39,227 nucleotides of DNA from an uncultured Candidatus Saccharimonas sp. (GTDB taxonomy: Bacteria > Patescibacteriota > Saccharimonadia > Saccharimonadales > AWTP1-31), in assembly GCA_943354005.1 (NCBI GenBank), contig CALRBE010000008.1, positions 1 through 39,227 on the forward strand. The letters run 5' to 3'. Numbering within the stretch: position 1 is the stretch's first letter; every line of letters starts with the position of its first letter. A model generated the notes under the pieces. It saw nothing but the letters and a program-made list of their open reading frames with translations. It was not told where the DNA came from and searched no databases. The translations under genes and the position numbers were made by a program. Positions 1-39,227 of this stretch are shown here, one piece after another.

Positions 1-1038
1 TATTATCTTGACGACACCAGCACAGGCGCTGTTTTTCGGCAAGCAGTCTTCTCGGACAACAATATAGATAAGCTTGTTATCAACAAACTACCTATTAAAG
101 CGAGCATACTAACAGTTAACCAAACAGGCGTTACTGCCCTAGCCAGAACTATGCAAATCAAGCTGCAATCCAACAATAATCCCCTGTATTTTAGTGAAAA
201 AATTGGCCCGTTCCTTGCAGGCACAGATATTACGCATACCTCAAACGAGGTGTCCTTCAAACCAGGCTGCGCATATAGCCTTACATCTTTCTGTTCCGAA
301 CCACGCTTTATTGAAACCCTCAAAGCCAGCGGCATTGACGTCGTAGAGTTAACCGGAAATCATAACAATGACTTAGGTAATCAGTTTAATGCCGATACCA
401 TCCGTCTATACCATAGTCTTGGTTGGGGCACTTTTGGAGGCGGCCTAAATAAGAGCGAGGCCAGCAAACCATACGTAGTCGATAAGAAAGACTCTAAAGT
501 GGCCTTCCTGGGCTATAACTACGCCGATAGCTCCAATAGCGGTGTGTTAGCAACAGCAACCACAGCAGGGGGTAACCCATACGATGCCAGCAAGACAAAA
601 TCAGATATAGAAAAAGCTCATCAACAAGCAAGTTTTGTTATTGTGGACGTGCAATTTTCAGAGTGCTATGCCTACCCAAACGCTGGCTACGTAGAGTTCC
701 CTACATGTGATAAACCAGTTCCAAATCAAGCAGAGACCTTCAAGAAGCTCATAGATGACGGTGCTGACATGGTTGTAGGCACTCAGGCGCATCAACCACA
801 GATCTATGAGCTATATCATGGCAAACCAATTTACTATGGCTTGGGCAATCTCTATTTTGATCAGACGGAACAGCCTGGCACTGAGCGCGGCATAATACTC
901 ACTCACTATTTTTCGAATGGCAAACTTTTGCAAACCAAACTCTCACCAACCTTCTATGATAAAGCCTTGCAAACCCACCTTTTAGCTGGAGATCAAGCTA
1001 CGGAATTTTTGCAAAGGCTGAATAATTCACGGAATTAG
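1..1038 (+). CDS. CapA-family (poly-gamma-glutamate synthesis / metallophosphatase-like) protein, 5'-truncated by window edge
   Basis: Frame is open from base 1. GIDVVELTGNHNND, DMVVGTQAHQPQ and IYYGLGNLYFDQ match CapA/PGA_cap motifs. Confidence 0.8.
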   Translation, partial: YYLDDTSTGAVFRQAVFSDNNIDKLVINKLPIKASILTVNQTGVTALARTMQIKLQSNNNPLYFSEKIGPFLAGTDITHTSNEVSFKPGCAYSLTSFCSEPRFIETLKASGIDVVELTGNHNNDLGNQFNADTIRLYHSLGWGTFGGGLNKSEASKPYVVDKKDSKVAFLGYNYADSSNSGVLATATTAGGNPYDASKTKSDIEKAHQQASFVIVDVQFSECYAYPNAGYVEFPTCDKPVPNQAETFKKLIDDGADMVVGTQAHQPQIYELYHGKPIYYGLGNLYFDQTEQPGTERGIILTHYFSNGKLLQTKLSPTFYDKALQTHLLAGDQATEFLQRLNNSRN

Positions 1039-1082
1039 TTATTCTATAAAAAAGATATGTAGCATGACTCCCATTTCTTACG

Positions 1083-1124
1083 CTCACGAATTAGGACTAA
1101 ATGATTTTAAAAACATCATAGTTT
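1083..1124 (+). repeat. 42-bp direct repeat, copy 1 (upstream of first GNAT)
   Basis: ctcacgaattaggactaaatgattttaaaaacatcatagttt; 37/42 identical to 2904-2945 by manual alignment. Confidence 0.9.
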
Positions 1125-1167
1125 AGCGACTGAGCCTTTCAGAGGCATTTAATGCTATGATTAATAA

Positions 1168-1764
1168 ATGAGTGAAGCATCAATGGATAAATCAGATTAT
1201 CCCAAGGAAGTAGAAATCGAGCGAGCCGTGCCTGATGACGCCGAGATAATATGTGATATTCGTGATAGAGCATGGCTAAAAGCCTATCCAAATGCTGAAC
1301 TAGGTATTACCGCAGATGATATTAGGGTAAACGCTCAAGGGCGTGACGGCGAATTTGTGCCTAGACGAATTGCACATCTAAAAAAGCAGTTTACTCAAGA
1401 TGATGGCTCTGGGTTAACGACCTTTGTTGCAAAAGTAGAGGGTAAAGTAGTTGGGTATGTTGAGCCTATAATTGATGAACAAAATAAGCGTTACATTAGC
1501 GCAATCTATGTAGACCCTAATAATCAAAGAGGAGGCGTAGGTACGCAACTTTATGAGAAGGCAGTTGAATTGTTAGGTGAAGACCAGGATATATTTCTAG
1601 AAGTTGTCAGCTACAACCAAAATGCAATAGAATTTTATAAGAAAAGAGGTTTTGAGCAAACTGAAGCTATTGTTCCCGAAGATGAAGGCAGGCCGGACTA
1701 TATGAAATCACTACCGATGATTGAAATGGTTCTTAAAGCAAAAACAGACCACACATCCTTATAA
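1168..1764 (+). CDS. GNAT family N-acetyltransferase
   Basis: IYVDPNNQRGGVGTQL acetyl-CoA motif A; NQNAIEFYKKRGF motif B. Confidence 0.9.
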   Translation: MSEASMDKSDYPKEVEIERAVPDDAEIICDIRDRAWLKAYPNAELGITADDIRVNAQGRDGEFVPRRIAHLKKQFTQDDGSGLTTFVAKVEGKVVGYVEPIIDEQNKRYISAIYVDPNNQRGGVGTQLYEKAVELLGEDQDIFLEVVSYNQNAIEFYKKRGFEQTEAIVPEDEGRPDYMKSLPMIEMVLKAKTDHTSL

Positions 1765-1947
1765 ATTGAATACTTTTGCTAAATAGATAAGCTAGAAGCA
1801 GAGCCATTTTCTATGAAGTTAACTCGAGTACCAATGTCTTTTAAACTTTGATATGATTAGGCCATTGATTATTCGAAGTTACTAACAATAAGCCTCATGA
1901 ACTCGGTATTATGAGGTCTTTTTAATTCGGTTTGCTATAATACCAAA

Positions 1948-2883
1948 ATGAAAGCATTTATATTTGACCCGCTGTGGAATGATCTTATATCAGAAGATTT
2001 ACTAGGTGAGCTACGAGATAGCAATATTGAACTAATTGTTACGACAAAAATTGCACCACTTATCGATTGTAAGGAACTGTTCGAGGGTGACGACGAGAGA
2101 ATAATATGTGTCAATCCAGACTATGTTAATTGGAAGCTCAAGTCTGACGACTACAAAAACATTCCAAACCTAAAGGCAATACTTGGTGCTGCAACTTCTT
2201 TTTCTTGGATAGATGCAAGTTACGCAAATGATAATGGCATAACTATTGCAAATGTCCGCAGTTTCTCAACACAAGCCGTTGCAGAGTGGGCAATTGCAAT
2301 GCTTTTTAATGTCTCGCGACAAGTACCAAGACTAATAAAAGACGGTTTTCCATTAGATTTTGATAAAGACTTTATGAAATATAGAGGCTTGGAGCTTCAT
2401 GGCAAAACAGCTGCAATAATCGGTCTTGGACATAATGGCATAGCAATAGCGGAAAGATTAAAGGGGCTTGGCTTAAATATTGTTTATTGGTCAAAAAATA
2501 CTCGTAACAATGAATATAAATTTAGTGAGCTTGACGATATTTTTGAGACCGCAGATGTAATTGTGCCCGCATTTGCACACAATGATGAAACCGATGCACT
2601 AATTACTGATGAACTATTGGCTAAATTAAAGTCATCTGCAATCATAATTGACATTATTGAGTTAAAAAATAAAGACAAGGTTATTGAACTAGTCAAAGAG
2701 GGTAAGATATTTGGTTTTGGTTTCGAAGCTAAGCCGAATAGTTTTGATAAGTACGAGGGTAATGTATGGGCAGCCCCTGCCTATGCTTGGGTTACTGATG
2801 GCTCGATGAATAATATGATGACAAAATGGGTAGAGAATATGATTGATGCTGCGAGCGATAGGTTCCCCAACAAAATAAACTAG
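1948..2883 (+). CDS. D-isomer-specific 2-hydroxyacid dehydrogenase-fold NAD(P)-binding protein (degenerate active site)
   Basis: STQAVAEWA, ELHGKTAAIIGLGHNG Rossmann motif; the usual TPH motif reads APA. Confidence 0.8.
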   Translation: MKAFIFDPLWNDLISEDLLGELRDSNIELIVTTKIAPLIDCKELFEGDDERIICVNPDYVNWKLKSDDYKNIPNLKAILGAATSFSWIDASYANDNGITIANVRSFSTQAVAEWAIAMLFNVSRQVPRLIKDGFPLDFDKDFMKYRGLELHGKTAAIIGLGHNGIAIAERLKGLGLNIVYWSKNTRNNEYKFSELDDIFETADVIVPAFAHNDETDALITDELLAKLKSSAIIIDIIELKNKDKVIELVKEGKIFGFGFEAKPNSFDKYEGNVWAAPAYAWVTDGSMNNMMTKWVENMIDAASDRFPNKIN

Positions 2884-2903
2884 TTTAACCCCTAGATCAT
2901 AAC

Positions 2904-2945
2904 CTCACCAATTAGGCCTAAATAATTTTAAAAACAGTATAGTTT
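2904..2945 (+). repeat. 42-bp direct repeat, copy 2 (upstream of second GNAT)
   Basis: ctcaccaattaggcctaaataattttaaaaacagtatagttt; contains perfect palindrome ttaggcctaa. Confidence 0.9.
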
Positions 2946-2992
2946 CAAACGAATGAGACCATGATGGCCTCTTTTCTGCTAAGATAAGATAA

Positions 2993-3556
2993 ATGACGGA
3001 AACTACAATGTCTAATGAGTTTAATAACGAACCAGTTATAGAGAGAGCCATCCCCCAAGATGCTGAAGCTGTATCTGAATTGCTTCGACGTACTTGGATG
3101 GCTACCTACCCAAACGCCGAAGCTGGCATAACTGAGGAAGATATTCGACTTCGTACTGAGGGTGAAAACGGTGAACGCATCTCGCAGAACATCGAGGACT
3201 GGCGTAAGAAAATTGAAACGAGTGATGGTTCGGTAGCTGTATTTGTCGCAAAAAAAGACGGCCGAGTTGTGGGGATGACAGCTCCTGGAATAATTGATGG
3301 CAAGCGTCGAATCGGTGCAATGTACGTATTACCTGAAAATCAAGGAGATGGCGTAGGCAGGGCACTTATGCAGAAGGCACTTGAGTGGCACGGTACTGAA
3401 GAAGACATTTACCTACTAGTCGCCAGTTATAATCAAAAAGCAATTAAATTTTATAAAGATAATGGTTTCCAGCAGACGGATAGAGTAGTAGAAGATAAAG
3501 GTAATGTATACGGCAATACCCGGATACCTGAAATAGAAATGATACTCAAAGCATAG
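2993..3556 (+). CDS. GNAT family N-acetyltransferase, paralog of 1168-1764
   Basis: MYVLPENQGDGVGRAL, NQKAIKFYKDNGF; shares IERA.P.DAE...W..(A/T)YPNAE.GIT..DIR with the first GNAT. Confidence 0.9.
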   Translation: MTETTMSNEFNNEPVIERAIPQDAEAVSELLRRTWMATYPNAEAGITEEDIRLRTEGENGERISQNIEDWRKKIETSDGSVAVFVAKKDGRVVGMTAPGIIDGKRRIGAMYVLPENQGDGVGRALMQKALEWHGTEEDIYLLVASYNQKAIKFYKDNGFQQTDRVVEDKGNVYGNTRIPEIEMILKA

Positions 3557-3592
3557 ATTGTATTTTTAGCATAAGAGTCTTATCATTGATTT

Positions 3593-4360
3593 ATGTACAA
3601 ACAATTTACAGCAGAAGACCATAAAAAATATCTTGGCCTTACGCCAGACTATAAAGTAGACGGCTTCATGGTTTATGGTACTTACCAGAGCTATCCTTTT
3701 GAACAGATAGAAGATAGCCTAAAAAGGTTGGGGGTTGATTATGAGGTTAACGAATTACATCATGAGTTCCTTAGCCAAATAAGAGAAATCAAGGTTTCAG
3801 GCAAGGTCTTATGGCTTGCAATCGCCTACGGCGGAGCATTACTTAGTGAGTACATGCATTTAGCCTGTTTATTTGGAAGTAATAAAAACATTTTATTGGG
3901 AAGCTGTGGCGGGCTTAAAAAGGGGGCCTCCAGCCTAGAGCTAATAGTTCCGGATTGGAGCTATGCTGATGAAAGTTCTGCAAAAGCCTACCAACCAGAA
4001 GCTAATAATAAATACGAAGCAGATGCCGAACTTAGTAACGCCCTTACTGAGAATCTTGAAAAGAAATATAAGGTTCATCGTGGTAAGACAATTACTTATC
4101 AAGCAATGTTGGCTGAAACATGGGAAGATGTTGAACAGTGGTCTACGGAAGGTTACGCTGGCGTTGAAATGGAAGCCGCAACTGTATTTTCTGCCTCTAA
4201 GCATTTTGGGGTCCCTGCGGCGGCAATACTAAGAATCGGTGACAATCTTATTGAAGAGCAGACTGTCATGGACATTAACTACGAAAACAATCAGGATTTG
4301 AGAAGGCAAGTATCACAGGATGCTTTTGACATTATAGTTGAAGAATTACTTAACAAATAG
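3593..4360 (+). CDS. Nucleoside phosphorylase (PNP/UDP family)
   Basis: LLGSCGGL and GVEMEAATVF...AAAILRIGDNL signatures. Confidence 0.8.
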   Translation: MYKQFTAEDHKKYLGLTPDYKVDGFMVYGTYQSYPFEQIEDSLKRLGVDYEVNELHHEFLSQIREIKVSGKVLWLAIAYGGALLSEYMHLACLFGSNKNILLGSCGGLKKGASSLELIVPDWSYADESSAKAYQPEANNKYEADAELSNALTENLEKKYKVHRGKTITYQAMLAETWEDVEQWSTEGYAGVEMEAATVFSASKHFGVPAAAILRIGDNLIEEQTVMDINYENNQDLRRQVSQDAFDIIVEELLNK

Positions 4361-4395
4361 ATTCAATAGATCAGCAGGCCCTTTAACTTATAGCA

Positions 4396-4424
4396 TTGAC
4401 ACATATGCATAAAAGCAGTATAAT
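4396..4424 (+). promoter_or_regulatory. Consensus sigma70 promoter (leaderless transcript)
   Basis: TTGACA-17 bp-TATAAT, with ATG 6 nt downstream at 4431. Confidence 0.85.
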
Positions 4425-4430
4425 AGAGCA

Positions 4431-4919
4431 ATGAATGAAAATATAGGTTCTATCGAAAAATTAGAAGCGGCATGTGCAGAGTTCGTTTATGAATTCTCGC
4501 CCGACACATTAGGTGATGACAATAAACGTTCTGCTACAGTAAGAGATCTCCAACTTAGTCTGGGTATGCGCGCTATGGGCATAACATATCGTTCAGAAGA
4601 GGAGCAAAAAGCTTCTTTCGTGGAAACCGAAAATTCAATGTTAAACTTATCAGGCAACCCAACAGCATACATTGAAACGTTTACGGAAAATAATTTTAGA
4701 GCTATATATAGCTACGATAGACATACTGGTTTGGTGGTAGTCAATAACTATACATTTCCGAAAGATGAAGTAAGGGCACTACGACGTAGTGACTATGATG
4801 CGCTAGGTATGTCTATCGCAACTAAGGGGGTGACTTCATTTCTCATGACTAGAGCTCTAACTCCGGTTGGTATTTACAGGCTAACAGAAGATGTGAAAAA
4901 AGCGATAGACGAAGCCTAA
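4431..4919 (+). CDS. Hypothetical protein
   Basis: 162-aa ORF directly behind a perfect promoter; no recognisable motif. Confidence 0.7.
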   Translation: MNENIGSIEKLEAACAEFVYEFSPDTLGDDNKRSATVRDLQLSLGMRAMGITYRSEEEQKASFVETENSMLNLSGNPTAYIETFTENNFRAIYSYDRHTGLVVVNNYTFPKDEVRALRRSDYDALGMSIATKGVTSFLMTRALTPVGIYRLTEDVKKAIDEA

Positions 4920-5041
4920 ACTACCTATCTCTTTATCTCAACCTTCCACATAGCTATTACGCAAATCAAGAAATTTTCAAACACGAGGCACCGTTTGGGA
5001 TCTTTAAGGTATAGTGAGACAATAAACAAAACGGAGAGATT

Positions 5042-5983
5042 ATGAAATTCAAAAAAGCTATACTTATAAATATCGCAGATTCGCTCCTAGACCAAAAATA
5101 TTGGGATAAGATTGATGGGCTAGTAGAAACAAGGATTTCTCTTGATCGAGAAGACCCTGAATTACACGACAAAATCAAAGATGCCGACCTGCTTTTATTG
5201 GGCTTTCAAGTGCCAATCGGCAAAGACATTATTGATGCAATGCCCAACCTTAAGCTAATTAGTATTCTAGCTACGGCATACGGGACAGTTGATTTAGAGG
5301 CAGCAAGAGCCAAGGGCATCACTGTTTGTAATATAGCTGACTACAGTACTGAAGCAGTAGCAGAATTCACTATTGCCGCCATCTTGTATGAACTTCGAGG
5401 AATGGCTGAAGCTATTAGACGCAGAGAAGGTGGAGACTGGAACTTCACTGGCATTAGAGCTAGAGAATTAAAGGGCAGCAGGTTTGGTGTTATTGGCTTG
5501 GGAAATATTGGCAACCGCGTTGCAGAACTAGCAGAGGGCTTCGGAGCTAATGTTAGTTACTGGTCTCGCAGTAAAAAAGATGTCGATTTTAAGTATGACG
5601 ATGATCTGAACAGCTTAATAGCAAATAATGACATAATCTCCATCAATGTTGCTGAGACCGAAGATACTATTGACTTACTAAACTCTGATAATATTCCGTT
5701 GATTCCAAAAAACGGTATATTAATCAGCACAGTTCCAGCGACTGTCGTCAACACTGAAGCATTGACATCACGCCTTGCAAAAAAGGATATTACTTTTATA
5801 TTCGTTAACCATCCTCGCCCATCTCTAGAACCAGAACTTGCTAAAGTAAATGACTCCACAAATGTTACCGGCTATCCTGCTATCGGGTTTATAACTGACG
5901 AAGCAATAATTGCTAAACAAGAATCATTTATTGCTAACCTTGAAAACTTCGTTAATGGTAACCCACAAAATATAGTCAGTTAA
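5042..5983 (+). CDS. D-isomer-specific 2-hydroxyacid dehydrogenase-fold NAD(P)-binding protein (degenerate active site)
   Basis: DYSTEAVAEF, ELKGSRFGVIGLGNIG; TPH motif reads YPA; GGAG SD upstream. Confidence 0.85.
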   Translation: MKFKKAILINIADSLLDQKYWDKIDGLVETRISLDREDPELHDKIKDADLLLLGFQVPIGKDIIDAMPNLKLISILATAYGTVDLEAARAKGITVCNIADYSTEAVAEFTIAAILYELRGMAEAIRRREGGDWNFTGIRARELKGSRFGVIGLGNIGNRVAELAEGFGANVSYWSRSKKDVDFKYDDDLNSLIANNDIISINVAETEDTIDLLNSDNIPLIPKNGILISTVPATVVNTEALTSRLAKKDITFIFVNHPRPSLEPELAKVNDSTNVTGYPAIGFITDEAIIAKQESFIANLENFVNGNPQNIVS

Positions 5984-6101
5984 GTATTGTTGATTATAGT
6001 TCCATTAATAGCTCTGCACTAAATATCTGATAGCCAAATATACGACCATATCGAAAAAATATAGATAGAGCAATATCTTCTCTTTTTGTTATGCTTGTAA
6101 T

Positions 6102-6878
6102 ATGAATAATACTTTACCCATAGATTTTAAAGACGAGCGAGGTCTTGAAGTCTTCAAAGATGTTATAAAAAATCTTCCCAAGGACGTTGAGGTTTACTTA
6201 ATTGCGGGCACCATTCGCAACGCAATCGATAAATATTTCCATAGTGATAGGAATCTATTTCAACGTGATTATGACCAAATTGTTACAAAAGGTTGCGATA
6301 AGTATATTGCCTATCTAAAAGATCTCGGTTTTTATAATGGGCGCATTCAAAGACCTACACAAAAAGTGCTAATTAAGTCTTTTGTCGGTAACGAAGACAT
6401 AAGTGATTTTGCCAACAATCTTGTTTTTGATATTCACCTTATGGACGGCACAGATGCCATTGATAACCTGAAAAAGCACGTTGGCCTAATATTGAACGGT
6501 AACGCACTCTCTATAAGAGACGTTTTCTCTAGTGACTGGCAGGATAGACTTGTTTCATTGCCAGGTGCTTTGGATTCAATAGAAAATAAACAGCTGAAGC
6601 TAAATCACGAAGGATATAAATATCAAGCAGCAAATCTTTTTTCAGTAATTCGGTTTGTACATAACGGCTATGCACCGCCCACTGAAGATGAACTAACCTT
6701 GCTAATTCGAGAGCTGCCTCGCATCGAAGATGAACGTTACTTAAAAAATGTACAAAAGGTATTTAAATATGTCGGCGGCGAAGACAATGCGCGCAATATT
6801 TGTCGAGAGATAGGCTTAAACGTAGACATATTTGATAAAAAGGCAGTAATAAATAGCTTAAATCAGGATACAAATTAA
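6102..6878 (+). CDS. Divergent class II nucleotidyltransferase (CCA-adding/poly(A) polymerase head-like)
   Basis: VYLIAGTIRN...RDYD resembles motif A (LVGGxVRD...DxD); LILNGNAL resembles FTINAL; VIRF resembles the LRxxRF motif. Confidence 0.55.
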   Translation: MNNTLPIDFKDERGLEVFKDVIKNLPKDVEVYLIAGTIRNAIDKYFHSDRNLFQRDYDQIVTKGCDKYIAYLKDLGFYNGRIQRPTQKVLIKSFVGNEDISDFANNLVFDIHLMDGTDAIDNLKKHVGLILNGNALSIRDVFSSDWQDRLVSLPGALDSIENKQLKLNHEGYKYQAANLFSVIRFVHNGYAPPTEDELTLLIRELPRIEDERYLKNVQKVFKYVGGEDNARNICREIGLNVDIFDKKAVINSLNQDTN

Positions 6879-6913
6879 ATCTTAAGCTTTCTGATATAAT
6901 AAGCATTAGTATT

Positions 6914-7735
6914 ATGAAGTCATCTCTAAACAAATTGTCTAGAAGTACGTATATTAGATGGATAATCCTATTCTTTATTGCCGCTACAAATATATGGGCT
7001 CTAAAAAATCCAGGTTTAAGTTTTATTGTCTTTCTTGCACCACTTATATTTGTGCTACTACACAGCTTTAAGTTATTCGGAAAAAAACATACATTTATGA
7101 TTTTCGGAATCATTATATTAGTATCTTTTACCGCTGAATATCTTGGAGTTCATACTGGTCGTGTATTCGGGCCTTACTACTATAACCCAAGCGCAAAAGT
7201 TAATGGTTTCTTATGGGCTGGAGTTCCGCCGCTTGTTACTTTTAGTTATATATCAATGGGATATTGCTCCTATGTTCTATCTAGGATAATTTTTGGCAAA
7301 CTAGGAAAACTAACTGGTAGCGCTATCGCTGGAGTACCAATAGTAGCGGCTATGATAATGACAATGTGGGATATGAGTTTTGATCCAATTGCTTCCTATG
7401 TAAATAAAATCTATACATGGTATGAAGGTGGGGCATATTTTGGCGTACCATTTCGTAACTTTACGGGTTGGTTCCTAGAGTCACTAATATTCTTTCTAAT
7501 TATTGGGGTGTATTTGAAATTCTTCGCAAAAGCCAAAGACTATCTAGCAAAACCAAGTAGATTATTTCTTGCTGAAGTCATTTTTTTGGTAGCTGCTAAC
7601 GCCTTTGGAACGCTGTCGCATGAGTTTAGTAGTCCTACTATGATTCAACAATCTATGGCTATTGTCGCTTTGTTTGGACTCGGCATGCCAGTAGTTATAG
7701 CTAGTTTTCGTCTACTTGATGCCAATAAGAAATAA
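6914..7735 (+). CDS. CruF-like 'carotenoid biosynthesis' integral membrane protein
   Basis: AEYLGVHTGRVFGPYYY, GVPPLV, WDMSFDP, YFGVPFRNFTGW are typical of this family; multiple TM segments. Confidence 0.8.
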   Translation: MKSSLNKLSRSTYIRWIILFFIAATNIWALKNPGLSFIVFLAPLIFVLLHSFKLFGKKHTFMIFGIIILVSFTAEYLGVHTGRVFGPYYYNPSAKVNGFLWAGVPPLVTFSYISMGYCSYVLSRIIFGKLGKLTGSAIAGVPIVAAMIMTMWDMSFDPIASYVNKIYTWYEGGAYFGVPFRNFTGWFLESLIFFLIIGVYLKFFAKAKDYLAKPSRLFLAEVIFLVAANAFGTLSHEFSSPTMIQQSMAIVALFGLGMPVVIASFRLLDANKK

Positions 7736-7769
7736 ATTAGTCTACTAAGCTTAGTTCTAGCTCATGGTT

Positions 7770-8285
7770 CTATTTTAGAATGCGATTGACTCTGCGAGTA
7801 CTTATGTAGAACAAGGATAGTGCAACAACCAAGATGCCGGCAATAATTTTATCGGCATCAAATACTATTAATAATGGAATAGTAAGTCCGCTAAAAGTAA
7901 TAGGAAGCCCGATCAGGTAGCCTTTGGTTAAGTGGCGATTAATATTGTGCCTAGCCAGACGTAGGGCTCCACAGACGGGTATTAGCACTACAAGCAGTGA
8001 AAGCCAGGTAGTATTATAGTATGTCGCTACAAGCACCATAGGTGCCACTCCAAACGTTACGAGATCAGATAGTGAATCAAGCTCCGCTCCAAATTTAGAC
8101 TCCTTTTTGAGAGCTCGAGCTAAGTAGCCATCTATAGAGTCAAAGAAAACACCAGTTAGCAGTAAGAATGCTGCAATGTTATATTCCCCATGGATAGCTA
8201 GGTATATTGAAAACAGTCCAGATAATAGATTAAGACAGGTGACATAGTCGGGCAATGTCATTATTTTAGGAATTGATTTTTGCAA
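7770..8285 (-). CDS. pssA: CDP-diacylglycerol--serine O-phosphatidyltransferase (CDP-alcohol phosphatidyltransferase)
   Basis: DSIDGYLARA...FGAELDSLSDLVTFGVAP CDP-OH_P motif; overlaps psd. Confidence 0.85.
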   Translation of the reverse strand: MQKSIPKIMTLPDYVTCLNLLSGLFSIYLAIHGEYNIAAFLLLTGVFFDSIDGYLARALKKESKFGAELDSLSDLVTFGVAPMVLVATYYNTTWLSLLVVLIPVCGALRLARHNINRHLTKGYLIGLPITFSGLTIPLLIVFDADKIIAGILVVALSLFYISTRRVNRILK

Positions 8286-8919
8286 TTGTTGTTTCTCCCG
8301 CGACTACACGGTCGCCCTTACTAACTTTCAATTTAACTGTATCCGGTAATACTAATGTTACTTGCGATCCAATATTAATTAGTCCAACGATTTGTCCCAT
8401 ATCGACGGCTTCACCTGGTTTGACGTGAGTAACAATCCTCCGAGCAACGAAGCCGGCTATCTGGATCATTTTTACTGAAATATCTTTATTTTTAATGACT
8501 ATTTCAGTTTTTTCGTTCACTAGTCCTGATTCAAATGAATTCACTGCAAGAAATTTTCCATCGCTATGCTTAACTGATACAACTTTTCCACTAATTGGAG
8601 CACGATTCATGTGTACATCAAGTGGTGACATAAATATCGATACTAAGTATCCATGAGGCGATACATCTTCCGTTATAGTCTTAATAAGACCGCGGTATCT
8701 TTTATCTCCCTTAAGTAGCGCAACCTCAGATTTTGTATATTCATGGATCTCTATTATTTTACCGTCAGCTGGGGCGAGAATAATATCTTGAGCATCCGGA
8801 ACTAGTCGATCAGGACTACGCAAAAAGTATACTTTCCAGAAAAATAAAAATGCCAAAGGGATAACGAGAATGATGAATAGAAGAATATAAATAATCATAG
8901 CTAATTCATAGTATACCAT
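8266..8919 (-). CDS. psd: Phosphatidylserine decarboxylase (true start may be ATG at 8898)
   Basis: APADGKI, SIFMSPLDVHMNRAPISG, QIAGFVARRI, IGSQV self-cleavage motif. Confidence 0.9.
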   Translation of the reverse strand: MVYYELAMIIYILLFIILVIPLAFLFFWKVYFLRSPDRLVPDAQDIILAPADGKIIEIHEYTKSEVALLKGDKRYRGLIKTITEDVSPHGYLVSIFMSPLDVHMNRAPISGKVVSVKHSDGKFLAVNSFESGLVNEKTEIVIKNKDISVKMIQIAGFVARRIVTHVKPGEAVDMGQIVGLINIGSQVTLVLPDTVKLKVSKGDRVVAGETTIAKINS

Positions 8920-8958
8920 TAGCGATAACCTAATGGGTATGTGTAAGCTAAAAGGCTA

Positions 8959-8987
8959 TTGACAATGCAAAGCTTAAGTGATATTAT
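8959..8987 (+). promoter_or_regulatory. sigma70 promoter for 9057 ORF
   Basis: TTGACA-17 bp-TATTAT with TGn extension. Confidence 0.7.
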
Positions 8988-9056
8988 TAAAAATCAATTT
9001 CCGTTTTTTTGAGGCGTAAATAATTAGTAATATTTAGACTACTTCTAAGGAGTAAA

Positions 9057-9389
9057 ATGTCAGATTTGTTTGAAATTAATCAGGTTGCCACACGCGCACA
9101 TTTTCCAGGCGGTCCCAATGAGAACCCTGGTATTCGTTTAATTGAAGGGTATTTACCTGGTTGGACTTTTGCGGGGTCGCTTAAGTATGCTCACGTTGAT
9201 AAAGTAACCGAAGAACGTGAAATGTTTCCGAGCCCAGTAGATGCAGTCGCTAAAGATACTGGACGAGTTTTACTCCCTGGTGTAGTTGTTGTCGTGGACA
9301 TATCTGTAGTACCACCTCGGTTTCATAAGTGTGTTGGAGAATTCGTTTTAAACGACAACATTCTTAGCTATCAGCCTGCCGGTCTTTGA
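9057..9389 (+). CDS. Hypothetical protein
   Basis: 110-aa ORF with AAGGAG SD and upstream promoter. Confidence 0.6.
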   Translation: MSDLFEINQVATRAHFPGGPNENPGIRLIEGYLPGWTFAGSLKYAHVDKVTEEREMFPSPVDAVAKDTGRVLLPGVVVVVDISVVPPRFHKCVGEFVLNDNILSYQPAGL

Positions 9390-9465
9390 TAAATATTAGC
9401 TACTTGTAGACATCTATAAGACATTTAGTCGCTTTCTTGGTAAAATGTATCCGTTAGATGTACAT

Positions 9466-9539
9466 GGCGCCTTGGCCGAGTGGTTAGGCAGCGGTCTGCA
9501 AAACCGCGTACACCAGTTCAAATCTGGTAGGTGCCTCCA
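9466..9539 (+). tRNA. tRNA-Cys(GCA)
   Basis: GGCGCCT acceptor stem, anticodon arm gcggt-ctGCAaa-accgc, TTCAAAT T-loop, encoded CCA. Confidence 0.95.
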
Positions 9540-9580
9540 TATTTAATTTAGTATATCAATTCAGATATACTGTAGCCACT

Positions 9581-9666
9581 GGGCGAGTGGTGGAATGGTT
9601 TACACAACAGACTTAAAATCTGTCCCGGTAAAACGGTTGTGGGTTCGAGTCCCACCTCGCCCACCA
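9581..9666 (+). tRNA. tRNA-Leu(TAA)
   Basis: GGGCGAG acceptor stem, acaga-ctTAAaa-tctgt, long variable arm, TTCGAGT, CCA. Confidence 0.95.
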
Positions 9667-9676
9667 ATAGAAATAT

Positions 9677-9701
9677 ATCCCTCTTCGTGAGGGATTTTTT
9701 T
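9677..9701 (+). terminator. Intrinsic terminator after the tRNAs
   Basis: atccctc-ttcgt-gagggat followed by a T-run. Confidence 0.85.
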
Positions 9702-9800
9702 ACGTCCTACAAAGATGAAATTACTCCCCATAAGTGGTATAATAGATAGAGATAAAACGTACTAAAAAACTCAAGTTTGAGAGGGATTATAAAAACGAAA

Positions 9801-12792
<2,992 letters not shown>

Positions 12793-12813
12793 AGCATTAG
12801 CATTGTCTACAGT

Positions 12814-13542
12814 ATGTTCATGCGTCGACGATACTCTTTAAGAATGAACTGCTTTTCACCTCCTGTAATGCTGGCGACTGCAATCATTGAAATTAGCTTA
12901 CTAGTATATACCTTATATAAGTATGGTACGAAAAGCATAGGACGACTCGTTGCTTTAATGCTTCTATTACTGGCTATATTTCAAATTGCAGAATATAACA
13001 TTTGCGGCGGATTAGGATTAAACTCTCAATTTTGGTCACGTATAGGATTCATGGTGATTGCCTTACTGCCTCCACTCGGAATACATTTGAGCATGATGAT
13101 AGCAAAGAAGGACATAAAGTGGTTTAGATACACGGCATACCTTAGTGGTCTTATTTGGGTAGCAATATTCGGCTTAAGCGACAGAGCCTTTAGTGGATAT
13201 TCATGTGGCGGTAATTACATGATATTCCAGGTTGGAGAAAACTTTGGGAACGCCTATATGATCTACTACTACTTTTGGTTATTTGCAGCCATAGGGTTAT
13301 CTATATGGTTCATGATTAGAGCAACTAAAAGTCAGATGAAGAGCTTACTCCTGCTGATCATTGGATATCTCTTATTTATAGTACCTACATCTTTAGTAAA
13401 CGGCATTAATCCAACGACCATAGAAGGACTACCTTCTATCTTATGCGGCTTCGCAGTATTTTATGCTCTTGTTATAACATTTGGAATACTTCCCAATGAA
13501 CTTAAGTCTAAAAAACGTACAAAAAAGAAATTGACAAAGTAA
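12814..13542 (+). CDS. 7TM membrane protein (HisKA_7TM-like, stand-alone); start may be 12844
   Basis: About seven hydrophobic helices, no kinase domain. Confidence 0.6.
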   Translation: MFMRRRYSLRMNCFSPPVMLATAIIEISLLVYTLYKYGTKSIGRLVALMLLLLAIFQIAEYNICGGLGLNSQFWSRIGFMVIALLPPLGIHLSMMIAKKDIKWFRYTAYLSGLIWVAIFGLSDRAFSGYSCGGNYMIFQVGENFGNAYMIYYYFWLFAAIGLSIWFMIRATKSQMKSLLLLIIGYLLFIVPTSLVNGINPTTIEGLPSILCGFAVFYALVITFGILPNELKSKKRTKKKLTK

Positions 13543-13558
13543 TTAAACCGCTTATGAT
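13531..13558 (+). promoter_or_regulatory. sigma70 promoter of candidate sRNA 1
   Basis: TTGACA-16 bp-TATGAT; no + strand ORF follows. Confidence 0.7.
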
Positions 13559-13564
13559 AGAAGT

Positions 13565-13680
13565 ATCTCGTGCGCACCGCGGCGCGTTCCTTCAAAAACA
13601 AAAACACATGTGATTATCACCCGCCGCAGGGTGGGCGCGCACGAAAAAAATAAAATCCCGATTCGCTCGGGATTTTTGTT
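13565..13680 (+). ncRNA. Candidate structured small RNA 1 (family unknown)
   Basis: GC-rich island; tcgtgcgc(13568-75) pairs with gcgcacga(13637-44); inner hairpin caccc/gggtg; A-rich loop; own promoter and terminator. Confidence 0.65.
13652..13680. terminator. Bidirectional intrinsic terminator
   Basis: aaaatcccga-ttcgc-tcgggatttt between convergent transcription units. Confidence 0.85.
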
Positions 13681-13715
13681 ATTTCTTCCTACTTGGGGCA
13701 ACTAAGAAACTATTA

Positions 13716-14204
13716 CTAATCTTGAATTATGACTTTCTCGTTTTCGTTATTGGGCTCTTCAAAAATAGCTATTCTTTTATCCAGAATATCAGGAGTAATT
13801 ATAAAATTATTTCCTTTTTCAATATCTGCTCGACGGTTTAATCTCTCCAACAGCAAAGCTCTACTGGCCTTAAGGTATATTAATTGCATTTCAGCACCAT
13901 TACTTTCAACGAGATCTCTAAAATACTCCCGATCCCTCTTTTTCCGTACGCCGAAATCAAGTACGACCGATTGACCATTTCTTATATTCTCAACGATTTT
14001 CGATTTTATTATTTCCATAACGTTTGATTTATATTCATTACGTTTCTCAGTAGGGTAGTCAATACCAGCTACTCCATATCGTTTGATCATCTCATCGTCA
14101 ATCGAGAGAGATAGTGCTCCTTGTTCATCTACAATTTTTTTTGCATACGTTGTTTTCCCTGAACCGGGTAGTCCGCACAATAAATAAACGATCGCATGTT
14201 TCAT
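13716..14204 (-). CDS. AAA_33-type P-loop kinase-like protein
   Basis: LLCGLPGSGKTT Walker A, SIDD, SVVLD. Confidence 0.85.
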   Translation of the reverse strand: MKHAIVYLLCGLPGSGKTTYAKKIVDEQGALSLSIDDEMIKRYGVAGIDYPTEKRNEYKSNVMEIIKSKIVENIRNGQSVVLDFGVRKKRDREYFRDLVESNGAEMQLIYLKASRALLLERLNRRADIEKGNNFIITPDILDKRIAIFEEPNNENEKVIIQD

Positions 14205-14212
14205 ATGTATAT

Positions 14213-14860
14213 CTATTTTTGAATTAATGGTTTTTTACCAATGTAACGTACTAAGTTATGTATGCCCATAGCACTATCTTTATAAGTTTCACCGTTCTCA
14301 TCTGCGACAACTGTATTAAATCTTTGCGTAAATTCATTAACTGTAGTTTTACTAAAAAAGCGTTTCGTTGATTTGCCAATTTTGAAATAGTCTTTCTCAA
14401 TCATCTCGCCAGTTTTGTATTCAGGGTCATTCACTGAGTTTGCTAGAAGTGCAAGTGTACCGCCAGGTTTAAGGATCCGGTAGATTTCATTAAAAATATT
14501 AGCGGTAGTCTCATGATCAAAATAATGCAGTGAAAGATGTGAGTAAACTACATCAAAAGAATCAGCCTGAAAGGGCAGCTTTTTTCTTAGATCAACCTTT
14601 TTAATTTTAATGTCGACTGAGTTTGATGTTGCTTTTTCCTTTGCTAGTTCCAAAGCGCTATCTTCAATGTCTGTAGCAGTAACGTTATAGTCACGTTCTG
14701 CAAAATAGCAGCTGTCTTGCGCTTGACCTGCGCCTAAATCTAAAACCATTCCTTTTGCAGGAAAATAATCTAAAGCTTGTTCTGCAAAAATCGATGCTTT
14801 ATTAATCCACTCCTGATTTTTGTATGTGCTATGTAGATCTGACCAAACGCTTTCACTCAT
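14213..14860 (-). CDS. Class I SAM-dependent methyltransferase
   Basis: VLDLGAGQA, LPFQADSFDVVYS, RILKPGG. Confidence 0.9.
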   Translation of the reverse strand: MSESVWSDLHSTYKNQEWINKASIFAEQALDYFPAKGMVLDLGAGQAQDSCYFAERDYNVTATDIEDSALELAKEKATSNSVDIKIKKVDLRKKLPFQADSFDVVYSHLSLHYFDHETTANIFNEIYRILKPGGTLALLANSVNDPEYKTGEMIEKDYFKIGKSTKRFFSKTTVNEFTQRFNTVVADENGETYKDSAMGIHNLVRYIGKKPLIQK

Positions 14861-14935
14861 AATATTCAGTATATAGCCATTTATTAATTTAATCGAAAGT
14901 TATAGAATTTTTTGTACGCTAACAATATTATTTCT

Positions 14936-15012
14936 TGGTGGAGCCACGGGGACTCAAACCCCGGACCTCTTCGCTGCCAGCGAAGCGCTCTAATCAACTG
15001 AGCTACGGCCCC
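14936..15012 (-). tRNA. tRNA-Ala(GGC)
   Basis: Reverse complement ggggccgtagctcagttgattagagcgcttcgctGGCagcgaag...ggctccacca; G3:U70 pair present. Confidence 0.95.
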
Positions 15013-15092
15013 ACGTAGTAGTAGATAGTATAACAAAGTTTATTATTTGTAATAACCGTGAGCGTCGCACAGATTTAGGGTACAATAGAGTC

Positions 15093-16028
15093 ATGGCTAA
15101 AAAATCAACTACCAAATCACAAGAAAATGTAACTTTAACAGATACAACCCCATTTATTATTAAGCATAAAACAGCAACAACAATTATTGGAGCAGTGCTC
15201 TTAGTTATTATCTCCTCAACAATTTGGATCAGACAGGTCTATTATAGTCCTGAGCTAGTGTTTAATGCGATGATTGAGAATAACTTGTCCACTAACGGAG
15301 TAACTCGCACGCGTATTACTGAACAAGAAGGTGCAAAAAGGGAAGACATCGAGCAAGTTAGTTTTGTCCCTGAAGCAGCTGTCCGCACGCTTCAGACTAT
15401 TAATCAAAAAACTGAAAATGGTAAAAACACAATCGTTACTGAGAGTATAGGTACTCGAGATAATGACTATAGCCAATTTATTAAAATCGATGTTACTGAA
15501 AAAGACGAATCTGGAAAGAAACTTAACTACGCAACTGTAGAGCGACAGTGGGGCAAGTCTGATGCCAAAGAACAACCAGCTCAGATTTTCCGCGGTACTA
15601 CATTGAGCCCAATACCATTTGCAAATCTTGATCAGTCAGCACGTAAAAAAATTATAGCTCTCATGAAGGAAAGCAAGGCATACGATGTCCAATACGCAGG
15701 AGTCAAGAGCGTCAAGATTAAAGGTGAAGATGCACTAGCGTTTCCTGTTAAGATAAATAGCGAAAAATATGTAGGAGTACTAAAAGAGATTGCTAAGTAT
15801 ATAGGAATTAAGAATACTGATGACTTGAATCCTGCAGATTTTAAAGACCAACCTCCAATTGAGGTTACGATTACAGTTGGCAAGCTTTCACGACAAATCT
15901 TAGAAGTTACTTATACAGCTGGCCAGAAAGAAACTTACAGTTCATATGGACTTAGTGAGCCTATTAAATTGCCGAAAACAACAATTTCATTGAACGCTTT
16001 GCTACAAAAGGCTGAAGAGATAAGATAG
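15093..16028 (+). CDS. Membrane-anchored exported hypothetical protein
   Basis: Single N-terminal TM helix, then a hydrophilic beta-rich domain. Confidence 0.7.
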   Translation: MAKKSTTKSQENVTLTDTTPFIIKHKTATTIIGAVLLVIISSTIWIRQVYYSPELVFNAMIENNLSTNGVTRTRITEQEGAKREDIEQVSFVPEAAVRTLQTINQKTENGKNTIVTESIGTRDNDYSQFIKIDVTEKDESGKKLNYATVERQWGKSDAKEQPAQIFRGTTLSPIPFANLDQSARKKIIALMKESKAYDVQYAGVKSVKIKGEDALAFPVKINSEKYVGVLKEIAKYIGIKNTDDLNPADFKDQPPIEVTITVGKLSRQILEVTYTAGQKETYSSYGLSEPIKLPKTTISLNALLQKAEEIR

Positions 16029-16035
16029 TCACGCC

Positions 16036-16782
16036 ATGCAAGTTGTCGTAGATTCATTGCTAACTAATTACTACCGTACAGGTACAGGCAAAACAGTTGT
16101 GGTTCTACATGGCTGGGGAGACAATATTGCAGGCATTGCACCATTTCTAAAAAGCCTTAGCGCGCATTATGACGTTGTGGCTATGGATGTTCCAGGCTTT
16201 GGTGGAACTCAGGCTCCAGAAACTAGTTGGGGCTTAGACGAGTACGCCCAGTTCGTACAAAGCTTTATTACGAAATTAAACATAAAACCTAATGTGATCA
16301 TTGGCCATTCAAATGGCGGTGCTATTGCTATACGAGCAATAGCTCATGGTCTTAAGACTGAAAAGCTAGTTCTGCTAGCTTCAGCCGGGGTTCGCGGTGA
16401 TAATAAGAAAACTATTGGTGCCGTTAGGGTTATTTCAAAAGTAGGTAAGATTCTTGCTAAACCTTTACCTAAAAAAACTCAAAGAAAACTCCGAGAATCT
16501 GTATACTCAACTATTGGATCAGATATGCTCGTGGCAGAACACATGCAAGAAACATTTAAACGTATTGTCGCAGATGACGTAAGAGAAGATGCGAAGAATA
16601 TAACTCAACCTACACTACTTATCTATGGGCAGAATGATGTCTCGACGCCAGTAAACATAGGAATGGCTCTTCAAGCTGCAATTCCTAATTCAAAAATCGA
16701 AATAATTCCTGATGTTGGTCATATGCTTCCGACAGATGCAACTAGCGTGGTGCTTGGTATGGTTACGGAGTTTATTAAATGA
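16036..16782 (+). CDS. Alpha/beta fold hydrolase
   Basis: LHGWG, DVPGFG, GHSNGG nucleophile elbow, GQND, GH. Confidence 0.9.
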   Translation: MQVVVDSLLTNYYRTGTGKTVVVLHGWGDNIAGIAPFLKSLSAHYDVVAMDVPGFGGTQAPETSWGLDEYAQFVQSFITKLNIKPNVIIGHSNGGAIAIRAIAHGLKTEKLVLLASAGVRGDNKKTIGAVRVISKVGKILAKPLPKKTQRKLRESVYSTIGSDMLVAEHMQETFKRIVADDVREDAKNITQPTLLIYGQNDVSTPVNIGMALQAAIPNSKIEIIPDVGHMLPTDATSVVLGMVTEFIK

Positions 16783-18218
16783 TTAAAAGAATAGTTAGCT
16801 TCTTTGGACCGTCTTATCCTAAAACATTAACCTATATGCTACAGAGTACTGAATATGAGGTAGGACCATACCTTGCTTGGTACTGGAGAACTAATAACTT
16901 TGGGGAAGTTGCACATAGAAGAACATTAGCTAAGACCCTCAGAGCTAAATTATTATCAGCCGGTCTTAGTATCGGCATGCTAATACAAATAGTGATAGCG
17001 ATTATTATTCTTATCCAAGGAATTAAATTGCAGCGCGGTAGTGACATTTACTTCGGTATTGCACTATTACTATCTTACCCAGTTGTTTGGGCACATATTA
17101 TTGTCATTCCTCTTACGATAGCTCGAATATTTATTGTTAAACCTAAAGAGCGTCATGCAGTTAAAGCGTCAGCCAAAGTTTTTGAGCAGCACGAAGCAGT
17201 TAAGATAGCGGTTGCTGGTAGTTACGGAAAGACTACTATGAAAGAGCTTTTACTTACTGTTCTTAGTGAAGGCAAGAATGTTGCAGCAACGCCCGCAAAT
17301 AAAAATGTTGCCATCTCTCATGCTCACTTCGCTAAGAAACTGTCAGGATCAGAAGACATTGTCATTATTGAATATGGTGAGGGCGCTCCGGGTGACGTTG
17401 CACGTTTTGCAAAAACCACAAAGCCAACTATCGGCATAATAACTGGGCTTGCACCAGCTCATCTAGATAAATATAAGACACTTGATTCAGCTGCCAAAGA
17501 TATACTATCTCTTGCCGATTATCTTCAGGATAAGAATGTTTATATCAATAGCGAATCAGAACCTTTAAAGAAATACAAAAAATCACAATTTCATTCATAC
17601 TCACAGCAGTCCGTCTTGGGGTGGAAAATAGATAACATTAAAATTGCTATTTCTGGCATGACTTTCGTAATGTCAAAAGACGCGGACCGTATTAGTCTTA
17701 GTACTAATTTAATAGGACGGCACTTAATCGGTTCATTAGCTCTATGTGTCGCATTAGCAAAACAATTTGGATGCAGTAATGAAGATATTATAGCTGGCGT
17801 TGCAAAGACTAGTCCGTTTGAGCATCGTATGCAACCACGCGAGATCGCTGGGGGCTATATAATCGATGACACTTACAATGGCAATCTTGAGGGCGTACGT
17901 GCCGGTTTGCAGTTATTACAGGAGCTTACTGCACGACGAAAAGTTTACGTTACTCCTGGGCTTGTTGATCAAGGTAAAGAAGCAAAGAATGTACATCAGG
18001 AAATGGGTAAACTAATTGCCAAATCAAATCCAAATAAAGTAGTCCTTATGAAAAACAGTGTAACTAGCTGGATATGCGACGGCCTTAGCAGCGCTGGATA
18101 TACAGGTGAAATCGTGATTGAAAAGCATCCCCTTGATTTCTATACAAACATTAACCAGATCATTGCAGCAGGTGACATTATGCTACTTCAAAACGACTGG
18201 ACCGATAATTACAAATAA
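16779..18218 (+). CDS. murF: UDP-N-acetylmuramoyl-tripeptide--D-Ala-D-Ala ligase with N-terminal TM helices
   Basis: AGSYGKTT P-loop, EHRMQ, IIDDTYNGN; adjacent to ddl. Confidence 0.8.
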   Translation: MIKRIVSFFGPSYPKTLTYMLQSTEYEVGPYLAWYWRTNNFGEVAHRRTLAKTLRAKLLSAGLSIGMLIQIVIAIIILIQGIKLQRGSDIYFGIALLLSYPVVWAHIIVIPLTIARIFIVKPKERHAVKASAKVFEQHEAVKIAVAGSYGKTTMKELLLTVLSEGKNVAATPANKNVAISHAHFAKKLSGSEDIVIIEYGEGAPGDVARFAKTTKPTIGIITGLAPAHLDKYKTLDSAAKDILSLADYLQDKNVYINSESEPLKKYKKSQFHSYSQQSVLGWKIDNIKIAISGMTFVMSKDADRISLSTNLIGRHLIGSLALCVALAKQFGCSNEDIIAGVAKTSPFEHRMQPREIAGGYIIDDTYNGNLEGVRAGLQLLQELTARRKVYVTPGLVDQGKEAKNVHQEMGKLIAKSNPNKVVLMKNSVTSWICDGLSSAGYTGEIVIEKHPLDFYTNINQIIAAGDIMLLQNDWTDNYK

Positions 18219-18271
18219 AGCTAATTAATTGTAATTTGTAATTGTATTTTGAGACTATTACAATGGATAGT

Positions 18272-19441
18272 ATGAAAACAATTGCAGTAATTTTTGGTGG
18301 AAGAACAACTGAACACGACGTTTCGATCGTTACAGCTATTGCAAGTATCATTAAACCTCTTGAAGTGCAGGGTGGATATCAGATTGAGCCAGTATATATC
18401 GCAAAGGACGGGTCATGGTACTGGGATTCAAAGCTTAAAGATATAGCAACCTTTCAATCGGGTGAGATCGAAGATTTCATGCGCAAGGCACCAAAAGTAC
18501 AGTTGTCTATAGATAATGGTCTAACACTAATTAAAAGTAGCCAGTTTGCAGGCCGAAAACAATACAAGAAGATTGATGTAGTTTTTCCTGCTATGCATGG
18601 TACGCATGGCGAGGACGGAGAACTAATGGGGCTTCTTGAAATGGCTAATGTGCCATACATTGGCTGTGGAGTTGCTGCCAGTGCAATAGCAATGGATAAG
18701 GTTCTAGCCAAACAAGTTACAACTAGTGCTGGAATTGCCAGTACTCCATGGGTTTGGTTCAACGCTATAGATTTAGAGAGAGACCTTAAAGGAACACTTG
18801 CTACAATTGCAACGCTTCAGTATCCGTTATTCGTGAAGCCAGCACACCTAGGCTCTAGTATTGGCATTACAAAAGTTGATTCTAAAGATCAGCTTATGAA
18901 TGCACTTGAAGTAGCAATCCATTATGACAATCGAGTAATTGTAGAACAAGCAGTTAATAACCTCGTTGAAGTAACGCTGCCAATAATTGGTAATGATGAT
19001 CCAATTCCTGCAATGCTAGAACAGCCGCTCTTAAAAAGTGAAGATTTTTTTGATTTTGAAACTAAGTATATGCAAGGTGGCAAGAAAGGCGGCAAGAAGG
19101 GCGGATCTTCAAAGCAGGGTGCTCAAGGGTATAGCCAAATCCCAGCCGACCTTCCTAAAGATGTCTACGATGATGCGATTAAGACGGGACTTGAAGTCTA
19201 CCGCGTAACTGGATGTGCCGGTATCGCACGTGTTGATATGCTTATCGATATCAAAACAAAGAAGGTTATGTTCAATGAAATAAATCCTATGCCGGGAGGA
19301 CTATACAGTCATAACTGGAACAAGGCTGGAATGAGTAATGTCGACCTTGTCGATAAACTCGTACAGCTCGCCGAAGAAAGATGGCAAAAGTCACAAAAGA
19401 TTACCACGGCATTTAGTACAAGCTACTTGAAACAGTTCTAA
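18272..19441 (+). CDS. ddl: D-alanine--D-alanine ligase
   Basis: FGGRTTEHDVS, HGTHGEDG, KPAHLGSSIGI, ARVD, NEINPMPG; ATG 18272 is the likely start. Confidence 0.95.
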   Translation: MKTIAVIFGGRTTEHDVSIVTAIASIIKPLEVQGGYQIEPVYIAKDGSWYWDSKLKDIATFQSGEIEDFMRKAPKVQLSIDNGLTLIKSSQFAGRKQYKKIDVVFPAMHGTHGEDGELMGLLEMANVPYIGCGVAASAIAMDKVLAKQVTTSAGIASTPWVWFNAIDLERDLKGTLATIATLQYPLFVKPAHLGSSIGITKVDSKDQLMNALEVAIHYDNRVIVEQAVNNLVEVTLPIIGNDDPIPAMLEQPLLKSEDFFDFETKYMQGGKKGGKKGGSSKQGAQGYSQIPADLPKDVYDDAIKTGLEVYRVTGCAGIARVDMLIDIKTKKVMFNEINPMPGGLYSHNWNKAGMSNVDLVDKLVQLAEERWQKSQKITTAFSTSYLKQF

Positions 19442-20176
19442 ATGGGTAAAAGTACATCTAATAAACAATTGCTTCCTTCTTTAGCCAGCCCCTCTAAAAC
19501 AGAATATGCCGAAATGGAGATAGCACTGCAAAGAGAGCGGGAATGGTATAAAGACAGTCCACGCTATTTGGTTAAAAAGGACATAAAACGCGCAATTCGA
19601 AATAATGAGTTAGTCCAGCTGAGCGAATCAGAGGATCTTAAACCTATTGCTCGTTTCAATACATCAATTGAAGGCTTCACGCCTTACCTTACGCCAAATG
19701 CACTAAGGGTAGCTAAGGCCTTTGGTAACCTATGGCGTTTCATGATGAAGGAACAATTTGGTATTAACCACCCAGCGCTCAAACTAGCCGTTACATCCAT
19801 GGTACGTACTCAAAAGTATCAGGATAAACTAGTCGGCAGCGGACGATTCGCTTCTCCTGATAGTATTCACTGTACTGGTAACGCCTTTGATATTGATGTC
19901 AGTGGTTATTATTCGTTAGTAGATAATGACACGGCTATTTCACACGTTGATCCACGAAGAAAGGCTGCGGGTCAACGCATTGGTGGTCTCATAGCCCAAT
20001 CACTCGGAGAAACGTTTAACGCAGAATCACATAGTGGCGCATACGATAAAAGAGTTACTGAGTCTGCTCTTTGGACAGCCGAAGTCTTGTTCGAAGAGTA
20101 TGAAATCAATAGAGTCCACGAATTCAAGGACTCACCTAATGCCTGCTTGCATATAGCAGTAAATCCCGATTATTAA
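19442..20176 (+). CDS. DUF5715 / peptidase M15-like zinc protein
   Basis: VTSMVRT, SIHCTGNAFDI (SxHxxGxAxD) and C-terminal CLHI. Confidence 0.6.
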   Translation: MGKSTSNKQLLPSLASPSKTEYAEMEIALQREREWYKDSPRYLVKKDIKRAIRNNELVQLSESEDLKPIARFNTSIEGFTPYLTPNALRVAKAFGNLWRFMMKEQFGINHPALKLAVTSMVRTQKYQDKLVGSGRFASPDSIHCTGNAFDIDVSGYYSLVDNDTAISHVDPRRKAAGQRIGGLIAQSLGETFNAESHSGAYDKRVTESALWTAEVLFEEYEINRVHEFKDSPNACLHIAVNPDY

Positions 20177-20256
20177 TAAAACGTCGTAAAAGGTACTGCA
20201 GTATTAGCAAGTACACTATTGTATAATGCGAAATACAGTAGAGGGAGTTGGGTTGC

Positions 20257-21105
20257 ATGCAGTACACGATATTGGGTAGATTACAGTTTATTACAATTCT
20301 AGCTGTATTAGCATTGCCTTTTGCAGCTTTGCTCAATCAACCGGTCCATGCAGAAGTCAACTTTAGTTCCTTAGCTATAGATGACAACAAGCCAAATGCA
20401 CAACCATATGAGGGAGCAATTTTCCCAGATGTAAACAGATCGATAAACACATTGGGCGATTCATTCATAGACTCGCTTAATAGCGTACGAACAACAAGTA
20501 ACGTCGACTGTAGTCTAGAAAATTGTATTGCCCTGACATTTGATGATGGTCCCAACCAGTTATATACTCCTCAAGTTCTCGATATACTAAATCAATACCA
20601 AGCATATGGCAGTTTTTTTATCATAGGCAATAGGATCTCAGCACATCCTGAAATTGTCCGACGAACATACAGAGAAGGTCACGACATAGGTAATCACTCC
20701 TGGTCTCATCCGATGTTTGATGAGTTGTCGCCAGAACAGATTAATAATGAGTATGTAAGTACACAGGAGGCTATGGTAAGGGCAGGCGTTCCAGCTTCAA
20801 CTATGTTTAGGCCTCCCTATGGAATTCATACCGCTGCTTCGCTCTCGACTATTCCAACACCACAGATGCTATGGAATGTTGACCCACGTGACTGGAATGA
20901 AAAGTCTGTCGATTCATTAGTGCAGCATGTTCTTCAGGAGTCACATCGTGGTTCAGTTGTGGTTATGCACGACACTTCTATAGTTACTACAGAAGCTTTG
21001 AAACGTATCATACCGGAGCTTCAAAAGAACTATAAACTTGTAACTTTAAGTGATATGTTTGACCTTGAGCCTGGCGATCGTGGACTATACTACGGCTTAC
21101 AGTAG
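20257..21105 (+). CDS. Polysaccharide/peptidoglycan deacetylase (CE4, NodB homology)
   Basis: ALTFDDGP, GNHSWSH, FRPPYG, DPRDW, VMHD; N-terminal signal peptide. Confidence 0.92.
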   Translation: MQYTILGRLQFITILAVLALPFAALLNQPVHAEVNFSSLAIDDNKPNAQPYEGAIFPDVNRSINTLGDSFIDSLNSVRTTSNVDCSLENCIALTFDDGPNQLYTPQVLDILNQYQAYGSFFIIGNRISAHPEIVRRTYREGHDIGNHSWSHPMFDELSPEQINNEYVSTQEAMVRAGVPASTMFRPPYGIHTAASLSTIPTPQMLWNVDPRDWNEKSVDSLVQHVLQESHRGSVVVMHDTSIVTTEALKRIIPELQKNYKLVTLSDMFDLEPGDRGLYYGLQ

Positions 21106-21140
21106 CCTACCGCTGTAGTTTTACGGTATAATGATTGAAT

Positions 21141-23600
21141 ATGAAGCGATACAATCCTAAAGATATTGAAGTTAAATGGCAGAAAAAATGGGATGCCGAT
21201 GGCACGTACAAGGTAGATCTTGATTCCGTAAAGCCAAAATACATTGGTTTTGGAATGTTTAACTACCCGAGTGGAGCCGGTATTCATGTTGGCCACGTAC
21301 GCGCCTTTACTATTCCCGACATCATGACTCGCGCTAAGCGCCAACAGGGATTTGCATCCTATCAGCCAATCGGTTGGGACTCGTTTGGTTTGCCAGCTGA
21401 AAACTATGCTATTAAGACTGGCGTTCCTCCTCAGGAGTCTACGAAGACTGCCATAAAGAAGTATCATGAACAATATCGAGCACTTGGCTGGGCTGTTGAT
21501 TGGACTAAAGAGATCAATACAACTGACCCGGAATATTACAAATGGACTCAATGGGTATTCACTAAATTATTTGAGCACAACCTAGCGTATCAGCAAGAGA
21601 GTCCTCAGTGGTGGTGCAATCAATGCAAGACAGTGCTAGCCGATGAACAAGTTCTTGGCGGAAAATGCTGGAGACATGACTCAGAAGAAGACCCACTTGT
21701 CTCTAAGCGCAATCTCAAACAGTGGTTCTTTAGAATTACTAAATTTGCCGATGAAATGCTTGAAGCAACAGAAGATCTTGATTGGACACAATCAGTTAAG
21801 GCATCACAACAAAGTTGGATCGGACGAAGTATTGGAGCAGAAGTATCATTCGCTATTGAAGGAAATAAAAAAGAACTTAAAGTTTTCACAACCCGCCCGG
21901 ATACTCTTTACGGTGCAACATTTATCGTCCTTGCACCCGAACATCCACTCGTAGCTGACATTACAACAGAAGAATATAAAGCCGATATTACGTCCTATGC
22001 CAAATCATCTATCGTAAAATCTGAAGTAGAAAGACAGCAAGATGCCGACAAAGAAAAGACTGGTCTTTTCACGGGAGCTTATGCTATCAACCCAGTAAAT
22101 AATAAAAAGATTCCTATTTGGGTCGCAGATTATGTCTTAATGGGCTATGGCACTGGGGCTATAATGGCAGTTCCAGCTCATGACGAGCGTGACTTTGCTT
22201 TCGCTAAGAAGTTCGATCTTGATATAACTAGGGTAGTTTCTAATAACGAGCCCGATGAAGACTGCACTCACGCTGAGGGTGTACTAATAAACTCCGAAGA
22301 GTATAACGGGATGTCTTCTGCTATAGCTCGTGAACAAATTGTTAAAGACTTACAAACCAAGAAAATAGCTCACGAAAAAGTAAACTACAGAATGCGTGAT
22401 TGGCTAATTAGCCGACAAAGATACTGGGGAGCTCCGATTCCAATTATTCATTGCGAATCTTGTGGTCCAGTTGCGGTTCCTGAAAAAGACTTGCCAGTAG
22501 AGCTGCCAAAAATTGAAAACTATCGTCCTACTGGCGGCTATGTATCGGTACTGGCTGGAGTTGAAGACTGGGTAAATGTACCGTGCCCCACATGCAATAA
22601 GCCAGGTAAACGCGAAACAGACACAATGGACGGCTATGTCTGCTCAAGTTGGTATTTCCTTCGCTACGTGGATCCAACAAACAGTGAGCAAGCTTGGAGT
22701 AGCGCTCGAAGTAAGCAATGGATACCAGTAGATTTTTATAACGGTGGTGATCATGCGACAGCCCACTTGCTTTATGCACGATTCTTCATGCGCTTCTTCC
22801 ATTCAATTGGTCTTGTCGATTCCCCTGAACCATTCAAGAGGATGATTTATCACGGTAAAATTAAAGCCGGAGATGGTTCTGTATTCAGTAAGAGCAAGGG
22901 CAATGGGATCGACCCACTAGAAGTAATCGAACAGGGCTACGGAGCTGACGCTATACGACTATATGAAATGTTTGCTGCGCCAGTTGAGCTTGCTGTCCTA
23001 TGGGATGAGCAGGGAATACCGGGCGCCTATAGATTCTTAAATAGAGTCTGGAATATCACTCAAGAGTTTCTTGCCTCATCTGAAGAGCAATTGGACGACA
23101 AAATAACCGCTGACATTAGGATGATTGAACATAAGGCGATTGCTAAAGTAACTGAAGATATAGATGGCGTACTTTTTAACACAGCGATTGCTGCACTCAT
23201 GGAAGCGGTTAATGGATTATACAAGCTTAAAGGCGAGGGTAAACTTAAGAAAGACGATGTATGGCAATCTGCTATTGAAAGTATTCTAATGCTACTTGCA
23301 CCGTTTGCCCCTCATATTACTGATGAGCTTTGGTCACAGCTTGGTCATGACGACAGTATCCATATTGATCACTGGCCAACACTTAATATCGATTACGTAA
23401 CACTAGATACGGTTACTTTCGTAGTGCAGGTAAACGGTAAGCTACGTGCACAAATCCAGTTACCAAAAGACAGTGAAAAAGAAGTTGTACTTACTGCCGC
23501 TAAGGAAGATGAAAACGTTAAGGAATATACAGCTAAAGGAAACCTGGTCAAAGAAATATTTATTCCAGGCAAACTTATTAACTTAGTTGTAAAAGACTAG
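21141..23600 (+). CDS. leuS: Leucine--tRNA ligase
   Basis: YPSGAGIHVGH, GWDSFGLPAEN, FTTRPDT, ISRQRYWG, VQVNGKLR. Confidence 0.97.
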   Translation: MKRYNPKDIEVKWQKKWDADGTYKVDLDSVKPKYIGFGMFNYPSGAGIHVGHVRAFTIPDIMTRAKRQQGFASYQPIGWDSFGLPAENYAIKTGVPPQESTKTAIKKYHEQYRALGWAVDWTKEINTTDPEYYKWTQWVFTKLFEHNLAYQQESPQWWCNQCKTVLADEQVLGGKCWRHDSEEDPLVSKRNLKQWFFRITKFADEMLEATEDLDWTQSVKASQQSWIGRSIGAEVSFAIEGNKKELKVFTTRPDTLYGATFIVLAPEHPLVADITTEEYKADITSYAKSSIVKSEVERQQDADKEKTGLFTGAYAINPVNNKKIPIWVADYVLMGYGTGAIMAVPAHDERDFAFAKKFDLDITRVVSNNEPDEDCTHAEGVLINSEEYNGMSSAIAREQIVKDLQTKKIAHEKVNYRMRDWLISRQRYWGAPIPIIHCESCGPVAVPEKDLPVELPKIENYRPTGGYVSVLAGVEDWVNVPCPTCNKPGKRETDTMDGYVCSSWYFLRYVDPTNSEQAWSSARSKQWIPVDFYNGGDHATAHLLYARFFMRFFHSIGLVDSPEPFKRMIYHGKIKAGDGSVFSKSKGNGIDPLEVIEQGYGADAIRLYEMFAAPVELAVLWDEQGIPGAYRFLNRVWNITQEFLASSEEQLDDKITADIRMIEHKAIAKVTEDIDGVLFNTAIAALMEAVNGLYKLKGEGKLKKDDVWQSAIESILMLLAPFAPHITDELWSQLGHDDSIHIDHWPTLNIDYVTLDTVTFVVQVNGKLRAQIQLPKDSEKEVVLTAAKEDENVKEYTAKGNLVKEIFIPGKLINLVVKD

Positions 23601-24004
23601 CCTTCGACTGTTAACAATTCAACTCTAGCAATATTAGCTTCTCCGCAAACACTAATCCGCTCGCCGTCAATAAGTTGATACAGAGTGCGATCAAATGTAT
23701 CGCTAGCAGATGTATTGCCATTAATTAAAGGAGCAATTTGGCTCGCTAACATGTTAGGATCATCATATCTACTGAAATCATCTCGCCCAAAGGACTGACA
23801 TACCTGAGGCTCGATATGGCTCGCTGCTAATACCAATCCTCCAAAGAACAGTATTGCTCCAGCTATTGCGGTGCGACCTGCGTTTCGGTTAACTCTATTA
23901 TCTCGTGAGGGAGGCGTATCAAGTATCACGGCACCATGAAGTGCAGCACGTAATCCGCGCCCAATAGTCTCAATTGGATTTGGTTTGTTAGTAGAATTAT
24001 TCAT
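23597..24004 (-). CDS. Hypothetical single-TM protein
   Basis: 135 aa, one hydrophobic helix, overlaps the upstream ORF stop. Confidence 0.55.
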   Translation of the reverse strand: MNNSTNKPNPIETIGRGLRAALHGAVILDTPPSRDNRVNRNAGRTAIAGAILFFGGLVLAASHIEPQVCQSFGRDDFSRYDDPNMLASQIAPLINGNTSASDTFDRTLYQLIDGERISVCGEANIARVELLTVEG

Positions 24005-24467
24005 TTTTATTAAAAGTTAGACCTAGTCTATTTATATTGCCCAGAAAAGTAATGCTCCCTGCCGGTGTCTTAAGCTTGTTTGCTTCGCGTAGTGCGATTA
24101 TGCCGTTATAAGCGTAATGTAAAACGTTATTCTCGATACTATCTAGCTCATTACGGCTCAAGGAATTCAAGTTATTCGCAAACTCAATACTAGCTTCTTT
24201 GACTAGATCTCTATTTTCAAATATGTTTTTACCATCGCTATTAGATATTCTCTCCCGTAGGTCATCAATTGCAAACTGTGCACGTTCCTCTACATGAAGA
24301 TTACGCATATCAATTATTTCTGCTAGGTCGATAAAATTATCAATAACTGGTCTACCAACATCCCATGAAAATTTATTGGATAAAGCCATGCGATCAGGGG
24401 CTTCTCCAGTCGTAACGGCTGCTATTTCGTGTAACGGAATCTTATTGAATTCAGGTATTGTAATCAT
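23997..24467 (-). CDS. Hypothetical protein
   Basis: 156 aa, preceded on - strand by TTGACT-17 bp-TATAAT. Confidence 0.65.
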   Translation of the reverse strand: MITIPEFNKIPLHEIAAVTTGEAPDRMALSNKFSWDVGRPVIDNFIDLAEIIDMRNLHVEERAQFAIDDLRERISNSDGKNIFENRDLVKEASIEFANNLNSLSRNELDSIENNVLHYAYNGIIALREANKLKTPAGSITFLGNINRLGLTFNKNE

Positions 24468-24591
24468 GTTATATATTATACCAAATAAACTCTATAAAGT
24501 CAATACAAACTATGACTTGAGTATTAGTCCAAAAAGCGTTATAATTAGTTTAATATCATAAAATTAATAAGCAACAGGAGCCTGTTTTACT

Positions 24592-24741
24592 ATGGGAAAA
24601 CCAAAGAAACGAACTAGTCCCCGCCGAACCGGCACCCGCCGAAGCCACCTTGTACTAACACTTGCACGTAAAGTTAATGGCAAATCACCAGTTAACGTGT
24701 ACACAACAAAGCGTGAGAGCGCAAAACCTGCAAGTAAATAA
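24592..24741 (+). CDS. rpmF: 50S ribosomal protein L32 (not in the ORF track)
   Basis: Hand translation MGKPKKRTSPRRTGTRRSHLVLTLARKVNGKSPVNVYTTKRESAKPASK; CAGGAG SD; upstream of nusB. Confidence 0.85.
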   Translation: MGKPKKRTSPRRTGTRRSHLVLTLARKVNGKSPVNVYTTKRESAKPASK

Positions 24742-24792
24742 GCATATCTACGATATACTAATAGTAGTTACGTAGACAGGAAATTAACAAAT

Positions 24793-25266
24793 ATGGCATC
24801 AAATCGTCATCTAGGCCGAATATTGGTACTACAGACACTATACGAATATGATTTTCGTAAAGACTGTGGCGATGAAGCTTTTGATATTAACGATGTCTTA
24901 GACCGCAACATTGCTCGTTACCACGATACTGTCGACGACCAAGATTTTATAAAAAATCTAGTAATCGGTGTTACAGAGCAAGCAAGTAATCTAGATAGTA
25001 CACTGCAACCTATTGCTCCTGAGTGGCCGATTGCAGATATCGCACGTATGGATCGTATAGTCCTAAGAATGAGCCTGTATGAACTCTTGAAAAATAAAGA
25101 AGTTCCGCCCAAGGTTGTAATTAACGAAGCCGTAGAACTGTCAAAGGCTTTTGGTGGGGATAATAGCTCTAAGTTTATCAACGGAGTACTTGGAACAGCA
25201 CTTCGTAAATATGAAGACGGCTCCCTCGAAATTCCGGCAGGCCTGAATAAGAAAGAAAAAGCATAA
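24793..25266 (+). CDS. nusB: Transcription antitermination factor NusB
   Basis: DRIVLRM, PPKVVINEAVELSKAFG, KFINGVL. Confidence 0.95.
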   Translation: MASNRHLGRILVLQTLYEYDFRKDCGDEAFDINDVLDRNIARYHDTVDDQDFIKNLVIGVTEQASNLDSTLQPIAPEWPIADIARMDRIVLRMSLYELLKNKEVPPKVVINEAVELSKAFGGDNSSKFINGVLGTALRKYEDGSLEIPAGLNKKEKA

Positions 25267-25775
25267 TGAAACGACCAGCCCCATTTGAAGGCATAAAGAA
25301 ATTTGTAAATAAACGTCGACCTGCTATTAGCGAAGTTGTACGTGAGCCCACTGCTGGAGGGGTAGTTTTTCGACGCGACAAAAACAAAGAAGTTGAAATC
25401 CTTCTAATCCAAGATGCAAAAGACCGCTGGACTATACCAAAAGGCCACATTGAAGAAGGCGAGTCATCTAAGGAAACTGCCGAGCGTGAGATAATGGAAG
25501 AGACAGGATTACAGAAGATGGACGTGCTTAACTGGCTTGGAAAAATAAACTTTCGCTATCGTAGAACAAATAGTTTGGTCCTTATGACAACAGAAATTTT
25601 TCTTGTGCAAGCCCAGGGCGATACCGACGCTCTTAAGCCTGAGGAATGGATGAATGGCATCAAATGGTTCCCAGCAGTTGAAGCATTAGATAAAATTGCC
25701 TACGAAGATATTGAAAAACTTATGTTGATCGGTCTTAAGAGGATACGATCAGGAAACTTAGGGTTATCATCATGA
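25266..25775 (+). CDS. NUDIX hydrolase
   Basis: GHIEEGESSKETAEREIMEETG Nudix box. Confidence 0.92.
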   Translation: MKRPAPFEGIKKFVNKRRPAISEVVREPTAGGVVFRRDKNKEVEILLIQDAKDRWTIPKGHIEEGESSKETAEREIMEETGLQKMDVLNWLGKINFRYRRTNSLVLMTTEIFLVQAQGDTDALKPEEWMNGIKWFPAVEALDKIAYEDIEKLMLIGLKRIRSGNLGLSS

Positions 25776-26473
25776 GACAGGACCACCAGGAATACATAAC
25801 TTTTGCACGCGACGTTCTAGGAGTTAAATATAACGATATCGAGCTGTTAGTTCGAGCATTTACGCACCGATCATATGTTAATGAGCACCGTAAAACTGTT
25901 ACAGAGCATAATGAACGACTAGAATTTCTAGGTGATGCAGTACTCGAACTTGTTGTAACCAGCTTCTTATATAGCAACTTTACTGATCCAGAAGGAGTAC
26001 TTACTAACTGGAGAAGCTCTTTAGTTAGAACTGAAAGCATTAGTGCTGCTGCTTCTCGTAATGACTTTGAACCTCTACTACGACTAAGTAAAGGCGAGAA
26101 GCGCGGTACTGCTCGTGCACGTGCTCAGATACTCGCAAACTGCTACGAAGCTGTCGTTGGCTCATTGTATCTAGATCAGGGCTACGAAGCAGTCGCACGC
26201 TTTATTCACGATAGCCTTATAACGACTTTCCAAGGCATATTAGATAGCGGCTCATGGATGGATCCAAAATCTCATTTTCAGGAAGCAGCACAGAGCAAAG
26301 AAGGCTCAACTCCTGTCTATAAAGTACTCAGTGAAATAGGCCCCGACCACGATAAGATATTCACTGTCGGAGTCTTTGTTAACGGAGAATTAAAAGGTCA
26401 GGGTGTGGGTCCAAGTAAACAGGCTGGTCAGCAAAAAGCAGCCGAAGTTGCACTTCAAGGATACAAGAGTTGA
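25772..26473 (+). CDS. rnc: Ribonuclease III
   Basis: THRSY, NERLEFLGDAVL, C-terminal dsRBD. Confidence 0.97.
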   Translation: MRQDHQEYITFARDVLGVKYNDIELLVRAFTHRSYVNEHRKTVTEHNERLEFLGDAVLELVVTSFLYSNFTDPEGVLTNWRSSLVRTESISAAASRNDFEPLLRLSKGEKRGTARARAQILANCYEAVVGSLYLDQGYEAVARFIHDSLITTFQGILDSGSWMDPKSHFQEAAQSKEGSTPVYKVLSEIGPDHDKIFTVGVFVNGELKGQGVGPSKQAGQQKAAEVALQGYKS

Positions 26474-26563
26474 CAACAGGGGCGGTTACCTGTAAAATAG
26501 TCTCTAAGTCTTTATATTAATGTAAACAACTATTTTTTATAGAAAGAGAGAGTAAAGCCTTAT

Positions 26564-26977
26564 ATGCTAGCCATTCGAATGCAACGTACTGGAAGAAAAG
26601 GACATGCAACATTTCGTGTTGTTGTTCAGGATAGCCGACTAACACCAACAAGCGGACGCTTTGTTGCGCAGTTAGGTCACTATGATCCGCACACTAAAAA
26701 TGCAAAGATTGATGCAGAAAAGGCAACATTTTACCTTTCACATGGTGCACAGCCATCTCAAAGAGTTGCACGTCTTATACAAAAAGAAGGTGTTAAACTT
26801 CCCGAATGGTTCACTCTTGATGCTCCAAAAGAACGAAAAGCACGAAATCCTGAAAAACTTCGTAGCCAGCAACCAAAAGAAGAAGCTGTTGCCCCAGAAG
26901 TACCTGCTGAAGTAGAAGAGACTGTTGCTCCAGAAGTAACTGAAGCTACTCCAGCAAAAGAATCTCAAGAAGACTAA
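26564..26977 (+). CDS. rpsP: 30S ribosomal protein S16 with acidic C-terminal tail
   Basis: IRMQRTGRKGHATFRVVVQDSR, GHYDP, GAQPS; TTGACA/TAAAAT promoter starting in the rnc stop. Confidence 0.95.
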   Translation: MLAIRMQRTGRKGHATFRVVVQDSRLTPTSGRFVAQLGHYDPHTKNAKIDAEKATFYLSHGAQPSQRVARLIQKEGVKLPEWFTLDAPKERKARNPEKLRSQQPKEEAVAPEVPAEVEETVAPEVTEATPAKESQED

Positions 26978-27054
26978 AAAAATAGTACAATTAAATTTGT
27001 ATACTGCATTGTTTGCTATACTAAAGATGTTACTAAAAACAGGAGTTATACAGT

Positions 27055-27513
27055 ATGAGTAGTATCGATCAACAGTTCGTAGAATATATAGTTAAATCAT
27101 TAGTGGGTAAGCCAGACGCTGTTCAAATAGATCGCCGAATTGACGATAAGGGTGTTCTTCTTGAATTAACAGTAGACCCTGAGGATCTTGGACGAATAAT
27201 TGGTAAAAGAGGTGCCACTGCACAGAGTCTACGTACTCTTTTGCGAGCCTTAGGTACGAAAAATGAAGAACGTTATAACCTTAAAATTATTGATAATGGT
27301 CCAGAAGATTACGTTCGTCCGGAACGCACTAACGAGGCTCCAAAAGTAGAGAACGACACTGAACGTACAAATATGGACGACGATAACGAGTCTACAGAAG
27401 AAATTAGCGTTGAAGCTCAAGAACCTGAAGTTGAAGAAGATATTGCAGCTGAGAGTGATCTAGCTAAGAAAACTCGACGTGAACTTGAAGATCTAGATGA
27501 TCTCGATATCTAA
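27055..27513 (+). CDS. khpA: KH-domain RNA-binding protein (KhpA/YlqC) with acidic tail
   Basis: DLGRIIGKRGATAQSLR GxxG KH motif; located after rpsP. Confidence 0.88.
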   Translation: MSSIDQQFVEYIVKSLVGKPDAVQIDRRIDDKGVLLELTVDPEDLGRIIGKRGATAQSLRTLLRALGTKNEERYNLKIIDNGPEDYVRPERTNEAPKVENDTERTNMDDDNESTEEISVEAQEPEVEEDIAAESDLAKKTRRELEDLDDLDI

Positions 27514-27555
27514 AAAAGACTTGCATTAGCATAACCATCCATTGTAAAATAGTAG

Positions 27556-27669
27556 AAGTCTAATCAAGACGATTTAAAAAACAAAAACGAATTTAGAAAG
27601 CTCATGCGAGCCATCGAAAGATGGGAGCTTTATGTGACAGACGGAACCCCCTAGGGGTTCTTTTTGTTT
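27556..27669 (+). ncRNA. Candidate structured small RNA 2 (family unknown) or trmD-upstream leader
   Basis: TTGCAT(27521)-18 bp-TAAAAT(27545) promoter; aaagctc/gagcttt stem enclosing ccatc-GAAA-gatgg; A-rich loop; terminator. Confidence 0.6.
27644..27669 (+). terminator. Intrinsic terminator
   Basis: gaacccc-cta-ggggttc followed by tttttgttt. Confidence 0.85.
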
Positions 27670-27716
27670 AAGCCTAAACTTTCAAAAAGACTTAAAATAT
27701 TGTAAAATATACATAT

Positions 27717-28367
27717 ATGAAGATTCAAATAATTACATTGTTCCCAGATATGTTTCCAGGCGTTATCGATAAGAGTATGCTATGGAAAGCCCAAGAACAG
27801 AAGCTACTTGATATAAGCTACGTAAACTTACGAGATTTTGGCCTTGGCCCACGCAAAACCGTAGACGATACGCCATATGGTGGAGGTGACGGTATGCTCC
27901 TTAAGCCTGAGCCTCTCTTCGCTGCGGTACGTCATGCAAAAGAACAGGATCCTAATGCTAAGGTGCTGCTAATGACCGCACGTGGTGAACGCTGGAAGCA
28001 GACAACCGCTCAAGCTGCTGCTGATCTAAACAACGGCTTAATAATTATATGTGGACGATATGAAGGCTATGACGAGCGTATAACGACACTTGTCGACATG
28101 CAAGTATCTATCGGCGACTACATACTTACTGGCGGTGAAATCCCTGCAATGGTCATAACAGACAGCGTTGTACGGCTAATACCTGGAGTACTAGGCGGCG
28201 CAACAAGTACTCTGATTGAAAGTTTTAGCGATGGCCATACACTGGAATTCCCTCAATATACTCGTCCAGAAGTATTTGAAGACATGAGTGTACCCAATGT
28301 TCTACTAAGTGGAAACCATTCAGAAATCAATAAGTGGCGCGAAGAAAATAGTAGCCAAGCAAAGTAG
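27717..28367 (+). CDS. trmD: tRNA (guanine-N1)-methyltransferase
   Basis: VDDTPYGGGDGM, CGRYEGYDER, SIGDYILTGGE, PQYTRP. Confidence 0.97.
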   Translation: MKIQIITLFPDMFPGVIDKSMLWKAQEQKLLDISYVNLRDFGLGPRKTVDDTPYGGGDGMLLKPEPLFAAVRHAKEQDPNAKVLLMTARGERWKQTTAQAAADLNNGLIIICGRYEGYDERITTLVDMQVSIGDYILTGGEIPAMVITDSVVRLIPGVLGGATSTLIESFSDGHTLEFPQYTRPEVFEDMSVPNVLLSGNHSEINKWREENSSQAK

Positions 28368-28368
28368 T

Positions 28369-28902
28369 TTAAACTTTATCTATTGTTCCGCAAGCAAGTC
28401 TTGGTCCACCGCTGTGTCCAGATCCTGACTCTCCAGGCGTATGTGGGTCGATATTAGCGTGAATCATTAGCGAAGTGCCTTCTGGTGCTGATTCTTTATC
28501 GAGTAATGATACAGGGCCGTCTGAGAGTGTTACACGAGTTGTAATCGCTTCTAGAATGCCGTGTCCTTTCGAATCAATCCTAATAGACGGAAGGTCACCT
28601 GAATGATAACCGTGATTTGCATCGGGATCTGTATTACCATTTGGACCGGGATCAAAATGTCCACCAGCACACTTAAAGCCATCACAATCACAGGACGCTT
28701 TTTCATGAATATGTACAGCATGTTGGCCCTCAGTAAATACACTAGGGTCAGCCGTTACTTCTAGTTTAATATGTACGTATTTTGAACCATCGACGTCAAA
28801 TTCAGTAAAATGCGCGATACCTTTAATTAATGCAGGCCCTTTCATATGAGCTACTGCCTTAGCGGATACTTTTTTATGATCAGCGTTTAGTGAAACTTCC
28901 AT
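28369..28902 (-). CDS. sodC: Cu/Zn superoxide dismutase without signal peptide
   Basis: HAVHIHE, AGGHFDP, HSGDLP, MIHA, GGPRLACG. Confidence 0.9.
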   Translation of the reverse strand: MEVSLNADHKKVSAKAVAHMKGPALIKGIAHFTEFDVDGSKYVHIKLEVTADPSVFTEGQHAVHIHEKASCDCDGFKCAGGHFDPGPNGNTDPDANHGYHSGDLPSIRIDSKGHGILEAITTRVTLSDGPVSLLDKESAPEGTSLMIHANIDPHTPGESGSGHSGGPRLACGTIDKV

Positions 28903-29027
28903 TATTTTGTCCTCACTTTTATAACTACGGCCATAGTAGCTAGTAATGCAAACAGCGCCCCACCAATAAAGATAGAAGCGCTGCTAGAACTATGCTCAAC
29001 CGAATGATTTGCTATTATTTGAAACAT
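28902..29027 (-). CDS. 41-aa single-TM peptide coupled to sodC (not in the ORF track)
   Basis: MFQIIANHSVEHSSSSASIFIGGALFALLATMAVVIKVRTK; AAGGAGG SD; TAATG overlap with the sodC start. Confidence 0.7.
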   Translation of the reverse strand: MFQIIANHSVEHSSSSASIFIGGALFALLATMAVVIKVRTK

Positions 29028-29089
29028 ATTGACCCTCCTTATATTATAGGGTCTATTGTAACCTAAATAACCTGCAAATTACGAAGTGA

Positions 29090-30292
29090 TTAGTAGTTTG
29101 CTATGAACGTGTAGGCTTGACCAGTATTACCGGCACGACCAGTACGACCAATACGGTGTACGTAATCTGAATATGTGTTCGGTTGGTCAAAGTTAATGAC
29201 GTGTGAAACATTTGGAATGTCTAGGCCACGAGCTGCAACGTCTGTTGCTACAAGTACTTTTACGCGGTCTTGTTTGAACGCGTTAAGTGCACGTTGTCGC
29301 TGTGGTTGTGACTTGTTACCATGGATAGCTTCAGCCTTATGCCCGAGATCATTAAGATGATCTGCGAGTTTCTGGACGCCCCACTTTGTTTCGCCAAAGA
29401 CGAGAACTTTTTCAAAGTTAGGATCTTCTAACATTTCACCAAGCTTATTTAGCTTCTGATCTTTAGTAGTCTTAATGACGTCTTGAGCGATATGCTCACT
29501 AGTTACAGGAGAAACAACTGAAATTGTTTCAGGGTCTTTAAGTAACTTATGAATAAGATTACTAATTGCTGGAGACATAGTTGCACTAAAGCATAGACCT
29601 TGGCGTTCCTGTGGAAGTAGGTCAATTAGGAATTCGATATCTCCGATGAAGCCCATATCAAGCATTTGGTCTGCTTCGTCAAGGATTACAATTTGAGTTT
29701 TAGCTAGGGATAGTATACCTCGCTCTACTAGGTCTTTTAGTCGTCCTGGAGTACCAATAACTACCTCAGGTTTTTCTCGTAGAGTTCTAATCTGAGGCAC
29801 AATGTTCATTCCACCGACACAAAGTACGCTCAAGAAGCCTGCACCTCGACTGAAGATTTTAAATTCATCATCAATCTGCTGTGCGAGTTCACGCGTAGGA
29901 GCAACGATTAATGCTGTTGTGCCACGAGGCATTTCAAGTAGACGTTGAATAGTAGGCAATACGAAGGCTGCAGTTTTACCTGTACCTGTGTTTGCTAGTC
30001 CAATAACGTCCTTACCAGATAGTACATGAGTAATAGCCTTGTCTTGAATAGCAGTCGGTGTTACATAGCCAGCTTTTTCAATGTTTTTCTTTAATCCATC
30101 ATGGAAAGGAAAATCAGCGAATGCGTTCTTTGCAACATAAACAGGCTGTTCAGTGCGTGGTTTAGGAATGTTAATAAATTTTGAAGGATCAATATAAGCT
30201 CCTCGACGATTTCCTCGTGAAGATGGTTTGCTTTTATATGATGTTCGGCCGCCTTTATTACGACCATATGAAGAATAAGTGTTGTTGTACAA
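29090..30292 (-). CDS. DEAD-box RNA helicase (RhlE/CshA-like), TTG start
   Basis: PTAIQ, ANTGTGKT, PTRELA, DEAD, SAT, HRIGRTGRAG. Confidence 0.95.
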   Translation of the reverse strand: MYNNTYSSYGRNKGGRTSYKSKPSSRGNRRGAYIDPSKFINIPKPRTEQPVYVAKNAFADFPFHDGLKKNIEKAGYVTPTAIQDKAITHVLSGKDVIGLANTGTGKTAAFVLPTIQRLLEMPRGTTALIVAPTRELAQQIDDEFKIFSRGAGFLSVLCVGGMNIVPQIRTLREKPEVVIGTPGRLKDLVERGILSLAKTQIVILDEADQMLDMGFIGDIEFLIDLLPQERQGLCFSATMSPAISNLIHKLLKDPETISVVSPVTSEHIAQDVIKTTKDQKLNKLGEMLEDPNFEKVLVFGETKWGVQKLADHLNDLGHKAEAIHGNKSQPQRQRALNAFKQDRVKVLVATDVAARGLDIPNVSHVINFDQPNTYSDYVHRIGRTGRAGNTGQAYTFIANY

Positions 30293-30461
30293 GAATGTAC
30301 CTTTCGTTTGTTGACATGGAGCGTAGTTATACGCTTTTACATGTATTAATATTATCTCTAACTGCGAAGAAGTGAACAGCGAGAAAATACTTCAAACGAC
30401 TCGACATTCAATAGAATCACAAATAGACTCTAATCATAACACGTAATTTATGAATTGTCTA
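30293..30461 (-). promoter_or_regulatory. Promoter plus long structured 5' leader of the DEAD-box helicase
   Basis: TAGACA(30461)-17 bp-TATGAT(30438); ~135-nt leader with three helices. Confidence 0.65.
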
Positions 30462-30481
30462 GTACTTTACGCTAAAGGTTA

Positions 30482-32299
30482 TTAGCTTTTCTGACGTTTT
30501 CGCTTACTTGGATCCATCTCGCGCTTACGGAGACGAAGACTCTGAGGTGTAACTTCAAGGAGCTCATCATTCTCGAGGAAGTCGAGACATTCTTCTAGGC
30601 TAAAGATCACTGGAGGCGTAAGCTGTACGACACCATCACTACTGCTACTACGCATGTTTGTGAGGTGCTTTTCTTTTGCTACGTTAATTTCCATATCATC
30701 ACTACGAGTATTGAGACCAATAATCTGTCCAGCATATACTTTTGTTCCAGGGCCAACAAAACAAGTACCACGTTCTTCTACTGTTTGAAGTGCATAGGCT
30801 GTAGTATTTCCAGTCTGGAAGGCAATAAGAACACCATTACGCTGTTGATTAAGACTAGCACCAAGTTCTTGGTATCCAATAATAAGACTATTCATGATAG
30901 CAGTACCTTTAGTCGCTGTCATAAGAGTGTTACGTAATCCAAGAAGTGTACGAGTAGGCATTTCGTAAATAAGCTTTGTTACACCACGAGATGTAGTGAA
31001 CTGCTCTTTAAGATTTGCACGTCGCTGTCCAAGTTCGGCCTGTACAGAACCAACTTGCTCGGCACCAACTTCAATAATAACCTCTTCTAGAGGCTCCATA
31101 GTTTTGCCGTCTTTTTCATGAGTTACCACTTGTGGTCGTCCAACTTCAAATTCAAATCCTTCACGACGCATTGTCTCAATGAGTACACTTAAGTGAAGCT
31201 CACCACGTCCTGAGATCAAGAAGCCAATACCATCTTGCTCTACGAGTAGTCCGATATTTGTTTCAAGTTCTTTTTTAAGGCGATCAGCAATTTGGCGGCT
31301 AGTGCTAAAGTCAGCTTCAGTGCCTTTGAAAGGGGATGTATTTGGACCTAGATAAATTTTAAGAGTCGGTGCTTCAACTTCAAGAATAGGCAATGCCTCT
31401 GGCTTCTCGGGATCTGCAATTGTTTCACCGATCTGAATATTTCCCATACCAGTAATACTTACAATATCACCGGCGATTGCAGTTGGAGTCTCAATCTTAG
31501 CAAGACCTTGGTGGTTATAGATTTTATCTATTTTTGCTTTTACGAATGTACCATCTTTTTTACACACTGCAACTTGGTCGCTAGACTTGATTTGGCCACG
31601 TGAAATACGCCCAACAGCGTATTTACCTTGGAAACTGTCCCAGCTAAGGGCAGTTACGAGCATTTGGAATGGAAGATCTGGCTCTACGGAAGGTGAAGGA
31701 ACATCGTTTATAATTCCGTCGAAAAGTACAGATAAGTCGCCATCAGCCTCTGAATTTTCTGGGATTGTTTTCCATGCCTTACCAGCACGTCCTACAGCAT
31801 AATAAATTGGATAATGTAGCTGGTCTTCGTGTACGGCTAGTTCTAGGAAAAGATCAGCAAGCTCATCTTCAACTTCAGCAATACGGCTTCCAGGCTTATC
31901 TATTTTATTGATAACAACAATTGGTTTTAGGTTTAGGGCTAGTGCTTTTGTAAGTACAAACTTAGTCTGTGGCATAGGACCTTCTTGAGCATCAACGATA
32001 AGAAGACAGCCATCTGCCATATTTAGAGTACGTTCAACCTCACCGCCAAAGTCGGCGTGCCCAGGAGTATCAATAATATTGATATGGAAATCGTCATGTT
32101 GCACAGCTGTAATCTTGGCTGTAATAGTAATACCGCGCTCACGTTCCTGATCGCCGCTGTCCATAATGAGGTCTTGGCTCATCTCAGCCTGATTATCACG
32201 GAATGTATTAGACTGCTTTAGCAGTCCGTCAACTAGAGTTGTTTTACCATGGTCAACGTGAGCAATTATTGCAACGTTTCTAATCTTTTTTGGGTCCAT
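30482..32299 (-). CDS. typA: Translational GTPase TypA/BipA
   Basis: IAHVDHGKTTLVD, DTPGHADFGGEVER, GRGELHL, LEVTPQSLRLRK. Confidence 0.97.
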   Translation of the reverse strand: MDPKKIRNVAIIAHVDHGKTTLVDGLLKQSNTFRDNQAEMSQDLIMDSGDQERERGITITAKITAVQHDDFHINIIDTPGHADFGGEVERTLNMADGCLLIVDAQEGPMPQTKFVLTKALALNLKPIVVINKIDKPGSRIAEVEDELADLFLELAVHEDQLHYPIYYAVGRAGKAWKTIPENSEADGDLSVLFDGIINDVPSPSVEPDLPFQMLVTALSWDSFQGKYAVGRISRGQIKSSDQVAVCKKDGTFVKAKIDKIYNHQGLAKIETPTAIAGDIVSITGMGNIQIGETIADPEKPEALPILEVEAPTLKIYLGPNTSPFKGTEADFSTSRQIADRLKKELETNIGLLVEQDGIGFLISGRGELHLSVLIETMRREGFEFEVGRPQVVTHEKDGKTMEPLEEVIIEVGAEQVGSVQAELGQRRANLKEQFTTSRGVTKLIYEMPTRTLLGLRNTLMTATKGTAIMNSLIIGYQELGASLNQQRNGVLIAFQTGNTTAYALQTVEERGTCFVGPGTKVYAGQIIGLNTRSDDMEINVAKEKHLTNMRSSSSDGVVQLTPPVIFSLEECLDFLENDELLEVTPQSLRLRKREMDPSKRKRQKS

Positions 32300-32382
32300 A
32301 TGTCACTATCCTTTTTCAATAAAATAACCGCTAGTAAGCGGCTTACGCACTAATCATTAGACTTATTTTAACACAAGCTCGA

Positions 32383-33210
32383 TTATTTGGCTACCTTTCT
32401 AGGGTTACCTGGAAAGAAAATGTTAGTTCTTCGTGCATATTCTTGATATTTTTTGTCTTTTGCGTACTTTTTCTCGAGAAGAGGTATGCCAGAAACAAAA
32501 AGAATCAGGACTGTAATCGTTGCTGGTCCAATTAGTGCAAATAGCTTAGTACCTAAGGGTAGGGAAGAAGAGGCACATATTAGCCATAGGCCCCACCACT
32601 GAGTTACTTCACCAAAATAGTTTGGGTGACGAGTATATCGCCACAGGCCTGTTTGCATTACGGCGCTTTTTTCTTTTCTACTACTTAAGAACATGCGTAG
32701 CTGGTAATCGCCAATAGTCTCAAATATGAAGCCAAGCGTCCAAAGCAGCACGCCAGCTGCAAACCACGCTGATACTGAAAGAGTATTCTGTATACCGGCA
32801 GACAGGGTTACAGGTAAGGAAACTAGTACAAGAAGAATCCCCTGGAGTATAAATACCTGCAGGAATGAACGTACTAAAAACAGTTTGCCCCATTCTTTCC
32901 TCCATTGTGCATATCGAAAATCTTCGTGCTTTCCTTTATTGCGGGTTGCTATGTGAATTGCCAATCTAAGACCCCAGATGGTAGTTAGTAGCACTACCAC
33001 ATAGGAAACGATAGAAGGATTTGGATTAAGCGCAAGGGCACTTACCGCAGCAACTATAAAGCCTATTCCCCAAGCGGTGTCGGCTATATCGTTACGTTTA
33101 GAAATAATTGCCAGTAAAAACCAGGCAGTCATATATACGAATACTATGCTTCCAACAGTAATAAGGACGTCAGATACCATTACCATAATAACTATTAGTA
33201 TATCATTCAA
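32383..33210 (-). CDS. DUF1295 (steroid 5-alpha-reductase-like) membrane protein; start probably 33186
   Basis: EDFRY, GDYQL, GLWRYTRHPNYFGE, SGIPLLE. Confidence 0.88.
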   Translation of the reverse strand: MNDILIVIMVMVSDVLITVGSIVFVYMTAWFLLAIISKRNDIADTAWGIGFIVAAVSALALNPNPSIVSYVVVLLTTIWGLRLAIHIATRNKGKHEDFRYAQWRKEWGKLFLVRSFLQVFILQGILLVLVSLPVTLSAGIQNTLSVSAWFAAGVLLWTLGFIFETIGDYQLRMFLSSRKEKSAVMQTGLWRYTRHPNYFGEVTQWWGLWLICASSSLPLGTKLFALIGPATITVLILFVSGIPLLEKKYAKDKKYQEYARRTNIFFPGNPRKVAK

Positions 33211-33256
33211 ATATCGATGCCATTAAATTCCATTGATACGCTAAAATAGATAGTCT

Positions 33257-34597
33257 ATGACACAAGCACACGCACTCGATATCCTAAAGCTTGGTAAGAA
33301 TGTATTCCTGACTGGCGCTGCCGGTAGCGGCAAGACATACGTACTTAACGAGTACATTGGGTACCTGAAAAAGAAGCATATCCCGGTGGCTATAACTGCC
33401 TCAACAGGCATCGCTGCAACTCATATGCAGGGAAAGACTATACACTCATGGGCCCATATAGGTATTAAGGAGTCATTAAGCCAAGCAGATCTTGCTCACA
33501 TGTTTGCAAAGAAAGATGTACGTAAGAGTATTGCAGAAGCTAAAGTCCTAATCATCGACGAGGTTTCCATGCTGCATCATTTCAGACTAGATATGGTGAA
33601 TGATGTGCTGCAGAAGATGCACGGCAACAGTAAACCTTTCGGAGGTATCCAAGTTGTACTGTGTGGTGATTTATTTCAATTGCCTCCTGTATCGCGAATG
33701 ACGCGAGCACAATACGTGACTGATGCTGCTATATGGAACGAGATGGACATCCATATTTGCTACCTTACAGAACAACATAGACAGGATGATGATGCACTCA
33801 TTCAATTACTTAATGAAATGCGAGACGGTGAAGTTTCCGAAAAGTCTCATGAACTTATCCAAGATAGAATTAATGCAGAGATTATTTCAGATATTACTCC
33901 GACGAAACTATTCACACATAATGTAGACGTCGACGTTATGAATCAACAGGAGCTTACCAAATTATCCGGTAAACCTCGATCTTATAAGATGACCCAAAAA
34001 GGAGATAAGTCAGTAGCCAAAACTTTAAAGAACAACTGTCTAGCGCCAGAAGAACTTATACTCAAAAAGAACGCAATTGTTATGTTCGTACAGAATAATT
34101 ACGCAAAAGGATTTGTTAATGGAACGCTTGGAAAAGTTGTGTCATTTGCACTAGACGGTGCACCTATTGTTGACACTCTAGATGGTAAAACAATTTCCGT
34201 TCCAATGGGAAGCTGGAGAGTTGAAGAAGGGGATAGCGTTATCGCAGAGATCAATCAGTTGCCGTTGCGACTGGCATGGGCCATCACGGTCCATAAAAGC
34301 CAGGGTATGACACTTGATGCTGCTCAGATTGATCTATCTAAAACCTTCATAACTGGTATGGGCTACGTTGCACTTTCTAGAGTCAGATCACTCGAAACAC
34401 TAAATATACTTGGAATTAATCAAAAAGCATTAATGGTAGATCCGATAGTCATTGAAATAGACTCTACATTATCTCAGGAATCAGAACGCTATAGACGAGC
34501 TATTGAATCAATGTCACCAGCCGAACTGCTCACATCACAACAAGAGTATATCGCCTCACTTAAATATGAGGGCAGGCTTAATCTTGCTGACGTATAA
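33257..34597 (+). CDS. PIF1-family (SF1B) DNA helicase
   Basis: TGAAGSGKT, IIDEVSM, GDLFQLPPV, LAWAITVHKSQG, YVALSRV. Confidence 0.92.
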   Translation: MTQAHALDILKLGKNVFLTGAAGSGKTYVLNEYIGYLKKKHIPVAITASTGIAATHMQGKTIHSWAHIGIKESLSQADLAHMFAKKDVRKSIAEAKVLIIDEVSMLHHFRLDMVNDVLQKMHGNSKPFGGIQVVLCGDLFQLPPVSRMTRAQYVTDAAIWNEMDIHICYLTEQHRQDDDALIQLLNEMRDGEVSEKSHELIQDRINAEIISDITPTKLFTHNVDVDVMNQQELTKLSGKPRSYKMTQKGDKSVAKTLKNNCLAPEELILKKNAIVMFVQNNYAKGFVNGTLGKVVSFALDGAPIVDTLDGKTISVPMGSWRVEEGDSVIAEINQLPLRLAWAITVHKSQGMTLDAAQIDLSKTFITGMGYVALSRVRSLETLNILGINQKALMVDPIVIEIDSTLSQESERYRRAIESMSPAELLTSQQEYIASLKYEGRLNLADV

Positions 34598-34666
34598 CAA
34601 ACTACAACATTTTATTTTGTAAAATATAAAAAACATAGCTATTATGGTTTCAGGAGAAAAAAATAT

Positions 34667-34915
34667 ATGAACCCAACAACAAACCAAACACCAACGAACG
34701 ATAATACAACTACACCACAGCCTGTTGATCCAGCTGCAATGCCAGTAATGCCAACAGACCCTGTTGATCCAGCTGCAATGCCAGTAATGGACCCACCTGT
34801 CACTCCACCAGCACCAGTTGCAGAGGCACCAGCTCCGGCACCAGTTGCAGAGGCACCAGTAGAGCCAGCAGCACCTGCTCCTACAGACCAGACTCCACAG
34901 CCTGGCGCAATGTAG
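34667..34915 (+). CDS. Small Pro/Ala-rich disordered protein with internal repeats
   Basis: CAGGAG SD; PVDPAAMPVM x2 and PAPVAEAP x2. Confidence 0.7.
   Translation: MNPTTNQTPTNDNTTTPQPVDPAAMPVMPTDPVDPAAMPVMDPPVTPPAPVAEAPAPAPVAEAPVEPAAPAPTDQTPQPGAM
34721..34859 (+). repeat. Two in-frame duplications
   Basis: Exact 30-mer at 34721 and 34760 (period 39); exact 22-mer at 34811 and 34838 (period 27). Confidence 0.9.
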
Positions 34916-34922
34916 TCATCTT

Positions 34923-35219
34923 ATGACTACGACTAATCGGTTGCAAAAAAGTAAAAAACTTTCTCGCAACCGATTTTTTTATGATTCAAATAATTCCTTA
35001 GTCCTCTTTCAGTTACCTAATATTCCTCTTTCAATATGGATAGTCTGTACAATTGCTACTAAATTTGTCAGCGGCACAGCGCAGAACATACTCGGTATTA
35101 TTGCCACGCTAGGTCTTACTATCTGGGCACTACTTGAAATAACAAGCGGCGTAAACTACTTTAGATGCCTACTAGGTTTATTCATGCTCACTTATATTAT
35201 TATTACAAGACTATTCTAA
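34923..35219 (+). CDS. Small membrane protein, unknown function
   Basis: Three hydrophobic segments; QLPNIPL and WALLEITSGVNYFR. Confidence 0.6.
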   Translation: MTTTNRLQKSKKLSRNRFFYDSNNSLVLFQLPNIPLSIWIVCTIATKFVSGTAQNILGIIATLGLTIWALLEITSGVNYFRCLLGLFMLTYIIITRLF

Positions 35220-37049
35220 TTACTTAGTAAACGAACAAGACCATCCGAACCATCCACATGTATAGTTACGCTCATAAACTGTAGGCACAGATTTGTTACC
35301 GGCACTATCTATAGCAGAAAATTCGTATTTATATTTTTGTCCAGCGTTAAGGTTGAAATCTGTGAATGTCCTATTAACGCCGTTATATATCACTTTTCCA
35401 TTCTTTTTAATCTGATAGTTAGTAACGATTTTTGGTGAGGTACTGGCACCCCAAGATAGCGACGCGCCCTGTCTGAATTCGAACAGGCTACTATCCCATC
35501 CTATTGATACAGGGAAGCTGCTTGGTATCTTAACTGACGTGGGAACAACTACTGCAGGAGGGGTCATCTGTCCTGTTGGGGGTGTGGGCTGCATGGGAGT
35601 AGGTGTGGGCGGCGTTGGAGTTGGAGGTGTAGTCGTCGTCGTTTGAGTGGTAGGATAACTACTTGTAACATATTTGCAGTAAAAGGTAGACTTTTGACCG
35701 TTGCTACAATTATTCGTAGGTGGGGCAACAAGCTGTATATTGTCTTGGCTTATAAGTCCGTTTAGTAGGGTATTATCTGAAGCGTCGTTGATACCTACGC
35801 TTGCCCAGGCCTTTTTAACGCTTGGGTTTAGGGAACTTGATACTTGTATAACGGATACGCCGCTAGTATCTACGATTATAATGCCATAGTCTCTCATAGC
35901 TCGTGCAAAAATTCTTGCAGTCTGGGCTTTTTTAACATCAGCTTTTAGATCAGGCTTAGAGTTTATCCAGTTTTCAACATAGGCATCGTCCACATTAAGT
36001 TTAAAACGAGAACCCTCAGGTATAAGGGCTTTTTGAGTATATAGTGCATCTAGCTCTGGAGAATTTTTCCCAAGACGAGCTGAATGCGTTTTTGCGGCCG
36101 CATGTTCAAACTTACTCGCTGGAGCTACTGCTGTTCCACACGTTGTACCCTCAGCTGCAGTATTAAGCTGTGAAGGAGTACATTCTGGACCAATTGCCGT
36201 ACTAGGTATGGCCATACCAAGTGCATGACGAATTTCTCCAGCAGCTACTTCATCAGGAGTAGTAAGGGTTGCGTAGAATGATATGCCTGCACCACGGTCT
36301 CCAGTGCTACCTTCGTAAGTGCGATAATCTATTTTCTGTCCAGAGGGATTGCGGCTAACTTGAACGGCGTAGGTACACAGTCTATCTCCAATTAAGACAC
36401 CACATTGGGAAATTCTTTCGAAACCTCTTTTAACACCAGCAAGGTAGATAATCTCACCAGTCTGATCATTTAGTATAACGGCCTCATTATCTCCAGCCTC
36501 CCCAATTACCCAGGCGTCATTCCAGGGGATGCTAGTTTTTGGTATCGTACTGAATAAGGCTCCGGTCCCATCTAGATTTGAGGCATATACTGATGAATAA
36601 ATTTGGATTGTCCTATTAGCATCTTTGGCATTTAAAACTGTTCTTGAATAGTTTGCCCTGACATCTTCGAAGCCAAAACCAACTGTTGTGTTACTTCTAG
36701 CGGCTAGACCAGTTGCAGATAGGTCATTGCCATTCCGATAATTCCAAAAACGTGAAGCGTAATCTGCAGACTGCGAATCTATGGGTAGGTTACATGCCGG
36801 CTGGTTCCATACTGCATTTCCAAAAGGAACTTTGTATGTATAGTTTTGTACTCGAGCACCACATGTCGTCGCTGATGGAACAGGTGATGAGGGTGTACCA
36901 GTGGAGGCAAAAGAATACCCAATTCCAATGATTCCGAGAACTATAAATACAATTACAAGTAGGGCTTGCGCAGGCCTTTTAGTTGTAAAAGTATGCGTTA
37001 TTTTTTGCCACAGAGATTGTTTTTGTTGAGGAATTTCGTTATTTTCCAT
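35220..37049 (-). CDS. Exported/surface protein: N-terminal TM, unknown globular domain, Pro/Thr linker, fibronectin type III-like C-terminus
   Basis: TM near residues 29-47; PPTPTPPTPT linker; LSWGAS..NYQIKKNG..FTD..L..G.KY.Y...AIDSAGNKS FN3 pattern. Confidence 0.75.
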   Translation of the reverse strand: MENNEIPQQKQSLWQKITHTFTTKRPAQALLVIVFIVLGIIGIGYSFASTGTPSSPVPSATTCGARVQNYTYKVPFGNAVWNQPACNLPIDSQSADYASRFWNYRNGNDLSATGLAARSNTTVGFGFEDVRANYSRTVLNAKDANRTIQIYSSVYASNLDGTGALFSTIPKTSIPWNDAWVIGEAGDNEAVILNDQTGEIIYLAGVKRGFERISQCGVLIGDRLCTYAVQVSRNPSGQKIDYRTYEGSTGDRGAGISFYATLTTPDEVAAGEIRHALGMAIPSTAIGPECTPSQLNTAAEGTTCGTAVAPASKFEHAAAKTHSARLGKNSPELDALYTQKALIPEGSRFKLNVDDAYVENWINSKPDLKADVKKAQTARIFARAMRDYGIIIVDTSGVSVIQVSSSLNPSVKKAWASVGINDASDNTLLNGLISQDNIQLVAPPTNNCSNGQKSTFYCKYVTSSYPTTQTTTTTPPTPTPPTPTPMQPTPPTGQMTPPAVVVPTSVKIPSSFPVSIGWDSSLFEFRQGASLSWGASTSPKIVTNYQIKKNGKVIYNGVNRTFTDFNLNAGQKYKYEFSAIDSAGNKSVPTVYERNYTCGWFGWSCSFTK

Positions 37050-37108
37050 ATTATACCCTTATAGATTCAGTTTACTTTCCTTCAGTATATCAAAGATAAT
37101 GGTTATCC

Positions 37109-37486
37109 TTAAATTCCACCAAGCTTGTCCATAGCTTCGTGAGATAGGCCAAAATAATGTGCTACTTCGTGCCAAACTGTCTTATGTACTTGCCCCTTGA
37201 GACTGATTTCATCTTTACAATAACTAAGCATTGGTAACCTAAAAATTGTAATTTTATCGGGCAGTACAAGGTTATACCCACTATTACGGCTAGTCAGCGG
37301 TATGCCTTCGTAGAGACCGAAAAGGGAATGACCCGGCAGCAGTCGTAGCTTCTGTATTTGTTCTGGAGTAGGTTCATTAGCAGTCACAAATACAACGTTT
37401 TTGATTTTTTTAAAGTATTTCTCTGGAATTGCATCAATTGCATCAGAAACTAATAACTCAAACTGATCTTCATTAACGTTTAGCAT
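37109..37486 (-). CDS. Zincin-like metallopeptidase family protein (Zincin_1)
   Basis: LFGLYEGIPL, PDKITIFR, TVWHEVAHYFG. Confidence 0.88.
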   Translation of the reverse strand: MLNVNEDQFELLVSDAIDAIPEKYFKKIKNVVFVTANEPTPEQIQKLRLLPGHSLFGLYEGIPLTSRNSGYNLVLPDKITIFRLPMLSYCKDEISLKGQVHKTVWHEVAHYFGLSHEAMDKLGGI

Positions 37487-37501
37487 ATAAATAAGTATAC
37501 G

Positions 37502-38059
37502 CTACGTATTCTTTTGAGGACGAACCAGTATCCAGAGGGCCAGGGCAATTAGCAGTAGCATTGCTGAGTAGAAGCCAGCTTCACCATATAATTCAATCTT
37601 GTAGCCTTCATTAAAATTTAGCTTAAAGTAACCAATTGCTGCAATAAGGTATGCCGCAACACATAAAACACTAGCACTAAAAAGAGCTATCTTCCGCTGC
37701 ATGCAAGCCGCAACAAGCAGAGGCACGATGTACAGGAATACTGCCTTGCTTGCCATTCCTCTTTGCGTATAGACATAAAATGAGGCTATTGAAACATCGA
37801 CTACTATTAAGGCAATGATTACTCGACGTAATATGGCTTGAGAAACGTTGCTCTTTCGCGAAATAAACCAAAGAAAAATGATCACAACGAGTGATGAAAC
37901 CAATAATATCCATCGTCTGAATACAACTATAGGTTCAATTAGATTACCTGCGTCAAAAGCAATAAGTTGAATGACGAGTGCGATTATATAAAGAAAATGG
38001 ATATTGAGCATAAGGCTCAAGTTAGCTTTTAATTTCTGATTAACTTTTTTTTGCGGCAT
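37502..38059 (-). CDS. Multi-pass membrane protein, unknown function
   Basis: 185 aa with ~6 hydrophobic segments. Confidence 0.7.
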   Translation of the reverse strand: MPQKKVNQKLKANLSLMLNIHFLYIIALVIQLIAFDAGNLIEPIVVFRRWILLVSSLVVIIFLWFISRKSNVSQAILRRVIIALIVVDVSIASFYVYTQRGMASKAVFLYIVPLLVAACMQRKIALFSASVLCVAAYLIAAIGYFKLNFNEGYKIELYGEAGFYSAMLLLIALALWILVRPQKNT

Positions 38060-38134
38060 ATATCTAGTATAACCTTAAGCTTTTTAAAGGCGAAATTACC
38101 CCGTAAGATAATCATCAAGTATAATAAGACTATT

Positions 38135-38257
38135 ATGAAAAAACGCGATAAAACAAAACAGAATAAATTACAGAAGATTACAACAAAAAGAGCCTTATAT
38201 GAAAAGGCAAGAAAACTAAAGCGTAAAAAACTTACACAAGAAGATCGTATTAATTAG
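38135..38257 (+). CDS. 40-aa highly basic peptide
   Basis: MKKRDKTKQNKLQKITTKRALYEKARKLKRKKLTQEDRIN; TATAAT at 38120-38125. Confidence 0.45.
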   Translation: MKKRDKTKQNKLQKITTKRALYEKARKLKRKKLTQEDRIN

Positions 38258-38294
38258 AAGAAATTTAAGCTTTTTTATTGATATAATCTCCAAT

Positions 38295-39227
38295 ATGGTC
38301 TACAAAAAAACTGGGCAATTTCAAGCCGACAAAAACAACTTAAAGCGTTTAGTTTTGAAATACGGGTATGCTGACTTTACCTTCACGGCCGTGGATAGTG
38401 GAATCGAAAATAGTACGTTTATTATCAAAAGCGATGATACTTTTGTATTACGTGTCTATAGATACGTAAAAAAAAGCGTTGACGACATTAATCGCGAAGT
38501 CGACTTCATGCAAAAGCTCCGTATTAATGGCCTATCAGTCCCACGCGTTCTGCCAAATACTTCAGGCAAATATATGTCCAATATAAATATCGGTCAAAAC
38601 CAATGGAGTGCAATTGCTATGGAGTATATAGCCGGGCATCATCCAGAAAGCTATAATGCAACAATTATTGATCAGCTCGCGGCCAGCCAAGCAGTAATGC
38701 ATCAGATCGGTATACAATATGCTCAGCAAACTAACGCAAATCCAGTTCTACAGCTTACACCAGGCGAGTTTACTGATCAAATTATTAATGAGGAAATCGT
38801 TAACTCACATGTTAAAGAACTTATTGGTCACGCACGCGCATACACCGTCATCCTAGACAATAGATTAGCATATGGCTATGTTCACAACGATTACGATATC
38901 GAAAACACACTTTTTGATGTCAATAATAAGCTAGTCGGTATATTGGACTTTGATGATTTAGTCGTCATGCCGGTGGTGGTATGTCTGGCGTTTAGCCTAT
39001 GGTCACTACTTTTTGAAACTAGTGATATGAAGCTTGTAACCCGTTATATCAATATGTATATAAAGACCAGACAACTTACAACTCACGAGCTGAGCTATAT
39101 TCCCCAGATTCTGCTTTTTCGTCACTATGCCATTACTACGCTTTTGGTACTGAGGGGTGAAATAGATGACGAAACCCTACAAACATGCCAAGAAGTGGAG
39201 TCGCTGTTGCTTACAATGATCGAACGT
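38295..39227 (+). CDS. APH-family phosphotransferase (type II homoserine kinase-like), 3'-truncated (not in the ORF track)
   Basis: Hand translation gives SGIENS, FVLRVY, VHNDYDIENTLF, GILDFDD; no stop seen before the window end. Confidence 0.85.
   Translation, partial: MVYKKTGQFQADKNNLKRLVLKYGYADFTFTAVDSGIENSTFIIKSDDTFVLRVYRYVKKSVDDINREVDFMQKLRINGLSVPRVLPNTSGKYMSNINIGQNQWSAIAMEYIAGHHPESYNATIIDQLAASQAVMHQIGIQYAQQTNANPVLQLTPGEFTDQIINEEIVNSHVKELIGHARAYTVILDNRLAYGYVHNDYDIENTLFDVNNKLVGILDFDDLVVMPVVVCLAFSLWSLLFETSDMKLVTRYINMYIKTRQLTTHELSYIPQILLFRHYAITTLLVLRGEIDDETLQTCQEVESLLLTMIER

What the first reader, a model, noticed from the sequence alone, without database searches (positions are those of the whole stretch)
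13531..13680. Candidate sRNA 1: GC-rich closed-end RNA in an ORF-free gap between convergent genes
Seen: TTGACA-16-TATGAT points into a gap with no downstream + strand gene, so it is unlikely to be an mRNA leader. The predicted transcript starts just before tcgtgcgc, which pairs perfectly (8 bp) with gcgcacga just before the terminator. It encloses an A/C-rich loop and a caccc-gccgca-gggtg hairpin, and is far more GC-rich than neighbouring intergenic DNA. Inference: a stand-alone stable RNA.
Basis: partly seen in the sequence, partly recalled or inferred. Interest (0 to 1): 0.7.

Follow-up and report, generated by a model that had tools for sequence, protein, structure and literature searches.

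The report
New structured small RNA in Saccharibacteria
The gap holds a real, independently transcribed, tightly folded small RNA gene of a previously undescribed family, found once per genome in many relatives of this tiny Saccharibacteria (TM7) bacterium; its function is still unknown.

Summary
A TTGACA-16-TATGAT promoter (13531-13558), an 8-bp closing helix (13568-13575 with 13637-13644) and a terminator (13652-13676) frame a 77-nt core with 60% G+C.

With a covariance model I found one copy in 103 of 151 genomes of the same order (Saccharibacteria, Saccharimonadales by relatives' record titles). It was in 0 of 144 genomes of other orders of the phylum.

On 100 homologues, helix P1 and a second helix P2 (13579-13584 with 13622-13627) form standard pairs in 98.8% of cells. 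Compensatory changes occur in 13 of 14 pairs. G-U wobbles fit only the + strand.

GGUGGG (13630-13635) is 96-100% conserved and sits in an internal loop. The terminal loop carries A-rich motifs.

A promoter sits at the same distance in 91 of 99 homologues. The gene lies downstream of ligA on the same strand in 45 of 78 ligA loci. Downstream genes vary.

No Rfam family matches. It is not SRP RNA, because Ffh and FtsY are absent, nor 6S RNA.

Best reading: a new trans-acting stable RNA that presents its invariant loop to a conserved partner. The partner and the transcript ends are not shown.

The parts
10723..12792 (+). ligA (NAD-dependent DNA ligase), the conserved upstream neighbour of the RNA gene
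   Evidence: Pfam finds the DNA_ligase_aden, OB, ZBD, HHH and BRCT domains. The RNA lies downstream on the same strand in 45 of 78 ligA loci, and in 6 more among the remaining 33 with model R2.
12814..13542 (+). 242-aa membrane protein gene (HisKA_7TM-like, no kinase domain). Its last codons hold the -35 box of the RNA promoter.
   Evidence: ORFs of similar size (237-271 aa) sit between ligA and the RNA in 13 of the 39 loci examined. Their homology was not tested.
13531..13558 (+). Promoter: TTGACA (13531-13536), 16-nt spacer, TATGAT (13553-13558)
   Evidence: 11/12 match. The same arrangement scores 9/12 or better in 91 of 99 homologues, against 7 of 99 for the reverse-complement control.
13564..13566 (+). 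Predicted transcription start (inferred, not measured)
   Evidence: It lies 6-8 nt after the -10 box. In 91 of 99 homologues the -10 box ends 8-14 nt before P1.
13568..13575 (+). P1 5' strand, UCGUGCGC
   Evidence: Pairs with 13637-13644. Seven of 8 pairs show changes on both sides and 98.6% of cells are paired.
13576..13578 (+). Variable linker (ACC here), the 5' side of the internal loop
   Evidence: 1-9 nt long and variable in sequence among homologues. G is not among the four commonest letters listed for these columns.
13579..13584 (+). P2 5' strand, GCGGCG
   Evidence: Pairs with 13622-13627. All 6 pairs show changes on both sides and 99.2% of cells are paired.
13585..13621 (+). Terminal loop. 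It holds an A-rich motif (13594-13605, matching the family consensus RAAAYAAAMAY) and a local hairpin GUGA-UUA-UCAC (13610-13620).
   Evidence: Column statistics and the alignment view. Loop length varies, giving cores of 64-143 nt. In this genus the second family motif, AAAACAAAAA, is replaced by the short hairpin loop.
13622..13627 (+). P2 3' strand, CGCCGC
13628..13636 (+). 3' side of the internal loop, A-GGGUGGG-C. GGUGGG (13630-13635) is the invariant core of the family.
   Evidence: The six GGUGGG columns are 100, 100, 100, 100, 96 and 100% conserved in 100 homologues. The preceding G is 85% and the following C is 94%. The motif is kept even where P2 has a wholly different sequence.
13637..13644 (+). 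P1 3' strand, GCGCACGA
   Evidence: A natural variant in DNA run X16 changes 13575 C>T together with 13637 G>A, which is compensatory.
13652..13684 (+). Intrinsic terminator (stem-loop 13652-13676 plus a U run). It reads as a terminator on both strands and so also serves the convergent gene.
   Evidence: A terminator follows the core in relatives, or P1 followed by a U run replaces it.
13716..14204 (-). Convergent downstream gene (AAA_33 kinase-like, 162 aa). It is not a conserved neighbour.
   Evidence: Downstream genes in relatives are heterogeneous.

Best explanation
The region 13565 to about 13684 (+ strand) is a stand-alone gene for a small structured RNA of a new family.

Shown:
- Its own near-consensus sigma-70-type promoter overlaps the end of the upstream coding region. 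A terminator follows.
- The 77-nt core folds into two G+C-rich helices. P1 is 8 bp and closes the 5' and 3' ends. P2 is 6 bp.
- Between the helices lies an asymmetric internal loop. Its 3' side, GGGUGGG, is essentially invariant.
- P2 carries a variable-length, G-poor terminal loop with conserved A-rich motifs.
- The gene is single-copy. It was found in about two thirds of the sampled genomes of its order and in no other order sampled. It usually lies just downstream of ligA.

Inferred:
- The RNA acts in trans as a stable molecule whose rigid helices display the invariant loop to a conserved cellular partner.
- That partner is more likely a protein, making the RNA a component or decoy of a ribonucleoprotein, than a messenger RNA.
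- The A-rich loop is either a second contact or a tertiary dock.
For: **Homologues.** BLAST found about 24 conserved copies in relatives. Model R1 found one copy in 94 of 151 genomes of the order. Model R2 found it in 103 of 151 overall and in 90 of 131 good-quality genomes. Both tallies include one unpublished genome, G057, whose sequence I did not fetch. There were 0 of 144 matches in other orders of the phylum. In the class sample the count was 19 of 23 in the same order and 1 of 58 in other orders. That one match looks spurious.

**Structure.** In 100 homologues 98.8% of cells form standard pairs, 13 of 14 pairs change on both sides, and 134 cells are compensatory. None of 500 shuffles reached any of the five measures. 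Sliding the partners drops pairing to 7-71%. The thermodynamic centroid of the window's RNA shows the same P1 and P2.

**Strand.** G-U wobbles occur on the + strand (for example 7 GU at pair 3/221 and 11 UG at pair 8/216). Antisense matches score 21-26 bits against 29-93 bits for sense matches.

**Independent gene.** The promoter is kept in 91 of 99 homologues at a fixed distance, against 7 of 99 for the control. Terminators follow. The downstream feature runs on the same strand in 20 loci and on the opposite strand in 18. Downstream genes belong to unrelated families.

**Not coding.** Core lengths of 64-143 nt fall evenly into the three classes modulo 3 (36, 34 and 30), and no frame is kept.

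**Invariant loop flanked by covarying helices.** Shown. This pattern is typical of sites that contact a protein, a ligand or an invariant RNA; that is a general inference about structured RNAs, not a tested result.

**Not a known family.** No Rfam family reaches its gathering score in the window. None matches the element at E up to 10 over 13450-13760. None matches it at E up to 1 in 20 relatives' loci.
Against: - No transcript data exist. The one metatranscriptome that holds part of the stretch has no contig over 13338-14506. Expression, the ends of the RNA and its abundance are therefore unproven.
- No partner has been identified.
- No RNA-binding protein gene is a conserved neighbour.
- Hfq was not found.
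- About a third of sampled genomes of the order gave no match, including some single-contig genomes. The RNA is therefore either not universal or diverges beyond the model. Divergent 103-127-nt forms do exist.
- The minus strand folds better by energy alone (-53.4 kcal/mol, z = -6.3, against -40.9 kcal/mol, z = -2.9). The wobble pattern and the promoter argue the other way.
- An invariant single-stranded motif would fit a base-pairing seed equally well.
Confidence: 0.5

Rival explanations
1. It is a base-pairing regulatory small RNA of the 3'-UTR-derived type, with its promoter inside the end of the upstream gene and a shared terminator. It would use GGGUGGG and/or the A-rich loop as a seed against mRNAs or another RNA.
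For: The gene layout matches. The -35 box lies in the last codons of the upstream gene. The upstream ORF is co-oriented in 39 of 39 loci, and ends 17-74 nt before the RNA in 38 of them. The motifs are single-stranded and conserved. The window's genome holds 16 CCCACCC sites, one of them in 23S rRNA, where CCCACCCU complements AGGGUGGG.
Against: No Hfq was found. Sixteen sites is the same number as for the reverse-complement word GGGTGGG, and none stood out beside a gene start on inspection. In genome G044 the RNA reads GGGUGAG, yet the 23S site is unchanged, so there is no compensation; this is a single case. A seed that is 96-100% conserved across about 70 families would need an equally invariant target.
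Confidence: 0.3
2. It is an aptamer-like RNA that binds a small molecule or ion. It would act either as an orphan riboswitch-like sensor in trans or by controlling read-through into whatever lies downstream.
For: Covarying helices around invariant loop nucleotides are the usual signature of an aptamer. The order is promoter, fold, terminator. In divergent members P1 itself is the terminator stem. In roughly three quarters of members GGUG can instead pair with CACC upstream of P2, which allows two exclusive folds. ligA, next door, uses NAD+.
Against: The downstream gene is not conserved in identity or direction. In the window's group the terminator does not overlap the fold. No Rfam riboswitch family matched, including the NAD+ classes as far as Rfam holds them. 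No ligand is suggested by the gene context.
Confidence: 0.08
3. It is a cis-acting 3' end of the ligA (or ligA plus 7TM) message: an elaborate terminator or stabiliser with no function of its own.
For: It is always co-oriented with and close to the upstream gene. It is syntenic with ligA. In divergent members P1 plus a U run is the only terminator.
Against: Its own strong promoter is conserved at a fixed distance. An invariant 6-7-nt loop and conserved A-rich motifs are not needed for termination. In one family the RNA is kept without ligA in the roughly 1.5 kb of locus held upstream: 0 of 4 such loci gave a ligA match, though one of them holds only 180 nt upstream.
Confidence: 0.07
4. It is a very divergent member of a known housekeeping RNA family such as SRP (4.5S) RNA, 6S RNA or Y RNA.
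For: It is single-copy, widely conserved, about the size of 4.5S RNA and has paired ends. The Rfam models for small SRP RNA and 6S RNA find nothing else in this genome.
Against: The SRP and 6S models do not match this site even at E up to 10. The genome has no SRP54-type GTPase and no M domain (motif scans). No SRP54 domain was seen over cut-off in 21 relatives, and only 1 of 121 genomes of the phylum had one. The absence of SRP subunits in many CPR bacteria is in print (passage seen in PMC8080830). RNase P RNA, tmRNA and 5S rRNA are found elsewhere in the genome. A 77-nt core cannot form the roughly 180-nt 6S fold. Y RNA and its partner Ro were not tested.
Confidence: 0.02
5. It is not an RNA of the + strand: a minus-strand RNA, a DNA-level site or a small peptide gene.
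For: The minus strand has the lower folding energy. Small ORFs overlap the site: 13552-13701 (-) of 49 aa and 13610-13705 (+) of 31 aa.
Against: The wobble pairs fit only the + strand. The promoter and terminator are on the + strand. Antisense model scores are low. No reading frame is kept. It is single-copy in its genome and absent from viral contigs.
Confidence: 0.02

Closest known systems
3'-UTR-derived small RNAs with an ORF-internal promoter (type I; DapZ and MicL of enterobacteria; names and classification recalled, not from a call)
   Same: The promoter overlaps the end of the upstream coding region. The RNA shares the terminator of that gene. The arrangement is conserved with the parent gene.
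   Different: Those RNAs are Hfq-dependent base-pairing regulators with an accessible seed. Here no Hfq was found. The ends are locked in a G+C-rich helix, and the conserved motif sits in an internal loop. No sequence or model similarity was tested, or is possible to test, beyond the negative Rfam scans.
Bacterial small SRP RNA (4.5S; Rfam RF00169)
   Same: Similar size, paired 5' and 3' ends, single copy, own promoter, conserved over a large clade.
   Different: No model match. The protein partners Ffh and FtsY are absent. It has a long A-rich terminal loop where SRP RNA has a short terminal loop flanked by conserved internal loops (the SRP features are recalled).
Orphan structured RNA motifs and riboswitch aptamers found by comparative genomics (Rfam classes of unknown function)
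   Same: Covarying helices with invariant junction nucleotides. Discovery rests on covariation alone.
   Different: It has its own promoter and terminator and no conserved downstream gene, so it is not a cis-regulatory leader. It matches none of the 4227 Rfam models.
G-rich loops that read tRNA 3' ends (GGU of RNase P RNA loop L15, UGGN of the T-box bulge; recalled)
   Same: A G-rich, invariant sequence in an internal loop or bulge between two helices. GGUGGG is complementary to the sequence UCCACC, which is how tRNAs that start G1-G2 and have A73 end. This is sequence logic only.
   Different: Nothing here shows tRNA binding. There is no specifier-like element. Using six pairs would require opening the acceptor stem.

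Membership tests
Bacterial small SRP RNA (RF00169) | Match to the family covariance model at or above 40 bits | tested here: not met
   No RF00169 match over 13450-13760 at E up to 10. None in the whole genome at E up to 10. Of 41 genomes (G000 and 40 relatives), 0 were over the cut-off; the one weak match, 22.5 bits in G026, lies on a different contig from that genome's copy of this RNA.
Bacterial small SRP RNA (RF00169) | Presence of the protein partner Ffh (SRP54 GTPase plus M domain) and the receptor FtsY | tested here: not met
   PF02978, PF00448 and TIGR00064 gave no real match in the genome. Six-frame motif scans found only translation-type GTPases and an ABC transporter; those identities are read from their P-loop motifs and sizes, not from a family search.
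6S RNA (RF00013) | Match to the family model; a hairpin of about 180 nt with a large central bubble | tested here: not met
   No match at the site or in the genome. The core is 64-143 nt with a median of 75.
Cis-regulatory leader or riboswitch | A co-oriented downstream gene of consistent function under its control | tested here: not met
   The downstream feature is on the same strand in 20 loci, on the opposite strand in 18, and missing in 1 of 39. The 32 downstream ORFs scanned fall into unrelated families or none.
Cis-regulatory leader or riboswitch | Match to a described riboswitch class | tested here: not met
   Rfam 15 at gathering score and in permissive mode gave none at the element.
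Stand-alone bacterial small RNA gene (a kind, not a homology family) | Own promoter and own terminator, conserved in position | tested here: met
   91 of 99 homologues have a promoter at 9/12 or better, ending 8-14 nt before P1.
Stand-alone bacterial small RNA gene (a kind, not a homology family) | A discrete transcript in cells | not testable with these tools
   The only RNA run that holds part of the stretch has no contig over the site.
Structured RNA (conserved secondary structure) | Compensatory base changes beyond what shuffles and shifted registers give | tested here: met
   13 of 14 pairs change on both sides. None of 500 shuffles reached the observed values. The covariation score is 0.355, against 0.004-0.126 for slid registers. 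The alignment was fitted to the model, which leans towards the structure.
3'-UTR-derived small RNA, type I | Promoter within or at the end of the upstream co-oriented coding region, and a shared terminator | tested here: met
   The -35 box at 13531-13536 lies before the stop codon that ends at 13542. The upstream ORF is co-oriented in 39 of 39 loci. That the upstream mRNA actually ends at this terminator is inferred.

The most novel reading that the evidence does not exclude
This is a lineage-specific housekeeping RNA of Saccharibacteria. Its invariant GGUGGG loop, held between two rigid helices, would dock onto an equally invariant cellular RNA end. The sequence-logical candidate is the ...UCCACC(A) 3' end of tRNAs. 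It would then be a free-standing, trans-acting counterpart of the CCA-reading loops of RNase P RNA and T-box leaders, perhaps sensing or protecting tRNA ends in an organism that depends on its host for nucleotides.
Probability: 0.07. Interest if true: 0.85.

Novelty: new variant of a known kind. Interest (0 to 1): 0.6.

Why it matters
Saccharibacteria are the best-studied and the only routinely cultivated branch of the candidate phyla radiation. Almost nothing is known about their non-coding RNAs.

This RNA has a strong promoter, helices well supported by covariation and a motif that is 96-100% conserved across about 70 families. These features point to a function under strong selection that is specific to this lineage.

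It gives a ready covariance model for annotating these genomes. It is also a small, well-defined target for genetics. Natural transformation of cultivated Saccharibacteria has been published (passages seen in PMC10633639).

If its partner proves to be a conserved protein or an RNA end, it would add a new ribonucleoprotein to bacterial cell biology. If it is an ordinary regulator, it is still among the first described for this phylum. My four full-text searches for an earlier description found none.

Tried and rejected
**SRP RNA and 6S RNA.** The models do not match and the SRP proteins are absent (motif scans).

- For CACCC/GGGUG, no change on both sides is possible because GGUG never varies. 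The CACC partner is missing in about a quarter of the rows. The fifth pair is unpaired in 26 of 100.
- The alternative hairpin from RNAalifold, CCCGCC/GGUGGG, pairs in 87.8% of cells and fails where P2 has another sequence.
- An H-type pseudoknot of P2 with CACC/GGUG is sterically implausible. Only 0-2 nt would have to span a 6-bp helix. This is my reasoning, not a computation.
- A 3-bp extension of P2 (GUG with CAC) pairs in only 69.9% of cells.

**23S rRNA as a pairing target.** CCCACCCU in 23S complements AGGGUGGG. Genome G044, whose RNA reads GGGUGAG, keeps the 23S site unchanged. The other three genomes with that variant, and the control genome, gave no 23S match, so this is a single case.

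**16S 3' end.** It reads ...GGAUUACCUCCUUUCU, which gives no good complementarity.

**Expression.** One metatranscriptome run held 7% of the sampled words, but its contigs lie at 13006-13247, 14517-14558 and 14999-15267, not on the RNA. This says nothing either way.

**Other collections and notes.**
- Viral contigs: 0 matches to the strict pattern.
- Metagenome contigs: about 290 stretches estimated and 120 fetched. I did not analyse them further.
- One match in another order of the class (G337, 31 bits) has no promoter, no terminator and no ligA nearby. I treat it as chance.
- Earlier notes of this scan: nothing by sequence or by words.
- Literature: no description found in searches, nor in passages of the Saccharibacteria genetics paper.

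**Rows dropped.**
- L022 (G036) was left out of alignment A1 because it lacks the 5' half.
- Six near-duplicate loci were swapped for six weaker ones before alignment A3.
- The unpublished genome G057 was never fetched.
Full report
**1. What is in the window.**

The upstream + strand gene (12814-13542, a 242-aa HisKA_7TM-like membrane protein) and the - strand gene (13716-14204, AAA_33 kinase-like) converge on a 173-nt gap. The sequence of the gap reads as follows.

- TTGACA at 13531-13536, inside the last codons of the upstream gene.
- A 16-nt spacer, then TATGAT at 13553-13558 (11/12 match).
- UCGUGCGC at 13568-13575.
- A G+C-rich 5' part, then an A/C-rich stretch.
- CACCCGCCGCAGGGUGGGC, then GCGCACGA at 13637-13644.
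- An A run, then a hairpin with a T run at 13652-13676 that scores as a terminator on both strands.

G+C rises to 0.50-0.525 here, against 0.26-0.41 beside it.

Taken alone the signals are modest. Two promoter-like sites were found where 4.4 are expected by chance. The + strand fold has z = -2.9 and the - strand z = -6.3.

**2. It is conserved, single-copy and confined to one order.**

The element occurs once in its own 752-kb genome. BLAST against 40 relatives gave about 24 real homologues at 72-96% identity. I aligned 23 of them; L022 was dropped because it lacks the 5' half.

| Search | Matches |
|---|---|
| Model R1, same order | 94 of 151 genomes |
| Model R2, same order | 103 of 151 (90 of 131 good-quality) |
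| Phylum sample, same order | 7 of 7 |
| Phylum sample, other orders | 0 of 144 |
| Class sample, same order | 19 of 23 |
| Class sample, other orders | 1 of 58 |

- Model R1 was built from P1 and P2 of the first alignment. R2 was rebuilt from 100 homologues.
- R1 nearly always found exactly one copy per genome.
- Both order tallies include the unpublished genome G057, which I did not fetch.
- The single outside match has no promoter, no terminator and no ligA nearby, and I treat it as chance.
- Record titles of relatives name Candidatus Saccharibacteria and Saccharimonadales.
- A strict two-ended pattern has about 290 matches in public metagenome contigs and none in viral contigs.

**3. Structure.**

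On the 100-sequence model alignment A3, P1 and P2 behave as follows.

- P1 is 13568-13575 with 13637-13644. P2 is 13579-13584 with 13622-13627.
- 98.8% of 1390 cells form standard pairs.
- 13 of 14 pairs change on both sides, giving 134 compensatory cells.
- None of 500 shuffles reached any of the five measures.
- Shifted registers fall to 7-71% paired.

Examples from the alignment view:

- P1 turns from UCGUGCGC/GCGCACGA into UCGGGCGU/CACGCCCGA or ACGGGUGU/CACACCCGA.
- P2 turns from GCGGCG/CGCCGC into GCGACG/CGUCGC, GGCUCU/AGAGCC or GCCUUA/UAAGGC.

One caveat: the alignment was fitted to the model, which favours the structure. However, the first MAFFT alignment already showed the C-G to U-A exchange in 8 of 23 sequences. 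A natural variant in a DNA run also carries 13575 C>T together with 13637 G>A.

G-U wobbles occur on the + strand. On the other strand they would be A-C mismatches. Antisense hits score 21-26 bits against 29-93 bits for sense hits.

**4.

CACCC/GGGUG overlaps P2, so the two cannot coexist. With only 0-2 nt between P2 and GGGUG, a pseudoknot is sterically implausible; this is my reasoning.

- GGUG never varies, so covariation cannot support the hairpin.
- Its CACC partner is absent in about a quarter of the rows.
- The fifth pair is unpaired in 26 of 100.
- RNAalifold's alternative, CCCGCC/GGUGGG, fails wherever P2 has another sequence.

What is conserved is the motif itself.

- The six GGUGGG columns are 100, 100, 100, 100, 96 and 100% conserved. 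The G before is 85% and the C after is 94%.
- This holds even where everything around it has changed.
- In the conserved fold the motif is the 3' side of an asymmetric internal loop. The 5' side is 1-9 variable nucleotides, and G is not among the commonest letters listed for those columns.
- The terminal loop varies in length, giving cores of 64-143 nt.
- The loop keeps two A-rich motifs, RAAAYAAAMAY and AAAACAAAAA.
- The window's genus keeps the first motif (13594-13605). It has shrunk the second to the loop of a small GUGA/UCAC hairpin.
- In roughly three quarters of members, CACC could pair with GGUG in an alternative fold. I cannot tell whether that is used.

**5. It is a gene of its own.**

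- In 91 of 99 homologues with enough flank, a match of 9/12 or better to TTGACA-N16-18-TATAAT ends 8-14 nt before P1. The reverse complement of the same 60 nt reaches that score in 7 of 99.
- A hairpin with a U run follows the core. In the more divergent members P1 is followed directly by GC and a U run, so P1 itself is the terminator.
- Lengths fall evenly into the three classes modulo 3 (36, 34, 30), so no reading frame is kept.
- The downstream feature is on the same strand in 20 of 39 loci, on the opposite strand in 18 and missing in 1. It is tRNA-Ala in 9 (ORFs were called crudely, stop to stop, at 90 aa or more).
- I scanned 32 of the 37 downstream ORFs. They belong to unrelated families (cytochrome b5-like, beta-helix, MgsA, WhiB, CorA, DUF4396, subtilase, UvrB and others) or to none.

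It is therefore not a leader.

**6. Synteny.**

- The upstream ORF is co-oriented in 39 of 39 loci. It ends 17-74 nt before the RNA in 38 of them.
- The RNA lies downstream of ligA on ligA's strand in 45 of 78 ligA loci.
- Six more of the remaining 33 loci hold divergent forms of 103-127 nt, found with R2 at E up to 0.001. Some of those loci end at a contig edge.
- In the window and in 13 other loci an ORF of about 240-270 aa sits between ligA and the RNA. I did not test whether those ORFs are homologous.
- One family of the order keeps the RNA without ligA in the locus sequence held upstream (up to 1.5 kb); none of 4 such loci gave a ligA match.
The ligA linkage may therefore be historical rather than functional.

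**7. What it is not.**

- Rfam 15 gave only three tRNAs in the window. It gave chance-level terminator look-alikes at E up to 10 and only tRNAs in 20 relatives' loci.
- The small SRP RNA and 6S RNA models find nothing in the genome.
- The genome has no SRP54 GTPase, no M domain and no FtsY. My motif scans over all six frames found only what the P-loop motifs and sizes suggest are translation-type GTPases and an ABC transporter.
- No SRP54 domain was seen over cut-off in 21 relatives, and only 1 of 121 genomes of the phylum had one. A published passage says SRP subunits are absent in many CPR bacteria (PMC8080830, passage seen).
- RNase P RNA, tmRNA and 5S rRNA are all found elsewhere in the genome.
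- Hfq was not found.

**8. How it most likely works.**

Shown: a strong conserved promoter, a rigid two-helix scaffold with locked ends, an invariant G-rich loop and conserved A-rich motifs.

Inferred: the RNA acts in trans by offering these single-stranded elements to a partner that is itself highly conserved. I favour a protein, making this a ribonucleoprotein or a decoy. Invariant junction nucleotides between covarying helices are typical of protein, ligand or tertiary contacts. A seed this conserved across about 70 families would need an invariant target.

Base pairing remains a serious rival. I tested one candidate, 23S rRNA CCCACCCU. It showed no compensation in the one informative genome. 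The 16S 3' end does not fit.

A bolder reading is that GGUGGG reads tRNA ...UCCACC(A) ends. That rests on sequence logic alone.

No expression data cover the site.

**9. Novelty.**

I found no description in four full-text searches. Passages of the Saccharibacteria genetics paper do not mention one either. I did not look at any paper's supplementary files, so a listing of this RNA in one of them could have been missed. The RNA is a new family within a known kind of element, the stand-alone structured bacterial small RNA, and it has an unusual invariant loop.

Noticed in passing
whole genome G000; relatives G001-G040; phylum sample: No SRP system was found. There was no small SRP RNA and no SRP54 GTPase, M domain or FtsY in the genome (motif scans 44, 63, 67). 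No SRP54 domain was over cut-off in 21 relatives, and only 1 of 121 genomes of the phylum had one. A passage in PMC8080830 says SRP subunits are absent in many CPR bacteria, so this appears to be known. The breadth seen here is still striking.
   Followed up: partly
window 14936-15012 (-); loci L010, L031, L033, L034, L042, L049, L051, L056, L059: A tRNA-Ala gene is the next feature after the RNA in 9 of 39 loci, in either orientation. In the window, tRNA-Ala (GGC) lies 1.3 kb downstream. The ancestral order was probably ligA, RNA, tRNA-Ala.
   Followed up: partly
divergent homologues, e.g. L102, L107-L110, L114, L116, L118: The closing helix P1 is followed directly by GC and a U run, with no separate terminator hairpin. 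The RNA's own closing helix doubles as the intrinsic terminator.
   Followed up: partly
window 13575 and 13637: A relative in a freshwater-sediment DNA run carries C>T at 13575 together with G>A at 13637. These are the two sides of the top P1 pair, so this is a natural compensatory change.
   Followed up: yes
G000:C1:126423-126429 (-), 23S rRNA: The 23S rRNA holds CCCACCCU, complementary to AGGGUGGG of the RNA. The site is unchanged in G044, whose RNA reads GGGUGAG. Pairing is therefore not supported, though this is a single case.
   Followed up: partly
window 13716-14860 (-): An AAA_33/KTI12-like small kinase (162 aa) and a class I SAM methyltransferase (215 aa) sit in tandem, convergent to the RNA. 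This pair is not a conserved neighbour of the RNA in relatives.
   Followed up: partly
window 12814-13542 (+): A 242-aa protein matches only the 7-TM N-terminal region of histidine kinases (HisKA_7TM, 31 bits) and has no kinase domain. ORFs of similar size lie between ligA and the RNA in 13 other loci. Their homology was not tested.
   Followed up: no
loci L140, L143, L148, L155, L158, L171 (downstream of ligA): Longer versions of the RNA (103-127 nt) with larger loop insertions score only 26-41 bits. The family is therefore wider than the current model detects. Some members carry an extra hairpin in the loop (L075, L076, L082-L084, L096, L113).
   Followed up: partly

Follow-up and report, generated by a model that had tools for sequence, protein, structure and literature searches.

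Two promoter-to-terminator units in the window

The window, which comprises the whole 39,227-nucleotide stretch analysed, contains two intergenic units on the + strand, el1 and el2, each about 110 to 116 nt long. el1 (13568-13681) is located downstream of ligA. Its promoter (TTGACA-16 nt-TATGAT, 13531-13558, +) gave an 11/12 match and was the joint best among 29 promoter-like sites in a scan of positions 13000 to 28500; the transcription start is predicted at about 13565 to 13567. The core RNA (13568-13644; model R1, 84 bits) is a long GC-rich hairpin with two covarying stems, P1 (13568-13575 paired with 13637-13644) and P2 (13579-13584 paired with 13622-13627). Within the apical region (13585-13621) is the A-box AAAAACAAAAAC (13594-13605), which was located by word search and is unpaired in the fold, and the 3' side carries an invariant bulge (GGGUGGGC; AGGGUGGGC at 13628-13636). 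In the MFE fold (z = -3.3), the 5' end is paired to the segment just ahead of the terminator. This intrinsic terminator with its U-tract (13652-13681, hairpin 13652-13676) was scored on both strands; acting bidirectionally, it terminates the convergent gene at 13716-14204 (-) as well.

el2 (27557-27669; model R2, 113 bits) follows khpA (27055-27513, +), whose product has a KH domain at residues 6 to 78 (PF13083, E = 2.2e-22) and an acidic tail of about 75 aa beyond it. An earlier note on this DNA had assigned sigma70 promoters to both units. This stands for el1, but the el2 promoter (TTGCAT-18 nt-TAAAAT, 27521-27550, +), read from the sequence, has a -10 box at 27545-27550 and a weak -35 box (27521-27526, 3/6) that is absent from the promoter-scan list. 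In relatives, the el2 promoter either keeps this position or overlaps the final khpA codons (TTGAAG/TTGCAG..TATATAAT), and it is retained even where overlap with the khpA stop codon is needed. Pairing of the 5' segment with the 3' end, likewise proposed for both units, was found in el1 only; el2 instead starts with a local hairpin (27558-27570). An A-rich linker (27571-27597) contains the second copy of AAAAACAAAAAC (27577-27588; word search), which is unpaired in the folds and in RNAalifold. It is followed by a hairpin (27598-27630) in which an (A)UGCGA(G) bulge (27604-27610) is invariant, a UAUGUGA linker, and a terminator (27643-27661) that is extended by GACAGA/UUUGUU pairing, has a U-tract reaching 27669, and ranks first in the terminator scan. 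The fold of the unit gave z = -3.5. The remaining architecture described in the earlier note was confirmed: the 12-mers are identical, lie on the + strand, and are unpaired in both folds, both units end in intrinsic terminators, and the unit lengths match at about 113 to 116 nt. The one RNA run identified consists of sparse contigs from a relative, which cover neither locus. el1 and el2 are probably transcribed in vivo as separate sRNA genes.

Two RNA families confined to one order

Scanned against Rfam at gathering cut-offs, the window returned three tRNAs only, and permissive Rfam scans of the el1 and el2 loci yielded nothing credible, in agreement with the earlier note, which had raised a possible undescribed family; both families are previously undescribed. 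By blastn against 41 genomes of the window's order (the window's own genome included), el1 was detected in 23 genomes and el2 in 30. Covariance models were applied to 151 genomes of the class (45 from the same order and 105 from other orders). The el1 model matched 23/45 same-order genomes and 0/105 from other orders. The el2 model matched 29/45, two of them without core or khpA synteny, which leaves about 27/45; among the 105 other-order genomes there was no credible match, both matches obtained being without core and khpA synteny. Both families are confined to this order of ultra-small (CPR / Saccharibacteria-like) bacteria. The two units had been proposed to be paralogous or convergent sRNAs, possibly of a single family; one family and paralogy were not supported: model R1 gives no match to el2, and R2 matches el1 only at E = 1.3. 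el1 and el2 are two different RNA families with distinct cores and structures, not paralogues.

Conservation within the order was accompanied by compensatory changes in the stems of both units, which the earlier note had suggested checking. (G)GGUGGGC was found in 41/41 el1 homologues, a sigma70-like promoter 8 to 12 nt before UCGUGCG in 31/41 (strict regex), and a terminator-like hairpin with a T-run 3' of el1 in 34/41. P1/P2 pairing survives wholesale sequence change in divergent members (e.g., L083-L092); 97.9% of the counted pairs were paired, and the changes included compensatory C-G to U-A replacements. The apical loop is G-poor, A-rich, and 20 to 35 nt long, with one or two A-boxes: at least one A3-6[C/U]A3-6 box lay within the core of 40/41 homologues, most el1 families have two per loop, and the box sequence is variable (e.g., AAAACAAACA, AAAAUAAAAA). 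The el2 alignment displayed compensatory changes in 8/21 pairs (RNAalifold), with up to five pair types in the apical stem and compensatory change also in the terminator extension. The el2 hairpin has in-frame stops as well as indels whose lengths are not divisible by three; both el1 and el2 are non-coding.

A divergent known housekeeping RNA (SRP RNA or 6S RNA) is an extremely unlikely identity for either unit. Searches of the genome, which is 98.5% complete, revealed neither RNA, and such RNAs would therefore count as "missing." The genome has no Ffh M domain and no SRP54-type GTPase, however, and an SRP54-type search of 41 genomes of the order gave only short partial matches of P-loop length. 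RF00169 was above the cut-off in 0/41 relatives, with a single weak match elsewhere, apparently in coding sequence, and the SRP domain IV motif is absent from el1 and el2. The absence of protein partners, RF00169 match, and domain IV motif effectively refutes SRP RNA identity. As for 6S RNA, both units fall well short of the 187 positions of its model. According to the available portion of PMC8080830, many CPR bacteria have lost SRP subunits.

The neighborhoods of the two families differ. Upstream of el1, ligA and/or a 7TM gene was found at 33/41 loci, and downstream are convergent genes or tRNAs; because convergent genes come next, el1 is free-standing. The position of el2 behind a genuine KH-domain gene, noted earlier, was upheld: khpA is directly upstream in 19/20 blast loci (the 20th begins at the contig edge) and in 25/29 covariance-model hits, the four exceptions being without the el2 core. 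These loci also bear on whether the units are cis-acting parts, with el2 as a trmD leader/attenuator or khpA 3' UTR and el1 as a ligA 3' UTR, which we consider quite unlikely. el2 does lie between khpA and trmD with a terminator at its end, and read-through from khpA is possible since some relatives have an el2 promoter that reaches into the end of the khpA coding sequence. Moreover, a third conserved promoter-to-terminator unit with a nearly invariant A-box, el3, lies upstream of infC-rpmI-rplT and takes the place of a leader for these genes. On the other hand, trmD is 0.4 to 0.8 kb away or outside the locus in 8/19 khpA-el2 blast loci while khpA is still adjacent, and the same was observed in some covariance-model loci. 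trmD has its own conserved -10 box (TAAAAT, 27703-27708, +; element 27703-27719; promoter scan, 27681-27708); this box ends 8 nt before the ATG at 27717, which indicates that the gene has its own promoter and is nearly leaderless. The arrangement TGGTAAAAT-ATACAT-N-ATG is kept in relatives. The convergent genes or tRNAs after el1 and the fixed distance of the promoter in both units likewise argue against cis-acting parts.

The A-box in non-coding DNA

AAAAACAAAAAC occurs exactly twice in the window, both times on the + strand, compared to 0.02 expected copies, and two copies were reached in 0/100 shuffles. Genome-wide, there are six copies in 752 kb. Five of these lie within the approximately 12% called non-coding, where 0.06 would be expected under a first-order Markov model of non-coding DNA, and all five are in transcription sense. 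The word is the most frequent non-coding 12-mer of this genome outside tRNA genes and is present in 40/41 relatives. The earlier note had treated it as a motif shared by two RNAs; it is indeed single-stranded and over-represented, but it is not private to them, as it also occurs in el3 and in 5' UTRs. Copies were found in the 5' UTRs of mraZ, rsmH, and ftsL-like genes (11 dcw loci from many genera, a set biased by having been chosen for paired motifs). The UTR A-boxes often stand right after a hairpin, 4 to 11 nt ahead of start codons without a Shine-Dalgarno sequence. An unchosen sample, consisting of the first three matches from each of 10 genomes with contexts classified by eye, contained about 16/30 non-coding copies, five of which precede, by 4 to 11 nt, an ATG that lacks a Shine-Dalgarno sequence; the other 14 were in ORFs (either strand). 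The A-box (A4-6 C A4-6 C) is a lineage-wide single-stranded RNA signal, of which the shared 12-mer is one instance. Among 39 distinct el2 homologues, 22 have an A-box upstream of the core (the exact 12-mer in 6); the other 17, among them every one of the 10 members counted for family f18, lack it.

A compositional accident, with the box as an unstructured A-rich spacer that has no specific reader in an AT-rich genome, would fit the A+T content of 60%, the commonness of A-rich linkers, and the variation of the box in el1 and its absence from many el2 homologues. Among the copies sampled from relatives, about half lie within ORFs, and thus the word alone is insufficient as a signal. However, the frequency in this genome exceeds background, a comparison that the earlier note had named, and A5CA5 outnumbers A5GA5 and A5TA5 in non-coding DNA (7 versus 2 and 4). 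A "reversed" word overlaps the motif itself (C+A5CA5) and therefore cannot serve as an independent control. Across the order, 18/20 el3 homologues retain the exact 12-mer, and the motif recurs at equivalent dcw-cluster UTR positions in many genera. We consequently regard an accident as very unlikely.

The sequence context of the box resembles boxA/nut sites, with a hairpin preceding a pyrimidine run and, after it, an A-run containing one C. The motif could accordingly be the 3' part of a boxA-like NusB-S10 site for Nus-factor loading; the units would be either leaders with terminator read-through when Nus factors are available or decoys buffering NusB/S10. The motif runs 5' into GUUC(N)UU: el1 of this genome reads GUUCCUUCAAAAAC, and el2 of other genera reads GUUCUUCAAAAAC, GUUCUUAAAAAAAC, or GUUCUUUCAAAAAC. 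Judged by eye and without a null, the best copies match 10/11 positions of GYTCTTTAANA, as given in the available text of PMC5725501. The box also resembles that of the lineage's own rRNA leader, which in this genome has GUUCGUUAAAAAUUG within a 35-mer shared at 100% conservation by many relatives, and the A-box is usually 3' of a hairpin, as in rRNA leaders. nusB lies inside the window (24793-25266), and adjoining genes (infC, rsmH, trmD) are translation-related; the same available text ties about 25% of boxA-associated gene functions to translation. Nevertheless, several copies lack the GUUC/U-run part: el2 of this genome lacks GUUC (GACGAUUUAAAAAAC), GCUC runs straight into the A-run without a U-run in all el3, and el1 of other families has UUCC spacers instead. 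A search of the genome for the Rho RNA-binding domain was negative, so that anti-Rho antitermination would have no target. Furthermore, the units, at about 110 nt, each have a strong terminator at their end, no gene downstream of el1 is available for control, and trmD and infC have their own promoters past the terminators. Overall, we judge a boxA-like function to be rather unlikely.

We also considered base-pairing sRNAs, in which the A-box would be a seed for U-rich targets, notably the pre-16S leader element UUGUUUUUGAA. Nucleotides 27 to 38 of el1 (UUCAAAAACAAA) are perfectly complementary over 12 nt to an rRNA-leader segment that lies about 30 nt before mature 16S; the complementarity is 11 nt for el3 and 9 nt for el2 (blastn-short E = 0.028 versus 7.5 kb). 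A U-rich relative of the element (UUGUUUU(U)GAA or AUGUUUUGAAAAU) was present in most of the 24 rRNA leaders inspected, 14 by regex and about 6 further variants by eye. Yet an A-U-rich duplex between two low-complexity partners makes chance complementarity likely. The leader element differs among genomes while the el3 box is invariant, and no matching covariation was seen. A whole-genome search for 11-mer complements gave only scattered, mostly intragenic matches, and the same box occurs in many 5' UTRs, unlike a specific seed. Such pairing therefore appears distinctly improbable.

Candidate readers and related systems

The presence of the A-box both in conserved RNAs and before genes points to a shared reader. 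The interpretation that we prefer, with somewhat better than even confidence, is that two unrelated sRNA families of about 110 to 115 nt share an A-box that docks a general reader, with the sRNAs as decoys. The A-box would most likely be a docking site for a general single-strand RNA reader. A candidate is the 30S subunit/S1, with the A-box as a Shine-Dalgarno-independent loading site; an alternative candidate is the KhpA/KhpB pair. The genome encodes a four-domain S1 protein, KhpA, and an R3H protein, which was taken as KhpB-like from its R3H domain alone. Since the sRNAs present the A-box without an ORF, they would compete with mRNAs for the reader as a decoy or sponge; alternatively, the reader would stabilise or deliver the sRNAs. 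Both the decoy role and the choice of reader are inferred here; the protein-sponge role and the KhpA partnership suggested in the earlier note may apply. A classical sponge would be expected to have more than the single box seen per RNA (el2, and el1 of this genome), some el2 homologues lack the A-box and its sequence varies in el1, and the most conserved parts (GGGUGGGC, UGCGA, and UUUAUGUGACAGAC) fall outside the explanation offered by the decoy model.

A-rich Shine-Dalgarno-independent translation leaders and ribosome standby sites exist as a concept, and the A-box resembles them in occupying the Shine-Dalgarno position, 4 to 11 nt before the ATG, in genes without a Shine-Dalgarno sequence. 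Unlike in such leaders, no conserved ORF follows the box in el1, el2, or el3. In sponges of the CsrB/RsmZ type, a motif found at mRNA ribosome-binding sites is repeated in sRNA loops. Similarly, the A-box is located beside mRNA start codons and unpaired in ORF-less sRNAs with promoter and terminator, including the loops with two boxes of most el1 families. However, the motif is A5CA5C in one to two copies per RNA rather than GGA in many copies, no CsrA-like partner was identified, and binding of the A-box by a protein is putative. Class II Hfq-dependent sRNAs combine an (ARN)n motif with a U-rich terminator tail, and the 12-mer can likewise be read as four A-A/R-N triplets accompanied by a rho-independent terminator. 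This class is not applicable because no Hfq domain was found in a search of the genome.

The available portion of 10.1101/2023.10.30.564711 describes KhpA/B as major binders of sRNAs in species without Hfq/ProQ/CsrA. The portion available of 10.64898/2026.10.12.757534 reports no A-rich RNA preference for KhpA/KhpB and mentions a C-rich 10-mer for Thermus KhpB. The units resemble KhpA/KhpB-associated sRNAs in that el2 is strictly khpA-linked, both KhpA and the R3H protein are encoded, and no Hfq was found in the genome, but el1 and el3 are not khpA-linked, and gene linkage is not binding. As a further point of comparison with KhpA/KhpB, the A-box is frequent here in the UTRs of the division/cell-wall cluster.

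Two RNA units and their conservation in the order

The window forms contig C8 of a genome (G000) of 752 kb in 10 contigs, with 40% GC and an estimated completeness of 98.5%. Unit 1 (el1; RNA 13568-13681, plus strand) lies downstream of ligA, and unit 2 (el2; RNA 27557-27669, plus strand) lies behind khpA. The el1 promoter, TTGACA-16-TATGAT at 13531-13558 (plus strand), scored 11/12 and ranked in the top three of the promoter-like sites across the scanned 15.5 kb. For el2, a -10 box TAAAAT was found at 27545-27550, together with a weak -35 (TTGCAT) that was absent from the scan list. The el2 terminator (27643-27661) took the top rank in the terminator scan. The el1 terminator (10 bp, 13652-13676) scored on the minus strand too; it is bidirectional and common to el1 and a convergent AAA_33/zeta-toxin-like kinase gene (13716-14204, minus strand), which adjoins el1 in the window's genus only. 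Folds of both 116-nt stretches were more stable than those of shuffled sequences (z = -3.3 for unit 1 and -3.5 for unit 2), and the shared 12-mer AAAAACAAAAAC (A-box) was unpaired in both. This word occurs exactly twice in the window, at 13594-13605 and 27577-27588, both on the plus strand (0.02 copies expected; 0 of 100 shuffles gave two), as the earlier note had located it. The common architecture claimed there was recovered in both units, except that in unit 2 the 5′ end folds into a local hairpin instead of pairing with the 3′ end. One metatranscriptome run (7% of words) yielded on 13000-28500 only sparse low-depth contigs of a relative, none of them over 13517-14033 or 27476-27992, and was uninformative on expression.

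Neither RNA was found to belong to a known family. A search of the whole window against Rfam 15 at gathering thresholds, the check that the earlier note had named, returned three tRNAs and nothing else. In a permissive scan (E ≤ 10), the best match at the el1 locus was rimP, with 22.6 bits against a threshold of 47 and on the terminator only, and the el2 locus gave no match. The view that the units are neither SRP nor 6S RNA was likewise borne out, as SRP RNA (RF00169, RF01854) and 6S RNA (RF00013) had no matches in G000. 6S RNA is a rod of ~180 nt with a central bubble, whereas el1 and el2 are only ~110 nt long and differ from it in architecture. None of the 41 genomes of the order had RF00169 above the cut-off; a single weak match in another genome (G026) was rejected because it sits in apparent coding sequence, and a regular expression for the SRP domain IV motif detected no candidate in intergenic DNA. 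The Ffh M domain and SRP54-type GTPases (Ffh/FtsY) were not found in G000, and the 41 genomes yielded nothing beyond short P-loop-length partial matches to these GTPases. Many CPR bacteria are described as lacking two SRP subunits (PMC8080830). Due to the absence of the protein partners, the lack of RF00169 matches above the cut-off across the order and this known subunit loss, a divergent SRP RNA is excluded and was not merely missed. Hfq-dependent sRNAs need Hfq, and Hfq (PF17209) was not found in G000, while the control was positive in five reference genomes. A riboswitch or attenuator leader was not supported either: el1 has no downstream gene, and trmD, which comes after el2, has a promoter of its own and adjoins el2 in only part of the loci.

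The conservation in relatives that the earlier note called for was found for both units, with blastn matching el1 in 23 and el2 in 30 of the 41 genomes of the order (G000 included). An alignment of 19 el1 sequences displayed the near-invariant pattern UCGUGCG(C/U)...GCGGCG...(A-rich)...CACCCGCCGCAGGGUGGGC(G/A)CGCACGA, in which P1+P2(+P3) were 97.9% paired. Of 18 distinct rows, six had a C-G to U-A switch and one had a G-C to A-U change. Since this alignment was too conserved to give more, a covariance model (R1) was built and 151 genomes of the class were searched. Matches were obtained in 23 of 45 same-order genomes besides G000 and in 0 of 105 genomes of other orders (order membership taken from the family table and a kinship column). 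In divergent members (L083-L092), both strands of P1 and P2 were replaced with pairing kept (CGGGUGU/ACACCCG; GGCUCG/CGAGCC), and the bulge GGGUGGGC was retained. Their loop is A-rich and G-poor and usually carries two boxes AAAACAAA(A/C)A with a UUCC-like spacer between them. Strict regular expressions, whose counts are hence lower bounds, detected in 41 el1 homologues a sigma70-type promoter 8 to 12 nt upstream (31/41), a hairpin and T-run downstream (34/41), at least one A-box (40/41) and the (G)GGUGGGC bulge (41/41); an automatic alignment into which 12 reverse-strand matches had been mixed was left out of the counts. In 33/41, el1 is preceded by ligA and/or a 7TM gene in the same orientation. 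On the 3′ side lies the convergent AAA_33 kinase gene in the window and often an opposite-strand tRNA in relatives; el1 therefore has nothing downstream to control. In family f1, an alternative hairpin, CACCC/GGGUG, had 100% pairing and one compensatory change. It cannot be general, because several members of family f18 sterically preclude it (CCCGGG adjacent).

The el2 alignment (18 sequences) contained the invariant core UGCGAGCC...UGGGAGCUUUAUGUGACA. RNAalifold reported compensatory changes in 8 of 21 pairs and up to five pair types per position in the apical stem, and predicted that the terminator stem is lengthened by pairing of GACAGA with the U-tail. A 16-codon frame in el2 (AUG at 27604) was considered as a small ORF; in relatives it is disrupted by in-frame stops in the hairpin and by non-triplet indels, which rules out a peptide. 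An AUG-UGA "start-stop" after the el1 box and in the invariant el2 linker was dropped, as it is not kept in el2 of f18 (UUAUUUGUG) or in most el1 families. The el2 covariance model (R2) matched 29 of 45 same-order and 2 of 105 other genomes. Four weak matches (L143, L146, L147 and L149; two in the same order and two in other orders) were counted as false, since the core is missing from them and khpA is not in the vicinity.

The position directly behind khpA, pointed out by the earlier note, proved to be a strict linkage. khpA ends just 5′ of el2 in 25 of 29 R2 matches and in 19 of 20 blastn loci, the one exception starting at a contig edge. In many relatives the el2 promoter is embedded in the final khpA codons (TTGAAG or TTGCAG ... 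TATATAAT), while in the window's genus, where the embedded -10 is decayed, a new promoter is found 25 nt further downstream. As judged from these sequences, this replacement argues for selection for el2 having its own promoter. KhpA of the window (27055-27513) has 152 aa, with a 73-aa KH domain and a strongly acidic tail of ~75 aa ending in ...LEDLDDLDI; the -35/-10 of el2 in relatives coincide with the codons at the end of this tail. On the other side, trmD has its own -10 box 8 nt before the ATG (27703-27719 in the window; TGGTAAAAT in relatives) and is therefore probably leaderless or nearly so. It is farther off or missing in 8 of 19 blastn loci that still have khpA upstream, and likewise in other loci matched by R2. 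The usual flanks of trmD, rimM and rplS, are absent beside the window's copy, and a Cu/Zn superoxide dismutase gene comes next on the other strand.

A single paralogous family, as first proposed for the two units, was not supported. With filters off, R1 gave no match on el2 (E ≤ 5), and R2 reached only 10.9 bits on el1 (E = 1.3). The conserved cores in the alignments differ; common to both units are the layout and the A-box. What stands is that el1 and el2 are two new order-restricted sRNA families with a common lineage-wide A-rich box.

The A-box in the genome and its relatives

The 12-mer occurs six times in G000. Five copies fall into the ~12% of the genome left non-coding by a crude ORF call, where a first-order Markov model of this DNA predicts 0.06, so that the 12-mer lies far above the background frequency that the earlier note had considered as an explanation. 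Among all non-coding 12-mers, only words from tRNA genes were commoner; this ranking and the Markov expectation replaced a reversed-pattern control, which overlaps the motif itself. Non-coding DNA contained A5CA5 seven times, compared to two A5GA5 and four A5TA5. The five non-coding copies all read in the direction of transcription: they lie in el1, in el2, in a third unit (el3) and twice in the mraZ-rsmH spacer, where the second is 7 nt before the rsmH ATG. el3 (G000:C7:30885-31105, minus strand) precedes infC-rpmI-rplT, and a second promoter, for infC, comes after it. In el3, a 5′ hairpin and the 12-mer are followed by an invariant hairpin AACAACGGCUUCUCGCAAGCCGUUGUU and then by a long tail, rich in A/C and poor in G, and a terminator. 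The unit was matched in 35 of 41 genomes of the order; in the 20 homologues fetched (loci L003, L048-L067), the hairpin AACAACGGCUUCUCGCAAGCCGUUGUU was present in 20 and the exact 12-mer directly after the 5′ hairpin in 18. Against Rfam (E ≤ 10) el3 gave no match, L20_leader included. A 22-mer 95% identical to its box region (GTACTCAAAACCAAAAACACCT) is present at G000:C7:21213-21234 (plus strand; L068:7214-7235), in a 420-nt nrdR-tRNA spacer without an Rfam match, and the short match recurs in six relatives. Mimicry of 23S rRNA by el3 was rejected, as this recurrence is in the nrdR-tRNA spacer and not in rRNA.

In relatives, the 12-mer was found in 40 of 41 genomes of the order, with 1 to 10 copies each. 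In 11 dcw loci, a set that is biased because the loci were fetched for showing paired motifs, it was present in the mraZ 5′ UTR, twice between mraZ and rsmH, and 8 to 12 nt before an ftsL-like ATG, typically just past a stable hairpin and without a Shine-Dalgarno sequence. At G000:C1:50033-50366 (minus strand; L119; relatives L156-L166), it occurs in several 5′ UTRs of the division/cell-wall cluster, in an arrangement conserved in many genera. From ten genomes, the first three matches apiece were taken as an unselected sample (n = 30) and classified from the printed sequence. Eight copies were within ORFs in sense and six in antisense, five were 4 to 11 nt before an ATG without a Shine-Dalgarno sequence, four were in the mraZ/rsmH region, two in el3, two just past promoters, one in el1 (genome G014, missed by blastn) and one before a terminator; one was unclear. 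Among distinct el2 homologues, the A-box was present in 22 of 39 and absent from all 10 counted f18 members. From these contexts, the A-box is a lineage-wide feature of non-coding, transcribed, unpaired RNA, neither private to el1 and el2 nor present in every one of their homologues.

Candidate readers of the A-box

The box is unpaired and G-poor, follows a hairpin, occupies the Shine-Dalgarno position of Shine-Dalgarno-less genes and lies in loops or linkers of sRNAs without ORFs. These contexts fit a site at which a general reader of single-stranded RNA would dock. Possible readers encoded in G000 are a four-domain S1 protein, KhpA, NusB and an R3H protein, which we take as KhpB-like from its R3H domain; an RNA-binding domain of Rho was not found in the genome. 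The presence of nusB, located in the window, brings in the first of two alternatives that deserve mention, namely, that the A-box is part of a boxA-like NusB-S10 site. In el1 and many el2 homologues, GUUC(N)UU precedes the box as a 5′ extension; compared by eye and with no null model to the gamma-proteobacterial consensus GYTCTTTAANA (PMC5725501), el1 GUUCCUUCAAA fits 9 of 11 positions and el2 of some genera fits 10 of 11. It also resembles the rRNA-leader box of the lineage itself, GUUCGUUAAAAAUUG. However, the el2 of G000 and all el3 copies are without the 5′ half, and no Rho was found that such a site would antagonize.

In the second alternative, the A-box would pair with the rRNA leader. 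The boxA-like 35-mer of this leader, (GUUC)GUUAAAAAUUGAAUAGUGCAAAUCAACGUCAG at G000:C1:129958-130045 (minus strand; L093-L118), shows 100% conservation in many genomes of the order. It is the complement of part of the 16S-tRNA spacer, probably as a processing stem, and is followed by a U-rich element UUUGUUUUUGAA complementary to the A-box. This element, ~30 nt upstream of mature 16S, recurs in most of the rRNA leaders printed, and the complement extends over 12 nt in el1, 11 nt in el3 and 9 nt in el2. The duplex would be purely A-U, however, and no covariation was seen between box and leader. A blastn-short comparison of the three RNAs with the rRNA operon revealed nothing beyond this leader complement, and a whole-genome target search by 11-mer complementarity gave scattered matches only. 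Both alternatives leave unexplained the most conserved parts of the RNAs (GGGUGGGC; UGCGA; UUUAUGUGACAGAC), which are presumably what makes each RNA specific.

We rank first, by inference only, a role of the el1 and el2 sRNAs as decoys or competitors toward 30S/S1 or a KhpA/B reader of the box. KhpA is an attractive reader given the strict linkage of khpA and el2, and given that KhpA/B have been described as regulators of elongation and division and, for species without Hfq, ProQ and CsrA, as major binders of sRNAs (10.1101/2023.10.30.564711). For KhpA and KhpB, the available text of 10.64898/2026.10.12.757534 reports no A-rich preference. As in a Csr/Rsm sponge, the same motif occurs in sRNA loops and in mRNA 5′ UTRs 4 to 11 nt before the ATG; there the sRNA titrates the motif-binding protein, a role for which the candidates here are S1, KhpA and the R3H protein taken as KhpB-like. 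In its most specific form, which we regard as rather improbable, the A-box RNAs would constitute an order-specific post-transcriptional regulon, with a global reader, most attractively KhpA/KhpB, of A5CA5C at Shine-Dalgarno-less starts of cell-division and translation genes (mraZ, rsmH, ftsL and infC) that is titrated by el1, el2 and el3. Such a regulon would amount to a sponge circuit of the Csr kind that rests on a KH protein and an A-rich code. The sRNAs may act as a sponge, perhaps for KhpA, as suggested in the earlier note.

RNA genes in a small genome

Ultra-small epibiotic bacteria of this kind have genomes of ~750 kb with about 90% coding density, and for one cultivated strain (TM7x) a 2022 preprint speaks of "no currently validated small RNAs" (10.1101/2022.03.25.485537). 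Across the whole order, at least two non-coding RNA genes, and probably three or four, have been retained together with their promoters, terminators and neighbors, which points to strong selection. The over-representation of the A-box, the commonest non-coding 12-mer outside tRNA genes, and its occupation of the Shine-Dalgarno place in several genes make these loci an entry point to two questions: how translation start and RNA regulation work in organisms without Hfq, Rho and SRP, and what the widespread KhpA/KhpB proteins recognize. The R1 and R2 models and the coordinates suffice to annotate el1 and el2 RNAs in further genomes. Two additional spacers of G000 were recorded. After an A-box-like AAAACAAAA, the spacer at G000:C2:108097-108286 (plus strand) resembles a riboswitch aptamer (GGAAGUCAGGUGAGAAUCCUGCACUGUGCCGCAACGGUAAGCCC...) in appearance. 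A strong promoter (TTGACA..TTATAA) is also present at G000:C7:21460-21921 (minus strand); the next ~450 nt, up to a tRNA gene, contain neither an ORF nor an Rfam match and may be another unannotated structured RNA.
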